A stretch of 64,000 nt of DNA, from the IMG/VR virus record IMGVR_UViG_3300020438_003889; one strand, given 5' to 3'. Position numbers and translations under genes: made by a program. The number at the start of each line of letters is the position of its first letter. The stretch's first letter is position 1. Below the pieces are notes generated by a model. The model was not told the DNA's origin. It saw nothing but the letters and a program-made list of their open reading frames with translations, and searched no databases. The stretch comes from an uncultured virus (IMG/VR IMGVR_UViG_3300020438_003889) (taxonomy: Duplodnaviria > Heunggongvirae > Uroviricota > Caudoviricetes). Below, piece after piece: positions 1-64,000 of the stretch.

Positions 1-1
1 T

Positions 2-334
2 AGTTGTAGTCCTAAATTGTTCACAGTATCAGGTGAAAAACCTGAGAAAGCAATTAAACCTGAGATAGTAGCAGAATATAGAAAACTCTCCAACAAAGGA
101 CAATTAAAGTTTGTGGTAGGTCCCGATGATAGAGAATGGGAAGAAATGGAATCAGCAATCAAACAATTTAAAGAAGCAGGTGTTGATTGGCCAGTTTGGG
201 TCATGCCTGTAGGTGCAAGAGAAGAAGAACAAACTGCTAGTGCTGGTAAAGTGGCAGAGAAGGCATTTAAAAGAGGATACAATGTTGCGGCAAGAGTTCA
301 TGTATATCTTTTTGGTAATGCAATAGGAACATAA
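2..334 (+). CDS. queE: 7-carboxy-7-deazaguanine synthase QueE (radical SAM), C-terminal part; 5' end lies outside the window
   Basis: Frame open from base 2 (SCSPKLFTVSG...). The 'SPK', 'LKFVV', 'VWVMP' and C-terminal 'RVHVYLFGN' segments match the QueE C-terminal half. The CxxxCxxC motif is not in the window. Confidence 0.75.
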   Translation, partial: SCSPKLFTVSGEKPEKAIKPEIVAEYRKLSNKGQLKFVVGPDDREWEEMESAIKQFKEAGVDWPVWVMPVGAREEEQTASAGKVAEKAFKRGYNVAARVHVYLFGNAIGT

Positions 335-342
335 AAAACCAG

Positions 343-371
343 TAGACAACTAACGTATATTCATATACAAT
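343..371 (+). promoter_or_regulatory. sigma70-type promoter
   Basis: TAGACA (343-348) - 17 nt - TACAAT (366-371), upstream of the ORF at 396. Confidence 0.55.
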
Positions 372-395
372 ATACAAATAAATGAGGCATATAAA

Positions 396-746
396 ATGGC
401 AACAATAAAAAAAGCAGAAACAAAAACTAAAAAAACTGTTAAACCAAAAGCAAAAGCGAAAGCGAAAACAAAAGAAGCAAAAAGCGAAAAGCCTTGGGTT
501 AAAGTTTTAGACATGAATGTTAATCCAGAAAATCCTAGAAACGGATTTTTTGAACTAGACTGGAATGATGAGTTTGTTAATATGTTAAAGCAAAATGGAT
601 ATGAAGGGCAATCTGAAGAAGAGATCGTAGACAGATGGTTCCAGACACTTTGCAGAACAATCGGCAGTGAACAACAAGTTAATATCGAGGGTGCTGGTTA
701 TATTAATATTAACAGAACACCAGACGGAAAAACAGAGGTATCATAA
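396..746 (+). CDS. hypothetical phage protein with Lys/Ala-rich N-terminus
   Basis: 116 aa ORF, GAGG SD; basic low-complexity N-tail followed by a globular 'GFFELDWNDEF...VDRWF' region. Confidence 0.75.
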   Translation: MATIKKAETKTKKTVKPKAKAKAKTKEAKSEKPWVKVLDMNVNPENPRNGFFELDWNDEFVNMLKQNGYEGQSEEEIVDRWFQTLCRTIGSEQQVNIEGAGYININRTPDGKTEVS

Positions 747-880
747 TGGGATATTTTTTACTTGGAATATTAGTAGGTTGGTTAGTACCAAGACCAAAGT
801 TTATTGGCAGGGCAGAAATTGCCATATGGTCACCTATTAAAAAAAGACTTCCAAAATCTATTCAAAACTGGTTCGGGTAA
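746..880 (+). CDS. small membrane-anchored protein (44 aa, not in ORF track)
   Basis: TAATG stop/start overlap at 744-748; MGYFLLGILVGWLVPRPK...NWFG*; fills the gap exactly. Confidence 0.6.
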   Translation: MGYFLLGILVGWLVPRPKFIGRAEIAIWSPIKKRLPKSIQNWFG

Positions 881-886
881 TATACA

Positions 887-1876
887 ATGACACACATACT
901 AATTGACACGGCAAATACTTTTTTTCGTGCTAGACACGTTATCAGAGGAGATACATCTGAAAAAATTGGTATGGCTATCCATATTACAATGAACTCTATC
1001 AAAAAAGCATGGGCAGACTTTGATGGTTCTCATTTAGTATTTTGTTTAGAAGGTAGATCTTTTAGAAAAGATTTATACGCACCGTACAAAAGAAATCGTA
1101 AAGAAACAGTTGATGCAATGACTGTGAAAGAAAAAGAAGAAAACGATATATTTTGGGAGGTGTATGATGATTTTTGTAATTTTATTAAAACAAAAACAAA
1201 CGCCACAGTATTACAAAACAGCAGAGTAGAAGCAGACGACTTAATTGCACGTTGGATAGACAGACACCCAGAACAAAAACATCTTATTTTAAGTACTGAC
1301 AAAGATTTAAATCAATTAGTAAACGAACGTGTATCACAATACAACGGTGTTAACGAAGTTACAATGACACACGAAGGTTGGTTCGAAGCAAAAACAGGCA
1401 AGCCTGTAATAGATAAAAAAACAAAAGCACCTAAACCTGCTCCAGATCCAGAATGGATTATATTTGAGAAATCAATGAGAGGTGATCCTAGTGATAACAT
1501 ATTTTCAGCATACCCAGGTGTGCGTACTAAAGGCACGAAGAATAAAATAGGCTTAACAGAAGCATTTGCAGATCGTAAAGACAAAGGTTATACATGGAAC
1601 AATCTAATGCTGAGCAAGTGGGTTGATCACGATGGTGTAGAGCATAGGGTAATGGAAGACTATGAAAGAAACAGATCTTTAGTAGATCTTCATGCACAAC
1701 CAGAAGTTATTGTACAAGAACTAGATCAAACAATAGATCAAGCAATAGCAGATAATAAAAGTATAGATCAAGTAGGAATTAGATTTATGAAGTTTTGTGG
1801 CAAATATGATTTACAAAAAATTTCAGAACAAGCACAACTGTATGTAGAACCGTTTAACGCAAGGTTGGTAGCATAA
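887..1876 (+). CDS. rnh: T4 RNase H-like 5'-3' exonuclease / flap endonuclease
   Basis: Acidic active-site motifs LIDTAN, YKRNR, EADD, STDKDL and GDPSDNI of the 5' nuclease (FEN/PIN) family. Confidence 0.85.
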   Translation: MTHILIDTANTFFRARHVIRGDTSEKIGMAIHITMNSIKKAWADFDGSHLVFCLEGRSFRKDLYAPYKRNRKETVDAMTVKEKEENDIFWEVYDDFCNFIKTKTNATVLQNSRVEADDLIARWIDRHPEQKHLILSTDKDLNQLVNERVSQYNGVNEVTMTHEGWFEAKTGKPVIDKKTKAPKPAPDPEWIIFEKSMRGDPSDNIFSAYPGVRTKGTKNKIGLTEAFADRKDKGYTWNNLMLSKWVDHDGVEHRVMEDYERNRSLVDLHAQPEVIVQELDQTIDQAIADNKSIDQVGIRFMKFCGKYDLQKISEQAQLYVEPFNARLVA

Positions 1877-1986
1877 TGTGGTTCGGTTGGGAATATATTA
1901 AAGAGATGATATATGATCTTGCTCCATGGATCGGTGCAATCGTTATTGTTGTCTTGTTGGTAGCAATTTTAGGAATGGCAATATGA
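1876..1986 (+). CDS. small membrane protein (36 aa, not in ORF track)
   Basis: TAATG overlap with the upstream stop and ATGA overlap with the downstream start; MWFGWEYIKEMIYDLAPWIGAIVIVVLLVAILGMAI has one hydrophobic helix. Confidence 0.65.
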   Translation: MWFGWEYIKEMIYDLAPWIGAIVIVVLLVAILGMAI

Positions 1987-2543
1987 CAGTAAAAGCAAAA
2001 ACACTTGTAAAAGATAAGTTTTGGATTGTTGAAGAACACGGTCAAAAATTAGGTACGTTACAAAAGAAAGATAACAACGGCTGGATATTTTTAAGTAAGG
2101 CAGATAAAAGACAAGTGTACCATACACAAGAAAGTTTATTTCAAAGATTTGGTGTAGGTATATTTTCTCATGATATCAAAATAGGTGAGCCTGGAGATAG
2201 CACAGTTGAAGCAGTAGAGAACGACGAAGGCACAGGATATACAGTACATGGATACCCTTGTTCTCAAAAACCATTCAACCCAATGTTTGATGTACAAAAA
2301 CAATTACCCATTTATACCAAAACACCAAAATCGAAAAGTTTATTTTGTGCAGGTTACTACATAATTTGTTTTGAAAAAGGATGGCGTAAAGCATATTGTC
2401 CAAAAGTGATCACACTTCAAAGATATGATTACAAAGGACCAATAAAATCAAAAATTGAAATGCAACAAATATTAAACAACGCAGTCAAAGAGTATGAATC
2501 ACAAAATCAAGATCTTGAATTTCCAAAATGTGATAAATTTTAA
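1983..2543 (+). CDS. hypothetical phage protein
   Basis: ORF; likely start MTVKAK at 1983 (ATGA overlap) rather than 1926. Confidence 0.75.
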   Translation: MTVKAKTLVKDKFWIVEEHGQKLGTLQKKDNNGWIFLSKADKRQVYHTQESLFQRFGVGIFSHDIKIGEPGDSTVEAVENDEGTGYTVHGYPCSQKPFNPMFDVQKQLPIYTKTPKSKSLFCAGYYIICFEKGWRKAYCPKVITLQRYDYKGPIKSKIEMQQILNNAVKEYESQNQDLEFPKCDKF

Positions 2544-2545
2544 CC

Positions 2546-2791
2546 ATGAATAGCAGAATACAAACACAACACATAGAAGACTTTATTGCAAGAGTGAGAA
2601 TGCTTCGCAACAAGAGAGATCCTAACATGACGTTAACTGCTCGAGAAGCCGAACAACTTGCAGACTCTTTGTCTCAAGTTATGACAAGACTGGTTACTAT
2701 ACAAGAGGAAATAATTAACGCACTTAAAACCGCTCAACAGTCAGCAACGGTGGACATTGAGATGGACGGCGGGGAGTTCAACAAGAAGTAG
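2546..2791 (+). CDS. hypothetical protein (coiled-coil)
   Basis: 81 aa ORF closely packed in the + strand operon. Confidence 0.7.
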   Translation: MNSRIQTQHIEDFIARVRMLRNKRDPNMTLTAREAEQLADSLSQVMTRLVTIQEEIINALKTAQQSATVDIEMDGGEFNKK

Positions 2792-2823
2792 TCAATACAA
2801 TTTTTGGTAAATACTGTTATATT

Positions 2824-3111
2824 ATGAGCAGACCAAAACCAAAAGTTATACTACAAAATTCAAACAAGGAAACGTACAAACTTGACGAAGTACTTGCGGC
2901 GGAAGGTATATGGGCAGTATTTTATGAAGGCAAACCCATTAATCTTAAAACGTCTAGTCTTGTAGCAAATTATCCTGGACCAAAATACAAAAAAGTATCA
3001 TTCTCGAATCCAGGTCATGCAGAAAACTTGGCGAAGAAATTAAACACTCAACACAAAACAGACAAGTTTGAAGTTTTCATATTAAAAACTGGCGATAAAT
3101 TTTCTAGATAA
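2824..3111 (+). CDS. hypothetical basic phage protein
   Basis: 95 aa ORF, preceded by GGTAAATAC (late-promoter-like) at 2806-2814. Confidence 0.75.
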   Translation: MSRPKPKVILQNSNKETYKLDEVLAAEGIWAVFYEGKPINLKTSSLVANYPGPKYKKVSFSNPGHAENLAKKLNTQHKTDKFEVFILKTGDKFSR

Positions 3112-3119
3112 TTAAGTGT

Positions 3120-3512
3120 ATGGACACAAAGACAGCCTACACTCGTACCTTCCTAATGCTCAAAGAACAACCACTCCATGAAGAGAGTATAAAGACTGCC
3201 TACTATACTTGGTGGCAAAATGTAAGAGAGAAATATCAAGCAAGATCCTTAAGACTTACCAAATTAGGTTTTGAATGGATTGAATCTTGTGAAATCAAAA
3301 CTTACGATATCAAGTTTCCTGCTAAAATTATATTCACTCCACAAACATACCTATGGTTAGACGAATATGTTGATTGTCCTTACTACGTAGACAAGAAGAG
3401 AATCGTAGTAACCATGGAAAAAATGGCTCTACAACTCATGCTTTTTGCTGGAGATATCACAAAATACGGGTTAGCACGAGCAATGAGCAAAGCAGACGAA
3501 CAAAAAGACTAG
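3120..3512 (+). CDS. hypothetical phage protein
   Basis: 130 aa ORF in operon. Confidence 0.75.
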   Translation: MDTKTAYTRTFLMLKEQPLHEESIKTAYYTWWQNVREKYQARSLRLTKLGFEWIESCEIKTYDIKFPAKIIFTPQTYLWLDEYVDCPYYVDKKRIVVTMEKMALQLMLFAGDITKYGLARAMSKADEQKD

Positions 3513-3534
3513 TAAAACTGCGGTTTTTTAACGG

Positions 3535-3562
3535 TTGACCTATTACCGTTTCATGCTATAAT
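3535..3562 (+). promoter_or_regulatory. sigma70-type (early) promoter with extended -10
   Basis: TTGACC (3535-3540) - 16 nt - TATAAT (3557-3562) with TGn directly upstream; AGGAG SD before the ATG at 3597. Confidence 0.75.
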
Positions 3563-3596
3563 GATATTATAAACAATTTAACGCAGGAGTGTGTAA

Positions 3597-4700
3597 ATGG
3601 CAAGACCAAAAAACAAAGAACAAGCAGTAGGCAGTCAAAATAGAACTGTCACACCTAATGAGGCAATTTCAGCCTTAAAACATTGTATCAAATTACAAAG
3701 ACCTATAATGATGTGGGGTGCACCAGGTATTGGTAAATCAGATATCGTTAAACAAATTGGTGATGAATCCGAAAGAGAAGTTATTGATATTAGACTTCCT
3801 TTATGGGAACCAACAGACATCAAAGGTATTCCTTATTACAATGCAAAAGAGAACAACATGGTTTGGGCGAGTCCGGCAGAATTGCCAACTGATCCCAAGT
3901 CTAATGCAATTATCTTTTTAGACGAATTAAATTCGGCGGCACCGGCTGTACAGGCGGCGGCATATCAACTTATTTTAAACAGACGTGTAGGACAATACAA
4001 ACTACCAGAAGGTGTTTCGATTGTGGCGGCTGGTAACAGAGATTCAGATAAAGGTGTAACTTTTAGAATGCCTGCTCCGTTGGCAAACAGATTTGTACAC
4101 ATTGAATTGAGAGTAGACTACGAAGATTGGATGGAATGGGCAACTTTAAATCATATCCACCCAGACGTTGTAGGTTATGTGACATTTGCTAAACAAGATT
4201 TATATGACTTTGATCCTAGAGGATCTAGTAGAAGTTTTGCGACTCCAAGAAGTTGGAGTTTCGTAAGCGAACTTCTGTCCGACGACCTGCCTGAAAACAC
4301 ACTCACAGACCTCGTTGCAGGAGCGGTAGGAGAAGGGTTGGCTGTTAAGTTTATGAGTCATCGTAAGGTTAGTGGCCAACTTCCTAATCCATCTGATATT
4401 TTAGGTGGTAAGATAAAAGATCTAAAATGTAAAGAGATATCAGCGATGTACTCTCTTACAGTTTCTTTGTGTTATGAATTACAACAGGCACATGAAAAGA
4501 AAGCAAAAAATTGGAACGAACAAGCGGATAGGTTCTTTCATTATATGATGGATAACTTTGAAACAGAGTTGGTTGTTATGGGTGCGAAGATTGCCTTAAC
4601 AAACTACAAACTTCCATTCGATCCTAGCAAGTTAAAATCTTTTGATAGGTTCCATAAGAAGTTTGGCAAATATGTTATAACTGCTATGGAGTCTAAATAA
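3597..4700 (+). CDS. MoxR-type AAA+ ATPase
   Basis: Walker A GAPGIGKS, Walker B IIFLDELN, sensor I AAGN, arginine finger LANRF, sensor II TPRSW. Confidence 0.9.
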   Translation: MARPKNKEQAVGSQNRTVTPNEAISALKHCIKLQRPIMMWGAPGIGKSDIVKQIGDESEREVIDIRLPLWEPTDIKGIPYYNAKENNMVWASPAELPTDPKSNAIIFLDELNSAAPAVQAAAYQLILNRRVGQYKLPEGVSIVAAGNRDSDKGVTFRMPAPLANRFVHIELRVDYEDWMEWATLNHIHPDVVGYVTFAKQDLYDFDPRGSSRSFATPRSWSFVSELLSDDLPENTLTDLVAGAVGEGLAVKFMSHRKVSGQLPNPSDILGGKIKDLKCKEISAMYSLTVSLCYELQQAHEKKAKNWNEQADRFFHYMMDNFETELVVMGAKIALTNYKLPFDPSKLKSFDRFHKKFGKYVITAMESK

Positions 4701-5938
4701 TGGCAACTGATCAACAGATCATAGACAAACTGGTTACGGCAAGGATTGCCTTACTACTGAAGCATCCGTTCTTTGGCAACCTTGCAACAAGACTTAAACT
4801 TATCAATGCTGACGAGTGGTGTCCAACTGCTGGTACTGATGGTAGAAACTTTTATTACAATACAAAATTTATTGATTCTTTAAATCCTAAAGAAGCAGAG
4901 TTCTTGTTTGGACATGAAGTTCTACATAATGTATTTGAACATATGCTTGTTAGACAGGGTGATAGAGATCATCAAATTTGGAATATTGCGGCAGACTATG
5001 CCGTTAATCAAATTCTAGTTGATTATAGAATTGGTGAAATGCCTAAAGGTAAAAAAGGTGAAAACAAAGGATTCCAAGATGAGAAATATAAAGATTGGAA
5101 TGCTGAAAGAATATACGACGACATCTACAAGCAGGCTAAAAAGAACGGTAAGGAGATGTTGAAGAAAATGGGTGAGTTGTTAGACGATCACCAAGAGTGG
5201 GGTAAAGGTGGTGGAGAAGGACAAAGCAAAGATAACAAAGGTAAAGAAAATGGTTCAGGTAAACCTGTTTACACTAAAGAAGAATTAAAGAAGATTAGAG
5301 ATGAAGTTAAAGAAGCAATGATAAGTGCCGCACAATCAACCGGTGCTGGAAACTTGCCAGGTGCTATACAAAGAATGGTTGCTGAACTTACAGAACCAAA
5401 AATGGATTGGAGAGAAATTATCCAACAACACATTATGAGTACTATCAAGTCTGATTATACTTGGATGAGACCTAGTAGAAAGTCATGGCATACATCTGCT
5501 ATACTACCAGGACAAAACAATGATGAAATGATTGATATATGTTTATCTCTTGATGCTTCTGGATCAATATCAGATAAACAATGCAAAGAATTTTTAACTG
5601 AAGTTAAAAATATAATGGACCAATATAAAGACTTTAAAATTCATTTATGGTCTTTTGACACAAAGGTCTTCAATCCAAAAGTGTTCACACCAGATAACAT
5701 GGACGAGATACTTGATTATGAATTAGGTGCTGGTGGCGGAACAGAGTTCGAATGTAATTGGGATTATATGAAAGAAGAGGGCATTGAGCCAAAAAAATTC
5801 ATCATGTTTACAGATGGATGGCCATTTAACACATGGGGTGACGAACACTACTGTGATACCATATTTCTTATCAATAACCCATACGAAAGAAACATTGAAG
5901 CACCCTGGGGATTAACGGTACATTATGATGAGGATTAA
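4700..5938 (+). CDS. HExxH metallopeptidase-like + VWA domain protein (DUF2201-type), AAA partner
   Basis: HEVLH zincin motif, WNIAADYAVN, MIDAS-like DASGS, GGGT and FTDG; TAATG-coupled to the ATPase. Confidence 0.85.
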   Translation: MATDQQIIDKLVTARIALLLKHPFFGNLATRLKLINADEWCPTAGTDGRNFYYNTKFIDSLNPKEAEFLFGHEVLHNVFEHMLVRQGDRDHQIWNIAADYAVNQILVDYRIGEMPKGKKGENKGFQDEKYKDWNAERIYDDIYKQAKKNGKEMLKKMGELLDDHQEWGKGGGEGQSKDNKGKENGSGKPVYTKEELKKIRDEVKEAMISAAQSTGAGNLPGAIQRMVAELTEPKMDWREIIQQHIMSTIKSDYTWMRPSRKSWHTSAILPGQNNDEMIDICLSLDASGSISDKQCKEFLTEVKNIMDQYKDFKIHLWSFDTKVFNPKVFTPDNMDEILDYELGAGGGTEFECNWDYMKEEGIEPKKFIMFTDGWPFNTWGDEHYCDTIFLINNPYERNIEAPWGLTVHYDED

Positions 5939-6188
5939 TATAAACAATTTCTTTGATAGACGACAATCATATTGTCTTCCACACTTTACTACTACAACAC
6001 TCACTCCGAGGACTGACGGACAAGTAGAAGATATTAATGCATGGATATACGAGCATTGTCACGGAAGATATTCTATTGTTGATGATGTATCGTTAGAAGG
6101 TGACAATCCTTCCGCTAGATTAAAAATAGGATTTGAAAATCCTGGCGATTTAACTTTGTTCGCTTTAAGTGGATTGATGGGAGATTAA
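5925..6188 (+). CDS. hypothetical protein
   Basis: 87 aa ORF overlapping the upstream stop. Confidence 0.65.
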   Translation: MMRININNFFDRRQSYCLPHFTTTTLTPRTDGQVEDINAWIYEHCHGRYSIVDDVSLEGDNPSARLKIGFENPGDLTLFALSGLMGD

Positions 6189-6451
6189 TGAAAAAAGAAA
6201 TTAAATTAGATAAGGCATATGTAAAACACTCTAAAGCATCAGAGCATGATCCTAAAGTATGGTGGTACGAAGAACTAGAAGGTGAAATATTAGAATATGC
6301 AAAATACTGCACAAGGAAAGCAAAGGTGCTTAAAGGAGATCCTGTGCATTTAGCACATCTAAAAAGAATAGGCAAAACTATCCATAGTTTAAAAACTACC
6401 TCAGCATTGGCTATGGGAACGTGGGAGGATTTATATGAATACGATGAGTAA
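6188..6451 (+). CDS. hypothetical protein
   Basis: 87 aa ORF, GGGAG SD, TAATG overlap. Confidence 0.65.
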   Translation: MKKEIKLDKAYVKHSKASEHDPKVWWYEELEGEILEYAKYCTRKAKVLKGDPVHLAHLKRIGKTIHSLKTTSALAMGTWEDLYEYDE

Positions 6452-6809
6452 AATAAAAGAATATAAAGTAAAAAGAAAAGATCGTAAGGTCTATAAAGGT
6501 CGTACCAATAAAGAGTTAAAAGAACTTGCGGTAGGTTGTTATAGAGGTGATGTGTTTACGAGTCTTCAAGTTCGCGATGCACAAGACCTTGGCATGGTGT
6601 TTATGCCGTTGATGTTAATGAATCCTGTACAAAGGAAAGATACAGTAGAAAATAAACCTTTTATGTATTATTCTTTTATGAAAGATGCATTTCCAACTGG
6701 TGTAAACGGTTACCCTTGTTTTGGTTCTGTTGCATTTCTTAACAAAAAAGAAACTGAAAAATTCGTAAAATATCATAAACAGATTGAAGAAAATATAGAT
6801 GCCATCTAA
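6435..6809 (+). CDS. hypothetical protein
   Basis: 124 aa ORF, GGAGG SD upstream. Confidence 0.7.
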   Translation: MNTMSKIKEYKVKRKDRKVYKGRTNKELKELAVGCYRGDVFTSLQVRDAQDLGMVFMPLMLMNPVQRKDTVENKPFMYYSFMKDAFPTGVNGYPCFGSVAFLNKKETEKFVKYHKQIEENIDAI

Positions 6810-7047
6810 CACAGAAATACAAGTTAAACCATATCAGCCGTTGGCATGGTTTTTTACTGCAACCTTAATAGGAGCCGCAACAATGGCGGCGTTTAATATG
6901 TACCCTTGGTACAGTTATGCATTCACAGTATCAAACTTGGGTTGGGTAGTAATAGGCATATTATGGAAAGAAAAGTCCTTGATTGTTTTAAATGCAGGAC
7001 TTACAGTAATATATATTGTTGGTTTAGCAAGTGATTGGATCAACTAA
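6799..7047 (+). CDS. small integral membrane protein (about 3 TM helices)
   Basis: 82 aa with three hydrophobic segments. Confidence 0.7.
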   Translation: MPSNTEIQVKPYQPLAWFFTATLIGAATMAAFNMYPWYSYAFTVSNLGWVVIGILWKEKSLIVLNAGLTVIYIVGLASDWIN

Positions 7048-7289
7048 TGCCATCTAAACAATTAACAACAAAACAATTTTTCAAACTTAAAAGCGATTTC
7101 TATGTACTAGATATAGAAGATGTATTAGAGAAAGAACTATTAGAGTTAATTGATAAAGTTTTGGTCGAAAGGTCAAAAGGTTGGTTCTATTCTACAGGTG
7201 CCTTTTATGCTTTTGAAAAATCTATAGATAAACAATTGGTAAAGAGTGCCCTTTCTTGGGATTTCATCAAAAACAAATTACCAAAATAA
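7047..7289 (+). CDS. hypothetical protein
   Basis: ATG at 7047 in a TAATG overlap with the upstream stop. Confidence 0.6.
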   Translation: MPSKQLTTKQFFKLKSDFYVLDIEDVLEKELLELIDKVLVERSKGWFYSTGAFYAFEKSIDKQLVKSALSWDFIKNKLPK

Positions 7290-7312
7290 TCACAATCTTT
7301 CGATAATAAAAC

Positions 7313-7341
7313 TTGCAAATATAACTATTATTTGTTACAAT
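7313..7341 (+). promoter_or_regulatory. sigma70-type promoter with extended -10, overlapped by inverted repeats
   Basis: TTGCAA (7313-7318) - 17 nt - TACAAT (7336-7341) with TGn; CTATTATT/AATAATAG inverted repeat 7325-7346; palindrome CTATTTGCAAATAG 7350-7363. Confidence 0.6.
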
Positions 7342-7374
7342 AATAGAAACTATTTGCAAATAGGAGAAAAATAA

Positions 7375-7680
7375 ATGGTAGCAAAAACAAAGAAAAAAGC
7401 GAAAGTGGAAACAGAAGCACCAGCAAATGCTTCCGGTACTGCGGCTCCAGGTCCAGAAGGACAAGCGCCTCAAAATGATTTGAGTATTGGAGATTTAAGA
7501 AACCTTTCAACAGTAATAGATGTTGCTTCAACAAGAGGTGCATTTAGAGCCAATGAAATGGCAATGGTAGGAGCAGTTTATAATAAACTTCAAGCCTTTT
7601 TGGCTAAAGTGGCTCCGCCTAAACAAGAAGGCGAAGAAGGAGCACCAGCAACTCCTCCGGCACCTGACACACAAGGATAA
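7375..7680 (+). CDS. hypothetical phage protein with disordered termini
   Basis: 101 aa, strong AGGAG SD; core 'LSIGDL...IDVASTRGAFRANEM'. Confidence 0.8.
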   Translation: MVAKTKKKAKVETEAPANASGTAAPGPEGQAPQNDLSIGDLRNLSTVIDVASTRGAFRANEMAMVGAVYNKLQAFLAKVAPPKQEGEEGAPATPPAPDTQG

Positions 7681-7691
7681 GGAGATAAACC

Positions 7692-8228
7692 ATGGCAATA
7701 GCAGGACTTCACGATAAAGCGGTTATGGATGCAGGAACTACCTCCGCGGACATTCAAGCAAAGAAAACTAGAATGAAACACATGGGTGAGTTTAAAGAAA
7801 CTTCAACACCTGTTGTTATTGTTTTTAGAACTTTGCCAAACGATTCCGAAAGTTGCTTGGTTGTAGCACCGAAATTTTTACCCGATGTATACAATGAAGC
7901 ATTAATGAAAGCGGTTGAGTCAGAAGGTGGCCAAGCAGAAAACGAATTTGGTACCTACATAGGAAGACAAACTTTTCCTAATGGCGAGAATATGTTAGAG
8001 ATGCTTCATAGTGGAAACTATCTTAAGAAGCAGTCAACAACTGCAATTATGGTAACATACGGTCTTGGTGATGACGGTAAAATATCACTTGAGAAACTAA
8101 ACAACTTAATTGCGAAAGACAAAGGCGTCAAAGTTAGCGAGTTAGCAATAGTAGATACCTCAAAAGCAGAGGATACAAATAAAAAAGTTATCAAAGATGC
8201 CAAAAAAAGTTCCAAAAAGAAAACGTAA
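7692..8228 (+). CDS. hypothetical phage protein
   Basis: 178 aa, AAGGAG SD. Confidence 0.75.
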   Translation: MAIAGLHDKAVMDAGTTSADIQAKKTRMKHMGEFKETSTPVVIVFRTLPNDSESCLVVAPKFLPDVYNEALMKAVESEGGQAENEFGTYIGRQTFPNGENMLEMLHSGNYLKKQSTTAIMVTYGLGDDGKISLEKLNNLIAKDKGVKVSELAIVDTSKAEDTNKKVIKDAKKSSKKKT

Positions 8229-8544
8229 ACATACCTGGGTCACTCTTACACAAGATTTTGTTAAGGAGTGGCCAGAGGTACTTGACGGTATTAATTTTTC
8301 AAACCTACCCATAGTATATGTTAAATGGATTAATATTCAGTTAAAGAGTTCTGTATCGTTGAGATACGATATTGAAAAAGAATTAAAAATTAAAGATTCT
8401 AAAAAAGTAGCAACTTTAATTACCGATGCACTAGATAAGCATTATCATCAAATAGATAAAGTTAATATTAAATTTGATATTCCTAAATTGAAAATAGATG
8501 TTCAAGCGAAAACATCTAGTATATTAAAAAAGTCTTTTACTTAA
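8197..8544 (+). CDS. hypothetical phage protein
   Basis: 115 aa; last + strand gene, its 3' end overlaps the convergent gene. Confidence 0.7.
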   Translation: MPKKVPKRKRKHTWVTLTQDFVKEWPEVLDGINFSNLPIVYVKWINIQLKSSVSLRYDIEKELKIKDSKKVATLITDALDKHYHQIDKVNIKFDIPKLKIDVQAKTSSILKKSFT

Positions 8545-9160
8545 AATTACAACTAATAGATACACGTTCAACATCTGATTTAAACGGATAAACATAATGT
8601 TTTAGTTCTGCTGGAAAGAACCAAATATCTTTGTCTTTTGGAACTTGGGTAAAATAAGTTTCAGAAAATTGAATGCTTTCACCATATGTCCATTGTATTC
8701 TTCCTGCACTAGGAATATTACTTTTCTTAGAATGCTCAGATTCAACATTTTCTATTTCAATTTCTTCCGGTACAGAAAGATATGCTACACAAGATATAAG
8801 TCCTGCATGAAAATGACTTGGATTCCATTCTCCTGCTTTCATGTAGTTTACCCAGATAGGTTCAACCATTGTTAAATCTTTTATTCTAGGTCTTCCAAAT
8901 TTTTTAATTCTTTTCTCTTTTTTTGCTTGTAACATATATGTTTGTGCAAGATCTAATAATTGTGCATAAACTAGTTCTTTCTCTTCTTCAGAAAAATCTA
9001 ATTTGTATTCTTCTGCTATGTTTCCTGCTAGTTGATGCCTAAAGTCATTGTCGTTGTTTCTGCTGTCATTGGATTTTGTTAATAGTGCAGTATGCAATTC
9101 ATCTGACATAACCCCCTTCATTAGTATTGGACCAAATGGTGTATGAAGTGTATTATCCAT
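8537..9160 (-). CDS. putative 2OG-Fe(II) oxygenase (TIGR02466/cyanophage-like)
   Basis: WVN...WNPSHFH (HxH), FFPAELKHYVYP, ERVSISCN jelly-roll motifs. Confidence 0.75.
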   Translation of the reverse strand: MDNTLHTPFGPILMKGVMSDELHTALLTKSNDSRNNDNDFRHQLAGNIAEEYKLDFSEEEKELVYAQLLDLAQTYMLQAKKEKRIKKFGRPRIKDLTMVEPIWVNYMKAGEWNPSHFHAGLISCVAYLSVPEEIEIENVESEHSKKSNIPSAGRIQWTYGESIQFSETYFTQVPKDKDIWFFPAELKHYVYPFKSDVERVSISCNFK

Positions 9161-9875
9161 AATGCTTGTCTAAATAATCAAACAATTTAATTGTAGGTTT
9201 CCATCCTATACTCATTAATGGTTTTATGTCTGCTTGGTTATCTAGTCTTTCGTGTTCGTCGCCAACTTTGTGTTCTACATTTTTCAAACCAACATGATTT
9301 ACAATGTCGATTAACGAATTTGTTTCTCCTGTGCCTACATCCATTACTCCTACTATATCGCTACCCATGACTTTTATTATTGCTCTGCATATATCATCGA
9401 CATGGATAAAATCTCTTGTATGATTAGTATTAACATAACGTACATCTCGATTTAATAATTTTGGTATAAACATAAACTCTCTTGCCTTAGGTCCGTATAC
9501 TGTTGTAAATCGTAACCCGACACTATTTTCAGGAGCAAGTTTTTCCATAGTCATTTTAGAATATGCATATGGGTTCCTGTCTGGTTCTGCGGCTGTGCTA
9601 GAACTTGCGTAAATTACCCTTGCGTTTTTATATTTTTCAAATATGCGTAAACTCCCTAAAACGTTATTTTGAAAATATGCGTTTGGATTTTTTATGCTAT
9701 CGCGTACCCCTGATCTTCCTGCTAGATGAATTACACAATCTATGTCTTCTGGTAAATCACAACTTTGGAGATCCTTTCCGTCCAGAACATCAATGGTGGT
9801 CACATCGTGGTCTTGTAATTTTGGTAGTAAGTTTGAACCAATAAAACCTTTATGACCTGTTAGCAGTATTCTCAT
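9153..9875 (-). CDS. NAD-dependent nucleotide-sugar epimerase/dehydratase
   Basis: TGHKGFIGS Rossmann motif, HLAG, ASSS, YAYSK (YxxxK), LRFTTVYG, RDFIHVDD. Confidence 0.9.
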   Translation of the reverse strand: MRILLTGHKGFIGSNLLPKLQDHDVTTIDVLDGKDLQSCDLPEDIDCVIHLAGRSGVRDSIKNPNAYFQNNVLGSLRIFEKYKNARVIYASSSTAAEPDRNPYAYSKMTMEKLAPENSVGLRFTTVYGPKAREFMFIPKLLNRDVRYVNTNHTRDFIHVDDICRAIIKVMGSDIVGVMDVGTGETNSLIDIVNHVGLKNVEHKVGDEHERLDNQADIKPLMSIGWKPTIKLFDYLDKHYG

Positions 9876-11347
9876 GACAGAACTCTTACTCCGTATTTCT
9901 GCTCAAATGCTTTACCATCTTTGACATCATTTACTATTGGTTGTCCTTTAATGTTCAAACTGGTGTTTAAAAGTATAGGGCAACCTGTCTTGTATTTCCA
10001 CTCTTTTAGCAGTTCGTAGAACCCCGGATTATCGCTTTTAGAGACGGTTTGCACACGACTTGTATTATCATGATGTATTATGGCAGGAAAGGCTTTACCA
10101 TGCGTACAAGGCGCTGTAAATTGCATATAAGGGGTGTTTTGAACACCTTTAGGCAGGGTAAAGTACTCATGCACATCTTCCTCTAATATTGCTGGAGCAA
10201 ACGGTCTAAACTTCTGTCTCTTCTTGATTCCGTTTACCAAATCTTTGATCTCTGGTCCTCTTGGATCTGCCAACAGTGATCTATTACCAAGTGCTCTAGG
10301 ACCAAACTCTGTTCGGCCACTTGCTACACCACACATTTTATTTTCTGTTAATTCTTTTATGATTGCATCTACTGGATACTCTCCCTCTATGTTGTATCCC
10401 AAGAACGGATTGTTCCAATCTAGGTGTTGTTTTTCTGCGGCGGCAATACAACCTAGTGAACTGCCTGCATCTCCTGGATTTGGTATTATCCATATGTTGT
10501 CAAACAATGCCATGTTGGCCAAAGAACTGTTGGCCGCACAGTTAAGTGCTACTCCGCCGGCATACACTAAATTTTTTGGTTTGCCCATGGGAGCATATTG
10601 CGATGCCTTGTGCCAAAGTCCTGCCAAGCATTCAACTGTTACTTCTTGGATACTTGCGGCAATGTCCATTACGTCTGCTTCAGGATGCCACTCTCCCAAT
10701 CCCCTGTGTAGGTTCTTCTTAAGTTTGAACGGTGACTGTTGCACAAAGTCTTCATAGATATCGTCTTTGTATTTGGGTTCACCATATGCGGCCATGCCCA
10801 TTAGGATGTATTCTTCTTCAGCAGGCTTTAGTCCACAACGTTGTGTGAATGCTGAATATAATATTCCCAAACTGTGAGGATACCGTATTGTTTCTTTTCT
10901 TTCAATTTTATTTCCTACTGCTGTAGATATTGATACTGTGTCCCATTCGCCTATTGCGTCCACTGTTAATATTACTGCTTCGTTGAATGGTGATGTAAAA
11001 TATCCTGCCGCGGCGTGTGAGTCATGATGGAGAACACATTCATCTATTTTTATTCCAAACATGGCACAATGTCTGTGAGGCATTTCTGTATAAGATAATG
11101 CAGGTCCGTACTGTCCTGCGTACAGTTGTCTGGTCTTTTTCAACAAAGGTTTTTCATAATATACCACTTTGTCAAAAGGACCATACGTCATTGCTTCATT
11201 GACTATTTCTTGATTCAGGTAGTGATCATTCTTCACTTTGGAGTAACGTTCTGCGTGTGCGGCCCATAATATATCTCCGCCACCTTGTATGTCTACCACT
11301 GCCATAGCGGCATCATGATTCATGCAATTTATTCCTAAAATTCTCAT
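9872..11347 (-). CDS. O-carbamoyltransferase (NodU/CmcH/TobZ family)
   Basis: HDAA, ERYS, HHDSHAA, DAIGE, GGVALNC, EFGPRALGNRS, FRPFAP, RVQTV, LLNTSLN. Confidence 0.92.
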   Translation of the reverse strand: MRILGINCMNHDAAMAVVDIQGGGDILWAAHAERYSKVKNDHYLNQEIVNEAMTYGPFDKVVYYEKPLLKKTRQLYAGQYGPALSYTEMPHRHCAMFGIKIDECVLHHDSHAAAGYFTSPFNEAVILTVDAIGEWDTVSISTAVGNKIERKETIRYPHSLGILYSAFTQRCGLKPAEEEYILMGMAAYGEPKYKDDIYEDFVQQSPFKLKKNLHRGLGEWHPEADVMDIAASIQEVTVECLAGLWHKASQYAPMGKPKNLVYAGGVALNCAANSSLANMALFDNIWIIPNPGDAGSSLGCIAAAEKQHLDWNNPFLGYNIEGEYPVDAIIKELTENKMCGVASGRTEFGPRALGNRSLLADPRGPEIKDLVNGIKKRQKFRPFAPAILEEDVHEYFTLPKGVQNTPYMQFTAPCTHGKAFPAIIHHDNTSRVQTVSKSDNPGFYELLKEWKYKTGCPILLNTSLNIKGQPIVNDVKDGKAFEQKYGVRVLS

Positions 11348-11730
11348 AACTGTTCCACGTACCTTTTTAATTCTTTGTCTTGGACATCATCGGGTATTTC
11401 ATTCTTATAAAATATTTTATAACTGTCACTGCCGTACTTGCCTATACCATATAAGTCAGATGCTTCTTTGCCATCCCATGTGAGATACTCTTTGCTCATT
11501 TGTCTTAATCTTTTTGCTCTCACACTCCACATACCCAAAGGCTTTAACATATTTTCTTGTGTTTTTAATCTGCCACGCAGGTATGCTTCAGAAGTTGGAT
11601 ATCTCTTGAACAACTTTGGCAATACTTCTTTTACTTGTTTTCTATATGTTTGATTCAGACAAATGACCCCAACCATGTGTTGCCATTTACTTTTGACTTG
11701 TTGCTGTACCATTAAATCTTCTCTCATCAT
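11344..11730 (-). CDS. minimal HhH-GPD DNA glycosylase, MBD4 catalytic-domain-like
   Basis: WQHMVGVICLNQT, LKPLG...RAKRL, HhH 'LYGIGKYGSDSY', C-terminal 'QDKEL' with candidate catalytic Asp. Confidence 0.8.
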   Translation of the reverse strand: MMREDLMVQQQVKSKWQHMVGVICLNQTYRKQVKEVLPKLFKRYPTSEAYLRGRLKTQENMLKPLGMWSVRAKRLRQMSKEYLTWDGKEASDLYGIGKYGSDSYKIFYKNEIPDDVQDKELKRYVEQL

Positions 11731-11912
11731 TTAATTTTTTCCCATAACCATTCGTGCCCATAATACATTATACTACCTGCAGGAATACTTGCTAATGATA
11801 ATCCAAATGTGTACCACAGATCACCACCAACAACAAAAGCATAACTCATAAACCAAACAAGACCTAGTAGTTGCCAACTAATGGTTTTTAATATTCTTTT
11901 TTTGTTCCACAT
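11727..11912 (-). CDS. small membrane protein (DUF2061-like)
   Basis: KRILKTISW...YYGHEWLW pattern with two hydrophobic helices. Confidence 0.65.
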   Translation of the reverse strand: MWNKKRILKTISWQLLGLVWFMSYAFVVGGDLWYTFGLSLASIPAGSIMYYGHEWLWEKIK

Positions 11913-11923
11913 TTATTTTGTTT

Positions 11924-12028
11924 CTATTTGTATATGAACGGATCTTTTTTCTTTAATTCTTTGATACGTTTTCTATATGCAATTTCTGATTTCAGTTTTG
12001 CAATTAGATTCTTTATCCAATTAATCAT
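11924..12028 (-). CDS. small basic peptide (34 aa, not in ORF track)
   Basis: GGAGAAC SD then MINWIKNLIAKLKSEIAYRKRIKELKKKDPFIYK*; fills the gap between neighbours. Confidence 0.65.
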   Translation of the reverse strand: MINWIKNLIAKLKSEIAYRKRIKELKKKDPFIYK

Positions 12029-12038
12029 TTGTTCTCCT

Positions 12039-12233
12039 TTATATTTTCTCAAAAGTTGCCATTACCAGTGGACCAAATGTGCTTATTGCCCACCCAGTTG
12101 CAATAAGGGTTACTACACCTATTGCTAACCATTTCATTTTAAAGTCATCAACAACCATTTTAATTCCTATAAGTTCGTTGCCTAGTACTCTTAATGAAAG
12201 TTCTAGTTTTCCGTCGTCGTTATCTTTCGCCAT
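12039..12233 (-). CDS. small membrane protein
   Basis: Likely start MAKDND at 12233 (GAAGG SD); C-terminal hydrophobic helix. Confidence 0.65.
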   Translation of the reverse strand: MAKDNDDGKLELSLRVLGNELIGIKMVVDDFKMKWLAIGVVTLIATGWAISTFGPLVMATFEKI

Positions 12234-12281
12234 TTTTTTTCCTTCTGTTGTGTTTAAAACATTGTACAATATAATGTTTCA

Positions 12282-13391
12282 TTATAATACCTTTCTTTTT
12301 GGTATTTTTGAATCAGCACTCGATACACATGAGTCAGTCATACAAGGCATCGGTGCACTGAATAATTTAAATCCTGTTTCTATATTACCTAAAGGTACGT
12401 CTCGACAACTGTAACTACGTTTGATACTACCATCAGGCTCTCTTATGATAATGCCTTGATACCCGGAGTTGCATAACCAACCTTTAAATTTATTAAAGTT
12501 AAATGCATTGAAACGTTCTGCTTGGTCCATGTACCATTTTTTACCATGTGAGTCTTTGAACTCTACTTGAAAATGTGCTGGCACACTTTTATCGTTTTGT
12601 TCTTCTGTGTCTTGTGGCATGGCAAATCTTGGTTTTGGTCTTTCAACATACTTACGTTTTGCTTCTGTATATGCTCTTTGTGGCATTCCGTTATATAACT
12701 TGTCTAACATTTCTTTAGAATAACCATCTACAACTTTACTTGCTGTAGGATCTGACTGTGGTTTAAGAGTTACATTGATCCCTTGCTCATGGAAAAATAA
12801 TGCATTGTCGTAATATTCATCAAATGCATCTGGAACCATAACCATATTAATTGTTACTTGTACATCATGCTCCTGGCATAATATTAACTTGTCTGCTAGG
12901 TCTTGCATTTTTTCTTTTGTGTTTACGTGTTCTGTGTGTAGACTTGCTGTAATTGATGCTCTGTGAAAAGGTTTTGCATACTCTACATATGTTTGAAACC
13001 ATTTAAAAGGTCGTGAACAGTTGCTTGTCATGTGTATGGAAGTATAATTTGTATTAGGAACATCATCAGCAAGATATTTTAGAATATCAAGATATCCTGG
13101 ATGAAAAGTAGGCTCTCCGCCAGACAAACTGAAATGAAAACTGTTGAATCCATTTTGTCTTGCTTGTTTTTTAATTTCATCGATGGTTGATAAACATAGT
13201 GCAGTCGGTCTGTGGTCTTTTTTATCTGACCTTGCATACGGCCAACAGTAAGAACATCTGTAATTACAAAATCTACCTAGCAACCAACTCACAGTAAACA
13301 AGTCTCTGTATAATAACGTTCGCTGTCCAACAGATACAAGATCGTTGTAAGGAATTTTTGTAAAGTCGTAATTGCTCCATTTAAGATCCAT
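12282..13391 (-). CDS. radical SAM protein (subfamily A, C-terminal Cys/Twitch-like domain)
   Basis: CNYRCSYC, SGGEPT, TSN; C-terminal FKGWLC...C...C..DSC. Confidence 0.9.
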   Translation of the reverse strand: MDLKWSNYDFTKIPYNDLVSVGQRTLLYRDLFTVSWLLGRFCNYRCSYCWPYARSDKKDHRPTALCLSTIDEIKKQARQNGFNSFHFSLSGGEPTFHPGYLDILKYLADDVPNTNYTSIHMTSNCSRPFKWFQTYVEYAKPFHRASITASLHTEHVNTKEKMQDLADKLILCQEHDVQVTINMVMVPDAFDEYYDNALFFHEQGINVTLKPQSDPTASKVVDGYSKEMLDKLYNGMPQRAYTEAKRKYVERPKPRFAMPQDTEEQNDKSVPAHFQVEFKDSHGKKWYMDQAERFNAFNFNKFKGWLCNSGYQGIIIREPDGSIKRSYSCRDVPLGNIETGFKLFSAPMPCMTDSCVSSADSKIPKRKVL

Positions 13392-14557
13392 TATAACACC
13401 AATCCTTTATATTTCTCATCTATGTATTTTGTTTGTCTTAGATCCATGGGATCTGTACATCTAAACTTCTCACACACTACAGGTTTTGTAGGTAATTGTA
13501 CAGAGTCGTCCATTGTATAAATGTTTGCTAATGGACCACCTTGGAAACAGTTTCCTATAAAGATATCTCCGTTGGGTGCAACTTTTAACAATGTAACTCC
13601 TGCATAGCAAGTCCAACCTTTGAAACTTGTTTTGTATTCGTAGTTTAAACTGTTATAGTGATACGACTCTTCTTTTATAGATCCGTCTTCGCCCTCTACA
13701 AAACCTAATAACCATTTTCTTTCCGCGGCAACTCCTTCGTACATTTTTTGCAATACATCTCTGTCGTCTTCACTGTACCAACGTTCTTCTCTTTTGAATA
13801 TCTCTGTTACGTCACTTGCATTGGACCAGTCCGGAGCAACTTTAGTTTCTGTGTCTACATCTTTAACACTGGGTTTGGTTTTCCACTTGTAATTTCCTTT
13901 GTCTGTTTTAACTTTGCTTTCTGCAACGAACATATCTTTTTGAGGACGTATTACTCTATGTTCAATTTTTTGTATTCCGAACTCTTTGAAATGTGCCGTC
14001 ATGTCTGCAATCTCTTTATTGAATCCAGGCAGTACCATAAAACGTGCAATAAATTGTTTGGGTTGCATCTGTCCTAGATCCCAGCCTTCTTTGTCTTTAG
14101 GAATATTATCGTTCCACTCTCTTCTGAACGTTTCCAACTGTAATGCTTTTTCTGTAAAATCTTCTATCTTGGGTGTAATGTGTTCAAAGTGTAAACTGTA
14201 TGTGATGTTGTCTACTAATTCATACATCTTGTACATATATTCAATTGTTCTACTGCCGTTTGTACACACAGATATTTGATATTTTTTGTCCTGCAAGTAT
14301 TCTAGTAATTGCATGAAGTCAGGATTGAGTGTTGGCTCGCCACCTGTCAAACTCCAGTGAATATTTGTTCCGTACCTTGCAACAATTTTATCTACAAAGA
14401 TTTTCATCTTTTCAAAAGGCACGTGCTTAGAATAGTTGTCGTGTATAAAGTCAGCACAATAAGAACAAGCAAAGTTACATCTCTTACCGATATACCAATC
14501 GATCATCATTGTTTTAAGTTTGTTGTGCTTGTATTTTGTTGCTACTAGTTTAGACAT
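13391..14557 (-). CDS. radical SAM protein (subfamily A)
   Basis: CNFACSYC, TGGEPT, TNGS; FKGWTC...GNC...CEKFRC; likely start MSKL at 14557. Confidence 0.9.
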   Translation of the reverse strand: MSKLVATKYKHNKLKTMMIDWYIGKRCNFACSYCADFIHDNYSKHVPFEKMKIFVDKIVARYGTNIHWSLTGGEPTLNPDFMQLLEYLQDKKYQISVCTNGSRTIEYMYKMYELVDNITYSLHFEHITPKIEDFTEKALQLETFRREWNDNIPKDKEGWDLGQMQPKQFIARFMVLPGFNKEIADMTAHFKEFGIQKIEHRVIRPQKDMFVAESKVKTDKGNYKWKTKPSVKDVDTETKVAPDWSNASDVTEIFKREERWYSEDDRDVLQKMYEGVAAERKWLLGFVEGEDGSIKEESYHYNSLNYEYKTSFKGWTCYAGVTLLKVAPNGDIFIGNCFQGGPLANIYTMDDSVQLPTKPVVCEKFRCTDPMDLRQTKYIDEKYKGLVL

Positions 14558-15659
14558 TTTCTTTCCTGTATTTTGGTATATTGATGTCTCCTTCTTTGAA
14601 TAACCTATCAAATTTTTTCTCTTTGTTCCAATATTTTTTTTGATTACAGTTGTTTGCACAAATCTGTGGATCACAAGTGTTCCATTTAGTCATAAGCATA
14701 TCCCACCACGGGTCTTCCATTATGTCACGCAAAGTACGTGAATCTAAATCATTATTAAATCCTTTAAAGAACGGTACTGTATCAGATTGATGATTTTCTT
14801 TTGTACTGATCAAATACTCGTCAATGACTTGCCATGAATGAAAATAACAACACGGCAAAAGTTTAAATTCGTTTGTTATGTACATCATGCTTTTTTCCAT
14901 TACCTTACAAGCAATCTCTTTTACTTCACCGGTAGCCGCATTGTATCTAATTGTTTCTTTTTTAGTAACTGCTGGTGGTTGTGGTACTTTGTCTCCCATG
15001 CCTTCTAGTCTTGCATATGAATTGTCTTTTGGATCATAATGTCTCACAGATGGTTCAGATATGAACGTCATGAACCCCATGTCTCTGGCCATACGTTCTG
15101 CTTCATCTACTTGATGTTCATTGTGCTTGAATATGATGTACTTCCATTCTGCTATTCCACCTGCGTCAATATATGTTTGTGCATTTTCCATTATTTTGTC
15201 AAAGTCTGTTCTTATCCTGTACAGAGGATTGGTATCTTTTAAACCATCAACACTGAAAGTGACCATCATTTTTCTTCCGTCTTTGACACCACCAGATGCC
15301 TTGCTTATTTCACCTAATTGTTTCCATACTGCTGTTGACCTCAAAGAACCGTTGGTGTCTATTGTAACTGCTTTGAATCCTGCATCACTGCAAAGTTTGA
15401 ATATTTCTACTGCTTCAGGATTCATCATGGGATCTCCGCCCACGCCTGCCATGTATAGAACCACTTTGGATGGATCTGGAATTTGTTTAATAAAACTTTC
15501 CATTTGTTTTAGTGTTAAATGCCCTTTTCTAAATCCTGGTCTTTCTTGGTCTGTTCCTAGCAACTGTCTGATACACAAAGGACATCTTGCGTTGCAGTGA
15601 CTGGATAATTCTATTTCAAACTTTTTAATGTTTTCTAATTTTTGCCAACGATTAGACAT
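14550..15659 (-). CDS. radical SAM protein (subfamily B, C-terminal SPASM/Twitch)
   Basis: CNARCPLC, GGDP, TNGS, FSVDGL, FKHNEHQ; C-terminal C...PCC...CANNC; GGAGG SD. Confidence 0.9.
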   Translation of the reverse strand: MSNRWQKLENIKKFEIELSSHCNARCPLCIRQLLGTDQERPGFRKGHLTLKQMESFIKQIPDPSKVVLYMAGVGGDPMMNPEAVEIFKLCSDAGFKAVTIDTNGSLRSTAVWKQLGEISKASGGVKDGRKMMVTFSVDGLKDTNPLYRIRTDFDKIMENAQTYIDAGGIAEWKYIIFKHNEHQVDEAERMARDMGFMTFISEPSVRHYDPKDNSYARLEGMGDKVPQPPAVTKKETIRYNAATGEVKEIACKVMEKSMMYITNEFKLLPCCYFHSWQVIDEYLISTKENHQSDTVPFFKGFNNDLDSRTLRDIMEDPWWDMLMTKWNTCDPQICANNCNQKKYWNKEKKFDRLFKEGDINIPKYRKENV

Positions 15660-16962
15660 CAAACACCTCCTTGAGATGAGGGAATATTTCTAATACATCT
15701 TGTTTTCTTTTTACATCTAATATTTTTGTGTACTCTATTAATTCTTCTTTGGATCCTTCTGTTGGTTTTTCTGTACTTCTCAATGTTCTTTGCAACACTT
15801 TAACCATGTCTTCTGACTCTTCGTTTAAGTGTGCATCTTGTAATGTGCCAACTAGAGGCTCTAAGTCCTTGATTGCTTGTTCTCTCAGATGCATTGGCAC
15901 GTGTTCTATTCTCATCAGATTAGGATTGGTAACAGGATCCATTCTCCATCTTAATCTTGGTAGATCATTTACTTTTGTATAGTTGTTGAACCAATCTACT
16001 AGTTTGTGCATTGTGCAACAATTATATGCCATGACAGAACTGGTTACCCACTGTCTCCAATGCGGGCCTAGTCCTTTTGTGAGTAGTAGATTCTTTTCAA
16101 TGTTTTCCCATCTGCTGTTGTGTCTGATGTATTCATTTTCTTTTCCGTATGCATCAATGGATATTCCTATCCATCCACTTTTAAATTGATTCCATAATTC
16201 AATGTGTCTTTCTCTTAAACTGTGAATGTTTGTGTGAACGTGTATGTGAATATGTTTGTTGTGTCCTGATTCAACCACTTTCTCCAACACTTTCCATAAC
16301 TCTTTGTCTACTGTTGGCTCTCCTCCGTGTATTTCAATGTACTTGATATCCGGCAGTGCTTCAAACAGTTGATTCTTAAAATATGCATTGTTGCCCAGAT
16401 ACCCAAATTTTTCATTATCTCTTAATGCTATTTCTGTTTGTATTTTGTATTCTGCAGGCAAGTCTTTTTTGTATTGAGCAAACTCATCTCTGATTTTACT
16501 GCTGGTTTGAGGAATACACATCCTGCAGGCTTGATTACAGATACTGCTGAATCTCAATTCCCACCATGTGGGTAATGTTTTCATGTACCCGTCATTTTTA
16601 TCTGCTTCTTCAACCAGGTGTTTGTTGTCCTCATAGTTCATATCAATAAACGATTGTCTTTTACTGTGAGCACCCATGGCATCTTCTTGATAACAGGTTT
16701 CACAGAATTTAATGTATTCTCCGTTTATTTTTTTCTTCCTAAAATCACGCATGAACTCACTGTTCCATATATCCTTGATATTATCTTTTGTGAGATTTAA
16801 AAAGTCACCTCCTGGCTCCATTAAGTTGCTAACGTTCCTATCCTTTTTAATCGGCTTCATACCCATGACTTGACTGCAAGGTTTTATTTGTCCGTTGGGT
16901 CTTGTGTTCAACGTCATAAACGGTAACATACAAAATCTTGGCTTTTTCTTATAGTCTTTCAT
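15652..16962 (-). CDS. radical SAM protein (subfamily C, N-terminal Twitch-like domain)
   Basis: FCMLPF...KPC...CETC, then CNQACRMC, HGGEP. Confidence 0.9.
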   Translation of the reverse strand: MKDYKKKPRFCMLPFMTLNTRPNGQIKPCSQVMGMKPIKKDRNVSNLMEPGGDFLNLTKDNIKDIWNSEFMRDFRKKKINGEYIKFCETCYQEDAMGAHSKRQSFIDMNYEDNKHLVEEADKNDGYMKTLPTWWELRFSSICNQACRMCIPQTSSKIRDEFAQYKKDLPAEYKIQTEIALRDNEKFGYLGNNAYFKNQLFEALPDIKYIEIHGGEPTVDKELWKVLEKVVESGHNKHIHIHVHTNIHSLRERHIELWNQFKSGWIGISIDAYGKENEYIRHNSRWENIEKNLLLTKGLGPHWRQWVTSSVMAYNCCTMHKLVDWFNNYTKVNDLPRLRWRMDPVTNPNLMRIEHVPMHLREQAIKDLEPLVGTLQDAHLNEESEDMVKVLQRTLRSTEKPTEGSKEELIEYTKILDVKRKQDVLEIFPHLKEVFDV

Positions 16963-18431
16963 TAATACAATCCCTTAGGTAAATCATACCACTTCTTCAT
17001 ACTTTCGTATAATTCCGGACAAGTTTTTTTCCAATCAGTTTTTCGTATTTCGTCCAACTTGTCTAGATAATGAAGAGAATTACTTCTCCATTTTATTAAT
17101 TCTTGTTCTTCATATTTTGTTGAATACATAAATGTTTCAAATCTGTCTAATATCTTATTAGCATGATTAATCTTTTGTTCCCACGATGCATTGTTGCTGT
17201 TGCCGTACTCTTTTTGCCAATCTGTGCTGTTCCACTTTGTTTTATATTCTCTAAATCTTTCAATCAATTTCTTTTTAAATGAATCTTCTAATATATTAAC
17301 ATTCAAATAAGCAGGTCTGTGTACAGGGTGTGGCGTCATTACAGGTGTTTCTTCCCACGGTCCTACCCTACTATAATTGTTTGTTAATAGATATTCAATA
17401 AACTCTGGCAATTGCCATATGTTTAGTATTTGTATTGTACTTGTTATATGTAGATCAAATCTACCTTCTGCTTGAGTGAACTTTTTAAAGTTCTCTTCGA
17501 TCTTCCACCACTTGCTCGGAAATCTAATTAAATCATTAACTTCACCTATACCGTCTATGCTAACTCCCATAATAACAAGTTTAAAGTGTTTCCAAATTTT
17601 CCATGCTCTTTGAGGTATGTTAGTAATATTACTGTTGTATTCTAAAACTAATTTGTCTGCTACACCTACATCAATACACTTTTGTAGGAAGTCGTAATGT
17701 GCATCAATCATTAAAGGTTCTCCGCCCACAATGTATATTCTTCTAAACTGATTGATATGAGCATATATCTGCTTCCATAAATTTGGATCATCACTCCATT
17801 CAAATATATTTTTAGCAGGTTCCAATTTGTTCTTTTTGTTTTTAACAAGATCTATTTTTTCTCCACTATCCCAAAAGTTATTATATCCCCAAATTTTATT
17901 GTAATCATCATACCATTGATTACTGTCTGTTGGCGAACACATAACACATTTTAAATTACATAAGTTTCCAAAACGTATATCAAAAAATGTTACAGGAAAG
18001 TCTTTATTACTAATTGATCCATCTTTGTTTGTAAGTGCTTTTGCTTTTTCAAAACTTGGATATGATTCCGGTTCAGTTATATCTGCTAATATGTTTCTTT
18101 CATAGATGTTTCGAGATTTCATTCCACTTTTAAATTCTCTTTCACATCTTATGCAAGGTTCAGGCCATTTGCCTTGCAACATTTCTGCACGAACTTTTCT
18201 CATCATTTTGCTGTTTACAACATCATCCCATTGTGCTGTTCCGATGTGTGCGTTCTTGCCTTCTTTGTCTTGTACTGTACCTCTACTTTCACTGGCCGCA
18301 CTATGACAACAAACTCTATAAGCACCATTTCCTTTGATGCTGACGTGAGTCCAGGGCAATACACACCAACTGTCTGGTGCATCTTTGTTTTTGTTTATAT
18401 TTGTTCTAAAGTTGTTTTCTAATTTTGCCAT
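16962..18431 (-). CDS. radical SAM protein (subfamily C)
   Basis: WCVLPW...VCC...CIRC, then CNLKCVMC, VGGEP. Confidence 0.9.
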   Translation of the reverse strand: MAKLENNFRTNINKNKDAPDSWCVLPWTHVSIKGNGAYRVCCHSAASESRGTVQDKEGKNAHIGTAQWDDVVNSKMMRKVRAEMLQGKWPEPCIRCEREFKSGMKSRNIYERNILADITEPESYPSFEKAKALTNKDGSISNKDFPVTFFDIRFGNLCNLKCVMCSPTDSNQWYDDYNKIWGYNNFWDSGEKIDLVKNKKNKLEPAKNIFEWSDDPNLWKQIYAHINQFRRIYIVGGEPLMIDAHYDFLQKCIDVGVADKLVLEYNSNITNIPQRAWKIWKHFKLVIMGVSIDGIGEVNDLIRFPSKWWKIEENFKKFTQAEGRFDLHITSTIQILNIWQLPEFIEYLLTNNYSRVGPWEETPVMTPHPVHRPAYLNVNILEDSFKKKLIERFREYKTKWNSTDWQKEYGNSNNASWEQKINHANKILDRFETFMYSTKYEEQELIKWRSNSLHYLDKLDEIRKTDWKKTCPELYESMKKWYDLPKGLY

Positions 18432-19627
18432 AAATCTTCTATCTCCGGTAATGTCTTTCTCCAGTTCGTGTTCCTTGCAAGATCTAAATCTTCCAAATAC
18501 TCGTAAAGTTTATCTCCTAATTCTTCCCAATAGTCTTTGTCTATCATTACATTCAAATAGAACTGTTGATTTGGTATATTACAACTCTTAAATTTTTCTA
18601 CTACTTTTGCTTTGAATTCCCATGGCAGATTTTCTAATGCCATATGTCTAGGTGTTTGCACCCAGTCTGCTAATCTAAAATCTATGTTCTTCCATCTTTC
18701 TGTGCAATACTTGTATGTTTCTGGTAGGTGCCAAATGTTTGTGTTGTATGCTGTCCAGTTGAAGTACGTTTCAAATCCTTGAGAGAGAGCATCTGTATCT
18801 CGTGGGTCGAATGTTACTTGCTCATTTAGATAATCTAAATGTTTTTCAACCGTTGCCCATTTTGTAGGAAACCTTAGTAATTCTGCAACGTCGTGTGTAG
18901 CATCTAGACTGATACCAAGTGTGCATCTACGAAATGCTTTTAACCAATCTACTTTTTGTTTATCAAGTAGTGTTCCGTTTGTTACATAGTACAACTCTAT
19001 GTGTGTTTTATTGTTTTCGTATAACCATTTAAGCAATTGGTTGTGTTCCTTACTTGCTAATGGCTCTCCACCTAGGAAAGATAATTTTGTTATTTGATCT
19101 GCATTCTCTCTAATATACGTCCAAATGTCTCCGTCCTTATCTATAAAATCTTTGTGAGGTTTTTTGCTTGATGTATTCTCATATTTGTTTAACATCGCTT
19201 TATCTTCAAACCATTTTGAACTATTACCAGTCCAACAATGCACACATTTTAAATTACAAATGTTTCCAACTCTTACGTCTATGTGTATAGGTGCAAAATT
19301 TACACTACCGTCTTGATTAGTTTTGTTTCTCCAATAATCTATATCAAACTGTTTGATATCGTTAGTGTCTTGCCTTTTACTTTTTGTTGCTTTTAATTCT
19401 TCTTGCACATAACATTTTTGACAGTTGGCATTTTTTGTACCGTTAAGCATATCTAGTCTCAACTTCTTATAGAATGTACTGTTCCATGCTTCGTCTGTCG
19501 TCATGTTATTTAGATTAGGATTTAATCTGTTAGGCGAACTTCTGCCACACGGTCGTATTGTTCCCCAGGTATTCATACCCAAAGATGTCCATGCTAATAC
19601 ACAGGCTACGCCGTTGTCTTTTTTCAT
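18419..19627 (-). CDS. radical SAM protein (subfamily C)
   Basis: ACVLAW...RPC...CQKC, then CNLKCVHC, LGGEP, TNGT. Confidence 0.9.
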   Translation of the reverse strand: MKKDNGVACVLAWTSLGMNTWGTIRPCGRSSPNRLNPNLNNMTTDEAWNSTFYKKLRLDMLNGTKNANCQKCYVQEELKATKSKRQDTNDIKQFDIDYWRNKTNQDGSVNFAPIHIDVRVGNICNLKCVHCWTGNSSKWFEDKAMLNKYENTSSKKPHKDFIDKDGDIWTYIRENADQITKLSFLGGEPLASKEHNQLLKWLYENNKTHIELYYVTNGTLLDKQKVDWLKAFRRCTLGISLDATHDVAELLRFPTKWATVEKHLDYLNEQVTFDPRDTDALSQGFETYFNWTAYNTNIWHLPETYKYCTERWKNIDFRLADWVQTPRHMALENLPWEFKAKVVEKFKSCNIPNQQFYLNVMIDKDYWEELGDKLYEYLEDLDLARNTNWRKTLPEIEDLWQN

Positions 19628-20451
19628 TTTACTAATTTCCTTAATAGCGGTCTAACTCCTACAGGACGATTTCCGTCCCATGCAAGATGTATCGCTTTCG
19701 TGGGTGTAAGATTATATTCTTCACACACTTTTTTATATGCTTCTCCGTATTTGTTCTGCCAAAAGTCTGCTCCAAACCTGTCTATAAATTTTGTACCCAT
19801 CCACACTAAAATTTGACTGTTCATTGCAAAATCGTTGATAATTGAAACTGGACCTGTCCATCTTTCTCGACAGTAACGTACTCCAATTCTGTTTGCTCCT
19901 AGACCTAAAGACTTACTTAGACTAAAAGCAATACTTTTTATACTTGGCTCGCTAATAGAAAACTGTATATCCCTACAAGCGCCGTACCAACAAGCATCAA
20001 TGTGTACATTAACATTTCTATCGTTGCTAATACCTATAATTTTTTTCATATCAGGATGTACGTCTCCATAATAAGGAAAAGGCATACTGACAATTAGATT
20101 ATCTCCTTCTTCTAACTCTTCGGGTTTCTTAACTGTTAAATTATCTCCGTATAATCTCCAATGGTATCTGTACTCATTTTCTAAAACCACACACTTCCTT
20201 GTTTGCCAAAGATCATCTAAGAACTGTGTTACTCCTAGAATTACATCTCTATCCTGGAAATAGTCAAATCCTTCTATTTTGTTAAGTTTACTAGATATTA
20301 ACCAATTATGGAACTTATCTTTAAAATCTTCTATCAACTTGTCTGGTTCTGACGCAAAGTTTTCGCCTGAAGTTAAAATTTCTGCAATATAACTGTGTAC
20401 TTCTGAATCGTACATACTTTGGGGTCTTGTATATTGTAATAATTCTCTCAT
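19624..20451 (-). CDS. PLP-dependent (fold type I) aminotransferase-like protein
   Basis: VHIDACW (PLP-binding Asp) and FSLSKSLG...RIG (Schiff-base Lys); likely start MRELL at 20451 (TAATG overlap). Confidence 0.6.
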   Translation of the reverse strand: MRELLQYTRPQSMYDSEVHSYIAEILTSGENFASEPDKLIEDFKDKFHNWLISSKLNKIEGFDYFQDRDVILGVTQFLDDLWQTRKCVVLENEYRYHWRLYGDNLTVKKPEELEEGDNLIVSMPFPYYGDVHPDMKKIIGISNDRNVNVHIDACWYGACRDIQFSISEPSIKSIAFSLSKSLGLGANRIGVRYCRERWTGPVSIINDFAMNSQILVWMGTKFIDRFGADFWQNKYGEAYKKVCEEYNLTPTKAIHLAWDGNRPVGVRPLLRKLVK

Positions 20452-21587
20452 TATAGTCCCATCCTTTTTACAAAGTCTTTTGGCAACCATTTGTTTGATG
20501 GCATCATTGGATCATCTAGTTGACCTTTATCATTAAACGTCCATCTTTCACTTTTAATAATAAAAAACCTTATACCTATATCCTTGGCCATTTGTCTTGC
20601 TTCATCTACTTGGTGTTCATTATGTTTAAACACAATAAACTGCCATTCGTTTAATCTCATCTTGTATTCTGCACCTATTTTCATTGCAGTAATAGAATCG
20701 TCAAATCTATGATACTTTCTATATAGATGTGCTGTATCTTTTAATCCGTCTACTCCAAAAATCACACGATCTCTTTCTGGATCTAATAGACTGAAATACT
20801 CTCTCCACCATTCTTCTGTTTTACCTGATCCGTTTGTATGCAACCATATTTCCTGACCTTCTGTTGATTTTGAATTTTCCTTGAGATATTTTACTATATC
20901 TATTAAATGAGGATTGTATATTGCGTCTCCCACTGATCCACATAAGTTATAATTTCTAAATCGCATACCGTCGCCAACAATTTTTTTAAAATCTTCTAAA
21001 GTTAATTCGTCTTTTAATACTTCTCTCCTTTGTCCTTGGTTAGGTCCATGTGTTATAAACCTCGAACACTTAGGACATCCTAATCTGCATCTGTGAGTCA
21101 TGTCTATTTGAATCTTACGAGATCCTGCAAACTTGCCATCCACATACGGACTTATAGTTTTTAATGCTCCGGATTTTTTAGAATATCCAAATCCTTCTTC
21201 TTCCTTATTTGCTGTAACAGTCGTTGGATCTTCTGTATAACATTTTTTAATACATCTTTTCGGCAATCTATCTAGATCCTCTTGAGTAAGCACAGGTTTC
21301 TCTAGAGCCGCAAAAAACTTTCTATAGATATCCGTTTCAAACACACTACCTATAGAATCATGATTGTCTAAATTAGTCTGTGGATCACGCAACCATTTTA
21401 CATGATGTATCGGCCACTCGTTATCTCCCTGTCCACCTTCCCACTCTGGAGCATTAGACTCCCATCCATGGTCAGTAAAATAACAACAAGGTCTTACGAA
21501 CTTGTCATGAGTAAGATAATACGGTCTACCTCTCATACACTTCGGTGCCCATACTTTGTTGCTATCAAGTTTCGGTTTACTTCTCAT
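20451..21587 (-). CDS. radical SAM protein (subfamily B, circularly permuted: Cys-rich domain N-terminal)
   Basis: N-terminal C...RPCC...CIKKC, then CRLGCPKC, GSVGDA, TNGS, FGVDGL, FKHNEHQ. Confidence 0.88.
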   Translation of the reverse strand: MRSKPKLDSNKVWAPKCMRGRPYYLTHDKFVRPCCYFTDHGWESNAPEWEGGQGDNEWPIHHVKWLRDPQTNLDNHDSIGSVFETDIYRKFFAALEKPVLTQEDLDRLPKRCIKKCYTEDPTTVTANKEEEGFGYSKKSGALKTISPYVDGKFAGSRKIQIDMTHRCRLGCPKCSRFITHGPNQGQRREVLKDELTLEDFKKIVGDGMRFRNYNLCGSVGDAIYNPHLIDIVKYLKENSKSTEGQEIWLHTNGSGKTEEWWREYFSLLDPERDRVIFGVDGLKDTAHLYRKYHRFDDSITAMKIGAEYKMRLNEWQFIVFKHNEHQVDEARQMAKDIGIRFFIIKSERWTFNDKGQLDDPMMPSNKWLPKDFVKRMGL

Positions 21588-22158
21588 CTTTTAACCTTAT
21601 TTCATCTAGACATAGTTCACTGATGTTTACATTTCTTGGTTGATTTACTAACCATTCAATTGTGTTTGCTACATAATCTAATTTTAGTTTTGGTATTGCA
21701 GGATGTTTTTTATCTTCTACAGGAGTATGCATCCACCCAGGTGATAGATAGGTTACTTTGAACCCACTAAAGTTTTCTCCGGCAACCATTTGACTTAATC
21801 CTCTACAATAAGATCTTAATGCTTTCTTTTCTCCCGGGTATAACCATGTACTTGCTTTAACTGGAGTATCCGCACTAGAACCTATTGCAATAATATAACC
21901 TTCATGCTCATTTTCTTTCCAACGTTTTGCAACTTCTTGCACCAGTGACGTTTGATGAAACTTCCATAACGAACTTACACTAATAAACACATCATAATCT
22001 AAACTCATCTCTGCAACTTCTCTTTGATTCTTTAACTGACAAAGATCCATTTGTAATCCAGATGTTCTACTTACAAATGTTGCATCTGGCCATTTTTCAG
22101 ACAATGCACTGCTTAATCCGTAGTTTTGATTTCCAGCAACTAGTATTTTTTTATTCAT
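21577..22158 (-). CDS. short-chain dehydrogenase/reductase-like protein
   Basis: N-terminal ILVAG...G, IGSS, YPGEK (YxxxK), SPGW. Confidence 0.65.
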   Translation of the reverse strand: MNKKILVAGNQNYGLSSALSEKWPDATFVSRTSGLQMDLCQLKNQREVAEMSLDYDVFISVSSLWKFHQTSLVQEVAKRWKENEHEGYIIAIGSSADTPVKASTWLYPGEKKALRSYCRGLSQMVAGENFSGFKVTYLSPGWMHTPVEDKKHPAIPKLKLDYVANTIEWLVNQPRNVNISELCLDEIRLKDEK

Positions 22159-23398
22159 CTAGTAACCTCGCAAATTCTGGCACGACTTTTCTAAAATCTT
22201 CTCCTCTTTTTTTATCAAGTTTTGACGTGTAATCTTGAAAAGCATTCTTTTGTTCTGCCCATAGGTCTTCGCTGTTTGTGTATTTTAAAATATAATCCCA
22301 ATTTTGCTGTTGCCTTTCTGTCGGAGCATTTACTAATTTGTTTGCTACAATTTTTTTGGCCCATTGAGGTAATGTTGTGCAACTGATGTATTGAGGGTGT
22401 AAACAGTGAGTATGATTTACCCATGCTTCGTTGTCAAAATTTTGAAAATAATGTTTATTCATCATGTCTGCCCACCACTTTGTAATATTAGGTATGTCTA
22501 GAACGTTCATTAAAGTAATTGTTGGTCTTGTACCTACTATAACTTTCATTTGTTTGCTCAATCTCATTAATGTTTCAACTACTTTTTCAACTTGTTCCCA
22601 CTTTGTTGGATGTCGTTGGTATTCAATAACTGGTCCAACTCCGTCTATACTCGTTGCAAATTCTACTTTCTTAAACTTACTCCAAATATTAATAAGTTTA
22701 TCTGTTGGCATCACTGTACAGTTTGTTGAATAATTCAAATATACTTCGTGTGCTCTGCCCATGTCTACTATTTTTTCAAGTATTTGTCTATACTCTGGAA
22801 TTAAGAAAGGTTCTCCACCTGTCATTTTTATATGTCTTATAGTCGGCAGTACTGAATCTAACTTTCTTATATCAATTACATTGTCTTTATTACTTTGTGC
22901 TACTACATCATCTATTTGTGTATCAGTTATAGTGTGGGCAGGATGTTTTACTCCAATAACATATTCTTTTACTGCTTTCCAATCTTTGTACCAGTGAGTA
23001 CTATAATACGGTCCACACATTCTACAACCTAAATTACATCTATTACTAAAACTTAATTCTAACCATGTAATTGCTGGCTTATCCTTTTTTGAATCTCTGT
23101 GCAAGTATCCAATGTCGCCTTCTGTTCTATTATAGATCTGTCGTAAACTTCTTTTTTTACCTCCATCTTCTTCTTGCCAGCATTTTATACACCCAGGGTT
23201 TCTTATACCGTTAGCAAGATCATGACGTAATTTTGTTTGGTGGTCTCCTAAGAATACACTTGATAATTCTCTTTCACTCTTAATATTATTTCTTACGCCT
23301 TTAGGCATAACATATCTGCAACAAGGTTTGATATTACCAAAAGGACCTAGGAACTGATGGTTCCATGCCATTGAACAAAATGTATCCATTTGTGCCAT
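22151..23398 (-). CDS. radical SAM protein (subfamily C)
   Basis: FCSMAW...KPCC...CIKC, then CNLGCRMC, TGGEP. Confidence 0.9.
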   Translation of the reverse strand: MAQMDTFCSMAWNHQFLGPFGNIKPCCRYVMPKGVRNNIKSERELSSVFLGDHQTKLRHDLANGIRNPGCIKCWQEEDGGKKRSLRQIYNRTEGDIGYLHRDSKKDKPAITWLELSFSNRCNLGCRMCGPYYSTHWYKDWKAVKEYVIGVKHPAHTITDTQIDDVVAQSNKDNVIDIRKLDSVLPTIRHIKMTGGEPFLIPEYRQILEKIVDMGRAHEVYLNYSTNCTVMPTDKLINIWSKFKKVEFATSIDGVGPVIEYQRHPTKWEQVEKVVETLMRLSKQMKVIVGTRPTITLMNVLDIPNITKWWADMMNKHYFQNFDNEAWVNHTHCLHPQYISCTTLPQWAKKIVANKLVNAPTERQQQNWDYILKYTNSEDLWAEQKNAFQDYTSKLDKKRGEDFRKVVPEFARLLDE

Positions 23399-24819
23399 TA
23401 CAATAATCCTTTAAAAATTGGAAACACTTGTAAAAATTTGTCATCCCAATTACGTTGTTTGTTTAAAAGGTTAATCCATTCTTGTGTTTGTGGGAATCTT
23501 TCATTCCAATCCTCTGCCATCATAAAGTTAATAACACCCTGGAATCTTTTCTTTCCGTATACAGCACCCATAAACTCTTCTCTTGTTATTCCTGCTTCTT
23601 TTACTCCTGTAAATCTTTGCCAATTTTCGTCAATCCAAGGATAGAATTCATTTTCATATTTGTCTTTTATCTGTTGTTTTACACTCTGAGGTAAAACTTT
23701 GACATTTAATTGAGGAGGCCAATAAGCAAAGTGCATATTGATACCACCAGCACCTAGAGGCCACTTATTAATTTTTTTAAATCCTTGATCTACTTTCCAC
23801 TGTGTAAGTTCTGGCAAGTATGCAACGTTTAATGCCATTATAGTTGTTGCTGTTGTTATTTCGTGTCGAGGATGTGTTTCATCTAATATGTGGAATACTT
23901 CTTCTTGTCTTTTCCATAAAGAAGGGTACCTAATATAATCATTTTGTTCTCCTAGTGCATCAATCGAATAGTGAAATCTTACCCTTTTGAATTCGTCCCA
24001 TAAATCAAATAAGTCATCTCTCCATTCTACAGCATTTGAATTGTATCTTAATTCTATATTCTTTGCATGACCACGTTTAATACACTCTTCTAATAACTCA
24101 TAGTGTTCGTCAATGATTAATGCTTCGCCTCCAGCAAAATATAACTGATACATATTAGGTATTTGGTCCATTAAGTCTGCCCAAAACTTTGGATTGTTCT
24201 TGTGCCAGTTATAACTAGCACCGTGATCCTTACCTTTGTTATTCCATGATGATGTGCTTTTTAGTTTTTCGTTTTTTATCTGTGGATGCATCTGTTGCCA
24301 CTCTTTAATCCATCCTGATGAATCATGTGGAGAACACATTACACAGGCTAATTGACATTTACTTCCTAAACGTAAATCAATATATCTAATTTTTACAGGT
24401 ACAGATCCATCTTCTTTAGTTTGACCTATCATATCGTCTAATGTAAATCTGTTTAACCAATATTCTGTTTCCCAATTTCTTTTGCTGTAATGACCTGCAT
24501 CTTCTTCTTTGTAACATTTTAAACATGGTGCTGGTTTTTCTCCTCGCAACATCATTTTACGTACATTACGCATATAAGATGAATTCCATGCTTCTTCTAA
24601 TGTTGTTGTGTTAAAGTTTGCTGGTACTCCGTCTTCTCTTTTTACAACACCGACTTGTCCGCCACCAACTTTTTTATTTGAATCTGGATCTTGTACGGAA
24701 CTTGCATTTGATGTACAACAGGTTCTCATACTTCCGTCTGGTCTACTGCTTAAATGCATCCAAGGTAATGCACAAAAAGTATTTGATGGCAATTTAAATT
24801 TACTACGTTCTTCACTCAT
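23398..24819 (-). CDS. radical SAM protein (subfamily C)
   Basis: FCALPW...TCC...CLKC, then CQLACVMC, AGGEA. Confidence 0.9.
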   Translation of the reverse strand: MSEERSKFKLPSNTFCALPWMHLSSRPDGSMRTCCTSNASSVQDPDSNKKVGGGQVGVVKREDGVPANFNTTTLEEAWNSSYMRNVRKMMLRGEKPAPCLKCYKEEDAGHYSKRNWETEYWLNRFTLDDMIGQTKEDGSVPVKIRYIDLRLGSKCQLACVMCSPHDSSGWIKEWQQMHPQIKNEKLKSTSSWNNKGKDHGASYNWHKNNPKFWADLMDQIPNMYQLYFAGGEALIIDEHYELLEECIKRGHAKNIELRYNSNAVEWRDDLFDLWDEFKRVRFHYSIDALGEQNDYIRYPSLWKRQEEVFHILDETHPRHEITTATTIMALNVAYLPELTQWKVDQGFKKINKWPLGAGGINMHFAYWPPQLNVKVLPQSVKQQIKDKYENEFYPWIDENWQRFTGVKEAGITREEFMGAVYGKKRFQGVINFMMAEDWNERFPQTQEWINLLNKQRNWDDKFLQVFPIFKGLL

Positions 24820-25909
24820 ATTGAGACCCCACTACGTCAAACTGTTTTGTGCATTTCATTGCACACACTTTTATTCTTCCATTATTACAACCTTGCTTAT
24901 CCCAACTAGATGCAATATCATCCATTATACCTGTTGCAAAAACTCCTTCTAGTCCGTACTTTGTTGCTTTTAATTTTTCTTTGCCTCCTGCTTTATCAAT
25001 ATATTGCCATATCTGTTCTACTTTTGGATCTTTATGCCACCATTTGTACATACGACCTGCTGTCCAACAACAAGGCATTATTATTCCCTCGGCACTCAAA
25101 TATATACTTCCTGTTTTTGCTACTCTGCAGGCAATTTCCGCAACATCATAAAATTTATCCATGCTACCGTATTTTTCTACTAAACTATTACGTTTTAGTA
25201 GTGCTGGGTTTTTTAATGCTTTGCTACTTGGCTCCTTTAACAGTTGCGTTTTTTTACCTTTTCTGTTTTGTCCTTGGTGACTTTCTTTTTTCTCTGACGT
25301 GTGTCCAGTAATAAATCTTGAACTTTTTTTGACCACAAATTCTTCTACTCCCCACTGTTTTGCTTTGGCACGTGCTTCTTCTATTTGATGTTCATTGAAG
25401 TCAAACACAAGAAAATCCCATCTTGCTCTACCGCCGCCCTCAATAAATGCGTGAAATGATCTTTCAACTATTTTCCATTGAACGTTTTGTCTATATAAAT
25501 GATTTGTATCTTCTAATCCGTCTACTGAAAATATTACTCTTCCGTTTTGTCCTAAAGTTTGTGCTAAACTATACCACCAAAAATCATCTTTGGCTCCAGC
25601 ATTTGTATTCATGCTCAACCACATATCAGGATTGTGCTCTCTAAAATATTGTAAAACTTCTAATGTGTCTCTGGCAACAATAGGATCACCGTGGTTTCCA
25701 CATAGTTGCATGGCTTTAAGTTGCTTAATAAATTTTGGTTTGAATATGCTTTTTATATCATCTAATGTTAGTTCGTCTAAAACTCCATTACACCCTAGAT
25801 GGGGATTGATTGCTCCTCCGTTTATATTACGATCGCACATCGTACAAGCGGCTTGGCACTTCTGCGTGATTTCTAGGTGGATTTGCCGAATGTCTTCTAA
25901 TTTATACAT
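24812..25909 (-). CDS. radical SAM protein (subfamily B, C-terminal SPASM/Twitch)
   Basis: CQAACTMC, GNHGDP, FSVDGL, FDFNEHQ; C-terminal C...PCC...CAMKC. Confidence 0.9.
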   Translation of the reverse strand: MYKLEDIRQIHLEITQKCQAACTMCDRNINGGAINPHLGCNGVLDELTLDDIKSIFKPKFIKQLKAMQLCGNHGDPIVARDTLEVLQYFREHNPDMWLSMNTNAGAKDDFWWYSLAQTLGQNGRVIFSVDGLEDTNHLYRQNVQWKIVERSFHAFIEGGGRARWDFLVFDFNEHQIEEARAKAKQWGVEEFVVKKSSRFITGHTSEKKESHQGQNRKGKKTQLLKEPSSKALKNPALLKRNSLVEKYGSMDKFYDVAEIACRVAKTGSIYLSAEGIIMPCCWTAGRMYKWWHKDPKVEQIWQYIDKAGGKEKLKATKYGLEGVFATGIMDDIASSWDKQGCNNGRIKVCAMKCTKQFDVVGSQYE

Positions 25910-25971
25910 ATAATTTCCAAGTTATTATAATCTAATCCTAGCGGATTTAAGATTCTTTTACTCAAGTGTAT

Positions 25972-26196
25972 TTATTTGTCCAATATTAATGATACTGCTG
26001 TACCTGGTCCTTTCTTCGAAGGAAGGTCTCCATGCTTGTTGATATAATCTTCAAGTATGGCCTTATACCATGCCTGACTGTTATGGTGTGCTTTTTTATT
26101 ATATTTGTGTATGTTGTCACTGGTTGCATCGAAGGTTGCTAATGCTCTAGCACTCTCTTTTTGCAATTCTCTCAATGTTAAATTATCTAATTCCAA
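25972..26196 (-). CDS. hypothetical protein
   Basis: 74 aa ORF overlapping the upstream gene. Confidence 0.65.
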   Translation of the reverse strand: MELDNLTLRELQKESARALATFDATSDNIHKYNKKAHHNSQAWYKAILEDYINKHGDLPSKKGPGTAVSLILDK

Positions 26197-26959
26197 TTCT
26201 CATAAACCTGTTGTATTCACCCAAGTCTAATACGCCTTCGTATAAACTCTTAGACATAGGTGTTTGTTTTTCAAATTCTAATAAATTCTTAGAACAATTT
26301 ACGTGTCCTGTTTCTTCTGGAACATTAAAGTAATCGTTGGATTGTAATATAACTAATTTTCCTTGAGGAATTTTATCATACCATTTTTCAAACTCTGCGA
26401 TGTGTTCGCAACTGGTATTAATGATTGTATCCGGTACATCTGTTATTGTGTAACTCATTCTGTTGTTTTTTGAACTCCAAAAATTCCAGTCTAATGAATT
26501 ATAATCAATATCCATTATATCTTTTTCCAATGCTTTAAACTTCCACTGTTTTTCATACCAGGGTTTGTTGAACATTTCTGCTATCGGTATGCAACTTTTA
26601 TCAATATCAAAACTTAGAATCCTTTTAATATTAAGTTTCGCTTCAAATAACATGGTTGCTAAAGTTCCATACCAACCTGCACATAAAAAAATTGTTCCCA
26701 ACTCCGGATTTATTTTTTTTAATTCGCTAACTAGCCAAGTCTTACTTTGAATTTGTCCTCTGCTGATACAATCTTTATTAAATTTTTTATCGTTGTTTAA
26801 TTTTCTAACCGTATCAACAATTTGACTATCTGTCATTGTTGCTAATAATCTAAAGAAACTGTTCTCATCTTTGTCAATAAAAAATCTACGTAGGTCTGCA
26901 AAGCGTTCGTCGTCTTTGAACAGTACTTCAAATTTATCTAGTAGTTCATACAGTTGCAT
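26183..26959 (-). CDS. class I SAM-dependent methyltransferase-like protein
   Basis: FLCAGWYG (motif I-like), SFDID (acidic motif II), INTSCEH. Confidence 0.6.
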   Translation of the reverse strand: MQLYELLDKFEVLFKDDERFADLRRFFIDKDENSFFRLLATMTDSQIVDTVRKLNNDKKFNKDCISRGQIQSKTWLVSELKKINPELGTIFLCAGWYGTLATMLFEAKLNIKRILSFDIDKSCIPIAEMFNKPWYEKQWKFKALEKDIMDIDYNSLDWNFWSSKNNRMSYTITDVPDTIINTSCEHIAEFEKWYDKIPQGKLVILQSNDYFNVPEETGHVNCSKNLLEFEKQTPMSKSLYEGVLDLGEYNRFMRIGIR

Positions 26960-27623
26960 CAAATTGTTCCTTTAGCCATTCAAAATTGTTTATCATATGT
27001 AGTTTAACATGATCCCCTCTATGCTTTATTCCGTATTCTCTTCCTGCTTTTGCACCTGCAATAGCATAATCTCCAAACTCGCCATTGTTAACTGTACACC
27101 ATACATCTAATCTATCATCTGTTTCTTTATTTTCTTGTCTTTCAATTACTTTACTTGCAAGTTTAGTACATTCTCTAAAAGCAGATTTCCATGTGTTGTA
27201 TGGATCAGTATTAAATGCGGTAATGTTTGATACCTGTGCCATTGATCTAAATCGAGGACTAATGCTTGTTGTCATATCTGGTCTGTTTACATCTAACTCT
27301 AATGTTAATCTTCTCGGAAATAACTTAACTCCACCGTATCCATATGTTAAATCGTTTATTGGATTTTTGCATCTCCACACATGAACAATGTCTTCATCGT
27401 AGGGTTTGCAAGTGTATGAGAAATCAAAATTATCTAAAATAATTGCATCTGCATCAACTATCCAAAACATTTTTGTCCAACACATAGTTGCACCTTTTAT
27501 GTGTGCTTGGTGTAGTCCTTTTACTCCGTCTACTCTTTTTGCTGTTGGAAATCTCTTTAATAGATTTTGCCAGTTCTGTTCTTTTTGTTCTTCTTTATAT
27601 CCTATAAAAACTATATCATACAT
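26946..27623 (-). CDS. GT-A fold glycosyltransferase
   Basis: FWIVDAD (DxD), KRVDGVKG..QAH, YGYGGVK, WKSAFRE; paralogous to 33502-34428. Confidence 0.7.
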   Translation of the reverse strand: MYDIVFIGYKEEQKEQNWQNLLKRFPTAKRVDGVKGLHQAHIKGATMCWTKMFWIVDADAIILDNFDFSYTCKPYDEDIVHVWRCKNPINDLTYGYGGVKLFPRRLTLELDVNRPDMTTSISPRFRSMAQVSNITAFNTDPYNTWKSAFRECTKLASKVIERQENKETDDRLDVWCTVNNGEFGDYAIAGAKAGREYGIKHRGDHVKLHMINNFEWLKEQFDATV

Positions 27624-28773
27624 TTTTTGTATCACCGTAGTGTACTACATTTTTTTCCTTTGGATGTGTTCTCCATGGATCAAAAACAATAGTGGTTTCG
27701 TCAGTTGAAAATTGATCTTCTTCGTGTACTTTAAAAATAACATCAATTTTTTCTGCATTTCCATGGCTGATAATTCCTCCAAGTTCTTTAACGTAGTGCT
27801 GTACTAACAATGAATAAGAACCATCTGTAAGTTTGGTACCTGGTTTATATGAATCACTAGTAAAGTAAATCACGTTACCATGTTTTAATACTTCTTTTGC
27901 CATGTTTTTTGCCTGCATTTCTCTTGAGTCCATTATAGCACTAAACAGGTCATAATGCAAATCTAAGTTTTTGGCTAGATACCTTAATGCAATATTATCT
28001 CGCGGATGGCAGGCACCACCGTCTCCCATGCCCGGTTTCATATACTTTCCACTGGTAATTCTGTTTGTACTCTTTGCTAATGCATTTGTGACTACATCAA
28101 CATTTATATTACCAAGTTTGACAGCAACATCTTGTATCATATTAACAAAAGATAATTTTGCACTTATAAATGTATTATAAAATATTTTAATTGATTCTAC
28201 TTCTTCCCATGACCCAATTTCTATTCTCGGCATATTATCGCATAATTGCAAATACATACTTTCAAGTTTTTGTGCCAACACAGCAGTTTTAGGATTTCCT
28301 TTTTTAGTTCCTATCATTATCATTTCGGGATTAAGCATATCATCTGCTACTGTTCCCATAGCAATCAAATAAGGATTGTATAATAATTTTGTGTTGTCAA
28401 CTAATGGAGCAAGTTCTCTTCTTATCGTACCAGGCAATACTGTTGATATTAAAACTATTGCTTGTTCTTTGGTCATGTGTTTATTGATTCTTTTTAGTGT
28501 ATTTTTAACAATTTCGTAATCAAAATCTTTCGGCTCTAAATGTGATGTTGGCTTACTGCCGTCATAATCTTTATCATGTGGTGTAGGTACTGCAACAAAT
28601 ACAAAGTCCTTGTCTTTTACACAGTCTACAATGTCTTGCACAATGTCAATTTTAAAACTAGATTTGTGTTCACTGTCATAACCTGTTACTTCAAATCCTT
28701 TATCAACCATTGCTTCTGCACAAGGGTAACCTAATTTTCCTAGGCCAATAAATCCTATTTTTATTCCGTACAT
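27616..28773 (-). CDS. ugd: UDP-glucose/GDP-mannose 6-dehydrogenase family protein
   Basis: GLGKLG, AVPTP, STVLPG, YNP, K..YN, GGACHPRD (catalytic Cys), YKP, FDP. Confidence 0.9.
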   Translation of the reverse strand: MYGIKIGFIGLGKLGYPCAEAMVDKGFEVTGYDSEHKSSFKIDIVQDIVDCVKDKDFVFVAVPTPHDKDYDGSKPTSHLEPKDFDYEIVKNTLKRINKHMTKEQAIVLISTVLPGTIRRELAPLVDNTKLLYNPYLIAMGTVADDMLNPEMIMIGTKKGNPKTAVLAQKLESMYLQLCDNMPRIEIGSWEEVESIKIFYNTFISAKLSFVNMIQDVAVKLGNINVDVVTNALAKSTNRITSGKYMKPGMGDGGACHPRDNIALRYLAKNLDLHYDLFSAIMDSREMQAKNMAKEVLKHGNVIYFTSDSYKPGTKLTDGSYSLLVQHYVKELGGIISHGNAEKIDVIFKVHEEDQFSTDETTIVFDPWRTHPKEKNVVHYGDTKNV

Positions 28774-30420
28774 TTAAAAAGTCTCCATAATACTATCATG
28801 CAAAGATTTTTCTGCATTTTTTCCTCTTTGCATTAGATTTTTAAAATTTGATTCACAGATGTGTTTGGTTTCTTCAAACAATACCTTTTGTTTTTCTTCT
28901 GAATGTTTTACCCATTTTACTGCTTCACTGCATACCTCGTCTACTCTCCTCCAATTGCCTGTTACATTGTCGAAATTCTCATTGAACATTGTTGGAAATG
29001 TTTTGTAACCTTGTGTATGTAATTTTTCGTATAATCCTTTTTGTCCAGCAACTAAAAAAGGACGTTTATAAAACATTGGCTTAAATGTTTTTTCACTGAC
29101 AAATAAATCCTGATTATCTTCTGCTGTTGTTTCTGTTATAACGTGTACCATTGATTTTAAATACTTTGCAGAATCTACATCTTTATTTGGATTATCTCCG
29201 GAATGTATCTTATGCTTATCATATTTTATAATCATCGGCAACTGTTTTTCAACCTTTTTCTTCCATAGTTTTGCTAGTATACCTTCTTTCTTTTGTTTGG
29301 GAGGCGCTGGTAATTCTAGTTGCTGTCGTTGTATTTCTAGTGCTTCTTCCTTGGTTCTTGCTTTAAAAATTTCTCCTGTTGACTTTCTTTTCCAATACCA
29401 AATCATTTGATGGTGCTCTTCTTCTTTGTAATTTGAATTGAAACCATAAGATCTAAAATAAGCATTTATGTTGTGTTGAAAATCATGGTTATTTTGTACT
29501 ACATCTTTTATTCCCTTAGGCCATAAAATATCATATATTTCTTGCCTGGCTTCTGGACGTTGAGAACATAGATAGGAGTGGGCAAAGTTCATAGTGTTGT
29601 ACACATAGTTTGATCTCCTATCCAATAGATTTTCATACTTTGGATCATTTAATTCTTCTATGTGTCCTGCTCCTGTGTATTCTGAATCGTCAGCGGGTGC
29701 CGGTGCTATAAATTCTGGTTCTTGTGCTAGTTCCATGGACTTAAACAATTCGTAATGATCTTCATAATGTCTTTTTGCTGTTTTGTACCCGTACTGATAA
29801 TCTGGATACACAGAGTCCGGACTTAGGTGAGTTAAGAAACCAAACCGTTTGAAATCAAACAAACGAGAAACAGTTAAAAACCTATGCCAAGCAGGTCTCC
29901 TGTTTAAACATATAAATTTTACGGTTGGTTGGTATCTTTTATCTTTAGCATTTCTCTCTACTTTTTTATAGTTACACTCGTGCCATTGCCATTCCATTTT
30001 ATTTGCATATATGTGAGTGTATTCTTTTCCGTTGAAATCTTCCAACGAGCAACTAACGTAAACAAAGTTTTTTTGTTCTAACCAGTCATGCTTTATTTTT
30101 AATGTTGAATATATTTGTTGAAACTCAGCATCACTCCAGTTTTCCATCCACCCAAAAAGTAAAATTTTGCAACGATTTGTTTTTATAGCATCGTGTGTTT
30201 CTTGTGGTATTGTGTAATGTTTTAAGTTTTGTGCTACCAATCTATGTCTTAAGTCTAATAAAACTACAAAACGTTCTTGTGGAATGTCATACACAGGAGC
30301 AAAATGTTTATTGAATTGGAATTGCTGTACATCAGCATTTATTTCAGAGTAATGCTCTGGTAACTCGCTCCATCCATCTTTGAGATAGTTGTCTTTATTC
30401 TTTACGTAATAATAAATCAT
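28774..30420 (-). CDS. putative glycosyltransferase (GT10-like C-terminal motif)
   Basis: FICLNRRP..HR and HVITET...VSEKTFKP..KRPF..G resemble the nucleotide-sugar-binding motif of GT10-like enzymes. Confidence 0.45.
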   Translation of the reverse strand: MIYYYVKNKDNYLKDGWSELPEHYSEINADVQQFQFNKHFAPVYDIPQERFVVLLDLRHRLVAQNLKHYTIPQETHDAIKTNRCKILLFGWMENWSDAEFQQIYSTLKIKHDWLEQKNFVYVSCSLEDFNGKEYTHIYANKMEWQWHECNYKKVERNAKDKRYQPTVKFICLNRRPAWHRFLTVSRLFDFKRFGFLTHLSPDSVYPDYQYGYKTAKRHYEDHYELFKSMELAQEPEFIAPAPADDSEYTGAGHIEELNDPKYENLLDRRSNYVYNTMNFAHSYLCSQRPEARQEIYDILWPKGIKDVVQNNHDFQHNINAYFRSYGFNSNYKEEEHHQMIWYWKRKSTGEIFKARTKEEALEIQRQQLELPAPPKQKKEGILAKLWKKKVEKQLPMIIKYDKHKIHSGDNPNKDVDSAKYLKSMVHVITETTAEDNQDLFVSEKTFKPMFYKRPFLVAGQKGLYEKLHTQGYKTFPTMFNENFDNVTGNWRRVDEVCSEAVKWVKHSEEKQKVLFEETKHICESNFKNLMQRGKNAEKSLHDSIMETF

Positions 30421-31201
30421 TTACTCTTATGTAATCGTATACTTCGTTTGCAAACTTATCTTGCCCGGATTTTGCAACATGATGATTTAATGCCCATTCT
30501 GTATTTGGATCTCTTTTAAATCTTTCAAAATAGCACCCATCTCCTGTTCCACCTTTATAAATTCTTTTTAGATCAAGTGAATTGTACAATCCTATTGTTT
30601 TTGCTTTTAATTTTATAACAGGTAATTCAAACTCTTGAAGCATATTAATGAACAAATATTTTACACCCATTTTTTCTAAAAAACTTTGCAAAGTAAAATT
30701 TGATAATAACAACCTATACTGAATTGCTCTCCAACTGCCCCATTCTGTTCTAAGCAATTCTCTATACATAGATTCGTGCCTAGGTTTCATTAGTTGAATA
30801 TTTTTTGATTTTTTTGCACCGAGAAGTCCTGGAATAAACATATAATATCCACCCCAACGTTGCTCTCCGGGTTCATCGGATTTTAGAAATAATCTGTCTG
30901 GTCCTGTCCACCCTATTACAACAAATAATCTTTCTCTTGCTTCTAAACTTAATTTGCTAACATATCCTATTGTTTCTTCTGTGATGTAATCATTACTAGA
31001 TCCAGGAACAGCATAATTAACAATTTTTTTTATATCTAGTTTTACACCAACTTGATTTGCCCAAGAGTCATTGTAACATTGTTGTCCTATCTCTCGTGGC
31101 GTAGAATCTTTTCTAGGTAATCCTTGGTCGTTGTTTTCCCATGAAGGTAGTTCCACAGCGGCAGTATGACTGCAACCATGTATGAACATATGATCTACCA
31201 T
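30395..31201 (-). CDS. SGNH/GDSL hydrolase or acyltransferase-like protein
   Basis: HGCSHT (block I Ser), NYAVPGSSN, GWT..DR, C-terminal NHH; likely start MVDH at 31201. Confidence 0.65.
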   Translation of the reverse strand: MVDHMFIHGCSHTAAVELPSWENNDQGLPRKDSTPREIGQQCYNDSWANQVGVKLDIKKIVNYAVPGSSNDYITEETIGYVSKLSLEARERLFVVIGWTGPDRLFLKSDEPGEQRWGGYYMFIPGLLGAKKSKNIQLMKPRHESMYRELLRTEWGSWRAIQYRLLLSNFTLQSFLEKMGVKYLFINMLQEFELPVIKLKAKTIGLYNSLDLKRIYKGGTGDGCYFERFKRDPNTEWALNHHVAKSGQDKFANEVYDYIRVNDLLLRKE

Positions 31202-32157
31202 ACTCGTTCCTTTGTTAACAACACATCGGTTGTACAAATACATCTATCTTTGATGCAAACTGTTTGCTGTGTTGGCCATTTTATATTCTCTGGTTCGTTG
31301 ATGTGTCCTATTGTTCCGCCCTGGAAACAGTTTGCAAGATACATCTCTCCTGTGTATTGTATAAAAAGACTTTCTAGTCCCATACTACATTTCCAACCTT
31401 TAAAATTTGTTTTTCCTGCATTAATTAATTCTTGTTCTGCACCGTTTGAATTTATAACTTCTCCATCTTCGAAGGTAATATTTGATCTACTATCTATTGT
31501 GTGTTTTGGTACAGGCATCCATTCTGCGTCTTGTGTAGTAGTATTATCAAACCACTTCAACTGTTCTTCTGTATAATCGCAACCTGTGTTGTCACCGGTT
31601 ATCCAATCGTAAACTTTTACTGCTTCTACTGTAATGTGTTTGTATGGTTTACAACTTTCTAAAAATTTCATACCAACGTCCCAATACCTACTATCCATCA
31701 TTACTCTAATGTTAACAGGTGTAAGGTCCGCGGCCGCAAGTGCTTTTTCTAAAAAATCTTTGTCTTCAAAACTTGGATGATAACTTGCAGAAACATATGC
31801 TAAAAACGGGGCCAGTGTTTTCATGTATCTTGGAGTTCTTGCAAGGTTAGTTGTTATTCCAACTTTATTGCCAGTATCATATATCATCTTGACAAAGTCT
31901 AATAAGAAAGGACTTAAAGTTGGTTCGCCGCCAGATAATGCTACTTGTAATTTACTATGCTTTTTTAAAAGCAACTGCCAAAATCTTTTTGCATTTTCCC
32001 AATCGTAATGATGATTTTTTCCTGTGTGTAAATTTTTTGGACAATACGAACAAGCATTTGTACAAATATTATTAATGATCCATGTGACAACCATAAGGTC
32101 ATCAGTACGCCTCTGTATCTTTACAACAGAGTTTTTATTATCATTTAAACTTTTCAT
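31195..32157 (-). CDS. radical SAM protein (subfamily A)
   Basis: CTNACSYC, SGGEPT, TTN; FKGWKC...ANC...CIKDRCIC; likely start MKSL at 32157. Confidence 0.9.
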   Translation of the reverse strand: MKSLNDNKNSVVKIQRRTDDLMVVTWIINNICTNACSYCPKNLHTGKNHHYDWENAKRFWQLLLKKHSKLQVALSGGEPTLSPFLLDFVKMIYDTGNKVGITTNLARTPRYMKTLAPFLAYVSASYHPSFEDKDFLEKALAAADLTPVNIRVMMDSRYWDVGMKFLESCKPYKHITVEAVKVYDWITGDNTGCDYTEEQLKWFDNTTTQDAEWMPVPKHTIDSRSNITFEDGEVINSNGAEQELINAGKTNFKGWKCSMGLESLFIQYTGEMYLANCFQGGTIGHINEPENIKWPTQQTVCIKDRCICTTDVLLTKERVW

Positions 32158-33469
32158 ATGCATCTTCGTAAATTCCTGGGTATTTTTTTCTGACATCTTC
32201 TAATTCTGGTATAGTTTTAAATATACTTTCTTTTCTAATCTTGTCAAGTTTGGCGTGTTTAACTAGAAATAGTTTAGCAAACTCAGGATTATGAGGCAAA
32301 GACAACCCGTGCAAAATCTCTTTTAATTTAGGTGTTGGATCATACTCGTATTTTTCTTTGTAGTCTTCAATCCAAAATTTATACTTTTCTAAGATTTTCT
32401 TTTTAAACTCGTCGCTTAAAATTGATATGTGTAAATCTTCAGGCCAATGCACAAAGTTTAAAAACCAGTTGTTGTGTTTTACTCTCCATGTGTTACAATT
32501 TTGATTTGCATGATTGTTATGTATTAATCCAAGTTTTATAAAATGATCTATAATTTCAGGCAGTCTAAATACATTCAACGCACCTACTGTGATACCAGGC
32601 TGTATAAAAATATCATTGTTTAAACCAATTATTGTTTCAATATTTTTTAAAGTTTTAGGCCATATGGTTCCTGAACGTACAAGTTCTGCTCTGTCTCCGT
32701 ACTCATCTAAACTTGGCCAAATTTCTATTTTTCCCGGATCCCATAATTTCCAGTAATCAACTACATTTTTTCCTTTCCAGTCCAGTCTAGCCATGTTGGT
32801 ATTGTACATTATTCTTACATCAAAACGTTTATGTTTTTTTAGTAAATCTAAAATGTACCAATGGTCATCCATCATCATTGGTTCACCACCTGCAAAATAA
32901 ATTCTTTCAACGTGCTCTATTTGATCTTCTAAAAAAGTTAATTTAGATTGTCCTTCGATATCGTTTACAACATTTAATCCTTTTTTATTTTCTGCCATGT
33001 AACGTTTTTTGCCCCAGATTTTAATTGCATCTGGTACCCAAGATGAACTGTGTTTAGGACCACAACTTCTACATTTAAGATTACAAATATTGCTGAATCT
33101 CATATCCCAATATTTTAAACGCATTTCAGGTACAGTTCCATCTGGTAAAGTTATATGCTCTACCTCTTTCATTACTTTTTTATAAGTCTTATTGTTGTGT
33201 TGACGATTTGAAACCATGCCTTGATCTTCCATGTTCCAACACTTTTTACAAATCTTAGGACGTTCACCTGAAAGCATTTCTCTTCTCAGTGCTTTTTGTT
33301 TTGGACTATTCCATATTTCTTCAATACTATTTGTGCTTAAATCTCCTAGATCGTAATTATAAGGAGATGTAAGACAGCATGGTATTACCTTATTGTGAGG
33401 TTCAAACTGTAAATGGACCCAAGGAATAATACAAAAACTTTTTGATTTTTTTAACTCGTCGTACTTCAT
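32141..33469 (-). CDS. radical SAM protein (subfamily C)
   Basis: FCIIPW...PCC...CKKC, then CNLKCRSC, AGGEP. Confidence 0.9.
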   Translation of the reverse strand: MKYDELKKSKSFCIIPWVHLQFEPHNKVIPCCLTSPYNYDLGDLSTNSIEEIWNSPKQKALRREMLSGERPKICKKCWNMEDQGMVSNRQHNNKTYKKVMKEVEHITLPDGTVPEMRLKYWDMRFSNICNLKCRSCGPKHSSSWVPDAIKIWGKKRYMAENKKGLNVVNDIEGQSKLTFLEDQIEHVERIYFAGGEPMMMDDHWYILDLLKKHKRFDVRIMYNTNMARLDWKGKNVVDYWKLWDPGKIEIWPSLDEYGDRAELVRSGTIWPKTLKNIETIIGLNNDIFIQPGITVGALNVFRLPEIIDHFIKLGLIHNNHANQNCNTWRVKHNNWFLNFVHWPEDLHISILSDEFKKKILEKYKFWIEDYKEKYEYDPTPKLKEILHGLSLPHNPEFAKLFLVKHAKLDKIRKESIFKTIPELEDVRKKYPGIYEDAYEKFK

Positions 33470-33501
33470 TACTCATATTTAAGTAATTTTTAGTTGTACT
33501 G

Positions 33502-34428
33502 TTATGTTTTCTTGGCTAAAAAGTTCTCTACACCTCTATCAGGATTTTTGTAGACTTGTTTGAAGAAGGTGCTTTGTGATGGTGTAAGGTGTTCAACACC
33601 AATTGGTATTAATACTTCGTTGATTAATATATCTCCTAAACGTTTGATTTCGTCAATTACGGTGTTTTCAGTGAATTTTGCTTCTTGCTCTTTCCACATA
33701 TCATTTAGGTATTCAAAGTCTCTTGTATGAACAATGTCCCAATCTGTACACATTGTTAGATATGTGCCTTGTCTTGCTCCATATATTGCCCATAATCCGT
33801 TGTCAGCGTCTGCACCTACCATCTGCCATATGTACATTCTGTTTAGATTTTTCCAATGATTCTTTTTAAAATCGTCTAAGTTAACTCTTGCACCTCTGTC
33901 TAATGCCATTTTTACACCTTCTCTAAATCCTGCTCTCCAGGCCTGTTGAGGTGTGTGATTGTTATACACATCACTATATGTTTGATTCATTTGCAAGTAT
34001 TTTAAGTCCCAACAAAAATCTATTTGTGAAGCAACATCATCAGGATCTGCATTTTCATGAGTCTTCATATCTAATACATACTGTCTTGGCCAACATTTTA
34101 GTCCACCATTCCCGTACACCAATCCATTTACTATGTTGTAACCACACCAACTAACAACACTAGTTGTTAAATCAACCACGTCCATATCAAATTCTATTTC
34201 AACATCTAACCACTTTGGATTAATAATGTTGTCGCCGTCTACTGTTGTAAATCTTTCTGTTTCGGCCGCTGTTGCACAGGCTTTGTGTGCCGCATCTGAT
34301 CCCTTTACTCCATGTACTCTTTTTACCCAAGGTATTTTATTACAGATGTCTGCATAATTTTTTTCAGCATTTGGCTCATCATAACTCAAATAAAATACAT
34401 CATGATCTCTAACTCTAAATTTATCCAT
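33502..34428 (-). CDS. GT-A fold glycosyltransferase
   Basis: FTTVDGD (DxD), KRVHGVKG..AAH, YGNGGLK, AWRAGFRE; paralogous to 26946-27623. Confidence 0.7.
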   Translation of the reverse strand: MDKFRVRDHDVFYLSYDEPNAEKNYADICNKIPWVKRVHGVKGSDAAHKACATAAETERFTTVDGDNIINPKWLDVEIEFDMDVVDLTTSVVSWCGYNIVNGLVYGNGGLKCWPRQYVLDMKTHENADPDDVASQIDFCWDLKYLQMNQTYSDVYNNHTPQQAWRAGFREGVKMALDRGARVNLDDFKKNHWKNLNRMYIWQMVGADADNGLWAIYGARQGTYLTMCTDWDIVHTRDFEYLNDMWKEQEAKFTENTVIDEIKRLGDILINEVLIPIGVEHLTPSQSTFFKQVYKNPDRGVENFLAKKT

Positions 34429-34999
34429 TTTGTCTCACGTGATTATAATCGTTATATAAATTTCTACAGTACACACTGATATTTAATTTCGCTGATTGTT
34501 TGTCAAAAGTTTTTATTTCGTATTTGCCTTCGTCCACTAGTTTGTTAAGATCAATACTCAATGTATCATGTAATATGTTTGGATTATTATTAGCAGTTAC
34601 ATAAAACAATTGATGCAGATTTTTATTATTATCTGCTAATTCTTTTATAATGTCAACAGTATCGCCTTGTATCGTTGCTGTCCATGTTCCGTTACTGATG
34701 TTTTGTATTAAATTTATTCCATTTTGTTCTGTTGTAGTGGTTGGTAGTTGAAAGACAAAGTTAGATGCTGGAGGTTCTATAACAAAATTTTTTGTTAAAT
34801 TTGCGTCAGATCTAATTTCAACCAATACATATTTTTTAGTAGTGTCATCTAATACAACTTTAAATTGATTCATTTGTTTGAATCCATCTTTGATTGCTGT
34901 TGCTGTTGTTCCTTCAATTTCAATGCAGGTTCCTTCCTTGTTAGGCCCTAACCCCATTGGATCACCTGTTTCTTGATTAAACTTTAAGTACTGTTTCAT
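34421..34999 (-). CDS. hypothetical protein
   Basis: 192 aa ORF coupled to neighbours. Confidence 0.7.
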   Translation of the reverse strand: MKQYLKFNQETGDPMGLGPNKEGTCIEIEGTTATAIKDGFKQMNQFKVVLDDTTKKYVLVEIRSDANLTKNFVIEPPASNFVFQLPTTTTEQNGINLIQNISNGTWTATIQGDTVDIIKELADNNKNLHQLFYVTANNNPNILHDTLSIDLNKLVDEGKYEIKTFDKQSAKLNISVYCRNLYNDYNHVRQNG

Positions 35000-35822
35000 T
35001 TGCTTTCTCTAAATTGTTTACTAATTCATCTGTTAAAAATTGATCTTCAACGTAGTGTATTATTCCGTGTTGTTTAAAGTTTCCAATAAAAAAGTTGTTA
35101 TCACTAAAATATAAAGTTACTGCTCCACTTGAATTTACGTAATTGTGTTTCCACCCTTGTTGCTGTGGTTTTAAATGGACTACATTTACAAAAGAATCGC
35201 TATCTGTAATTGATTCGTAATTGTCTAATATCTTAGATGCAATAGCGGCGCTGACGTCCATACTACACCATTTTTGTTTTTTCTTTGGTGTATATTTTGT
35301 ATAAAAAGTTTCCCAATTTTCTACAATCATTTGTTGCAGTCTATAAAACCTAGATGCTTCATCTGACTTTTCAAAATAATGAAATGCATTGTATAAATTA
35401 GGCAAGTTATTCTCAATAAATGTTTTACGGTATGTAACAGCATCACTCTTCTCATTCCTGTATGTACGTGCATCTGAGACGTAGTAAACCATATAATTTG
35501 CTAGGTATGTCCACCAACTGTCTAAGTTTTCAGTTACTAATACATCGGCATCCATTACTATGGTTTTTAAATAAGGTGAAATGTTATATGCATGACAACG
35601 TTGTTCAGAATTTAATACACTTTGAGACACTGGTACTTTGTGAGGGACAATAACGTTGTCAAACCCTGCACGAATTCTATCACATAATTCGTTTTCAGTG
35701 ACTAGTGTTACATGAGCATCTTTATTAAACAACTTAATTGACAAAGACAATGCGTATGCTTGTCTAGTGTAATTACATTTGTTACTGTTATTTGCGTAAA
35801 TTAAATATCCTTGTTCTATCAT
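34977..35822 (-). CDS. GT-A (GT8-like) glycosyltransferase
   Basis: ISPY.KTIVMDAD (DxD); paralogous to 35819-36673. Confidence 0.65.
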   Translation of the reverse strand: MIEQGYLIYANNSNKCNYTRQAYALSLSIKLFNKDAHVTLVTENELCDRIRAGFDNVIVPHKVPVSQSVLNSEQRCHAYNISPYLKTIVMDADVLVTENLDSWWTYLANYMVYYVSDARTYRNEKSDAVTYRKTFIENNLPNLYNAFHYFEKSDEASRFYRLQQMIVENWETFYTKYTPKKKQKWCSMDVSAAIASKILDNYESITDSDSFVNVVHLKPQQQGWKHNYVNSSGAVTLYFSDNNFFIGNFKQHGIIHYVEDQFLTDELVNNLEKANETVLKV

Positions 35823-36673
35823 ATTCCTTTACTTTCAATAACTGTTTGTAATCCTAATTTGTTCATTACATGAACGTTTAAATCTTTGACTGTGGTTGCT
35901 GTTGATTTTTTTTGATCTTGAGGTACTGTTACCAAAAACGTAAATTTATTATCGTTGAAATCGATTATCTGATCTCTGTCGTATATGTAATAATGTGTTC
36001 CTGGCAACTTTGCAGGCCATTCTTTGTTGTCCTCAAATCCGTTCATTATCCATATGGCAATAGTAAAAGCAAAATCATTTCTATAATTCTTTGATGCTAT
36101 TTGATATATCCATCTGTAATATGCCCAATTGTCTCTAACGTGTTGCACAGTATTAAAATATGTTTTCATTTTTTCACATTTTTTAAAATAAAATACTGTT
36201 GCCCAATACATTTCCATTGACGTATCACTGACATACTTTATTTCCCATACCTTTCCATGAGGATTTAGATATGTTGCTTCTTTCCATATCATAAAATCAT
36301 TGTTTACTTTAAAACAGTTTAATAATTGATTGTTGGCAACTATATAATCTGTGTCCATTACTAGTGTTTCATCGTAAGGTGTTAGATCATACACATCTGA
36401 TCTGTTAAGATTGTTCCACTCAAGTTTTTTTACAGGACCAACCCCGTCCCTGAACGATTTACGTTGTCCTGAATTTACTTTTGGGATTGAAATAATTTTA
36501 TCAAACAGTTCAACATATGTTGAATACTGTTTATACAAATGATCTGATGAATTTGTTACCAGCGAAACAGGTAAGTCTAAATGTTTTTTAATCTGTTGTG
36601 TGCAAAAAATAGCCTGTTTGATATAATCAACTTGCTCATTGTTGTTTGCAAATAAAACTACGCCTTTGGTCAT
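35819..36673 (-). CDS. GT-A (GT8-like) glycosyltransferase
   Basis: LTPYDETLVMDTD (DxD), RND, HVMNK. Confidence 0.65.
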   Translation of the reverse strand: MTKGVVLFANNNEQVDYIKQAIFCTQQIKKHLDLPVSLVTNSSDHLYKQYSTYVELFDKIISIPKVNSGQRKSFRDGVGPVKKLEWNNLNRSDVYDLTPYDETLVMDTDYIVANNQLLNCFKVNNDFMIWKEATYLNPHGKVWEIKYVSDTSMEMYWATVFYFKKCEKMKTYFNTVQHVRDNWAYYRWIYQIASKNYRNDFAFTIAIWIMNGFEDNKEWPAKLPGTHYYIYDRDQIIDFNDNKFTFLVTVPQDQKKSTATTVKDLNVHVMNKLGLQTVIESKGI

Positions 36674-37017
36674 GCATCTAAAACGTCTTTAATTTCTCTT
36701 TTTTTAATACTCTGCATCTGTGCATAATAATCATTGACGTTTTTTGAATACAAGTCCATGACATCATCTACAAACTTTTGAAAGTCGTCTATCTGTACAG
36801 GATTGTCGTTGTCATCTATTATTGTAACACTCTTGGTTTGTCCTTTTTGCAAAAGTAGATTAATAAACGTAATAAATTCTTTTGTTATATTAAACTTTGT
36901 TCCACCGGCATAGTATACATTTTGATCTAGAAACTTATTCTTTAGGATTCGTTTTTGGTTATTGTAAGTAACCATATAATTCGAATATTCTAGTGCCTCT
37001 TCTAATCTTTTATCCAT
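36670..37017 (-). CDS. hypothetical protein, first gene of the modification island
   Basis: Likely start MDKRL at 37017, just downstream of the promoter. Confidence 0.7.
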   Translation of the reverse strand: MDKRLEEALEYSNYMVTYNNQKRILKNKFLDQNVYYAGGTKFNITKEFITFINLLLQKGQTKSVTIIDDNDNPVQIDDFQKFVDDVMDLYSKNVNDYYAQMQSIKKREIKDVLDA

Positions 37018-37023
37018 AGCACT

Positions 37024-37052
37024 AGTATATAGTAGTCGCACTTCTAGGTCAA
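37024..37052 (-). promoter_or_regulatory. sigma70-type promoter heading the glycosyltransferase/radical SAM block
   Basis: Minus strand TTGACC (37052-37047) - 17 nt - TATACT (37029-37024). Confidence 0.65.
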
Positions 37053-37085
37053 GCCTGAAGTGAAACTTACCAAATTAATTAACTA

Positions 37086-37988
37086 TTAATTGAAGTTGTC
37101 TGTAACTGAGAACGAAGGTCTGCTGTGCTGTACTGCACTTGCATTGTTGGCTCTGAAAGAAGAAACTGTAAGTGTAGTTGTTCCTCCAACGTCTTCATCA
37201 ACCGGGCCACCAGTACCTGTTTGGTCACCTGCGTCATCATCATTAGCAGTTACAACAAATTCTAATACTGTAGAACTGTTGTCTCTTGCTGTGATGTTGA
37301 AATCGTTTTCTCCGTATACACCTGAACCTACATCTTTTGAAAATATAGTTTGGTGTGAACCTGTCATGTCAACATTACCAATTGAAGTTGTTGATCCTGA
37401 ACCTGTACAAGTAGTTGCTGTTCTTCCAAACTTGATTGTACCTGCACCTGAGAACAAGTCAGTCCATGATGTTCCTTTAGAACCTGAACCACTTGATAAT
37501 GCTAGTGCTAATCTAATTTCACCGCCTGCATTAAAGTAATTTCTTTTAATGTCTGCTGATGAGAAAGTTGCTGTAAATGTTGCGTTGATCGAATCTGTAC
37601 CTGAACCCCAAGATGAAGTTCTGCTTTCAGTAACTTCTGTTTCAGTTGTGAAGTTTCCTGAAGAGTTGTTTAATCTGTTCGTCTCTGCTGTGTTGGCATT
37701 CGCTTCAAATTGTGCCCAACCTTTTTTATTAGTTGAGTTATCTTCTTCAACTGTGTCTCCTGCGACTGGTTGAACTATTGCTGTTGTTGCCGAACCTGTT
37801 TGGTGTAATATACACTTATTGATATCTGTGTATAGAGTAGACAAGTGTGTTGCATTGATCGTGTCGCCAGCACCAACTTGTGCTGAGGCTGTGGACATAC
37901 CATAACCTTTATCGCCTGATCCAGTGCTTAACACCGCGGCTACTTTGCTTTGTAATGCGTTGTATCTAGATGCTGTTACTACTGACAT
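37086..37988 (-). CDS. virion structural protein (Ser/Thr/Gly-rich, baseplate/fibre-associated)
   Basis: 300 aa, S/T/G-rich beta composition, 'RNYFNAGGEIR' segment; last gene of the tail module. Confidence 0.65.
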   Translation of the reverse strand: MSVVTASRYNALQSKVAAVLSTGSGDKGYGMSTASAQVGAGDTINATHLSTLYTDINKCILHQTGSATTAIVQPVAGDTVEEDNSTNKKGWAQFEANANTAETNRLNNSSGNFTTETEVTESRTSSWGSGTDSINATFTATFSSADIKRNYFNAGGEIRLALALSSGSGSKGTSWTDLFSGAGTIKFGRTATTCTGSGSTTSIGNVDMTGSHQTIFSKDVGSGVYGENDFNITARDNSSTVLEFVVTANDDDAGDQTGTGGPVDEDVGGTTTLTVSSFRANNASAVQHSRPSFSVTDNFN

Positions 37989-38054
37989 AATTTAAATCCT
38001 TTTTTTAGTATACTAATTGTTTATATTTATTTATCGTTGTTAAAATACATAACA

Positions 38055-39644
38055 TTAGACTTTTAACACACATTCAACGAGTTTTACTTCATTATCTGCG
38101 TTGTTTTCTAATGCTATTCCTACCAAATTAGCACCATCATCTGCTAATTTTGACGCTGTTCCATCTATGCTAGACACGTATACTAAATCACCTTTGTTAA
38201 TTTTGCCTGCTATTAGAACTGGTACTCGTCCTTTTAATGCAACTGCTTGACCTTCACCTGCTGAATTCATCAAGTATGCTGGTTTATCGGATATAACTCC
38301 AATGGGCATACTGCCTGGAGTGGTTGCTGTTGCTTCATGTTCGCCTCCTACACATATTACAGTACCCACTGGGTATTCTTTATCTGTTGTGTAATTTTCT
38401 GCCAAGTCAGCATATTCTGACGTTGTTGCTTTTCCATGAAATACGTTTGCTCTGATGTCTACTAATGTTTTATCATTTAAATTGTTTCCTGATCTAAATG
38501 CAGACCAGGCTCCGCCGGCATTACCGTACGTTGTTGTTCCATCATCAGCAAATGTTTCATCAAACACCCAAAATACATCTTGTATTGTTGGTGATGAAGG
38601 TCCTGCGCCGGCACTACCTGCACCTCTGTTTACTTGCACTCCTGCATAGTTAACTAATCCCGAAGGTAATAGTCCAGATGATGTAGAGTTTAATACCATT
38701 AAGTTGTCTTCAACAATCAAAGTCGATACTGCTGTTGATACACTGTTCGCTGATGTTAATGTTCCTGTTACTGTCAAGTCACCTGTGATGGTTGTGTTAT
38801 CTTCTATCTCAATATCACCGCTAACTGTTTGATTTTTTATTTTAACTCTTGTACCAACGACATATATTTTTAAATCACTGTCTAGTCCAACTGTTAGTCC
38901 GCTGTCATTTATAATTCCTAGACTACCTGAAGTAGTATCGTTGTCATTTGATCTTAAAAATTCTGAAGCGGCAATAGTTGTACCACCGTCATTCAATGCA
39001 TCTGCCTGTGCGGCAATTCCTTGAAATTTATTTCCTGATATTGCTGTGGATAAAGTGATACCTTTTTTAACTGTGGCAAATCCTGCCGTGATTAATGCGG
39101 CTCCTTCTGAACCTGCTGTGTTTTTTGGAGTAAATTCTTCTGATGATGCAACATAAACAATAGTGTCTCCTATTGTTCCTTTTAAAACATTCTTGTTTGT
39201 ACCTAATGTTGATTCAATAACTGCTGGTACCATTGCTGTTACACCTGAACCTGCAATAGATGTTGGTCCAATTAGTATCCATGATGTTCCACTGTAAACA
39301 TAAAGTTGAGAATTTGTAGTGTCAAACCACATATCTCCTTGTACAGCACTTGTTGGTTGTGCTACCGTAGTAGTTGATCCACCAACTGGTTTCCATTTTG
39401 ATCCTGTATAAACTTGTAATTGGTTTGTCGTTGCGTCGTACCACAACTGACCTTTAATTTTTTGGTCTGGAGCAGTAGTGTTTGCAAAATTTTCTAGTAA
39501 CTTGATAAAGTTTTCGTTTAGTCTTTCACCAAACCCTGCATATCCTTTTCCAAACAAAGATACATCAGTTGTTGATGTGTCAATTGTTCCATCTTTTAAT
39601 GTTACTAATGTTGATCCTGTTGTGTTGTTAATTGTATACGACAT
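38055..39644 (-). CDS. tail fibre/spike protein with C-terminal intramolecular-chaperone (peptidase G2-like) domain
   Basis: Shared N-terminus 'GKGYAGFGE.LNENF..LLENF...GQLWYD'; C-terminal 'YADLAENY...GVIS..PAYLMN...VALKGRVP'. Confidence 0.75.
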   Translation of the reverse strand: MSYTINNTTGSTLVTLKDGTIDTSTTDVSLFGKGYAGFGERLNENFIKLLENFANTTAPDQKIKGQLWYDATTNQLQVYTGSKWKPVGGSTTTVAQPTSAVQGDMWFDTTNSQLYVYSGTSWILIGPTSIAGSGVTAMVPAVIESTLGTNKNVLKGTIGDTIVYVASSEEFTPKNTAGSEGAALITAGFATVKKGITLSTAISGNKFQGIAAQADALNDGGTTIAASEFLRSNDNDTTSGSLGIINDSGLTVGLDSDLKIYVVGTRVKIKNQTVSGDIEIEDNTTITGDLTVTGTLTSANSVSTAVSTLIVEDNLMVLNSTSSGLLPSGLVNYAGVQVNRGAGSAGAGPSSPTIQDVFWVFDETFADDGTTTYGNAGGAWSAFRSGNNLNDKTLVDIRANVFHGKATTSEYADLAENYTTDKEYPVGTVICVGGEHEATATTPGSMPIGVISDKPAYLMNSAGEGQAVALKGRVPVLIAGKINKGDLVYVSSIDGTASKLADDGANLVGIALENNADNEVKLVECVLKV

Positions 39645-39653
39645 ATGTTTTTA

Positions 39654-39839
39654 TTAACTTTCGTTTGACTCGTTATCTCTTGCCGATACCAACCAACTAA
39701 CATCACCAACTAACTTAATCAATTGTTTTGCCATTTCTGGATCCATTCTTTGTTGAATGTATGACCATTCAGCATCTGTCCAGATAGTTGTGGTATCAAT
39801 TGAATTAATATAATCAGTAACTTCGTCTTTTGTTGCCAT
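39654..39839 (-). CDS. small hypothetical protein
   Basis: 61 aa, AGGAG SD, preceded by an AATAAATA late-type motif. Confidence 0.7.
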   Translation of the reverse strand: MATKDEVTDYINSIDTTTIWTDAEWSYIQQRMDPEMAKQLIKLVGDVSWLVSARDNESNES

Positions 39840-39862
39840 TTAAATGTTTCTCCTGCTAGTAT

Positions 39863-40333
39863 TTATTCGTTATTTGTTTGCTTCTCGTACTGTTCATCAT
39901 CTGATATCCACTCTAAATCTTTAGAGTAAGATCCATCAAAATCCCTCAAAAATGTCTTAACGTTGCTTTCAGTGAGATGCATACGATGATATTTAACATA
40001 TCTTTTGTGTAACGATTCTTCTTTAGTAGCAGTATACACTAAACGCATACCTTTTGCTTTTGCTAACGCCATTATCTCGTCAATACACAATGTTAATGCT
40101 TTGTGCAATACTCTTGGATTTTCTTCTTTATCAGCAACAATCCACTCCATGAAAGCAAATTGTGTGCCTACACCAATATACAGTCCACCAGCACACACTG
40201 GTTTTCCTTCAACTTCTACAACTATTCCGTCAGGTGGTAAACATTCTTTGGGTACCACGCCAAAATCCCATTGATTCCACCACTTTACCAAAACGTCGTA
40301 GTCCTGGTCTAAATTCCAAACTCTATGCTTCAT
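39863..40333 (-). CDS. hypothetical protein, possibly GNAT-like fold
   Basis: 156 aa; beta-alpha pattern 'GKPVCAGGLY...EWIVADK...AKAKGMRLVYT' recalls acyltransferase folds. Confidence 0.5.
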   Translation of the reverse strand: MKHRVWNLDQDYDVLVKWWNQWDFGVVPKECLPPDGIVVEVEGKPVCAGGLYIGVGTQFAFMEWIVADKEENPRVLHKALTLCIDEIMALAKAKGMRLVYTATKEESLHKRYVKYHRMHLTESNVKTFLRDFDGSYSKDLEWISDDEQYEKQTNNE

Positions 40334-40345
40334 GTGTTAATTGTA

Positions 40346-42547
40346 TTACTTTTTGTTCGCGGTGTCAACGACTGTCTTGTCTGCTTCGTATTCGTGTTCT
40401 CTATACTGTTCAAAATATTGTTCGCCTAACTTTTTAAGTCCTTCTTGCTCAAATCCATCGAAGTAATCTGTGAATAATGTGTCGTTGATTAATATTCTTC
40501 TGTTCTCACAGCCAAATACGTACACAACATGATCACCTGCTCCTAAAGATTTACCAAATTTACTGTCTTCAACTCTAACCCATCCGTCTTCTTTGACCAT
40601 GTGTGATCCTGACACTTGTATTCCTTTGTAATCATATAAATTGTTTACTAAAAACTTTCCTGTAGCAAATACATAACCACCAACTGCTACTTCATCTTTT
40701 AAATCTATTTGTTCAACTGCCTTTGTTGAACCATCTGCCATTGTTATTTGTGTTCCTGCTATGAAACAACCTTTGTTGTGTACAACATAGTTGTCAGCAA
40801 TATATGATTTGTCATTTGAAATATGGAAATTGTATAAAGGCATTTCAGGATTGTTTATTTCTTTTGATTTAATATCTGTAATCTCAATTGATCCATTGCT
40901 AGTCACAAGTTTATCACCAACTTTTAACTCACCTTTTAGTTCTTTATAAAGTTCATCGCCATCACGTTCTTTTGTTTTCTCTGGTTTGACTGATTTCCAA
41001 CCTTCTTCGGTCATGAACGGGTGTTCTGATGTAAAGAAATAATGTTCACTGTCATTGAATGTGTACAATTTTCTATCTCCCAGAGTTACCCAATCTAATT
41101 TAATAACTGTGTTATCTCCGTTGTGTCCTTTTACTACATCACCAACTACAACATCCTCAATATTCTTTTCTGTGCCATCTGCCATGAGAACTTTAGTACC
41201 TGCGATGAAACAACTGCCTGAAGAAGTGCTCTCAGCACTATTAGTGTGTTGTCTAGAATAAAATCCATAATTTTGATTTGGGTGATTGGAATAAATTGAA
41301 AGTGATCCAAAACCATCATTAGCATTGGCATAACATCTGTCGTCTTTAACAAATGCGGCGCCGCCGTCGTTGTCATTTCCTCTATCACTGTTAGGTGCAG
41401 TTGCAGGAATATTTTGCACTGTAGGTATTCCGCCTGTTCCTACTGATCCTGAAGTTGGTCCACCTGATGGATTTCCAAATCCTTCTGAATACAATTTAAA
41501 GTTAATGTCTGAACTGAAAATAGTTTTCCATACACCGCCTACTTTGTAATACCCGCCGATGATTCTGTACCAACCGTTGCTGAGTTCTCCGCCAGTTGGG
41601 GCAACGTCTTCTCTGTTTTGATACATTTTTGTAACATTTTTCCATTGTCCACTAACTTTGGTTTTTGCATCTGATGGAATGTTAAAGACTACAACTGCTT
41701 TTCCGTCTTTTCCACTTTTGCCTTTTGACGCTCCATAGGCTCTGCTGTTTGTGTAAAGTTGTACTCCGTTGAAGTCTCCGTACTCTGCACCTGTTAGTGA
41801 TAAATTTGTTTGTCCCGGTATTGTACCTGAACCATTTGATTCTGATGCCGCCGCGGCATTTCCTGTGCCTGATGCTACACTTGGTATAACATTTGATCCA
41901 GAAAATCCTGGATGTCCACCTGCATCACCTGTTGCTCCAGAACCACCTTTTCCTCCAGCGGCTCCTCCGCCTCCAGCACCTCCACCACCGCCGTCTCCGT
42001 TGTGGTTTGCTCCTGCTTCTCCTAAAAATCCTGGAGAATTACTTGTTGCCGAATTTGTATTTGCTCCTACACCGCCTCGTGATTGTCTTCCAGATCCACC
42101 TGATCCTCCACCGCCACCTGCGATTGCAATTTTGATTGTGTCTGCCGTTTCACCCGATGCAAACATTGTGACCGTAGTTGCACCACCGCCACCGCCTCCA
42201 GAGCCTGAAGTACCAGTTGTTCCTGATTTTCCTCCTTCGCCTCCTGAGTATCCTGTTAAACCTTTTCCGTTGGCTCCACCAAAAGCACCACTACCTTCAG
42301 TTCCATCGCCACCAGCGCCTCCTACTGCTACTGCAATTTTTTTAACACCAGCATATGCTCTTACGTCAATACCTGTTGCTTGAACATAATGACCTGCGGC
42401 ACCGTCTGCACCTTCTCCTGCAAAGTCTCCACCACCTTTACCGCCAGCACCTCCCCATAGATAAACATCCATAGTGGTTACACCAAATGGCAAATCTGCT
42501 ATTGCTAATTTTCCTGTATATTCGAAAGTTTTGACTATTTTAGTCAC
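40346..42547 (-). CDS. glycine-rich virion protein with two tandem C-terminal Hint domains
   Basis: Residues ~25-290 are Gly-rich (GGAGG/GGGGG repeats); Hint1 CFIAGT...TSEHPF...YNF...VVHN (aa 446-591); Hint2 CFIAGT...SGSH...FTDY from aa 594. Confidence 0.85.
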   Translation of the reverse strand: MTKIVKTFEYTGKLAIADLPFGVTTMDVYLWGGAGGKGGGDFAGEGADGAAGHYVQATGIDVRAYAGVKKIAVAVGGAGGDGTEGSGAFGGANGKGLTGYSGGEGGKSGTTGTSGSGGGGGGATTVTMFASGETADTIKIAIAGGGGGSGGSGRQSRGGVGANTNSATSNSPGFLGEAGANHNGDGGGGGAGGGGAAGGKGGSGATGDAGGHPGFSGSNVIPSVASGTGNAAAASESNGSGTIPGQTNLSLTGAEYGDFNGVQLYTNSRAYGASKGKSGKDGKAVVVFNIPSDAKTKVSGQWKNVTKMYQNREDVAPTGGELSNGWYRIIGGYYKVGGVWKTIFSSDINFKLYSEGFGNPSGGPTSGSVGTGGIPTVQNIPATAPNSDRGNDNDGGAAFVKDDRCYANANDGFGSLSIYSNHPNQNYGFYSRQHTNSAESTSSGSCFIAGTKVLMADGTEKNIEDVVVGDVVKGHNGDNTVIKLDWVTLGDRKLYTFNDSEHYFFTSEHPFMTEEGWKSVKPEKTKERDGDELYKELKGELKVGDKLVTSNGSIEITDIKSKEINNPEMPLYNFHISNDKSYIADNYVVHNKGCFIAGTQITMADGSTKAVEQIDLKDEVAVGGYVFATGKFLVNNLYDYKGIQVSGSHMVKEDGWVRVEDSKFGKSLGAGDHVVYVFGCENRRILINDTLFTDYFDGFEQEGLKKLGEQYFEQYREHEYEADKTVVDTANKK

Positions 42548-42550
42548 GGA

Positions 42551-43969
42551 TTATACCTCTCTTACGAACCAGATATCTCCGTTATTACCGTCACTTGCCT
42601 GCGGAGCAATCGTACTAACATATTTCTCTGATCCTCCCCAGAACTCACCAAATCTTGCAACTTGTCCAATAGTAGGAACTGCCGTGCTATTAGTGTCTGT
42701 GGTTGTTATTGCGGCACCACTGCTGTCCCATGAACCTAAAGTGGCTGAAGTAACTTTTATGTTACCTGCTCCGGTTGTTTTTAAAACTTTTTGTCTGTTA
42801 GCATGACCATCTGCTGTTGAGTCTGCATCTCTTATGATCTGTGAATATGAATTATTTTCTCCTGCTACCCAGTTATTTGCTGATACATCATAAAATAATC
42901 TTGCATCGTTTGTATCAGATGTCTCAACAATAAGTCCTGCGTCTGCTTCTGAGTTTCCTGAATTTACTTTAATAAAAGCATCATCATACGTTGACACATT
43001 AGATGATGAAGAATTGTATTCCCCTGAGATGTTTAAGTTACCTGTGATAGTAACATCACCTGTTAGTGCTATTGCTCCTGAGGCTCCTGTGAATGCTAAT
43101 GGAGTTTTTGTTGAACCACCATCATTGATTGTGAAAGATACATTTTTATCTTGACCTACGTTTGCAATCGTAACATTACCTGATGATCTTGTAATTTTAA
43201 ATGCATCATTACTTGCATTTGCTCCAACAACTAAACCACCGTCATTGTTAATTTGAATTGCACCTGCTGTTGTATCAGATGCATCTGATCTTAAAAAGTT
43301 TCCACCTGCAATAACTGTACCTGATGTGTTTGTTGTACCTGATACATCAAGTGCTGATGCTTGTGAAGTATTTCCTGTTAATTGAGCACCTAATGTTGAA
43401 TTTAATGTAATACCTGCATTGATCTGTGCAAAACCATTTGATGTTTCTGTGTTATTGCTTGGTGTAAAAGAATTTTTTGAAAGTATTGCAACTCTTACGT
43501 TGTTTGCATACATTGATGAAACTGTGTGTGAACCACCTGTGTATTGAATGTTTTCTATTTTCCAACCTGATAAAAGTTGTGAGTCTGAATATACAGGACC
43601 TACAAGTTTCCATGCTGAACCTGTGTAAGCATAAACCTGATTGTCATCTGTGTCTAACCATAAGTCGCCTGCCGCTCCTGTTGGTTCTGTTGATTGTGCT
43701 CTTGCGCCACCTGTTGGTTTAAATGACGAACCATCATAAACTTTCAAAGATGCTGATGCTGAATCATACCAAAGTTCACCTTTTAAAGGTGCAGTTGGAG
43801 CCGCGGATGAAGATGAATTTTCTAATAATTTTACAAGGTTTTCGTTTAGTGCTTCTCCAAACCCTGAATAACTTTTTCCAAAAAGTGTTAAACTCGTTGA
43901 ATTATTAACTGTACCATCTGTAATGGTAGCAACTACTGTTCCGTCTGTTTTGTTAATTGTATAAGCCAT
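42551..43969 (-). CDS. tail fibre/baseplate-associated structural protein
   Basis: Same N-terminal family as 38055 and 43983 (MAYTINKT...GKSYSGFGE.LNEN..LLEN...GELWYD); C-terminal 'GNNGDIWF'. Confidence 0.75.
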   Translation of the reverse strand: MAYTINKTDGTVVATITDGTVNNSTSLTLFGKSYSGFGEALNENLVKLLENSSSSAAPTAPLKGELWYDSASASLKVYDGSSFKPTGGARAQSTEPTGAAGDLWLDTDDNQVYAYTGSAWKLVGPVYSDSQLLSGWKIENIQYTGGSHTVSSMYANNVRVAILSKNSFTPSNNTETSNGFAQINAGITLNSTLGAQLTGNTSQASALDVSGTTNTSGTVIAGGNFLRSDASDTTAGAIQINNDGGLVVGANASNDAFKITRSSGNVTIANVGQDKNVSFTINDGGSTKTPLAFTGASGAIALTGDVTITGNLNISGEYNSSSSNVSTYDDAFIKVNSGNSEADAGLIVETSDTNDARLFYDVSANNWVAGENNSYSQIIRDADSTADGHANRQKVLKTTGAGNIKVTSATLGSWDSSGAAITTTDTNSTAVPTIGQVARFGEFWGGSEKYVSTIAPQASDGNNGDIWFVREV

Positions 43970-43979
43970 ATATTACCAG

Positions 43980-43987
43980 TATTTATA
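43980..43987 (-). promoter_or_regulatory. T4-type late promoter (TATAAATA)
   Basis: Exact TATAAATA on the - strand, overlapping the TAA of the upstream gene, 10 nt before the ATG at 43969. Confidence 0.65.
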
Positions 43988-45503
43988 ACCTTCCAACACT
44001 TATTAAAATGACACTTTCTTCTGCTGTGTCTTTGTTTTCCATTGCTTTTCCTACTATAGAACCCAATACAGGACTTAATGCCTTTTGAGCATGACCTGGC
44101 TGTGTTCCACAAGTAGTTAAAAGATCGCCTTTTGATACCATTCCATGAACTTTGCATTTAACTTTTCCTACAAGTGCAACTGGCAAACCGTCGCTGTCGC
44201 TGTTCATTAAGTAAGCAGGATTTTCACTTATAACACCTGCTACTCTTGTATCGTTTGATATTGTTGATTGTGTAACTTCTTTGTCTCCGCCAAATATTAC
44301 AACTGTACCTACTTCGTAGTTTGCATCTGTTTCGTAATTTTCAGCCAAGTCGGCGTATTGAGCATTTGTTGCCGTTGTGTTTAAAATATTTGTTGAAGGA
44401 TTGTAAGACAAATTTACATCTGTTGCTAATCCTAAATTTCCTGTTGCGGCACTTACAAATGGAATGAATCTTGACGCATTTGTAGTATTGTCTGCTGTTA
44501 TTGTTGATGTTGTTGATATACTTGCTGTACCTGTAATGTTTCCTGTAACGTTTCCTGTAACTGCTCCTTGGAATGCTGTTGCTTTAACTGTTCCTACAAC
44601 ATCTAATTCTGTTGATGGTACTGTATTTTTAATTCCTATTCTGCCTGTTGATCCATCAATTCTTATCATCTCTGTTGATGTACCCGATACGTTTGCCTTA
44701 ACAATTATATCTTTGTCTTGTGCAGATTGAGTTACTAACACATCACTGTTAGATACTGTAATTTGTAATTCTGATTGGTCTCCGATATAGATACCATCGT
44801 CTGTATCTAATGTTAATCTTCCTGACATTGTGTCAGCCGAGTTAGATGTTAAAAAGTTTGCCGCCGAACTTCCACCCAATGCGTCTGCGTTTGTTGCCGT
44901 TCCGTGAAATTTTAAATTTGCTATTGCTGTTGATAATGTAATACCAGGAAATATTGTTGGGAATCCTGTTATTGAAGTCTTGGGTATGAATGATGTTGTG
45001 CCATCATATACTGTTGCAACTAAACTTGAATTATTTTTAATTTCAGTAACTTTTTGTACAACGTCTCCTGAATCTGTTATAGTTGGAAATGTAAAACCAC
45101 TTGTACTAGAAGAAGACGGTCCTACAAGAACGTGTGAACTGCCGTTGTAAAAATATAATTGATCTGTGTCTGAATCAATCCAAATATCACCCGATGATTG
45201 TGTTCCAGGTGCTGTTGATTGATAAGTTGCTCCACCTAACGGTTGAAACGTTGCTCCTGAATAAACTTTTAGTCTTTGATTTGTTTCATCATACCAAAGT
45301 TGTCCTTTGATGGGTTTTGTTGGTGCTGATGTATTTGAAAAATTTTCTAATAAGTGTAAAAAGTTTTCTGCAATGGTTTCTCCGTAACCAGAATAACCTT
45401 TTCCTACAAACTTAAGATCTGTTTCAGAGTTTAAAACTGAATCTTGTACAATGTATTGAGAAACTGATGCTCCTCCGTTAGTCTTGTTTACAGTATACGC
45501 CAT
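43983..45503 (-). CDS. tail fibre/spike protein with C-terminal intramolecular-chaperone (peptidase G2-like) domain
   Basis: Shared N-terminal motif; 'GRIGI....PSTELDVVG' fibre repeat; C-terminal 'YADLAENY...GVISENPAYLMN...VALVGKV'. Confidence 0.75.
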   Translation of the reverse strand: MAYTVNKTNGGASVSQYIVQDSVLNSETDLKFVGKGYSGYGETIAENFLHLLENFSNTSAPTKPIKGQLWYDETNQRLKVYSGATFQPLGGATYQSTAPGTQSSGDIWIDSDTDQLYFYNGSSHVLVGPSSSSTSGFTFPTITDSGDVVQKVTEIKNNSSLVATVYDGTTSFIPKTSITGFPTIFPGITLSTAIANLKFHGTATNADALGGSSAANFLTSNSADTMSGRLTLDTDDGIYIGDQSELQITVSNSDVLVTQSAQDKDIIVKANVSGTSTEMIRIDGSTGRIGIKNTVPSTELDVVGTVKATAFQGAVTGNVTGNITGTASISTTSTITADNTTNASRFIPFVSAATGNLGLATDVNLSYNPSTNILNTTATNAQYADLAENYETDANYEVGTVVIFGGDKEVTQSTISNDTRVAGVISENPAYLMNSDSDGLPVALVGKVKCKVHGMVSKGDLLTTCGTQPGHAQKALSPVLGSIVGKAMENKDTAEESVILISVGRL

Positions 45504-45506
45504 TTA

Positions 45507-46235
45507 TTAATATCCTGTGTTACCACCTGATGTAGTTCCACTTACTATATTACTTGTAGATGCTTGAGTTGAACTAGTTTCAGTGAAAGTTGTTAAACTT
45601 TGAATTCTTAATGTATAATCTATTTGTATTAATCTGTTTAATGATTTTTGTACTGGGTGAAAGATAACGTGTGTTAACAATTTATTTGTTGTTCCGTTTT
45701 CTGTTCCTTCCCATGAAACTAATCCTAATTCATCAAATACATAGTCGCCATTAAAGTTTGTTGTATTATCAAATGCCGCTTGTCCTGTTGGCTCTCCGTA
45801 ATCTAGTGTGCAAGTAACAACAATGTCAGTGTATTTGTTTCCTGCTGTGTGTCGCACTTCCATTTTGTTTCTTGTTGTATCTTTGTTTGTAGCAGAGTTA
45901 TCATCAATTACTTTATAATAAGTTTTTGAATATAACTTTGAATTAGTTCCTGTAGAGTTTGGAGTTAGGTAAGTTATTACACCTGTTGGATCGACAGTTG
46001 TTCCACCGTTTCCAAACGCCATTTCATGTATGAATCCTGTTGATTTATTTGCTAATGAATTAGCCAAAGCCTGTGACATATTTTCATAGTGAATAGCATT
46101 TCTTTTATCCACCATTACTTCACCGGTCTCTGGATCAAATATTTTGATATGACCAGACATCATAACGCCGTTCTCATCATCAGGCGTTTTTTCGTCTTTT
46201 TCTTTGTTATTTTCTTTTTTGGGTTCCTGTATCAT
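45507..46235 (-). CDS. conserved virion/baseplate structural protein
   Basis: 242 aa in the structural operon; 'GHIKI.DP...KRNAIHYENMS...FDELGL...THVIFHPVQKS'. Confidence 0.65.
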   Translation of the reverse strand: MIQEPKKENNKEKDEKTPDDENGVMMSGHIKIFDPETGEVMVDKRNAIHYENMSQALANSLANKSTGFIHEMAFGNGGTTVDPTGVITYLTPNSTGTNSKLYSKTYYKVIDDNSATNKDTTRNKMEVRHTAGNKYTDIVVTCTLDYGEPTGQAAFDNTTNFNGDYVFDELGLVSWEGTENGTTNKLLTHVIFHPVQKSLNRLIQIDYTLRIQSLTTFTETSSTQASTSNIVSGTTSGGNTGY

Positions 46236-46244
46236 CTATTGTAT

Positions 46245-49200
46245 TTATTCTGGTGTGTTTGTTGGCTCTTCCGCTATGAATCTAGCCGCAGTTGTCGTAG
46301 ACTGGTTTAATCCTTTACCATTTGCCGCTGTTGATGAGCCTTTCGTATACCATACTTGACCTTTCTTCATTAGTATTCTAATTTGTACGTTTGCCGCTAC
46401 TGGATTTGTTAATACTACGTTACTTCCACTAACAGTATAATTTACAGTACTACCGTCCTCGCTTGTCAACAACAATCGTTGGCCACCAATGAATATGTCT
46501 AATTGACGAGCGTCGGACGGAGTAATTGTAGTGGCAAATGACACAGTTGACCCATCACTAACATAAGTGTTGGTGTATATTGTATCACTATAAGGCACGG
46601 TACTTTTACCGCTGGCATCTACCACTTTTGTTCCGCCAATATGAGCCTTAATTCCTGTTCCAAGTGTTCCTCTTCTTATTTGAGATAACACATTACCTGA
46701 CTTTTGGAAAAATTCTATTCTTTCTTTATCTATAAAAATAACACCTGGCAATAATGTTGTACCATCTGCATCACCTAACACAGATGCATCTACAACTGTA
46801 ATTGTTTTGTCTGCATCTGTTAAGTCTTGTGCCAGTGTTGTTGTTCCAGATTTTGCAATTCTTTTGTAGAATTGTCTGTTTAACATATCTTTAAACAATC
46901 TAAATCCTGTTTGTTTAGTCGATGATGGTACTGTAAAGTATAACACATCTATTCTATCTGCTGATGTAATTGTTTTGCCTGAAATTTTTACAACGTTTTC
47001 CGAAACTGTGTAATCAAACCCTTGTTGCAATGGTTGATTGTTGAACCAAACATAAACAAAATTTGAATTCAATGGAGTATTGTACAATCTATGTTCACCT
47101 GATGCTCTGCCTTCTAACACTTCACGTCTTGATTTCATTCCAAGAGCATTATTAAATGTTGTGGCACTAATTGTATCATTGTTGTTCAATGTTATACCAT
47201 CAGTTGATAGTTGTGATGTTTTGAGTATAATGTCTGTTCCAACATATGTATAGTGTGTATCTACATTTGTTGTGATTGCAATAACATCTGTTCCTGCAGG
47301 AGGTGTAATAAAGTTAACTTGCTGATTACCAAAGTCGATTGTGTAATCTGTGTTTAGATCTTGCTCTGTTCCATTTACAAAAACTTCAACCTGACTTGCA
47401 AGTGTAATTGTTTTTGCCGGATCAATTGTTGAATCATCTGACAATCCAGATACAACTCCGTAAGCATATGTCGAACCATCACCTATGTAATAACTGTTGT
47501 CTGGACCTCTCAATACTTTTCCGTTGTGTTCTAAAATTGTTAATCCTGCGTATGGACCATAAGATCCAACTGGATATGTTAAAGTGTATCTGTTAGTTCC
47601 AGAAGAGTATGTAATTGTGTCTTGTCTGATTTCTGCATATGCTCTTCCTTGACCAACTGTTTGATTGAATCCTGCTATTTGAATTGATTTTCCAGATGCT
47701 GGTGCGGAATTAAACGTAAGTGTAAGTGCGTTTGCTGTTGAACTTGTTGTATATGCTGATGTAGGTATTCCATCAACTGTAACATAAAGTTGCGATAATG
47801 AACTATCTGGAGCAAAGTTTTCTCTTGTTCCTGTTTTAAAAACTTTTGTTGATCCATCTCCAACAAAATCATTTAGTACCATGTACTGTGATCCTGATAT
47901 AGCAAAACTTTTAATTGTTAACCTTTGTCCTGACGTTGGTGCTGATCCAAATGTTATAGTTTCTGCTTGAGTATCAACTGTGTAATCTGTTAATCTTTTT
48001 GCTACATTGTTTACTATAACTGATACTGCCGCCTGCGTTCCAGGTTTTTGACCAATATCAAAAGTCGTTTCCGTTCCGTCACATATGTAATTTTTTTCTA
48101 CAATAAACGGTACTCCAGAGTCTGGTGCTGAATAAACTTGTATGTCTAACGTATCAAATATTTGTCCAGGAATAGATTCTTCAGGTGCGTAACTTGTGTC
48201 TGGAGAAACAAATTCATCACCGTCTGTAATAACTTGATTTGGATCTACCCCTAGTGCTGATCCAAACATTCCTCCTGTAACTAATGAATCTAATGTTCTA
48301 TCATCAGTTGGTGTTTGTACTCCGTCGTCATCGAATGGTATAAATTCAACTTTTACTCCGTTACCCGGTGCTGATCCTAAAGTGAATGATGTTGTAGATG
48401 AATCTCCTCTGTGTACTTCGTTAACCTGTCTTACACCATTTAGATATACTGTGAACACATCAGTTGGATTTGGAGCATCAGTGAATATAAATTGTGCTGT
48501 CGAGCCATCTCCGTAGAATGTTCTAATTCTTGTTTTGCCATAACCATCCCAAGGTTCTTCAAACCATGGTGATTTATCAAATCCTTGTTCTCTGTTGAAA
48601 TCTAAACCAGTAACTTGTACTCCACCATAATCTATACCTTCCATTAGTTGAGATAATTCTAATCCAGGCATTCCAGAATCTGGTGCGTACATACCTTGTA
48701 TTCTTTCAGCGGCAGTAATATAATTTTCGTTACCACGTAGTTTTGTTAAATTAGTATCTGTGAATGTTGTTCCTGTTGTAATTCTTTGTGTTGCTCTGTA
48801 CAATTCGTTATCGTATCTTATTAATGTTCCATACTCATATGTTGTACTTGCTGTCCATGTTTTAACATCTGCAGATGATTTAATTCTATCAAATCTAATT
48901 GTTGTATCAAAATCTCTAACTAGATCGTTTCCTAGTACTGCTGATAATTTTGCAGTATCCGTTGGATTTGATCCATCTTCGTTTCCGCCTGTTACAATAA
49001 CTTCAGGTGTAGTTGTATATCCCCAACCTTGTGTATGTAAATTAACTTTTGTAATTTTACCTTGTGAAATTACTGCTGTTGCTGTTGCGTGAGTTTTAGT
49101 TCCAGGTGAAAATATTTTGTACGTACCTGGGTCTATTGCTTCTGCATGATTCATACTGCTGTTAGGCATATAAAAAGTTCTTGTTGGGTACTCATCAAAT

Positions 49201-52200
49201 GTGTGTGAGTGTGATTTACCTTGCCCACCGTTTTGTTTGTCAAAAACATTTGCATTTGATTGTATTGTGTAAACAGGATAGAAGTAACCGTAGTCTCCTG
49301 AACTTGCACCTGAAGAACTTCTAGCAAGTACTGTGTATGGTCCTGAATCTTCTACTGTTCCTCCAACAAGACTTATTGTTGGAACTTTTGTGTATCCTGA
49401 TCCTGCATTTGTTATTGTTAATGATTTTACGTGTTTTGTATAATGATCTTGCCACATTTTATACGGAAACTCTGTCATAAGTGTTGCATCAACGTCAGTA
49501 TTTGGTTGAGGCGGTCTTACTTTAGATTTTGCGGTTTCATAGAATGGTGGTAAATCAAAGTCTGTGTTTAATCCGTCCTGTGTTTCAGTATTTGTATATT
49601 TTAATTTGTATTCACGTATTTTTGTATGGAATGGTTTGATTTCATTTATGTACGATTCTACGTAATCATCTTTTCCTGTTGTATATGTTTTTCTTTGATT
49701 TAAAGGTCTTAAACTATTTGTAATGTTTAAGAAAGATGATTTAAACAACCAGTTAACATATGGTTGTTCGGATAATACATATCTTAATCCTATAAAGAAA
49801 ATTGTATTGTATTCTTTGTTTAAGTCGCCAACAAAGATATCATCACGTAATGCAGTTAAAATGTTTCTAGTTTCAATAATTGGTTCTCTGTCAAAGAAGT
49901 TTTCATCATATGTGTCATCTCCTTCAAACCCTGAATCTTCAATTGTGTAGTCATATATTTTTGCAGATAGTTGAATTGTTCCATTTTGCGTTGCAACATT
50001 TTTAAAACCAGTTGCAGTTTTTTGATAAATTTTCCAACCGCCTGAATCTGATGTTACTACTTTAACGTAGTCTCCTACATTTACTTCTACACCGTCTAAA
50101 TCATATTGGTAATCAACCTGTTTGCTGATATAGGTGTCTGTTGATACTCCTGTGTCATACCAATCGTAGTATGCCCAAAAATCACTTGTTTTATATGTTT
50201 GAATTTTTGTTCTATTCCATGTGCCTGCAACTGCATTCCATTGATATATTGACCAGAATCCTGCCGCTGTTTCATCTGCTTTAACAAGATAATTTACGTT
50301 TCCGCTTAAATCTTTTGTGTTAACATAAGTTAAATCTTGATATGTATCAACTGACCCATCCCACTCTAGACTTTCTTTTGTAGGTTGTGGATCTGCTTTA
50401 TCTAAATTTTTAAAACCAATTGCACCTATTAACGGTTTGGATTTTACAATAGTGTTGGCATACTGTATTATTTCTTTTAATGCTGTAAATCTGTCAATGT
50501 ACCAACTTTGTCTAGGTCTTAGTTCAGTTCCGTATCTTCTATTAAGAGGTAAATTTGTATCCGGAACAGATGCTCCTAAACTGTCTGTACCTGTTAAACT
50601 ATCCCACCATTTACTTTCTAATGCAGGTGTAGGCCTAATTGCTGGATCACCCTCTGCATATAATTTCCATACTTTATGAGAATCTATCTCGTTATCGTTT
50701 TCTCTGTAATCAACATTGAAAACAATATTATCATTCATTAATGTTTCTTTTACATTCCATAGAATTAGTTTATTTTTATCAGAAACTGCAAAATATCTCA
50801 ATCCTGCTTTGTCTGGATCTGTTATGATGTTACTGATATATGCACACGAGTTTGATCTTATCATTGTTGTTTGATCTAACGTTGGAACAACTGCAGAATT
50901 CTTAACCCAGAAATAATAAAAATTTATAAATTCGTCTTTTGCAGAATCATATTTTTGTTTGATAGTAAATTGTGTATCGTCTATTGCTCTCGGTGTTCCA
51001 GAAATTTTATCTGTTAATCCTGCCTGTGTATCTGCTAATCCGTTCCATTCAGAAGGTAATAATGTAGTTTCAATCCATTCATATATGTCAATAGTTGATC
51101 CAGGAAACAGTTTACCCCAATTTTTAGTTTTGTATTCTTGATCACCTTGTTCATACCATATCCATTTTGCTTTAGACAGATCCCACCATGTTTCGCCTTT
51201 GTGTTCTTCTGCCCATGCCGTTTCAGAATCTTCTGTTCCAAATGCATTATAATTGTATGTTGCTGGATCCCATGTAGTCTTATATTTGATTTCTCTGTCT
51301 GCCAATCCAAATATTCTTTTCTTTAATGGATCGTAGTAGTTTAACCAATCTTTAATTTTATTTGTTGCACGATCAAATATGAATGCTGATTCAATTCTGG
51401 TGTTGTTGACTAATGGCGTTTCTACTCTTAGACAATGCCAAGGAGTTCGACCAGATTTTGTCGAATCATAATGAGCGACAGATCCGTCATTAACATAAGT
51501 TGTTGATCCGTCTGCTGTTATACCGGCATCATCCGCTGGTGCACCAACAAATATGCTGTTGTCGGTTATGAATACTGATTGTCCAAATTGATCATTTGAA
51601 GAAACATTGTCATTTACCAGTCTATCATCTAGTAGGTATTGAGTATCGTATTTTGTTGCTGTGAATACTGCCCCTGCTTCTCTGTTAATGTCTATTAACT
51701 GTGTGTCTTGCAGATCAAATGTAGTTGATCCTGTATCAAATTTCATTGTTCTAGGATTATCAGCACCTTGTGCCGCAATAATAATTTTATTACCTGAATG
51801 ATTTATGTTTACTTTTGCACCGAATTTTACATTTGTCATGTCGCCTGCAGGAGTAATAGTTTGCTGTAATGTGTATGTGTTTGTAGATCCGTCTGCATTC
51901 CATTTGTAATAGTATACTGCACCTGCATCATCTTTGAATGCTGTCGAACTGCCGTCTTGTACTTCTGTTCCTGGTGCACCGACTATAAGTGCTGATCCGT
52001 CTTTGCTCATTGCAATCGAATCACCAAATGCTGTGTTCTTTGAACTACCGTCTGCTGATATTCCTTCAAACACCTGCACTTCTGACCATGTGTACTGTGT
52101 AGAATCGTTATTTGTATTACTTGTTCTTTTGAATATGTGTACTCTGCCTGCGTTGCCTGGAGATTTTGAACTCACTGCAAGAATATCTCCTGCATCATTT

Positions 52201-55200
52201 ACTGCAACCTGATGCCCAAATCTGTGTCCTGCATTTACATTTGTTGGATATATTTCTGCTTCTTGTGTCCATGTATCGTATGTTGACCCATCTGTACCTA
52301 CCGCCCATCTGTACATATGAACTTTTCCTGTGTCGTTGTTTGCTCCAGGAGAACTTATGAACATATACTTGTCAGGAGTTTTTACTGTGCTGTTTTCACC
52401 TGGCTCTGCTACTGCATGATCCCAACCAAAATGTAAATTTGCTAATGATGTTGAATCTTTTGGATACGGTGGATATATTGCTCCTCCAAGATCATATTCT
52501 ATTTTTGAAGAGTTCCATTTATACCATTTAACAAGACCTTGATCGTCATAGTGTGTACTACCGTCTACACTTTTATTATTGTATGGTGCACCTGCTACAA
52601 GATAATTTTCATCTGAACTCAATGACAACGAGTAACCAAGTTTACTTGTACTGTCGTTATTTTCTGTCATTGTTTTTGTGTCTAATACTGCAAATGGCTC
52701 ACCCGGTGTTGATTCTTTTCTAAAATAAAAATTGAGAACTCCTTGTGTGTCTGTTGGTGATGATGCAATTAACGTTCTGCCGTCATTTCTAGCAACTACT
52801 TGCCAACCAAAGTTTTGACTGTTTTTTCTAGTAGGCGATTGTACTTGATTATAGTTTAACCATTCTTGTCTTTCATAAACTTTCCACGTTCCGGTTTCGT
52901 TATCTATAAAAACTTTATCTCCCGGTATACCGTTTAATTCATCTTTAACTTTGTAATCATCAAAATCAATCTGATCATTTACATCATCTATTGTCGGAAA
53001 TCTTACAGAAACAAATTTACTAACATCACCATAAGAAGTAACTGTTGATTGGTCTGTTATATTTGATAATTCTGATATATTTCCTATAAAATCAACACAC
53101 ACTTTACTTGATGATGCAACTTTTTTAATTGTAAACACTTTGTTAAGTGCAGTATTTTTAGATCCTGACACTAACATAAAATCGCCAACTTTAAATGTGT
53201 GGTATGTATTAAAACTTAATTCTAACTGTGTTCCTTCATTTATGCTTTGTAATTTTGTTAATCTTATAGGTGTTCTAGTAACTCTTAAAACGTCCCAGTC
53301 GTTTATTTTATTGTTTGCTACCCAAATTAAATCTTGGTTAGATACTCTGCTTACATTTAAGTTTAGTACATCTGCAATATTAAATGCTGTATGTTGTACG
53401 TCATCAAATCTTGGATATCCTGCATTTTTATAGTACTGTACTGATTCTCTGTCTACTTCTGCTTTTTTGTAATTAAATGTTGAAAAAGTTGTTGATGCTT
53501 TGTACTCTAACGGTTTTTCGTACATTTCGACCGATGGTACAGTTGCTGATCTATTATAGTTTACTGCGTCATTTGTTGTGTCTAATAATTCAACACTTTG
53601 AGGATTGTGTAAGAATTTTGAATCGTCCATTTTAAATTGAACAGATTTTTTAGCATCAACATTTCCAAACTCGCCTGTTCTAATCATCCATTCTGGATAT
53701 ACTGATAATGTAATGTCTTCGTCTAAAAATTTTGCTCTTGCTAACTTATTAATTGCATTCTGTGTACCTTTTTCTCTAATAAATCCTTGATAAAATTTAT
53801 ATTGAGAAATATCGTTTACAAATAGATTATTCAAATAATCTCTAGATTGATATCCAATCAAATGCTGTGCAAGTCCTTGCTGTACAGCATCAAAATTATC
53901 TGTTTCTAGATCATAGAAATCATTAAATTGTGCAATTTTATAATCAAAGTTAGGTATTAACTCTGGCGTAGGCTGACCAATTCTTGTGTAATTAGACAAA
54001 TTAAACTCTTTACCTGAGTTATGATTAACTTTTGCCATGTAGTATTTTGCTTGATACTCTAACGAATCTCCAATTTTATAATCTGTGTTTGCATTCCAGA
54101 ACGAAACTTCTGCTTTGTCGTACATAAATCCTGGCGAATGAAATCCTCCATTCCAGTTAGCAGTTTTCCAACCTACTAATTTTAGTCTCGACTGTCTAAA
54201 TCCTGTTGCTGGATCATAAATTATATCACTGAATACTGTTTTATTGTCAAACACCAACATATGTTCTTTTTCAACAGAGTGTAATTCCATTCCGTAAATT
54301 CCAACATTTTCGTTTTTTGATATTGCATTGAAAGTATTGCCTTCTCTTTTTACTGAAATATCTCTTTCGGAAATTGACCTTCCACCTGCATCTAACACAG
54401 TATAATTGTTATAAACGTTTTTTAATTTTCCTATTACAGAATTTGTTGTTTCTAAATTAAATCCACTTGCTCCCGGAGATACTGTTATGGCAGATCCGGC
54501 CGCCCACCCTTGTGTTGTCCAGTATAAAAACTCATCTATTGCTGTATTCCAGTTAAGTGTTTTATCTATTTCTTTTGAATATCTGTCAAATGCAAAGCCT
54601 TGAGATTCTAACCATTGTCCATATCCTTGTAAGAACTCGGCAACATCCTGCCTAGTTTCGAACAATGTTCCATATGTAACAGTTTCAACAGTATCTGAAC
54701 GATCTTTATACACCGATACTCTTGCTGATCCTTGTACCTTAACAGTACTATTGCTATTTCTAATTGGCACATACATTTTAAATATTGGATTTGTTATGTC
54801 GTATCCTGTTACTCTATAACCAGGTGCAATTGACGATCCATCACTCGATACTGTAGAATTTTTTTCTATCAGCACACCACTGTAATAAAACTTTTTAACA
54901 GGATTACTTGTTCTGAAATATATTTTATAATTCTCAGTAGGTAAAAATTGTGAACCTGATGTAGATCCTGGAGATATCGAATCTGTTAAAATTTTTAAAT
55001 TTGCTTTATCTGTGAATCCACCTAACTTATATGCTAATTGTACATTTAAGTTTTTCATCTTATCATAATAAAAAGTTGCAGGATCTAACCCTTGCGACAT
55101 CAAATAGTTAACTGCGTATGGTTGATATCCTGATGTTTGATACCTTGTAACAACACCTGTTTCTGTATTAGTCGATGTTTCTAAATGATATTTTACTGTT

Positions 55201-58200
55201 GCTGATTTTTGTCTTAATCCTGTGTCTGTTATTACATAGTTTCCTACTAGATTTTTAGAAAGTCTGCTTGGATCTAAGTATGCTCCAAAAAATTTGCAAG
55301 GTTGTAAAACTGCAAGTGCTTTAATAACTGCAAATGCAAAACTTGAACTTCTTCTCCATGCTGTTTCCGCCGGGCCATGATCACCAAACTTCCATGGTTG
55401 TTTAAGATTTGCTCTTTGCCATTTGCCAATAACGTTTGCCGGTAATGCCATTGTGCCTGACGAATTAACTGGAATTCTGTAAGACATTCCTGGTCTAGCA
55501 TATCTTGTATCTATATTTCCTGTACTAGCATCGTATCCTCGTTCAATGTCGCTCCATAAAACTTCATTCCCTGCTGTGTATGGTGCTGGTCCATATTTGT
55601 CTTCCCATTTAGCAGGCTTTTCAGAATGTCCTAACATTTCCCATGGATGAGTATGAGGTCTATCAGTATCAAAATAGTAATTAAATATTCCTCTCCAATA
55701 TCCTGCTTCGTTATCTGTTCCGTTGATATCTTTACTTGCAGAATAGTTGAAAGTGAACGGATCAGAATCTACATATCCCGAATTAGTTCTAAAGTCTACA
55801 TTGTTTCTTCCTGCCCATATATAAAAGTCTTCACTCATTACTCCATTGACTTCATTCCTTGTAAACAGATTAGTACTGTGAGCACCAGGAAGTACACTAT
55901 GAATATTAAGTAAATCTTTGTTGTATGTTGATTTAATATTGTTGTAAATTCTTTTTTCTAATTCTAAAAGTAAATCATCTCTGAAATCACCGTATGCAAT
56001 AGACCTAGAACCATCGTGTCCAACAATTACTTGTTGTGCTGTTCTATACGAGTTGTCAGTTTCTAGTGCCGGTGTAAACTTAGGATACATACCTAATTTT
56101 GTCGGAGTAGGTGGAATGTAACTTCCTTCAGTATTGGAATAATCTTTAATTTTGATAATGTCGCCGGTTGCAAGTGCTGATACAAAATGTATACTGTCAA
56201 CAGTTGTGCTAAAAGTATAATCAGTACCTAATAATAATTGTATATCATTTTTATAAACGTATACTGCTCTGTTGCTTAATACTGTTGGATCAAAAATACT
56301 ATCAATTGAATATTCTGTTGCTGACGGATCTTGTACTGTATATTTTCTTTCAGTTTTGGATTCTCCAAATCCAATCATATCTTCATAATAAAAAGGTGAT
56401 GCAACATTTTTTGCATACGTCATTTCAGTTAAAATTTCATCAACTCTATCTGCAACGTTACCTTCGTATGTTGATCCTGTCGCCTGTGTTAAAAAATTTT
56501 CTTTAAATTTTTGATATTCTAAGTTCGAATGGTCTAATGCTGTAATAAAGTTTGCTTCTTTGTCAATTAAGTTGAACATCGCAGAAGTTATTGAACCTGC
56601 ATGATTTTGTAGTGCACCACCTGTTAAGAATGATTCCGGTTTGTCTCTTAAATTGGTAGGTCCTGGTATAACACCTGTAATATCAGTTGATCTGTTACTT
56701 ACGTTGATAATATGATTAGAGATTTGTCCTAATGTAAATTCGTTCAACGAGTCATTAAGAGAATTGTTTGATAGTATATCTGGTATCTCATATGCACCTT
56801 TGTCTTTAAGTTTTGGTGCTGTTGACCAACAGAATAAAGATACAATATCGTGTAATTTTAATTCTTTAGCAAATTTAACAAATTTGTTTGATGTTCCGTT
56901 TACTAGTGTAAAATCTGTGTTAATTTTTTTAATTACACCATTTACTTTTACAGCAACTTCTAAATCAGTTAACGATGCTGAATTTTTATAAACATCAACT
57001 GCAAATAATTTTTTTTCTGTTGCTGTTGCAAAATGAGTTCTTTTTACTCTTTGTTTTGATTCTGTTAATCTTTCTTTCCAGTTTGTTCTAGGATTGTAAG
57101 TTGTTAATCCTGTAATTTCATGTGTGAATCCTGTTGATGTTGTTTGAGTAATAAAATCATCACCTGATTTATACTTAAATGTTCCACTGTTAACATCAGA
57201 TTCAAAAACTAAATCACCAACATTGTTAATTGTATTATATTTTACTTGTAATCCTAAAACGGTGTCTGTTATTGCACCTGCTGATATTTTATAAGAAAAT
57301 AATTCCGAACCTGCAAAGTTTGTAGATGAGTATATTGAATCATCGCTGTAACTGATTCCGTTTTTGTCAAATACATCAAACAACGGTTGTTGATTTAATT
57401 TTGTTTTCTTTTGACCTTCTATCCATTGGCTTAAATTTTTATCAGGCCCGGCAGTAGTTGAAAAGTGTAAAGTTTTACCTTGATTTTTTTCTCCAAATTC
57501 AACGTATACTTGTTCTCCGTCAACTGGGTATGTATCATTGATTTCTGCTAGTTGCAAAGCAATAACTGTTGACCCTGCTACCTTAACAAAATTAACTTCG
57601 TAAATTTTATTTTTAACAAGTTTATCTGTGTCAGCAGTAAACAATATTCTCATACCGTTTGTTACTTCTAGACCGTCAACATAATAACCTGTTTGGTTAA
57701 CCATAGATGAGAATACATCAGTTGTTACATCATCAACAAGTGCAACTGATTTTTTTGCTATTGTACCGTAATTAAACAATTGAAGACCAGAATCAAATTC
57801 TATAATTGGTCTTTTTGCTCTGTCATCTTCTGACAATGTAAATTCTGATCCGTTTGCTGTTGCTGTTGCTTCAATTACAGATTTATGAAACCATCTGTTG
57901 TATCTTGACCAAGCATTTTGATCTACTGAATCACGTTTAATTGTAATGTAATCATGTTTGTCCGGTCTATAGAATGATTTTGCATATGGTCTTGAATCAA
58001 AGCCAACTGAATCATATAATATTGTAGTTTCTGTTGCATATGTTTCTGGAGTAATTAAACTGTCAACATCAGTTAATGTAATTTTACTTCCAACACCCTC
58101 GATGTAAAAAGATTTGTCTCCGTATTTTTCTGTATCAATTACATTTGATCCAAATCTTATTTTCATTCCATTGGATAAAACTGTTCCATTACACATTGTA

Positions 58201-59123
58201 TAGTTTACTGCACCTACAATATCTTCTGTTGTATTAATTTTAGTTGTTGACGTTTCTGTTTGAATTTTTATAACACCGTGCATCGCTCCATGATTACCAC
58301 ATTGATAAAACAAAGAGTCAGGAGCATCTGTTGGTACTGTAAATGTTATTGTTCCTTTATCTATACCGTCGTTTGTTACTCCTTTTGTGTACAATATTGA
58401 TGTACTACCGTCTGATGCTTTACCCGACGACACCGGCTCTGTCATTATCCACAACGGATGTCCGACTGCGTCAATTTTAAATTTATATGTGTTACCTCTG
58501 TATAAAGTTATTGCAGGATTATCTTTGGCTTCATGAGTTGAAAATCTATACACTCCAACTTTTGGAACAGTTACCGCAATCTCTGTTGTTGAACCTGTCG
58601 CAATTTTATCAACTAATATTGCTGTTGGACCATTTGGCAACCAATAGTATTCTCTAAAGTTAACAAGTTTATCTGTGTCAACATACGGATTCCAAGAATA
58701 TGTTTTCTCTTTTGTTAATCTGTCATGATTGTCCACTGGAGCATTAAAATAACCTAATTGATTTAAAAAATCATCATAAGTTGCTGTAAATTTAATTTTT
58801 TCATCAATAGTAGTTGATGTTGTGTCAACATCTGCAACAGTTACAGTTGGTTCTAACTGATACTGTGTTCTGCTTTTAGTTGTTGCACCTAAGTAATTGT
58901 CTGTTATATTCCTAGTATAAGAATCTAATCTTCCAATATAACCATCTAGTCGTTCAAGTTTTCCTTTTTGTATTGCAGGATCTAGTGTGCTACTTAAAAA
59001 TTTTTCGTTTGCGTCTGTTCTGTAGTAATGAGGAAGATGTGCAACGGTTCTTCTATATTCACGACCGTTTTTGTCTGTGACTACTTCGTATCTTTTTGTG
59101 CTGTCAATTGCGTTGTCTGCCAT
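46245..59123 (-). CDS. giant (4292 aa) baseplate wedge/structural protein
   Basis: 12.9 kb uninterrupted ORF directly after the gp6-like gene; cupredoxin-like motif, FG-GAP propeller, 'ITNAGSGYT..P' repeats, 'KPFHTKIR' and C-terminal GDGST beta-repeats. Confidence 0.8.
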   Translation of the reverse strand: MADNAIDSTKRYEVVTDKNGREYRRTVAHLPHYYRTDANEKFLSSTLDPAIQKGKLERLDGYIGRLDSYTRNITDNYLGATTKSRTQYQLEPTVTVADVDTTSTTIDEKIKFTATYDDFLNQLGYFNAPVDNHDRLTKEKTYSWNPYVDTDKLVNFREYYWLPNGPTAILVDKIATGSTTEIAVTVPKVGVYRFSTHEAKDNPAITLYRGNTYKFKIDAVGHPLWIMTEPVSSGKASDGSTSILYTKGVTNDGIDKGTITFTVPTDAPDSLFYQCGNHGAMHGVIKIQTETSTTKINTTEDIVGAVNYTMCNGTVLSNGMKIRFGSNVIDTEKYGDKSFYIEGVGSKITLTDVDSLITPETYATETTILYDSVGFDSRPYAKSFYRPDKHDYITIKRDSVDQNAWSRYNRWFHKSVIEATATANGSEFTLSEDDRAKRPIIEFDSGLQLFNYGTIAKKSVALVDDVTTDVFSSMVNQTGYYVDGLEVTNGMRILFTADTDKLVKNKIYEVNFVKVAGSTVIALQLAEINDTYPVDGEQVYVEFGEKNQGKTLHFSTTAGPDKNLSQWIEGQKKTKLNQQPLFDVFDKNGISYSDDSIYSSTNFAGSELFSYKISAGAITDTVLGLQVKYNTINNVGDLVFESDVNSGTFKYKSGDDFITQTTSTGFTHEITGLTTYNPRTNWKERLTESKQRVKRTHFATATEKKLFAVDVYKNSASLTDLEVAVKVNGVIKKINTDFTLVNGTSNKFVKFAKELKLHDIVSLFCWSTAPKLKDKGAYEIPDILSNNSLNDSLNEFTLGQISNHIINVSNRSTDITGVIPGPTNLRDKPESFLTGGALQNHAGSITSAMFNLIDKEANFITALDHSNLEYQKFKENFLTQATGSTYEGNVADRVDEILTEMTYAKNVASPFYYEDMIGFGESKTERKYTVQDPSATEYSIDSIFDPTVLSNRAVYVYKNDIQLLLGTDYTFSTTVDSIHFVSALATGDIIKIKDYSNTEGSYIPPTPTKLGMYPKFTPALETDNSYRTAQQVIVGHDGSRSIAYGDFRDDLLLELEKRIYNNIKSTYNKDLLNIHSVLPGAHSTNLFTRNEVNGVMSEDFYIWAGRNNVDFRTNSGYVDSDPFTFNYSASKDINGTDNEAGYWRGIFNYYFDTDRPHTHPWEMLGHSEKPAKWEDKYGPAPYTAGNEVLWSDIERGYDASTGNIDTRYARPGMSYRIPVNSSGTMALPANVIGKWQRANLKQPWKFGDHGPAETAWRRSSSFAFAVIKALAVLQPCKFFGAYLDPSRLSKNLVGNYVITDTGLRQKSATVKYHLETSTNTETGVVTRYQTSGYQPYAVNYLMSQGLDPATFYYDKMKNLNVQLAYKLGGFTDKANLKILTDSISPGSTSGSQFLPTENYKIYFRTSNPVKKFYYSGVLIEKNSTVSSDGSSIAPGYRVTGYDITNPIFKMYVPIRNSNSTVKVQGSARVSVYKDRSDTVETVTYGTLFETRQDVAEFLQGYGQWLESQGFAFDRYSKEIDKTLNWNTAIDEFLYWTTQGWAAGSAITVSPGASGFNLETTNSVIGKLKNVYNNYTVLDAGGRSISERDISVKREGNTFNAISKNENVGIYGMELHSVEKEHMLVFDNKTVFSDIIYDPATGFRQSRLKLVGWKTANWNGGFHSPGFMYDKAEVSFWNANTDYKIGDSLEYQAKYYMAKVNHNSGKEFNLSNYTRIGQPTPELIPNFDYKIAQFNDFYDLETDNFDAVQQGLAQHLIGYQSRDYLNNLFVNDISQYKFYQGFIREKGTQNAINKLARAKFLDEDITLSVYPEWMIRTGEFGNVDAKKSVQFKMDDSKFLHNPQSVELLDTTNDAVNYNRSATVPSVEMYEKPLEYKASTTFSTFNYKKAEVDRESVQYYKNAGYPRFDDVQHTAFNIADVLNLNVSRVSNQDLIWVANNKINDWDVLRVTRTPIRLTKLQSINEGTQLELSFNTYHTFKVGDFMLVSGSKNTALNKVFTIKKVASSSKVCVDFIGNISELSNITDQSTVTSYGDVSKFVSVRFPTIDDVNDQIDFDDYKVKDELNGIPGDKVFIDNETGTWKVYERQEWLNYNQVQSPTRKNSQNFGWQVVARNDGRTLIASSPTDTQGVLNFYFRKESTPGEPFAVLDTKTMTENNDSTSKLGYSLSLSSDENYLVAGAPYNNKSVDGSTHYDDQGLVKWYKWNSSKIEYDLGGAIYPPYPKDSTSLANLHFGWDHAVAEPGENSTVKTPDKYMFISSPGANNDTGKVHMYRWAVGTDGSTYDTWTQEAEIYPTNVNAGHRFGHQVAVNDAGDILAVSSKSPGNAGRVHIFKRTSNTNNDSTQYTWSEVQVFEGISADGSSKNTAFGDSIAMSKDGSALIVGAPGTEVQDGSSTAFKDDAGAVYYYKWNADGSTNTYTLQQTITPAGDMTNVKFGAKVNINHSGNKIIIAAQGADNPRTMKFDTGSTTFDLQDTQLIDINREAGAVFTATKYDTQYLLDDRLVNDNVSSNDQFGQSVFITDNSIFVGAPADDAGITADGSTTYVNDGSVAHYDSTKSGRTPWHCLRVETPLVNNTRIESAFIFDRATNKIKDWLNYYDPLKKRIFGLADREIKYKTTWDPATYNYNAFGTEDSETAWAEEHKGETWWDLSKAKWIWYEQGDQEYKTKNWGKLFPGSTIDIYEWIETTLLPSEWNGLADTQAGLTDKISGTPRAIDDTQFTIKQKYDSAKDEFINFYYFWVKNSAVVPTLDQTTMIRSNSCAYISNIITDPDKAGLRYFAVSDKNKLILWNVKETLMNDNIVFNVDYRENDNEIDSHKVWKLYAEGDPAIRPTPALESKWWDSLTGTDSLGASVPDTNLPLNRRYGTELRPRQSWYIDRFTALKEIIQYANTIVKSKPLIGAIGFKNLDKADPQPTKESLEWDGSVDTYQDLTYVNTKDLSGNVNYLVKADETAAGFWSIYQWNAVAGTWNRTKIQTYKTSDFWAYYDWYDTGVSTDTYISKQVDYQYDLDGVEVNVGDYVKVVTSDSGGWKIYQKTATGFKNVATQNGTIQLSAKIYDYTIEDSGFEGDDTYDENFFDREPIIETRNILTALRDDIFVGDLNKEYNTIFFIGLRYVLSEQPYVNWLFKSSFLNITNSLRPLNQRKTYTTGKDDYVESYINEIKPFHTKIREYKLKYTNTETQDGLNTDFDLPPFYETAKSKVRPPQPNTDVDATLMTEFPYKMWQDHYTKHVKSLTITNAGSGYTKVPTISLVGGTVEDSGPYTVLARSSSGASSGDYGYFYPVYTIQSNANVFDKQNGGQGKSHSHTFDEYPTRTFYMPNSSMNHAEAIDPGTYKIFSPGTKTHATATAVISQGKITKVNLHTQGWGYTTTPEVIVTGGNEDGSNPTDTAKLSAVLGNDLVRDFDTTIRFDRIKSSADVKTWTASTTYEYGTLIRYDNELYRATQRITTGTTFTDTNLTKLRGNENYITAAERIQGMYAPDSGMPGLELSQLMEGIDYGGVQVTGLDFNREQGFDKSPWFEEPWDGYGKTRIRTFYGDGSTAQFIFTDAPNPTDVFTVYLNGVRQVNEVHRGDSSTTSFTLGSAPGNGVKVEFIPFDDDGVQTPTDDRTLDSLVTGGMFGSALGVDPNQVITDGDEFVSPDTSYAPEESIPGQIFDTLDIQVYSAPDSGVPFIVEKNYICDGTETTFDIGQKPGTQAAVSVIVNNVAKRLTDYTVDTQAETITFGSAPTSGQRLTIKSFAISGSQYMVLNDFVGDGSTKVFKTGTRENFAPDSSLSQLYVTVDGIPTSAYTTSSTANALTLTFNSAPASGKSIQIAGFNQTVGQGRAYAEIRQDTITYSSGTNRYTLTYPVGSYGPYAGLTILEHNGKVLRGPDNSYYIGDGSTYAYGVVSGLSDDSTIDPAKTITLASQVEVFVNGTEQDLNTDYTIDFGNQQVNFITPPAGTDVIAITTNVDTHYTYVGTDIILKTSQLSTDGITLNNNDTISATTFNNALGMKSRREVLEGRASGEHRLYNTPLNSNFVYVWFNNQPLQQGFDYTVSENVVKISGKTITSADRIDVLYFTVPSSTKQTGFRLFKDMLNRQFYKRIAKSGTTTLAQDLTDADKTITVVDASVLGDADGTTLLPGVIFIDKERIEFFQKSGNVLSQIRRGTLGTGIKAHIGGTKVVDASGKSTVPYSDTIYTNTYVSDGSTVSFATTITPSDARQLDIFIGGQRLLLTSEDGSTVNYTVSGSNVVLTNPVAANVQIRILMKKGQVWYTKGSSTAANGKGLNQSTTTAARFIAEEPTNTPE

Positions 59124-59125
59124 CT

Positions 59126-62100
59126 TTAGTATCCAGCACCACTAACTGTTCCTGTTGAAGTGGATCCTGATACTGCTGATGTAGACCTTGTAGTCGTTGT
59201 TGTTGAAGTGGTCGATGTTACAACTGTTCCTGATGCTTGGAGTTGGTTTGCTCCTATGGCATCAATTATTGATACATCATCAACGGTGGCCCCACTAATG
59301 AATATTTCGTTTGATGTTCCTGATATTTGAAATAATGATCCAAACACTTGTCCTGTTTGATTTGGTACTATTACAACTGTTAATAAATGCGGTGCTAGTC
59401 TATTGTGAACGTGTGCCGCAAGTTCTGTAAAGTAAAAAGAATCTCCAAAATCAAAATTATTCAATGCAAAAAATTGATCTATTGTATCAACAACCATTGT
59501 TTTTATAATTGCATTTGAGATATTTGATTCAGGATTTTTTACAACTTTAAATGTTGCTTGAAATTCTTCTTCTGATTTTGTTCCAAATAATATTTTGTAA
59601 GATACAGGATGATAAATTATTTGATCTGATAATCCTTTTACTGGATTTAATTTGTTTGAATAACTTATTCTTAATTGATCCGATGTACTCGGTGCTGGTT
59701 TTGTGCCACCTTGTTTAAGCCATTTTCTAAATAATGTATCATAAGATCTTTCTAATAGATATATGTCAACTATGTTTGATACCGAAGGATCTATTCTTGT
59801 ATTGTTTCCAGCAAAATGCTGATACTGGAAGTACAATGACGATCTTCCTTTTCGTGCATAATAATCTGTTGTTGTAACTAAAGAATTTGTTGTAGAACTA
59901 TACTTTTTAATTACGTTTTCTGCTGTGTCGTAAAAATAAAATAACTGTCCGTCTGTATATGATCCAGGTAATGTAATACTAGATTCGTTCTGCGTTACGA
60001 TAAAATTAGTTGCACCATACGGTCTCCATCTTTCAATGTTGTTATCTGTTGATATGAATTTTTCATAGAACACCCATTTAGTTGCTTCGCTTAATGTAGG
60101 CTCAATCATTATTTCAAATAATTCAGGATTATCAACAACACCGTCATCGTCTGAATCAAAGAAACCAACTTTTACTTTTCTGTTATCTTGATACCCATCT
60201 GCTTCTGATATAGTGTCAACTACTTGCCAAACATTTGGATAACCTACTGCGTTTCCTGTACTAACAAGTGTATTGTTTTTTAATAGTTTAATTGTATCTT
60301 TTTTGGTTTGTCCTGATGTATAATCGTAAATTTTTTCTTGTGGATCAAAATGAAATTTGTTTTGTCCTGCTGATTCAAATATGTAATCTAATTTTCTGTA
60401 TGATACTGTGTATGTTGATCCGTCATTAGTAAAATTAAACCACCAACTTTGATCTAAATTTGTTCCTGATTCATCTCCCGCAAACCCTAAACTAAACGTA
60501 TTGTTTGAACTAACATCTGTTGTTTTAATAACTTTCCATGTACCTGTTGTTTCGTCATACCTTAATGCAAAATTTTCATATGCTGTAATTCTATTTTGTA
60601 GATCTGCTTTTAATGTTGTACCTAATGCTGTTGCTAGTTGTGGAATAACTGCTTTTACGACTGCATTGTCTGGAATAACATCTGCTAATGTTATTGGTCC
60701 TAATCCCGACTCTAAATTTCCAACACCACCGTTTGCTCCATCTCCAACAACTGAGGCTATTTTTGCCCAATGTCTATCTTGTGCTTCGTCTGTTGCTGAA
60801 TCAACTAATTTTCCATTTTTAAATTTTCTCGTATCCGGTGAAGTAAATTTAACCAACGCACCTGGTTTTATGTATTTTAAATTTGATGTTGCATATTGAC
60901 CTACTACTAAAGGACCAGCCGAATAAATGTATCCAGTGTTTGTGTTCGTACTTGTTGTTGTACTGTTCCAAGACGTTGTTAACAATGAGAGATCTTTTGC
61001 TCCATACTTGTTATAATAAAACTGTCTTGAGTATGGTAATTTTATTTTTGTTTCTATTTTTGTGTTAAGTGTGTTAAGAATATCATTCTTGTTATTAAAT
61101 GTAAAAGTAAATGAAGGTAATGTTTCTTCTTTATAAAGAACACCGTCATCGGCAATTACATTAACATTTGAATATGATCCTGTTGGGTCAACAATTTCTT
61201 TTGCTCTTGATATACCCGATGCCGTTCTGTTAACAGATCTAATTTTAATAATTTCTTGTGATGCTTTTAATGGTACAACATTGTAATCTTCTGCTGTAAT
61301 CATTCTATCTTGTGAATAATAAACCTGTGGTGCTTTTTCTCTAATTGATGCACTTGATTCTGATTGTGCAGAATTATAAAGTGTTTGTTGCAAACTTGCT
61401 CCAACAGTTAATGTTTGATTTGCGCCATTCTTATCTAAGTATGGAATATTAAATTGTATACTTTGCATATCTGCAGGTTGAATTGTGTATCTTTCATTAG
61501 CACTTGTTCTGTAGTATGCTCTGAATCTTCCCATAGGAATATCTGCAAAGTTGCCATCGCCAAATACTAGATCAACACTATCATTTGCTCTAGTAACTGT
61601 GTTGTAAATATTTCTCACACTTGATTCAACTGAATTATAAATTGCGTTGTTACCTGCAAGTGCTGGAACGTTTTTCCATAAAGAATAAGGTTGGCCAAAA
61701 TCATCTAATTGCCATAACCAGACGTCTGAATCATTAATATTATTAGCACCTAACGGTTGTACTAAATTTGTTGTTGAATCTGTTATTGTAAAATCTTCTG
61801 CTTGTAATGTTCCTTCTTTGAACAAAGCAAAAAATCCTGTGTTGTTTGACGAATCACCTGCGCCGTCAGTCCTATATACGTATGAGAACGAACCACCCGG
61901 TAGAGGTAATCTTTCATAAATGTAATCTTGTTTAAGTATTGTTGATGGAACAATTTCAAATTTTCTTGTTATACCGCTCACCGGTCTTGAAAAAGTATAC
62001 ATTGGTACATCTGTATTGCTAGATCTTGTTGCGTAAATTTCTGTAGATATGTTTCCAATCTTACCTGACTCTAATGGTTTTCCAAAAGTCTGTCCTGTTT

Positions 62101-62590
62101 GATTTAATCCTTCAAGAATATTAATAAAGTGTTCTCTGTAATTTGGATTTGCCGCATCATTCCAACGTATTGTTAATCCTGCTAGACTTTGTCCTGCACT
62201 ATCTTTTATTTCTTCAGTGGTTGATACTGATGTAAATTTTAACATTCCAACTGCCGGTTTATTTCTAGCGGCATTGTAGTTGATAAGTCTTGCTAATCTT
62301 AAAACTGAATCTCTTCTTGATGCTGTTTCTAGGAAATTTTCTCTTGCATTTAAATCAACTCTGAACGATAATGATTGTGCCACATAAGCAATTAGATCTA
62401 ATAGTGCAACATACTCAGAACTTTCAACAAAGTCGTTAAAATCATCTGGATAATTTTCTTGCAGATATGCAACCATAGTTCTACGCATGGTTTCAAAATC
62501 ATAAGATTTGAAATCCGCTGACTGGAAAGCAGTATAGATCTTTCTCCAATCCTCTGCTACTAATAATCTGTTTTGTCTTTTTGTGGCCAT
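59126..62590 (-). CDS. gp6: baseplate wedge subunit (T4 gp6-like)
   Basis: DFETMR...DFNDF.ESSE...LLDLIAY...NARENFLETA.RRDSV.RLA...Y; FGDG; ESSASIREKAP..YSQDRMITAEDY. Confidence 0.85.
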   Translation of the reverse strand: MATKRQNRLLVAEDWRKIYTAFQSADFKSYDFETMRRTMVAYLQENYPDDFNDFVESSEYVALLDLIAYVAQSLSFRVDLNARENFLETASRRDSVLRLARLINYNAARNKPAVGMLKFTSVSTTEEIKDSAGQSLAGLTIRWNDAANPNYREHFINILEGLNQTGQTFGKPLESGKIGNISTEIYATRSSNTDVPMYTFSRPVSGITRKFEIVPSTILKQDYIYERLPLPGGSFSYVYRTDGAGDSSNNTGFFALFKEGTLQAEDFTITDSTTNLVQPLGANNINDSDVWLWQLDDFGQPYSLWKNVPALAGNNAIYNSVESSVRNIYNTVTRANDSVDLVFGDGNFADIPMGRFRAYYRTSANERYTIQPADMQSIQFNIPYLDKNGANQTLTVGASLQQTLYNSAQSESSASIREKAPQVYYSQDRMITAEDYNVVPLKASQEIIKIRSVNRTASGISRAKEIVDPTGSYSNVNVIADDGVLYKEETLPSFTFTFNNKNDILNTLNTKIETKIKLPYSRQFYYNKYGAKDLSLLTTSWNSTTTSTNTNTGYIYSAGPLVVGQYATSNLKYIKPGALVKFTSPDTRKFKNGKLVDSATDEAQDRHWAKIASVVGDGANGGVGNLESGLGPITLADVIPDNAVVKAVIPQLATALGTTLKADLQNRITAYENFALRYDETTGTWKVIKTTDVSSNNTFSLGFAGDESGTNLDQSWWFNFTNDGSTYTVSYRKLDYIFESAGQNKFHFDPQEKIYDYTSGQTKKDTIKLLKNNTLVSTGNAVGYPNVWQVVDTISEADGYQDNRKVKVGFFDSDDDGVVDNPELFEIMIEPTLSEATKWVFYEKFISTDNNIERWRPYGATNFIVTQNESSITLPGSYTDGQLFYFYDTAENVIKKYSSTTNSLVTTTDYYARKGRSSLYFQYQHFAGNNTRIDPSVSNIVDIYLLERSYDTLFRKWLKQGGTKPAPSTSDQLRISYSNKLNPVKGLSDQIIYHPVSYKILFGTKSEEEFQATFKVVKNPESNISNAIIKTMVVDTIDQFFALNNFDFGDSFYFTELAAHVHNRLAPHLLTVVIVPNQTGQVFGSLFQISGTSNEIFISGATVDDVSIIDAIGANQLQASGTVVTSTTSTTTTTRSTSAVSGSTSTGTVSGAGY

Positions 62591-62606
62591 AATACTTTAT
62601 AAACGA

Positions 62607-62614
62607 TATTTATA
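62607..62614 (-). promoter_or_regulatory. T4-type late promoter (TATAAATA)
   Basis: Exact TATAAATA on the - strand in the gp25-gp6 intergenic gap. Confidence 0.65.
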
Positions 62615-62634
62615 GTATTAATTATGTGCGTATA

Positions 62635-63039
62635 TTAAGATAGGCGTAAAGATGTATCTCTGTCGAATTTGAATACCAACTTTTCAGTGATATTGTACGG
62701 AACATATGTCAAAGACGCCTGAATTGCAATACCGTGCTCATATTCTTCTACTATAATTTCATTAGTTGCTAGACGCTGATCTGCATTTAATTGCTCAGTT
62801 ACGTCATCAATAATTAATTGTCTTGTTGCTTCTGTTAATGGCTCAAATAAGGCATCGTATATAATAGTACCAAAAGCAGGATTTTCTACTCGTTCACCTT
62901 TTCTCACAGACAATCTGTTCATTAAATCTTGTTTGATTAACTCAAAATCATACAATTTAAAGTTGGAATTATCTGCACGTGAACTAAACCCTTTGTATGC
63001 ATTTCCTCTTTTAGGTATGTTGTTTTTCTCGTCAGCCAT
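62635..63039 (-). CDS. gp25: baseplate wedge subunit (T4 gp25/GpW-like)
   Basis: LIKQDL.N...RKGERVENPAFGTII..LFEPL...D.R. Confidence 0.88.
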   Translation of the reverse strand: MADEKNNIPKRGNAYKGFSSRADNSNFKLYDFELIKQDLMNRLSVRKGERVENPAFGTIIYDALFEPLTEATRQLIIDDVTEQLNADQRLATNEIIVEEYEHGIAIQASLTYVPYNITEKLVFKFDRDTSLRLS

Positions 63040-63054
63040 TATTCATTGTCCTTT

Positions 63055-64000
63055 TTATTTTTTCTTCTGCCAACCCCAACCTTCGCCGGATTGTGCTTTT
63101 TTTAATGCTTCGTCTTGTGCTTTTTTAAAGTTTTCTTTACCACCCCATTCAGCATACATATCGTCACTATATAACTTATCAATATCATAAGATCCACTAC
63201 TTGAACCAGTACTACTAGTATCAATATTTGAAAACATATCTGTATCAAACCCAAATATTTTTCCTATGTTTTTACTCACTGATGCTAAATTTTTGCCCAG
63301 TTTGTCTTTTATTGTATTAGTTTCAGTAACTGCAACCACTTTATTTCCTACTATATGTTTGTGTACACTCTTTATCTTATTTACATCAACTGAGATTGAC
63401 TCTTTTGTGATCGGGCCTTCTAGATGTGGTGAAACTATGGTTTCTGAATTTTTAACTATGGAATCTCCTAACACATTGGCAATACTTTTTGCACCTTCTG
63501 TTAATTTAGATAAATCTCCATCTAACGGAAGATTTTTAGTTTTGATTAGTTTTGATAGATCACCTTTTACGTTCAACAATCCATCTGTGTTTACAAAAAC
63601 TTTATCTTTGAACATATTTGTTGCATCACCTGAAACCAACGAATCTACAGATTCTTTAAACATAGACGAAATTTCATTTGCTGACGATTTTATTTTATTA
63701 ATATCAAACGGACCAACTGGTTTAATATCTTTTCCAAAATTATTCCATGGACCTGGAGCCTCTGGTTTTGCGTTTGCTAGATCAAATACTTTGGCATAAT
63801 CTTTTGCAAATGATTCTGCAACTGATTGAATTTTTTCTATATCAATTGATTTTTCTAAATTCAAAGATTTAATCTTTTCTTCCAAATCTGCTTTTACTTG
63901 ATCTGCTTTGATAACTTCATTTGAACTTGTTCTGTTTGATTGTGCAATACTTTCTGCATTATCAGGATTTTTAGATTTTGCTACAACATCATTGTCTGTT
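63055..64000 (-). CDS. C-terminal part of a large protein (5' end outside the window), probably baseplate hub/tail-associated by position
   Basis: Frame stays open from 63885 to the window end, so the TTG start in the track is not the true start; lies directly upstream of gp25; no diagnostic motif seen. Confidence 0.6.
   Translation of the reverse strand, partial: TDNDVVAKSKNPDNAESIAQSNRTSSNEVIKADQVKADLEEKIKSLNLEKSIDIEKIQSVAESFAKDYAKVFDLANAKPEAPGPWNNFGKDIKPVGPFDINKIKSSANEISSMFKESVDSLVSGDATNMFKDKVFVNTDGLLNVKGDLSKLIKTKNLPLDGDLSKLTEGAKSIANVLGDSIVKNSETIVSPHLEGPITKESISVDVNKIKSVHKHIVGNKVVAVTETNTIKDKLGKNLASVSKNIGKIFGFDTDMFSNIDTSSTGSSSGSYDIDKLYSDDMYAEWGGKENFKKAQDEALKKAQSGEGWGWQKKK

Follow-up and report, generated by a model that had tools for sequence, protein, structure and literature searches.

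Gene content of the island

The window that we analysed, a stretch of 64,000 nucleotides from an uncultured marine giant phage, holds a block of about 28 kb encoding soluble enzymes directly behind the tail-fibre genes; all the features described below lie on the minus strand. Between positions 8537 and 37041, there are 28 ORFs of at least 120 amino acids, mostly overlapping by a few bases, and four small minus-strand ORFs inside the only two gaps bring the total to around 32. A first-pass annotation had proposed about 33 mostly overlapping, co-oriented genes, and the arrangement, although not the exact number, is as it described. The block forms the distal end of a same-strand run of virion genes, and no membrane segment was found in any of its enzymes. 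It is a real island, in which genes for radical SAM (rSAM) enzymes are interleaved with genes for nucleotide-sugar, transferase, methyl-, carbamoyl- and amino-handling enzymes.

The rSAM genes number 12, as first proposed, are intact and form three old paralogue groups (A, B and C). The CxxxCxxC motif is present in the translations of all of them, and nine pass the gathering score of PF04055 (Pfam). Two of the other three reach 348 and 411 bits on NF033640 (NCBIfam N_Twi_rSAM, twitch domain-containing radical SAM protein), for which the cut-off is 170 bits, and the third matches phrog_21308 (E 1e-16). Group A comprises the six proteins above this cut-off, with 286 to 411 bits over the full model: rA1 (15652..16962, 316 bits), rA2 (16962..18431, 348 bits), rA3 (18419..19627, 286 bits, overlapping an aminotransferase-like gene), rA4 (22151..23398, 326 bits), rA5 (23398..24819, 411 bits) and rA6 (32141..33469, 346 bits). 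They belong to a family that itself has no assigned reaction. Their accessory Fe-S domain is of the type found in BtrN, the twitch-type rSAM dehydrogenase of butirosin biosynthesis (PDB 4M7S/4M7T). It aligns with BtrN from about residue 164 to 240 (E 1.2e-5), and the four cluster cysteines are all in register, but it is N-terminal in group A and C-terminal in BtrN. Although five of the six proteins match SPASM in Pfam, the domain has only four conserved cysteines, which is the twitch pattern rather than that of a full SPASM domain. The cores stand at least as near to SkfB or an archaeal lipid synthase as to BtrN.

The likeness to the BtrN twitch domain applies to half of the enzymes. Groups B and C fall below the NF033640 cut-off. 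Group B consists of rB1 (12282..13391, PF04055 52.6 bits, with a C-terminal cysteine cluster), rB2 (13391..14557, 55.8 bits) and rB3 (31195..32196, 37.8 bits), and its profile is closest to viperin-like enzymes and MoaA. Group C consists of rC1 (14550..15662, PF04055 37.9 bits; phrog_21308 E 5e-22), rC2 (20451..21587, 37.5 bits), in which a Cys-rich N-terminal extension places CxxxCxxC at residue 167, and rC3 (24812..25909), the protein recognised through phrog_21308. BtrN, viperin-like enzymes, MoaA and cytosylglucuronate decarboxylase are among the closest solved relatives of the rSAM set. Matches to NCBIfam peptide maturases are many and weak, all of them far under their cut-offs.

Most of the sugar-handling and tailoring enzymes first named in the block proved to be correctly assigned. 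These include a 2OG-Fe(II) oxygenase (8537..9160; PF13759 E 3.4e-16; phrog_81), which is the final gene of the block and converges on plus-strand genes; a short NAD-dependent sugar epimerase/dehydratase of 240 amino acids (9153..9875; PF01370 E 4e-27; phrog_540 E 1e-52); a NodU/CmcH-type carbamoyltransferase (9872..11347), with PF02543 and PF16861 both over their cut-offs (E 3e-41 and 8e-53) and phrog_1601 at E 1e-90; and a UDP-glucose/NDP-sugar 6-dehydrogenase (27616..28773), with Pfam N-terminal and central domains (PF03721 and PF00984) and phrog_9148 at E 7e-82. The PLP enzyme is a short fold-type-I aminotransferase-like protein (19624..20490) with an SLSK motif and structural neighbours named aminotransferase (Atlas, TM 0.86-0.91). 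A core methyltransferase gene (26183..26962) encodes a class I SAM fold (AF2 pLDDT 91.5; Foldseek NodS/CouO/RebM E 7e-8). Two labels fared less well: the short SDR-like reductase (21577..22158) has weak similarity to phrog_3142 (E 1.5e-7) but misses the Pfam cut-off (PF00106 E 2e-4), and the protein labelled SGNH (30395..31243) has DUF6071 as its sole Pfam match (PF19547 E 2e-18).

Four of the four to five glycosyltransferase-like genes first counted can be upheld. Two encode paralogous GT-A-fold transferases, namely gtX1 (26946..27635; conserved DxD; AF2 pLDDT 91.2; Foldseek RmlT/WrtF/ppGalNAc-T E 4e-5; VIA Z of about 10) and gtX2 (33502..34428), which aligns with gtX1, and two encode the GT8-like (glycogenin-like) transferases gtY1 and gtY2 (34977..36673; profile against glycogenin E 1.5e-6; invariant DxD). 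The modelled fold of gtX1 would be compatible with a glycosyltransferase or a nucleotidyltransferase and cannot tell which. The fifth candidate, a 548-aa protein (28774..30420), had no match in a Pfam search; Atlas offers a lead to GT10 that stays under the threshold (score 0.79).

The remaining genes include a 128-aa HhH-GPD (endonuclease III-like) fragment (11344..11730; PF00730 E 1.6e-7), a 192-aa protein (34421..34999) for which family searches gave no match, and a 123-aa conserved protein, u123 (36670..37041), which adjoins the fibre genes and has counterparts in the Ralstonia phage RsoM2USA and at 7 of the 80 viral loci. At least two small ORFs are conserved: a basic one ending in DPFIYK (11924..12052), with relatives ending in DPFIY(K/R) in three loci (L007, L011 and L026), and a 74-aa ORF between the methyltransferase gene and rC3 (25972..26196), found in 24 loci with a mean column identity of 68% and matching no Pfam or PDB family.

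Virion genes and related cassettes

The adjoining region (37086..45503) encodes four Ser/Thr-rich fibre-like virion proteins (300, 529, 472 and 506 aa; PHROG tail-fibre and virion-protein matches), a 156-aa ORF and a 733-aa protein with Hint domains (Pfam). Serine and threonine make up 21 to 28% of the fibre proteins, compared with 8 to 14% of the block enzymes. Upstream of the block lie genes for a 4292-aa giant virion protein and a 1154-aa baseplate wedge protein (46245..62590; phrog_10938; phrog_10646 E 1e-278). These virion proteins share 30 to 35% identity with those of the jumbo phages Phosso, Atu_ph07, SCTP-2 and PBECO4, and a Pfam match to the gp25 baseplate wedge adds to the phage context. 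The phage that carries the island is thus of the Atu_ph07/PBECO4 kind of jumbo phage.

Such islands are not confined to this phage: relatives are encoded in no fewer than 675 IMG/VR stretches, and a T4-like record of 151 kb shows 16 rSAM matches. Nor are the genes scattered, since synteny of the cassettes extends over many viral contigs and to RsoM2USA (MG752970). Genes 347-354 of that phage, all annotated as hypothetical, form a mini version with 21 to 43% identity, consisting of the methyltransferase, gtX1 (41% identity to gene 348), one twitch rSAM in place of twelve rSAMs, gtX2 (43% identity to gene 350), the gtY1-gtY2 pair and u123. It occupies the same position as the island, beside fibres, a giant protein and a baseplate wedge. 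The core set comprises rA5, rC3 (65 of 80 viral loci), rB1 (57 of 80), the methyltransferase (67 of 80) and, often, a GT-A transferase. The most conserved of these is rA5, with 2426 relatives at E<=1e-10.

The same core is found in Bdellovibrionales chromosomes, where rB1 occurs in 19 of 24 loci, gtX in only 9 of 24, and rA5 has homologues of 52 to 57% identity in metagenome-assembled genomes. There, the cassette adjoins rpoD and dnaG, and Pfam scans of four loci found no virion genes beside it. Its position also differs in a T4-like record that is 90% complete (G004), in which the core lies between RNase H and gp59/gp32, away from fibre genes, and homologues of the window's transferases were not detected. 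Its company is two Trp-halogenase homologues, two B12-binding rSAMs, a nitroreductase, an AMP-binding enzyme and PhyH and TauD dioxygenases, with 7-deazaguanine genes (GTP cyclohydrolase I and QueC) nearby. Thus, the link to fibres, which is seen here and in RsoM2USA, is not universal.

The first-pass view placed such a collection of rSAM enzymes far beyond the usual QueE/NrdG pair and knew of no characterised equivalent; as a claim to exceed anything known, this was overstated. An equal number of rSAM genes, 12, was recorded in 2017 for the genome of a T4-like environmental virus (PMC5332604), and in the passages of that paper devoted to them, these enzymes are discussed only as clients of phage Fe-S assembly genes. 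In 2020, rSAM cassettes were described in the fibre-side host recognition cluster that pelagimyophages and cyanomyophages carry (PMC7029224), which resembles the island in being a variable block beside tail fibres and a giant baseplate protein, although its phages are T4-like (132-164 kb) rather than jumbo. Neither paper, in its account of these genes, assigns a function to the cassettes or, for the cluster, a chemistry.

A possible glycan pathway and its alternatives

We give roughly even odds to the block being a modular, soluble, cytoplasmic pathway that builds and radically edits a short glycan or a sugar, which may end up on the neighbouring Ser/Thr-rich fibres. In such a pathway, a nucleotide sugar would be made, with the dehydrogenase yielding a uronic acid and the epimerase inverting one centre. 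The twitch-type rSAMs might then abstract hydrogen from sugar C-H bonds, giving keto or radical intermediates, by analogy with BtrN, which abstracts hydrogen from an aminocyclitol. The aminotransferase-like and SDR-like neighbours could convert such intermediates into amino, epimeric or deoxy positions. Further groups may come from the methyltransferase, the carbamoyltransferase and the 2OG oxygenase, and the two GT-A-fold and two GT8-like transferases would join the product to an acceptor synthesised inside the infected cell. No enzyme has a membrane segment, and RRE domains, proteases and transporters were not found, which fits direct cytoplasmic transfer and not a lipid-carrier pathway.

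The glycan-building claim of the first-pass annotation is favoured by the enzyme inventory, in which twelve intact rSAMs include six with a BtrN-like twitch domain and a group B nearest to nucleotide-acting enzymes, and by the gene order from methyltransferase through gtX1, twitch rSAM, gtX2, gtY1, gtY2 and u123 to the fibres, shared with RsoM2USA. The fib300 homologue and the GT8 pair co-occur in all seven viral loci that hold the former, and the fibres are rich in serine and threonine. In 7 of the 8 places where an aminotransferase-like homologue occurs (109 loci), a group A rSAM stands beside it; group A genes are common in these loci, however, so the base rate is high. Among the structural neighbours of gtX1 are two virus-encoded transferases, mimivirus R655 (Z 8.8) and PBCV-1 A64R (Z 9.2), the latter credited in its entry title with glycosylation of the major capsid protein. 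Against this reading count the core rSAM trio in the G004 record, off the fibres and without detectable homologues of the window's transferases, among neighbours that would be more usual in the tailoring of peptides or small molecules; the rpoD/dnaG siting and sparse gtX in Bdellovibrionales; the many peptide maturases among SPASM/twitch rSAMs, with weak matches to them here; the two conserved small ORFs; and the ambiguous fold of gtX1.

Several of these observations would suit rSAMs acting directly on protein or peptide, either in fibre maturation (epimerisation, cross-links or C-methylation) or on a scaffold peptide leading to a glycosylated, methylated product, with an enzyme logic like that of mycofactocin or proteusin pathways. 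The SPASM and peptide-maturase matches, the neighbours of the G004 core and both small ORFs point that way, but the maturase scores are far below their cut-offs, the accessory domain has the twitch pattern of four cysteines, and Pfam and NCBIfam searches found no RRE/PqqD domain, leader protease or exporter among the 28 block proteins. The 74-aa ORF, moreover, is Cys-free, is conserved along its whole length as a folded protein would be and is missing from the T4-like and Bdellovibrionales cassettes. We consider peptide editing unlikely. The production of a free small molecule (aminoglycoside-like, nucleoside-like or a cofactor) for infection or predation seems quite unlikely: the closest solved relatives do act on small molecules or nucleotides, the Bdellovibrionales cassette stands alone without structural neighbours in the four loci scanned, and PLP-like and SDR-like genes beside rSAMs recall 2-deoxystreptamine logic, but the block showed no recognisable exporter, resistance gene or enzyme that would form a scaffold (cyclase or synthase), and its position with transferases and fibre genes is kept in the jumbo-phage clade.

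For pelagimyophage host recognition clusters, the part of PMC7029224 that concerns them proposes that GT8 and UDP-glucose dehydrogenase genes serve to alter the LPS or capsule on the surface of the infected host. For the island, such remodelling appears very unlikely, given enzymes devoid of membrane segments, a block in which no flippase, polymerase or lipid-carrier transferase was recognised, and a position that closes the run of structural genes instead of falling among early genes. We regard hypermodification of phage DNA bases with an edited sugar as highly unlikely. The affinity of group B for nucleotide-acting enzymes, the HhH-GPD fragment and the 7-deazaguanine genes near the G004 core could be cited for it, but the HhH-GPD gene was found in none of 80 viral loci, the block showed no recognisable DNA transglycosylase, kinase or enzyme that modifies bases, the bacterial copies are chromosomal, and in this phage the block adjoins virion genes rather than replication genes.

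The pathway for an edited glycan would have a parallel in the giant viruses PBCV-1 and mimivirus, whose glycosylation follows the same logic of a virus-encoded soluble transferase with a methyltransferase. Only the fold is shared between their A64R and R655 proteins and gtX1, and rSAM enzymes are not known from those systems. The least certain step is the acceptor; the adjacent Ser/Thr-rich fibre proteins are the likeliest candidate, and we propose only tentatively that they would receive the sugar that this phage may build and radically edit.

Phage setting and gene order of the enzyme block

The window is a piece of an uncultured jumbo myophage genome. The baseplate wedge protein (1154 aa) matches phrog_10646 in PHROGs at E 1e-278 and is 30-35% identical to the wedges of Sinorhizobium phage Phosso, Agrobacterium phage Atu_ph07, Salicola phage SCTP-2, and the PBECO4 group, and the minus strand within 63885-37086 encodes a gp25-like wedge protein (Pfam), a 4292-aa virion protein (phrog_10938), and four fibre-like proteins (PHROGs). 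Past the fibres, the ORF listing continues as an unbroken minus-strand run of 28 ORFs from 37041 to 8537, here called the island, whose only two gaps are filled by small ORFs. The fibres adjoining this block have a combined serine and threonine content of 21-28%. From residue 446 onward, one of the proteins among the fibre genes (733 aa, 40346-42547, minus strand) matches a domain of the Hint or homing-endonuclease-associated Hint type (PF05203, E 1e-14), possibly an intein or else a module by which a structural protein cleaves itself. On the strand opposite the island, the genes at 3597-5938 (plus strand) encode a MoxR-type AAA ATPase and, after it, a DUF2201 metallopeptidase/VWA-like protein (phrog_1297 and phrog_1314).

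A scan of 7500-27400 revealed no enrichment of sigma-70 promoters or terminators, with 57 versus 76 and 7 versus 10 sites in the real and shuffled sequences, respectively. The exact motif TATAAATA, that of T4 late promoters, occurs only twice in the 64 kb (7.9 copies expected), at 43980-43987 and 62607-62614 on the minus strand. Each sits 11-17 nt ahead of the start of a structural gene, a position like that of T4 late promoters, and none lies within the island, which suggests that the island is read through from upstream promoters. RNA-library contigs from three studies cover a good part of 18501-38500 (28, 27, 12, and 11 of 30 bins), these being assembled contigs in which DNA carry-over is possible.

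Radical SAM genes and their companions

The first-pass annotation had counted twelve radical SAM (rSAM) enzymes in the island, and this number holds, as CxxxCxxC is present in all twelve genes, nine pass the PF04055 gathering cut-off (29.5 bits) in Pfam, and the other three are backed by NCBIfam or PHROGs. In fact, rA2 (28.1 bits) and rA5 (27.9 bits) fall just under that cut-off and pass NF033640, and rC3, at 20.6 bits, matches phrog_21308 (E 1e-16). The twelve divide 6/3/3 into groups A, B, and C, a split recovered by HMMs built from our own alignments. All are on the minus strand, group A at 15652, 16962, 18419, 22151, 23398, and 32141 (NF033640), group B, with a C-terminal cysteine cluster, at 12282, 13391, and 31195, and group C, matching phrog_21308, at 14550, 20451, and 24812.

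Group A matches the NCBIfam family NF033640, "twitch domain-containing radical SAM protein" (N_Twi_rSAM), over its full length, with scores of 316, 348, 286, 326, 411, and 346 bits against a cut-off of 170, while the six proteins of groups B and C score 21-65 bits. In all six group A proteins, an accessory Fe-S domain precedes the rSAM core, and the alignment shows four invariant cysteines in it (C16, C34, C99, and C102). The twitch domain of BtrN aligns to this domain with the four cysteines in register (E 1.2e-5), although it lies C-terminal to the core in BtrN and N-terminal in group A. Pfam reports a SPASM match in five of the six proteins, yet the domain holds only four conserved cysteines, and the seven-cysteine SPASM pattern of two auxiliary clusters is absent from the alignment. 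Given that group A members are mutually only 25-30% identical and have closer orthologues elsewhere (59, 56, and 51% in the related locus L011, and 75 and 85% in L002), they are old paralogues and not recent copies. For group B, the best PDB profile matches are viperin-like enzymes and MoaA (E 1e-12 to 2e-10), and the best score on the NCBIfam viperin model is 49 bits against a cut-off of 180. Group C shows weak similarity to NifB, MoaA, and cytosylglucuronate decarboxylase.

Several companion genes that single-sequence searches left unassigned were placed through profiles built from their relatives in related loci. The 2OG oxygenase, short NDP-sugar epimerase, carbamoyltransferase, and probable UDP-glucose dehydrogenase named in the first-pass annotation are all backed by Pfam, PHROGs, and NCBIfam. 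The Pfam matches to the dehydrogenase are to its N-terminal and central domains, with none listed for the C-terminal domain, and it scores 140.8 on TIGR03026 (cut-off 189.8) and matches phrog_9148 at E 7e-82. The methyltransferase and PLP enzyme proposed there are likewise borne out, since the AF2 model of gene 26183 has a predicted class I methyltransferase fold, nearest to NodS, CouO, and RebM in Foldseek, and gene 19624 resembles short viral aminotransferases (Atlas).

The four to five glycosyltransferase-like genes of the same annotation were confirmed in part: two are GT8-like and two have a GT-A fold, but the fifth, of 548 aa, has only a sub-threshold GT10 lead (Atlas). The gtY1/gtY2 pair (34977-36673) is GT8-like on the strength of its profile, which matches glycogenin over about 100 residues (E 1.5e-6), and of an invariant DxD (D91, D93); single gtY sequences have no Pfam match. 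The paralogues gtX1 (26946-27635) and gtX2 (33502-34428) have a predicted GT-A, or nucleotide-diphospho-sugar transferase, fold (AF2 pLDDT 91.2; Foldseek probability 1.0, E 4e-5; VIA Z ~10). Cytidylyltransferases score as high against this fold, which alone would also be compatible with a nucleotidyltransferase, and thus the transferase chemistry is deduced from the DxD and an N-terminal strand motif. PDB searches with the gtX, methyltransferase, and 74-aa ORF profiles found no significant match, nine unassigned island proteins have no usable Pfam match at E up to 10, and no membrane-like segments were seen in the island enzymes. A 128-aa HhH-GPD (endonuclease III-like) fragment also lies inside the island (11344-11730, minus strand).

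Two of the small ORFs inside the island are conserved, lack cysteine, and belong to no known family. The 74-aa ORF (25972-26196, minus strand), between the methyltransferase and rC3, has relatives in 24 loci and a mean column identity of 68% over 21 sequences, which exceeds the conservation of its enzyme neighbours; it contains an invariant stretch near YGDLPS..GPG, and none of the 21 members matched a Pfam family. The other, a basic ORF (11924-12052, minus strand), ends in DPFIYK, and relatives with a DPFIY(K/R) terminus occur in L007, L011, and L026. All three of these viral loci also carry the carbamoyltransferase, and a gtX gene is found directly downstream of the relative in L007 and L026.

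Relatives in phages and Bdellovibrionales

Relatives of the twitch rSAMs are encoded on at least 675 IMG/VR stretches, as a pattern scan showed, and 2426 proteins are related to one core gene. For counting, 80 viral loci of at most 21 kb each were retained. They contain 426 rSAM genes of groups A-C (median 5 per locus, maximum 13) and a recurring core in which rA5 is present in 80, the methyltransferase in 67, rC3 in 65, rB1 in 57, gtX1 in 50, and the dehydrogenase in 25. The conservation of gene order to which the first-pass annotation had looked is found, with synteny in L002 and in Ralstonia phage RsoM2USA, the only isolated phage with gtX. The latter has a mini cassette with one rSAM, whose gene order and place next to the fibres, the giant protein, and the wedge match those of the island. 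At the DNA level, megablast with the island gave no match in 50,697 phage records. Compared locus by locus, the window's island is a mosaic, as its part 21577-34428 is syntenic with L002 and the closest relatives of part 9872-20490 are in L011. Fourteen DNA runs with seawater, marine, or viral metagenome labels, possibly including the source sample, contain near-identical island DNA (at least 98% of sampled words).

In whole records, PF04055 matches number 16 in G004, a T4-like record of 151 kb and 90% completeness, and 13, 8, and 6 in three others. The G004 core sits between RNase H and gp59/gp32 (loci L111 and L035, bases 24000-64828), in a block of ~40 kb that holds the 16 matches. Its companions there include Trp-halogenase homologues and B12-binding rSAMs, two of each, as well as dioxygenases of the PhyH and TauD types, an AMP-binding enzyme, a nitroreductase, and an aminotransferase. 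Homologues of gtX or gtY were not detected in this block, and T4-like cassettes lack the 74-aa ORF.

Orthologues of rA5 with 52-57% identity also occur in 24 loci from Bdellovibrionales or Pseudobdellovibrionaceae MAGs, the longest contig measuring 936 kb. The counts for these loci are rA5 22, rC3 20, rB1 19, methyltransferase 13, gtX 9, carbamoyltransferase 5, and SDR 5, with PLP-like genes in three of them and a median of 5 rSAMs per locus; sequence searches detected neither small ORF. The cassettes are flanked by rpoD, dnaG, yqeY, a tadA-like deaminase, and mscL, and these housekeeping neighbours indicate a chromosomal location. In a BLOSUM62 neighbour-joining tree rooted on the window paralogues, which carries no support values, the Bdellovibrionales sequences group into a single clade within the viral branches. 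Another five MAG loci, L082, L105, L106, L107, and L110, have 8-13 rSAM genes on contigs filed as Gammaproteobacteria, Chloroflexota, Acidimicrobiaceae, Verrucomicrobiales, and Crocinitomicaceae, respectively. They intermix with viral contigs in the tree, two being almost identical to viral loci, and probably represent phage DNA that was binned with MAGs.

Possible products and their significance

Carbohydrate chemistry is the reading that we favour, because the enzymes are soluble, transferase genes and genes that handle nucleotide sugars or methyl, carbamoyl, and amino groups lie among the twitch rSAMs, and RiPP hallmarks such as an RRE domain, a leader protease, or an exporter were not found; we give sugar building and editing about an even chance. 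The adjacent fibres are a more tentative proposal as the acceptor, and one we would sooner doubt than adopt. Among jumbo phages of this clade, the block stays beside Ser/Thr-rich fibres, but in G004, the core lies away from the fibres, with halogenases and B12-rSAMs and without gtX or gtY, which argues against a simple fibre glycan, as do the two conserved small ORFs inside the window's block. Direct editing of a protein or peptide by the rSAMs, for which these ORFs might be candidate precursor peptides, is unlikely, and no RRE/PqqD domain, leader protease, or exporter was found among the 28 island proteins in Pfam, PHROGs, or NCBIfam. A free metabolite is somewhat less likely again, and remodelling of the host surface seems improbable. 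DNA modification ranks lowest, as a very remote prospect, given that none of the 80 related viral loci has the HhH-GPD gene. A more speculative form of the fibre proposal, which we regard as a long shot, is that phages and predatory Bdellovibrionales share an rSAM toolkit that would edit their own prey-recognition structures after synthesis, through C-H chemistry on fibre-attached glycans or fibre polypeptides, with a distinct reaction for each of the twelve paralogues.

The first-pass annotation knew of no characterised equivalent, which stands for the chemistry but not for the genes. Nishimura et al. 2017 described a T4-like genome carrying 12 rSAM genes (PMC5332604), and Zaragoza-Solas et al. 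2020 a fibre-side host recognition cluster with rSAM cassettes, GT8, and UDP-glucose dehydrogenase (PMC7029224); in a cyanophage paper of 2025, a single rSAM appears as an "antibiotic synthesis gene" (PMC12801897). No reaction is assigned in any of the three, and our literature search found no paper assigning a reaction or target to such cassettes. The island fits the pelagimyophage type of host recognition cluster by gene order, being a variable block beside the fibres and a giant protein, with GT8, UDP-glucose dehydrogenase, and rSAMs.

Cassettes of this kind are very common in surface-water phages, despite the cost and the oxygen sensitivity of radical SAM enzymes. The core common to Bdellovibrionales chromosomes offers a second, cellular setting for testing the role of the island. 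If the shared toolkit were real, virion proteins would for the first time be seen to undergo radical-SAM maturation, and the N-terminal-twitch family would gain a reaction class. More generally, identifying the product of the island would give a chemistry to a large uncharacterised enzyme family and tell whether edited sugars are put on the receptor-binding fibres of phages, a matter of relevance to host range and to the evolution of marine phage-host recognition.
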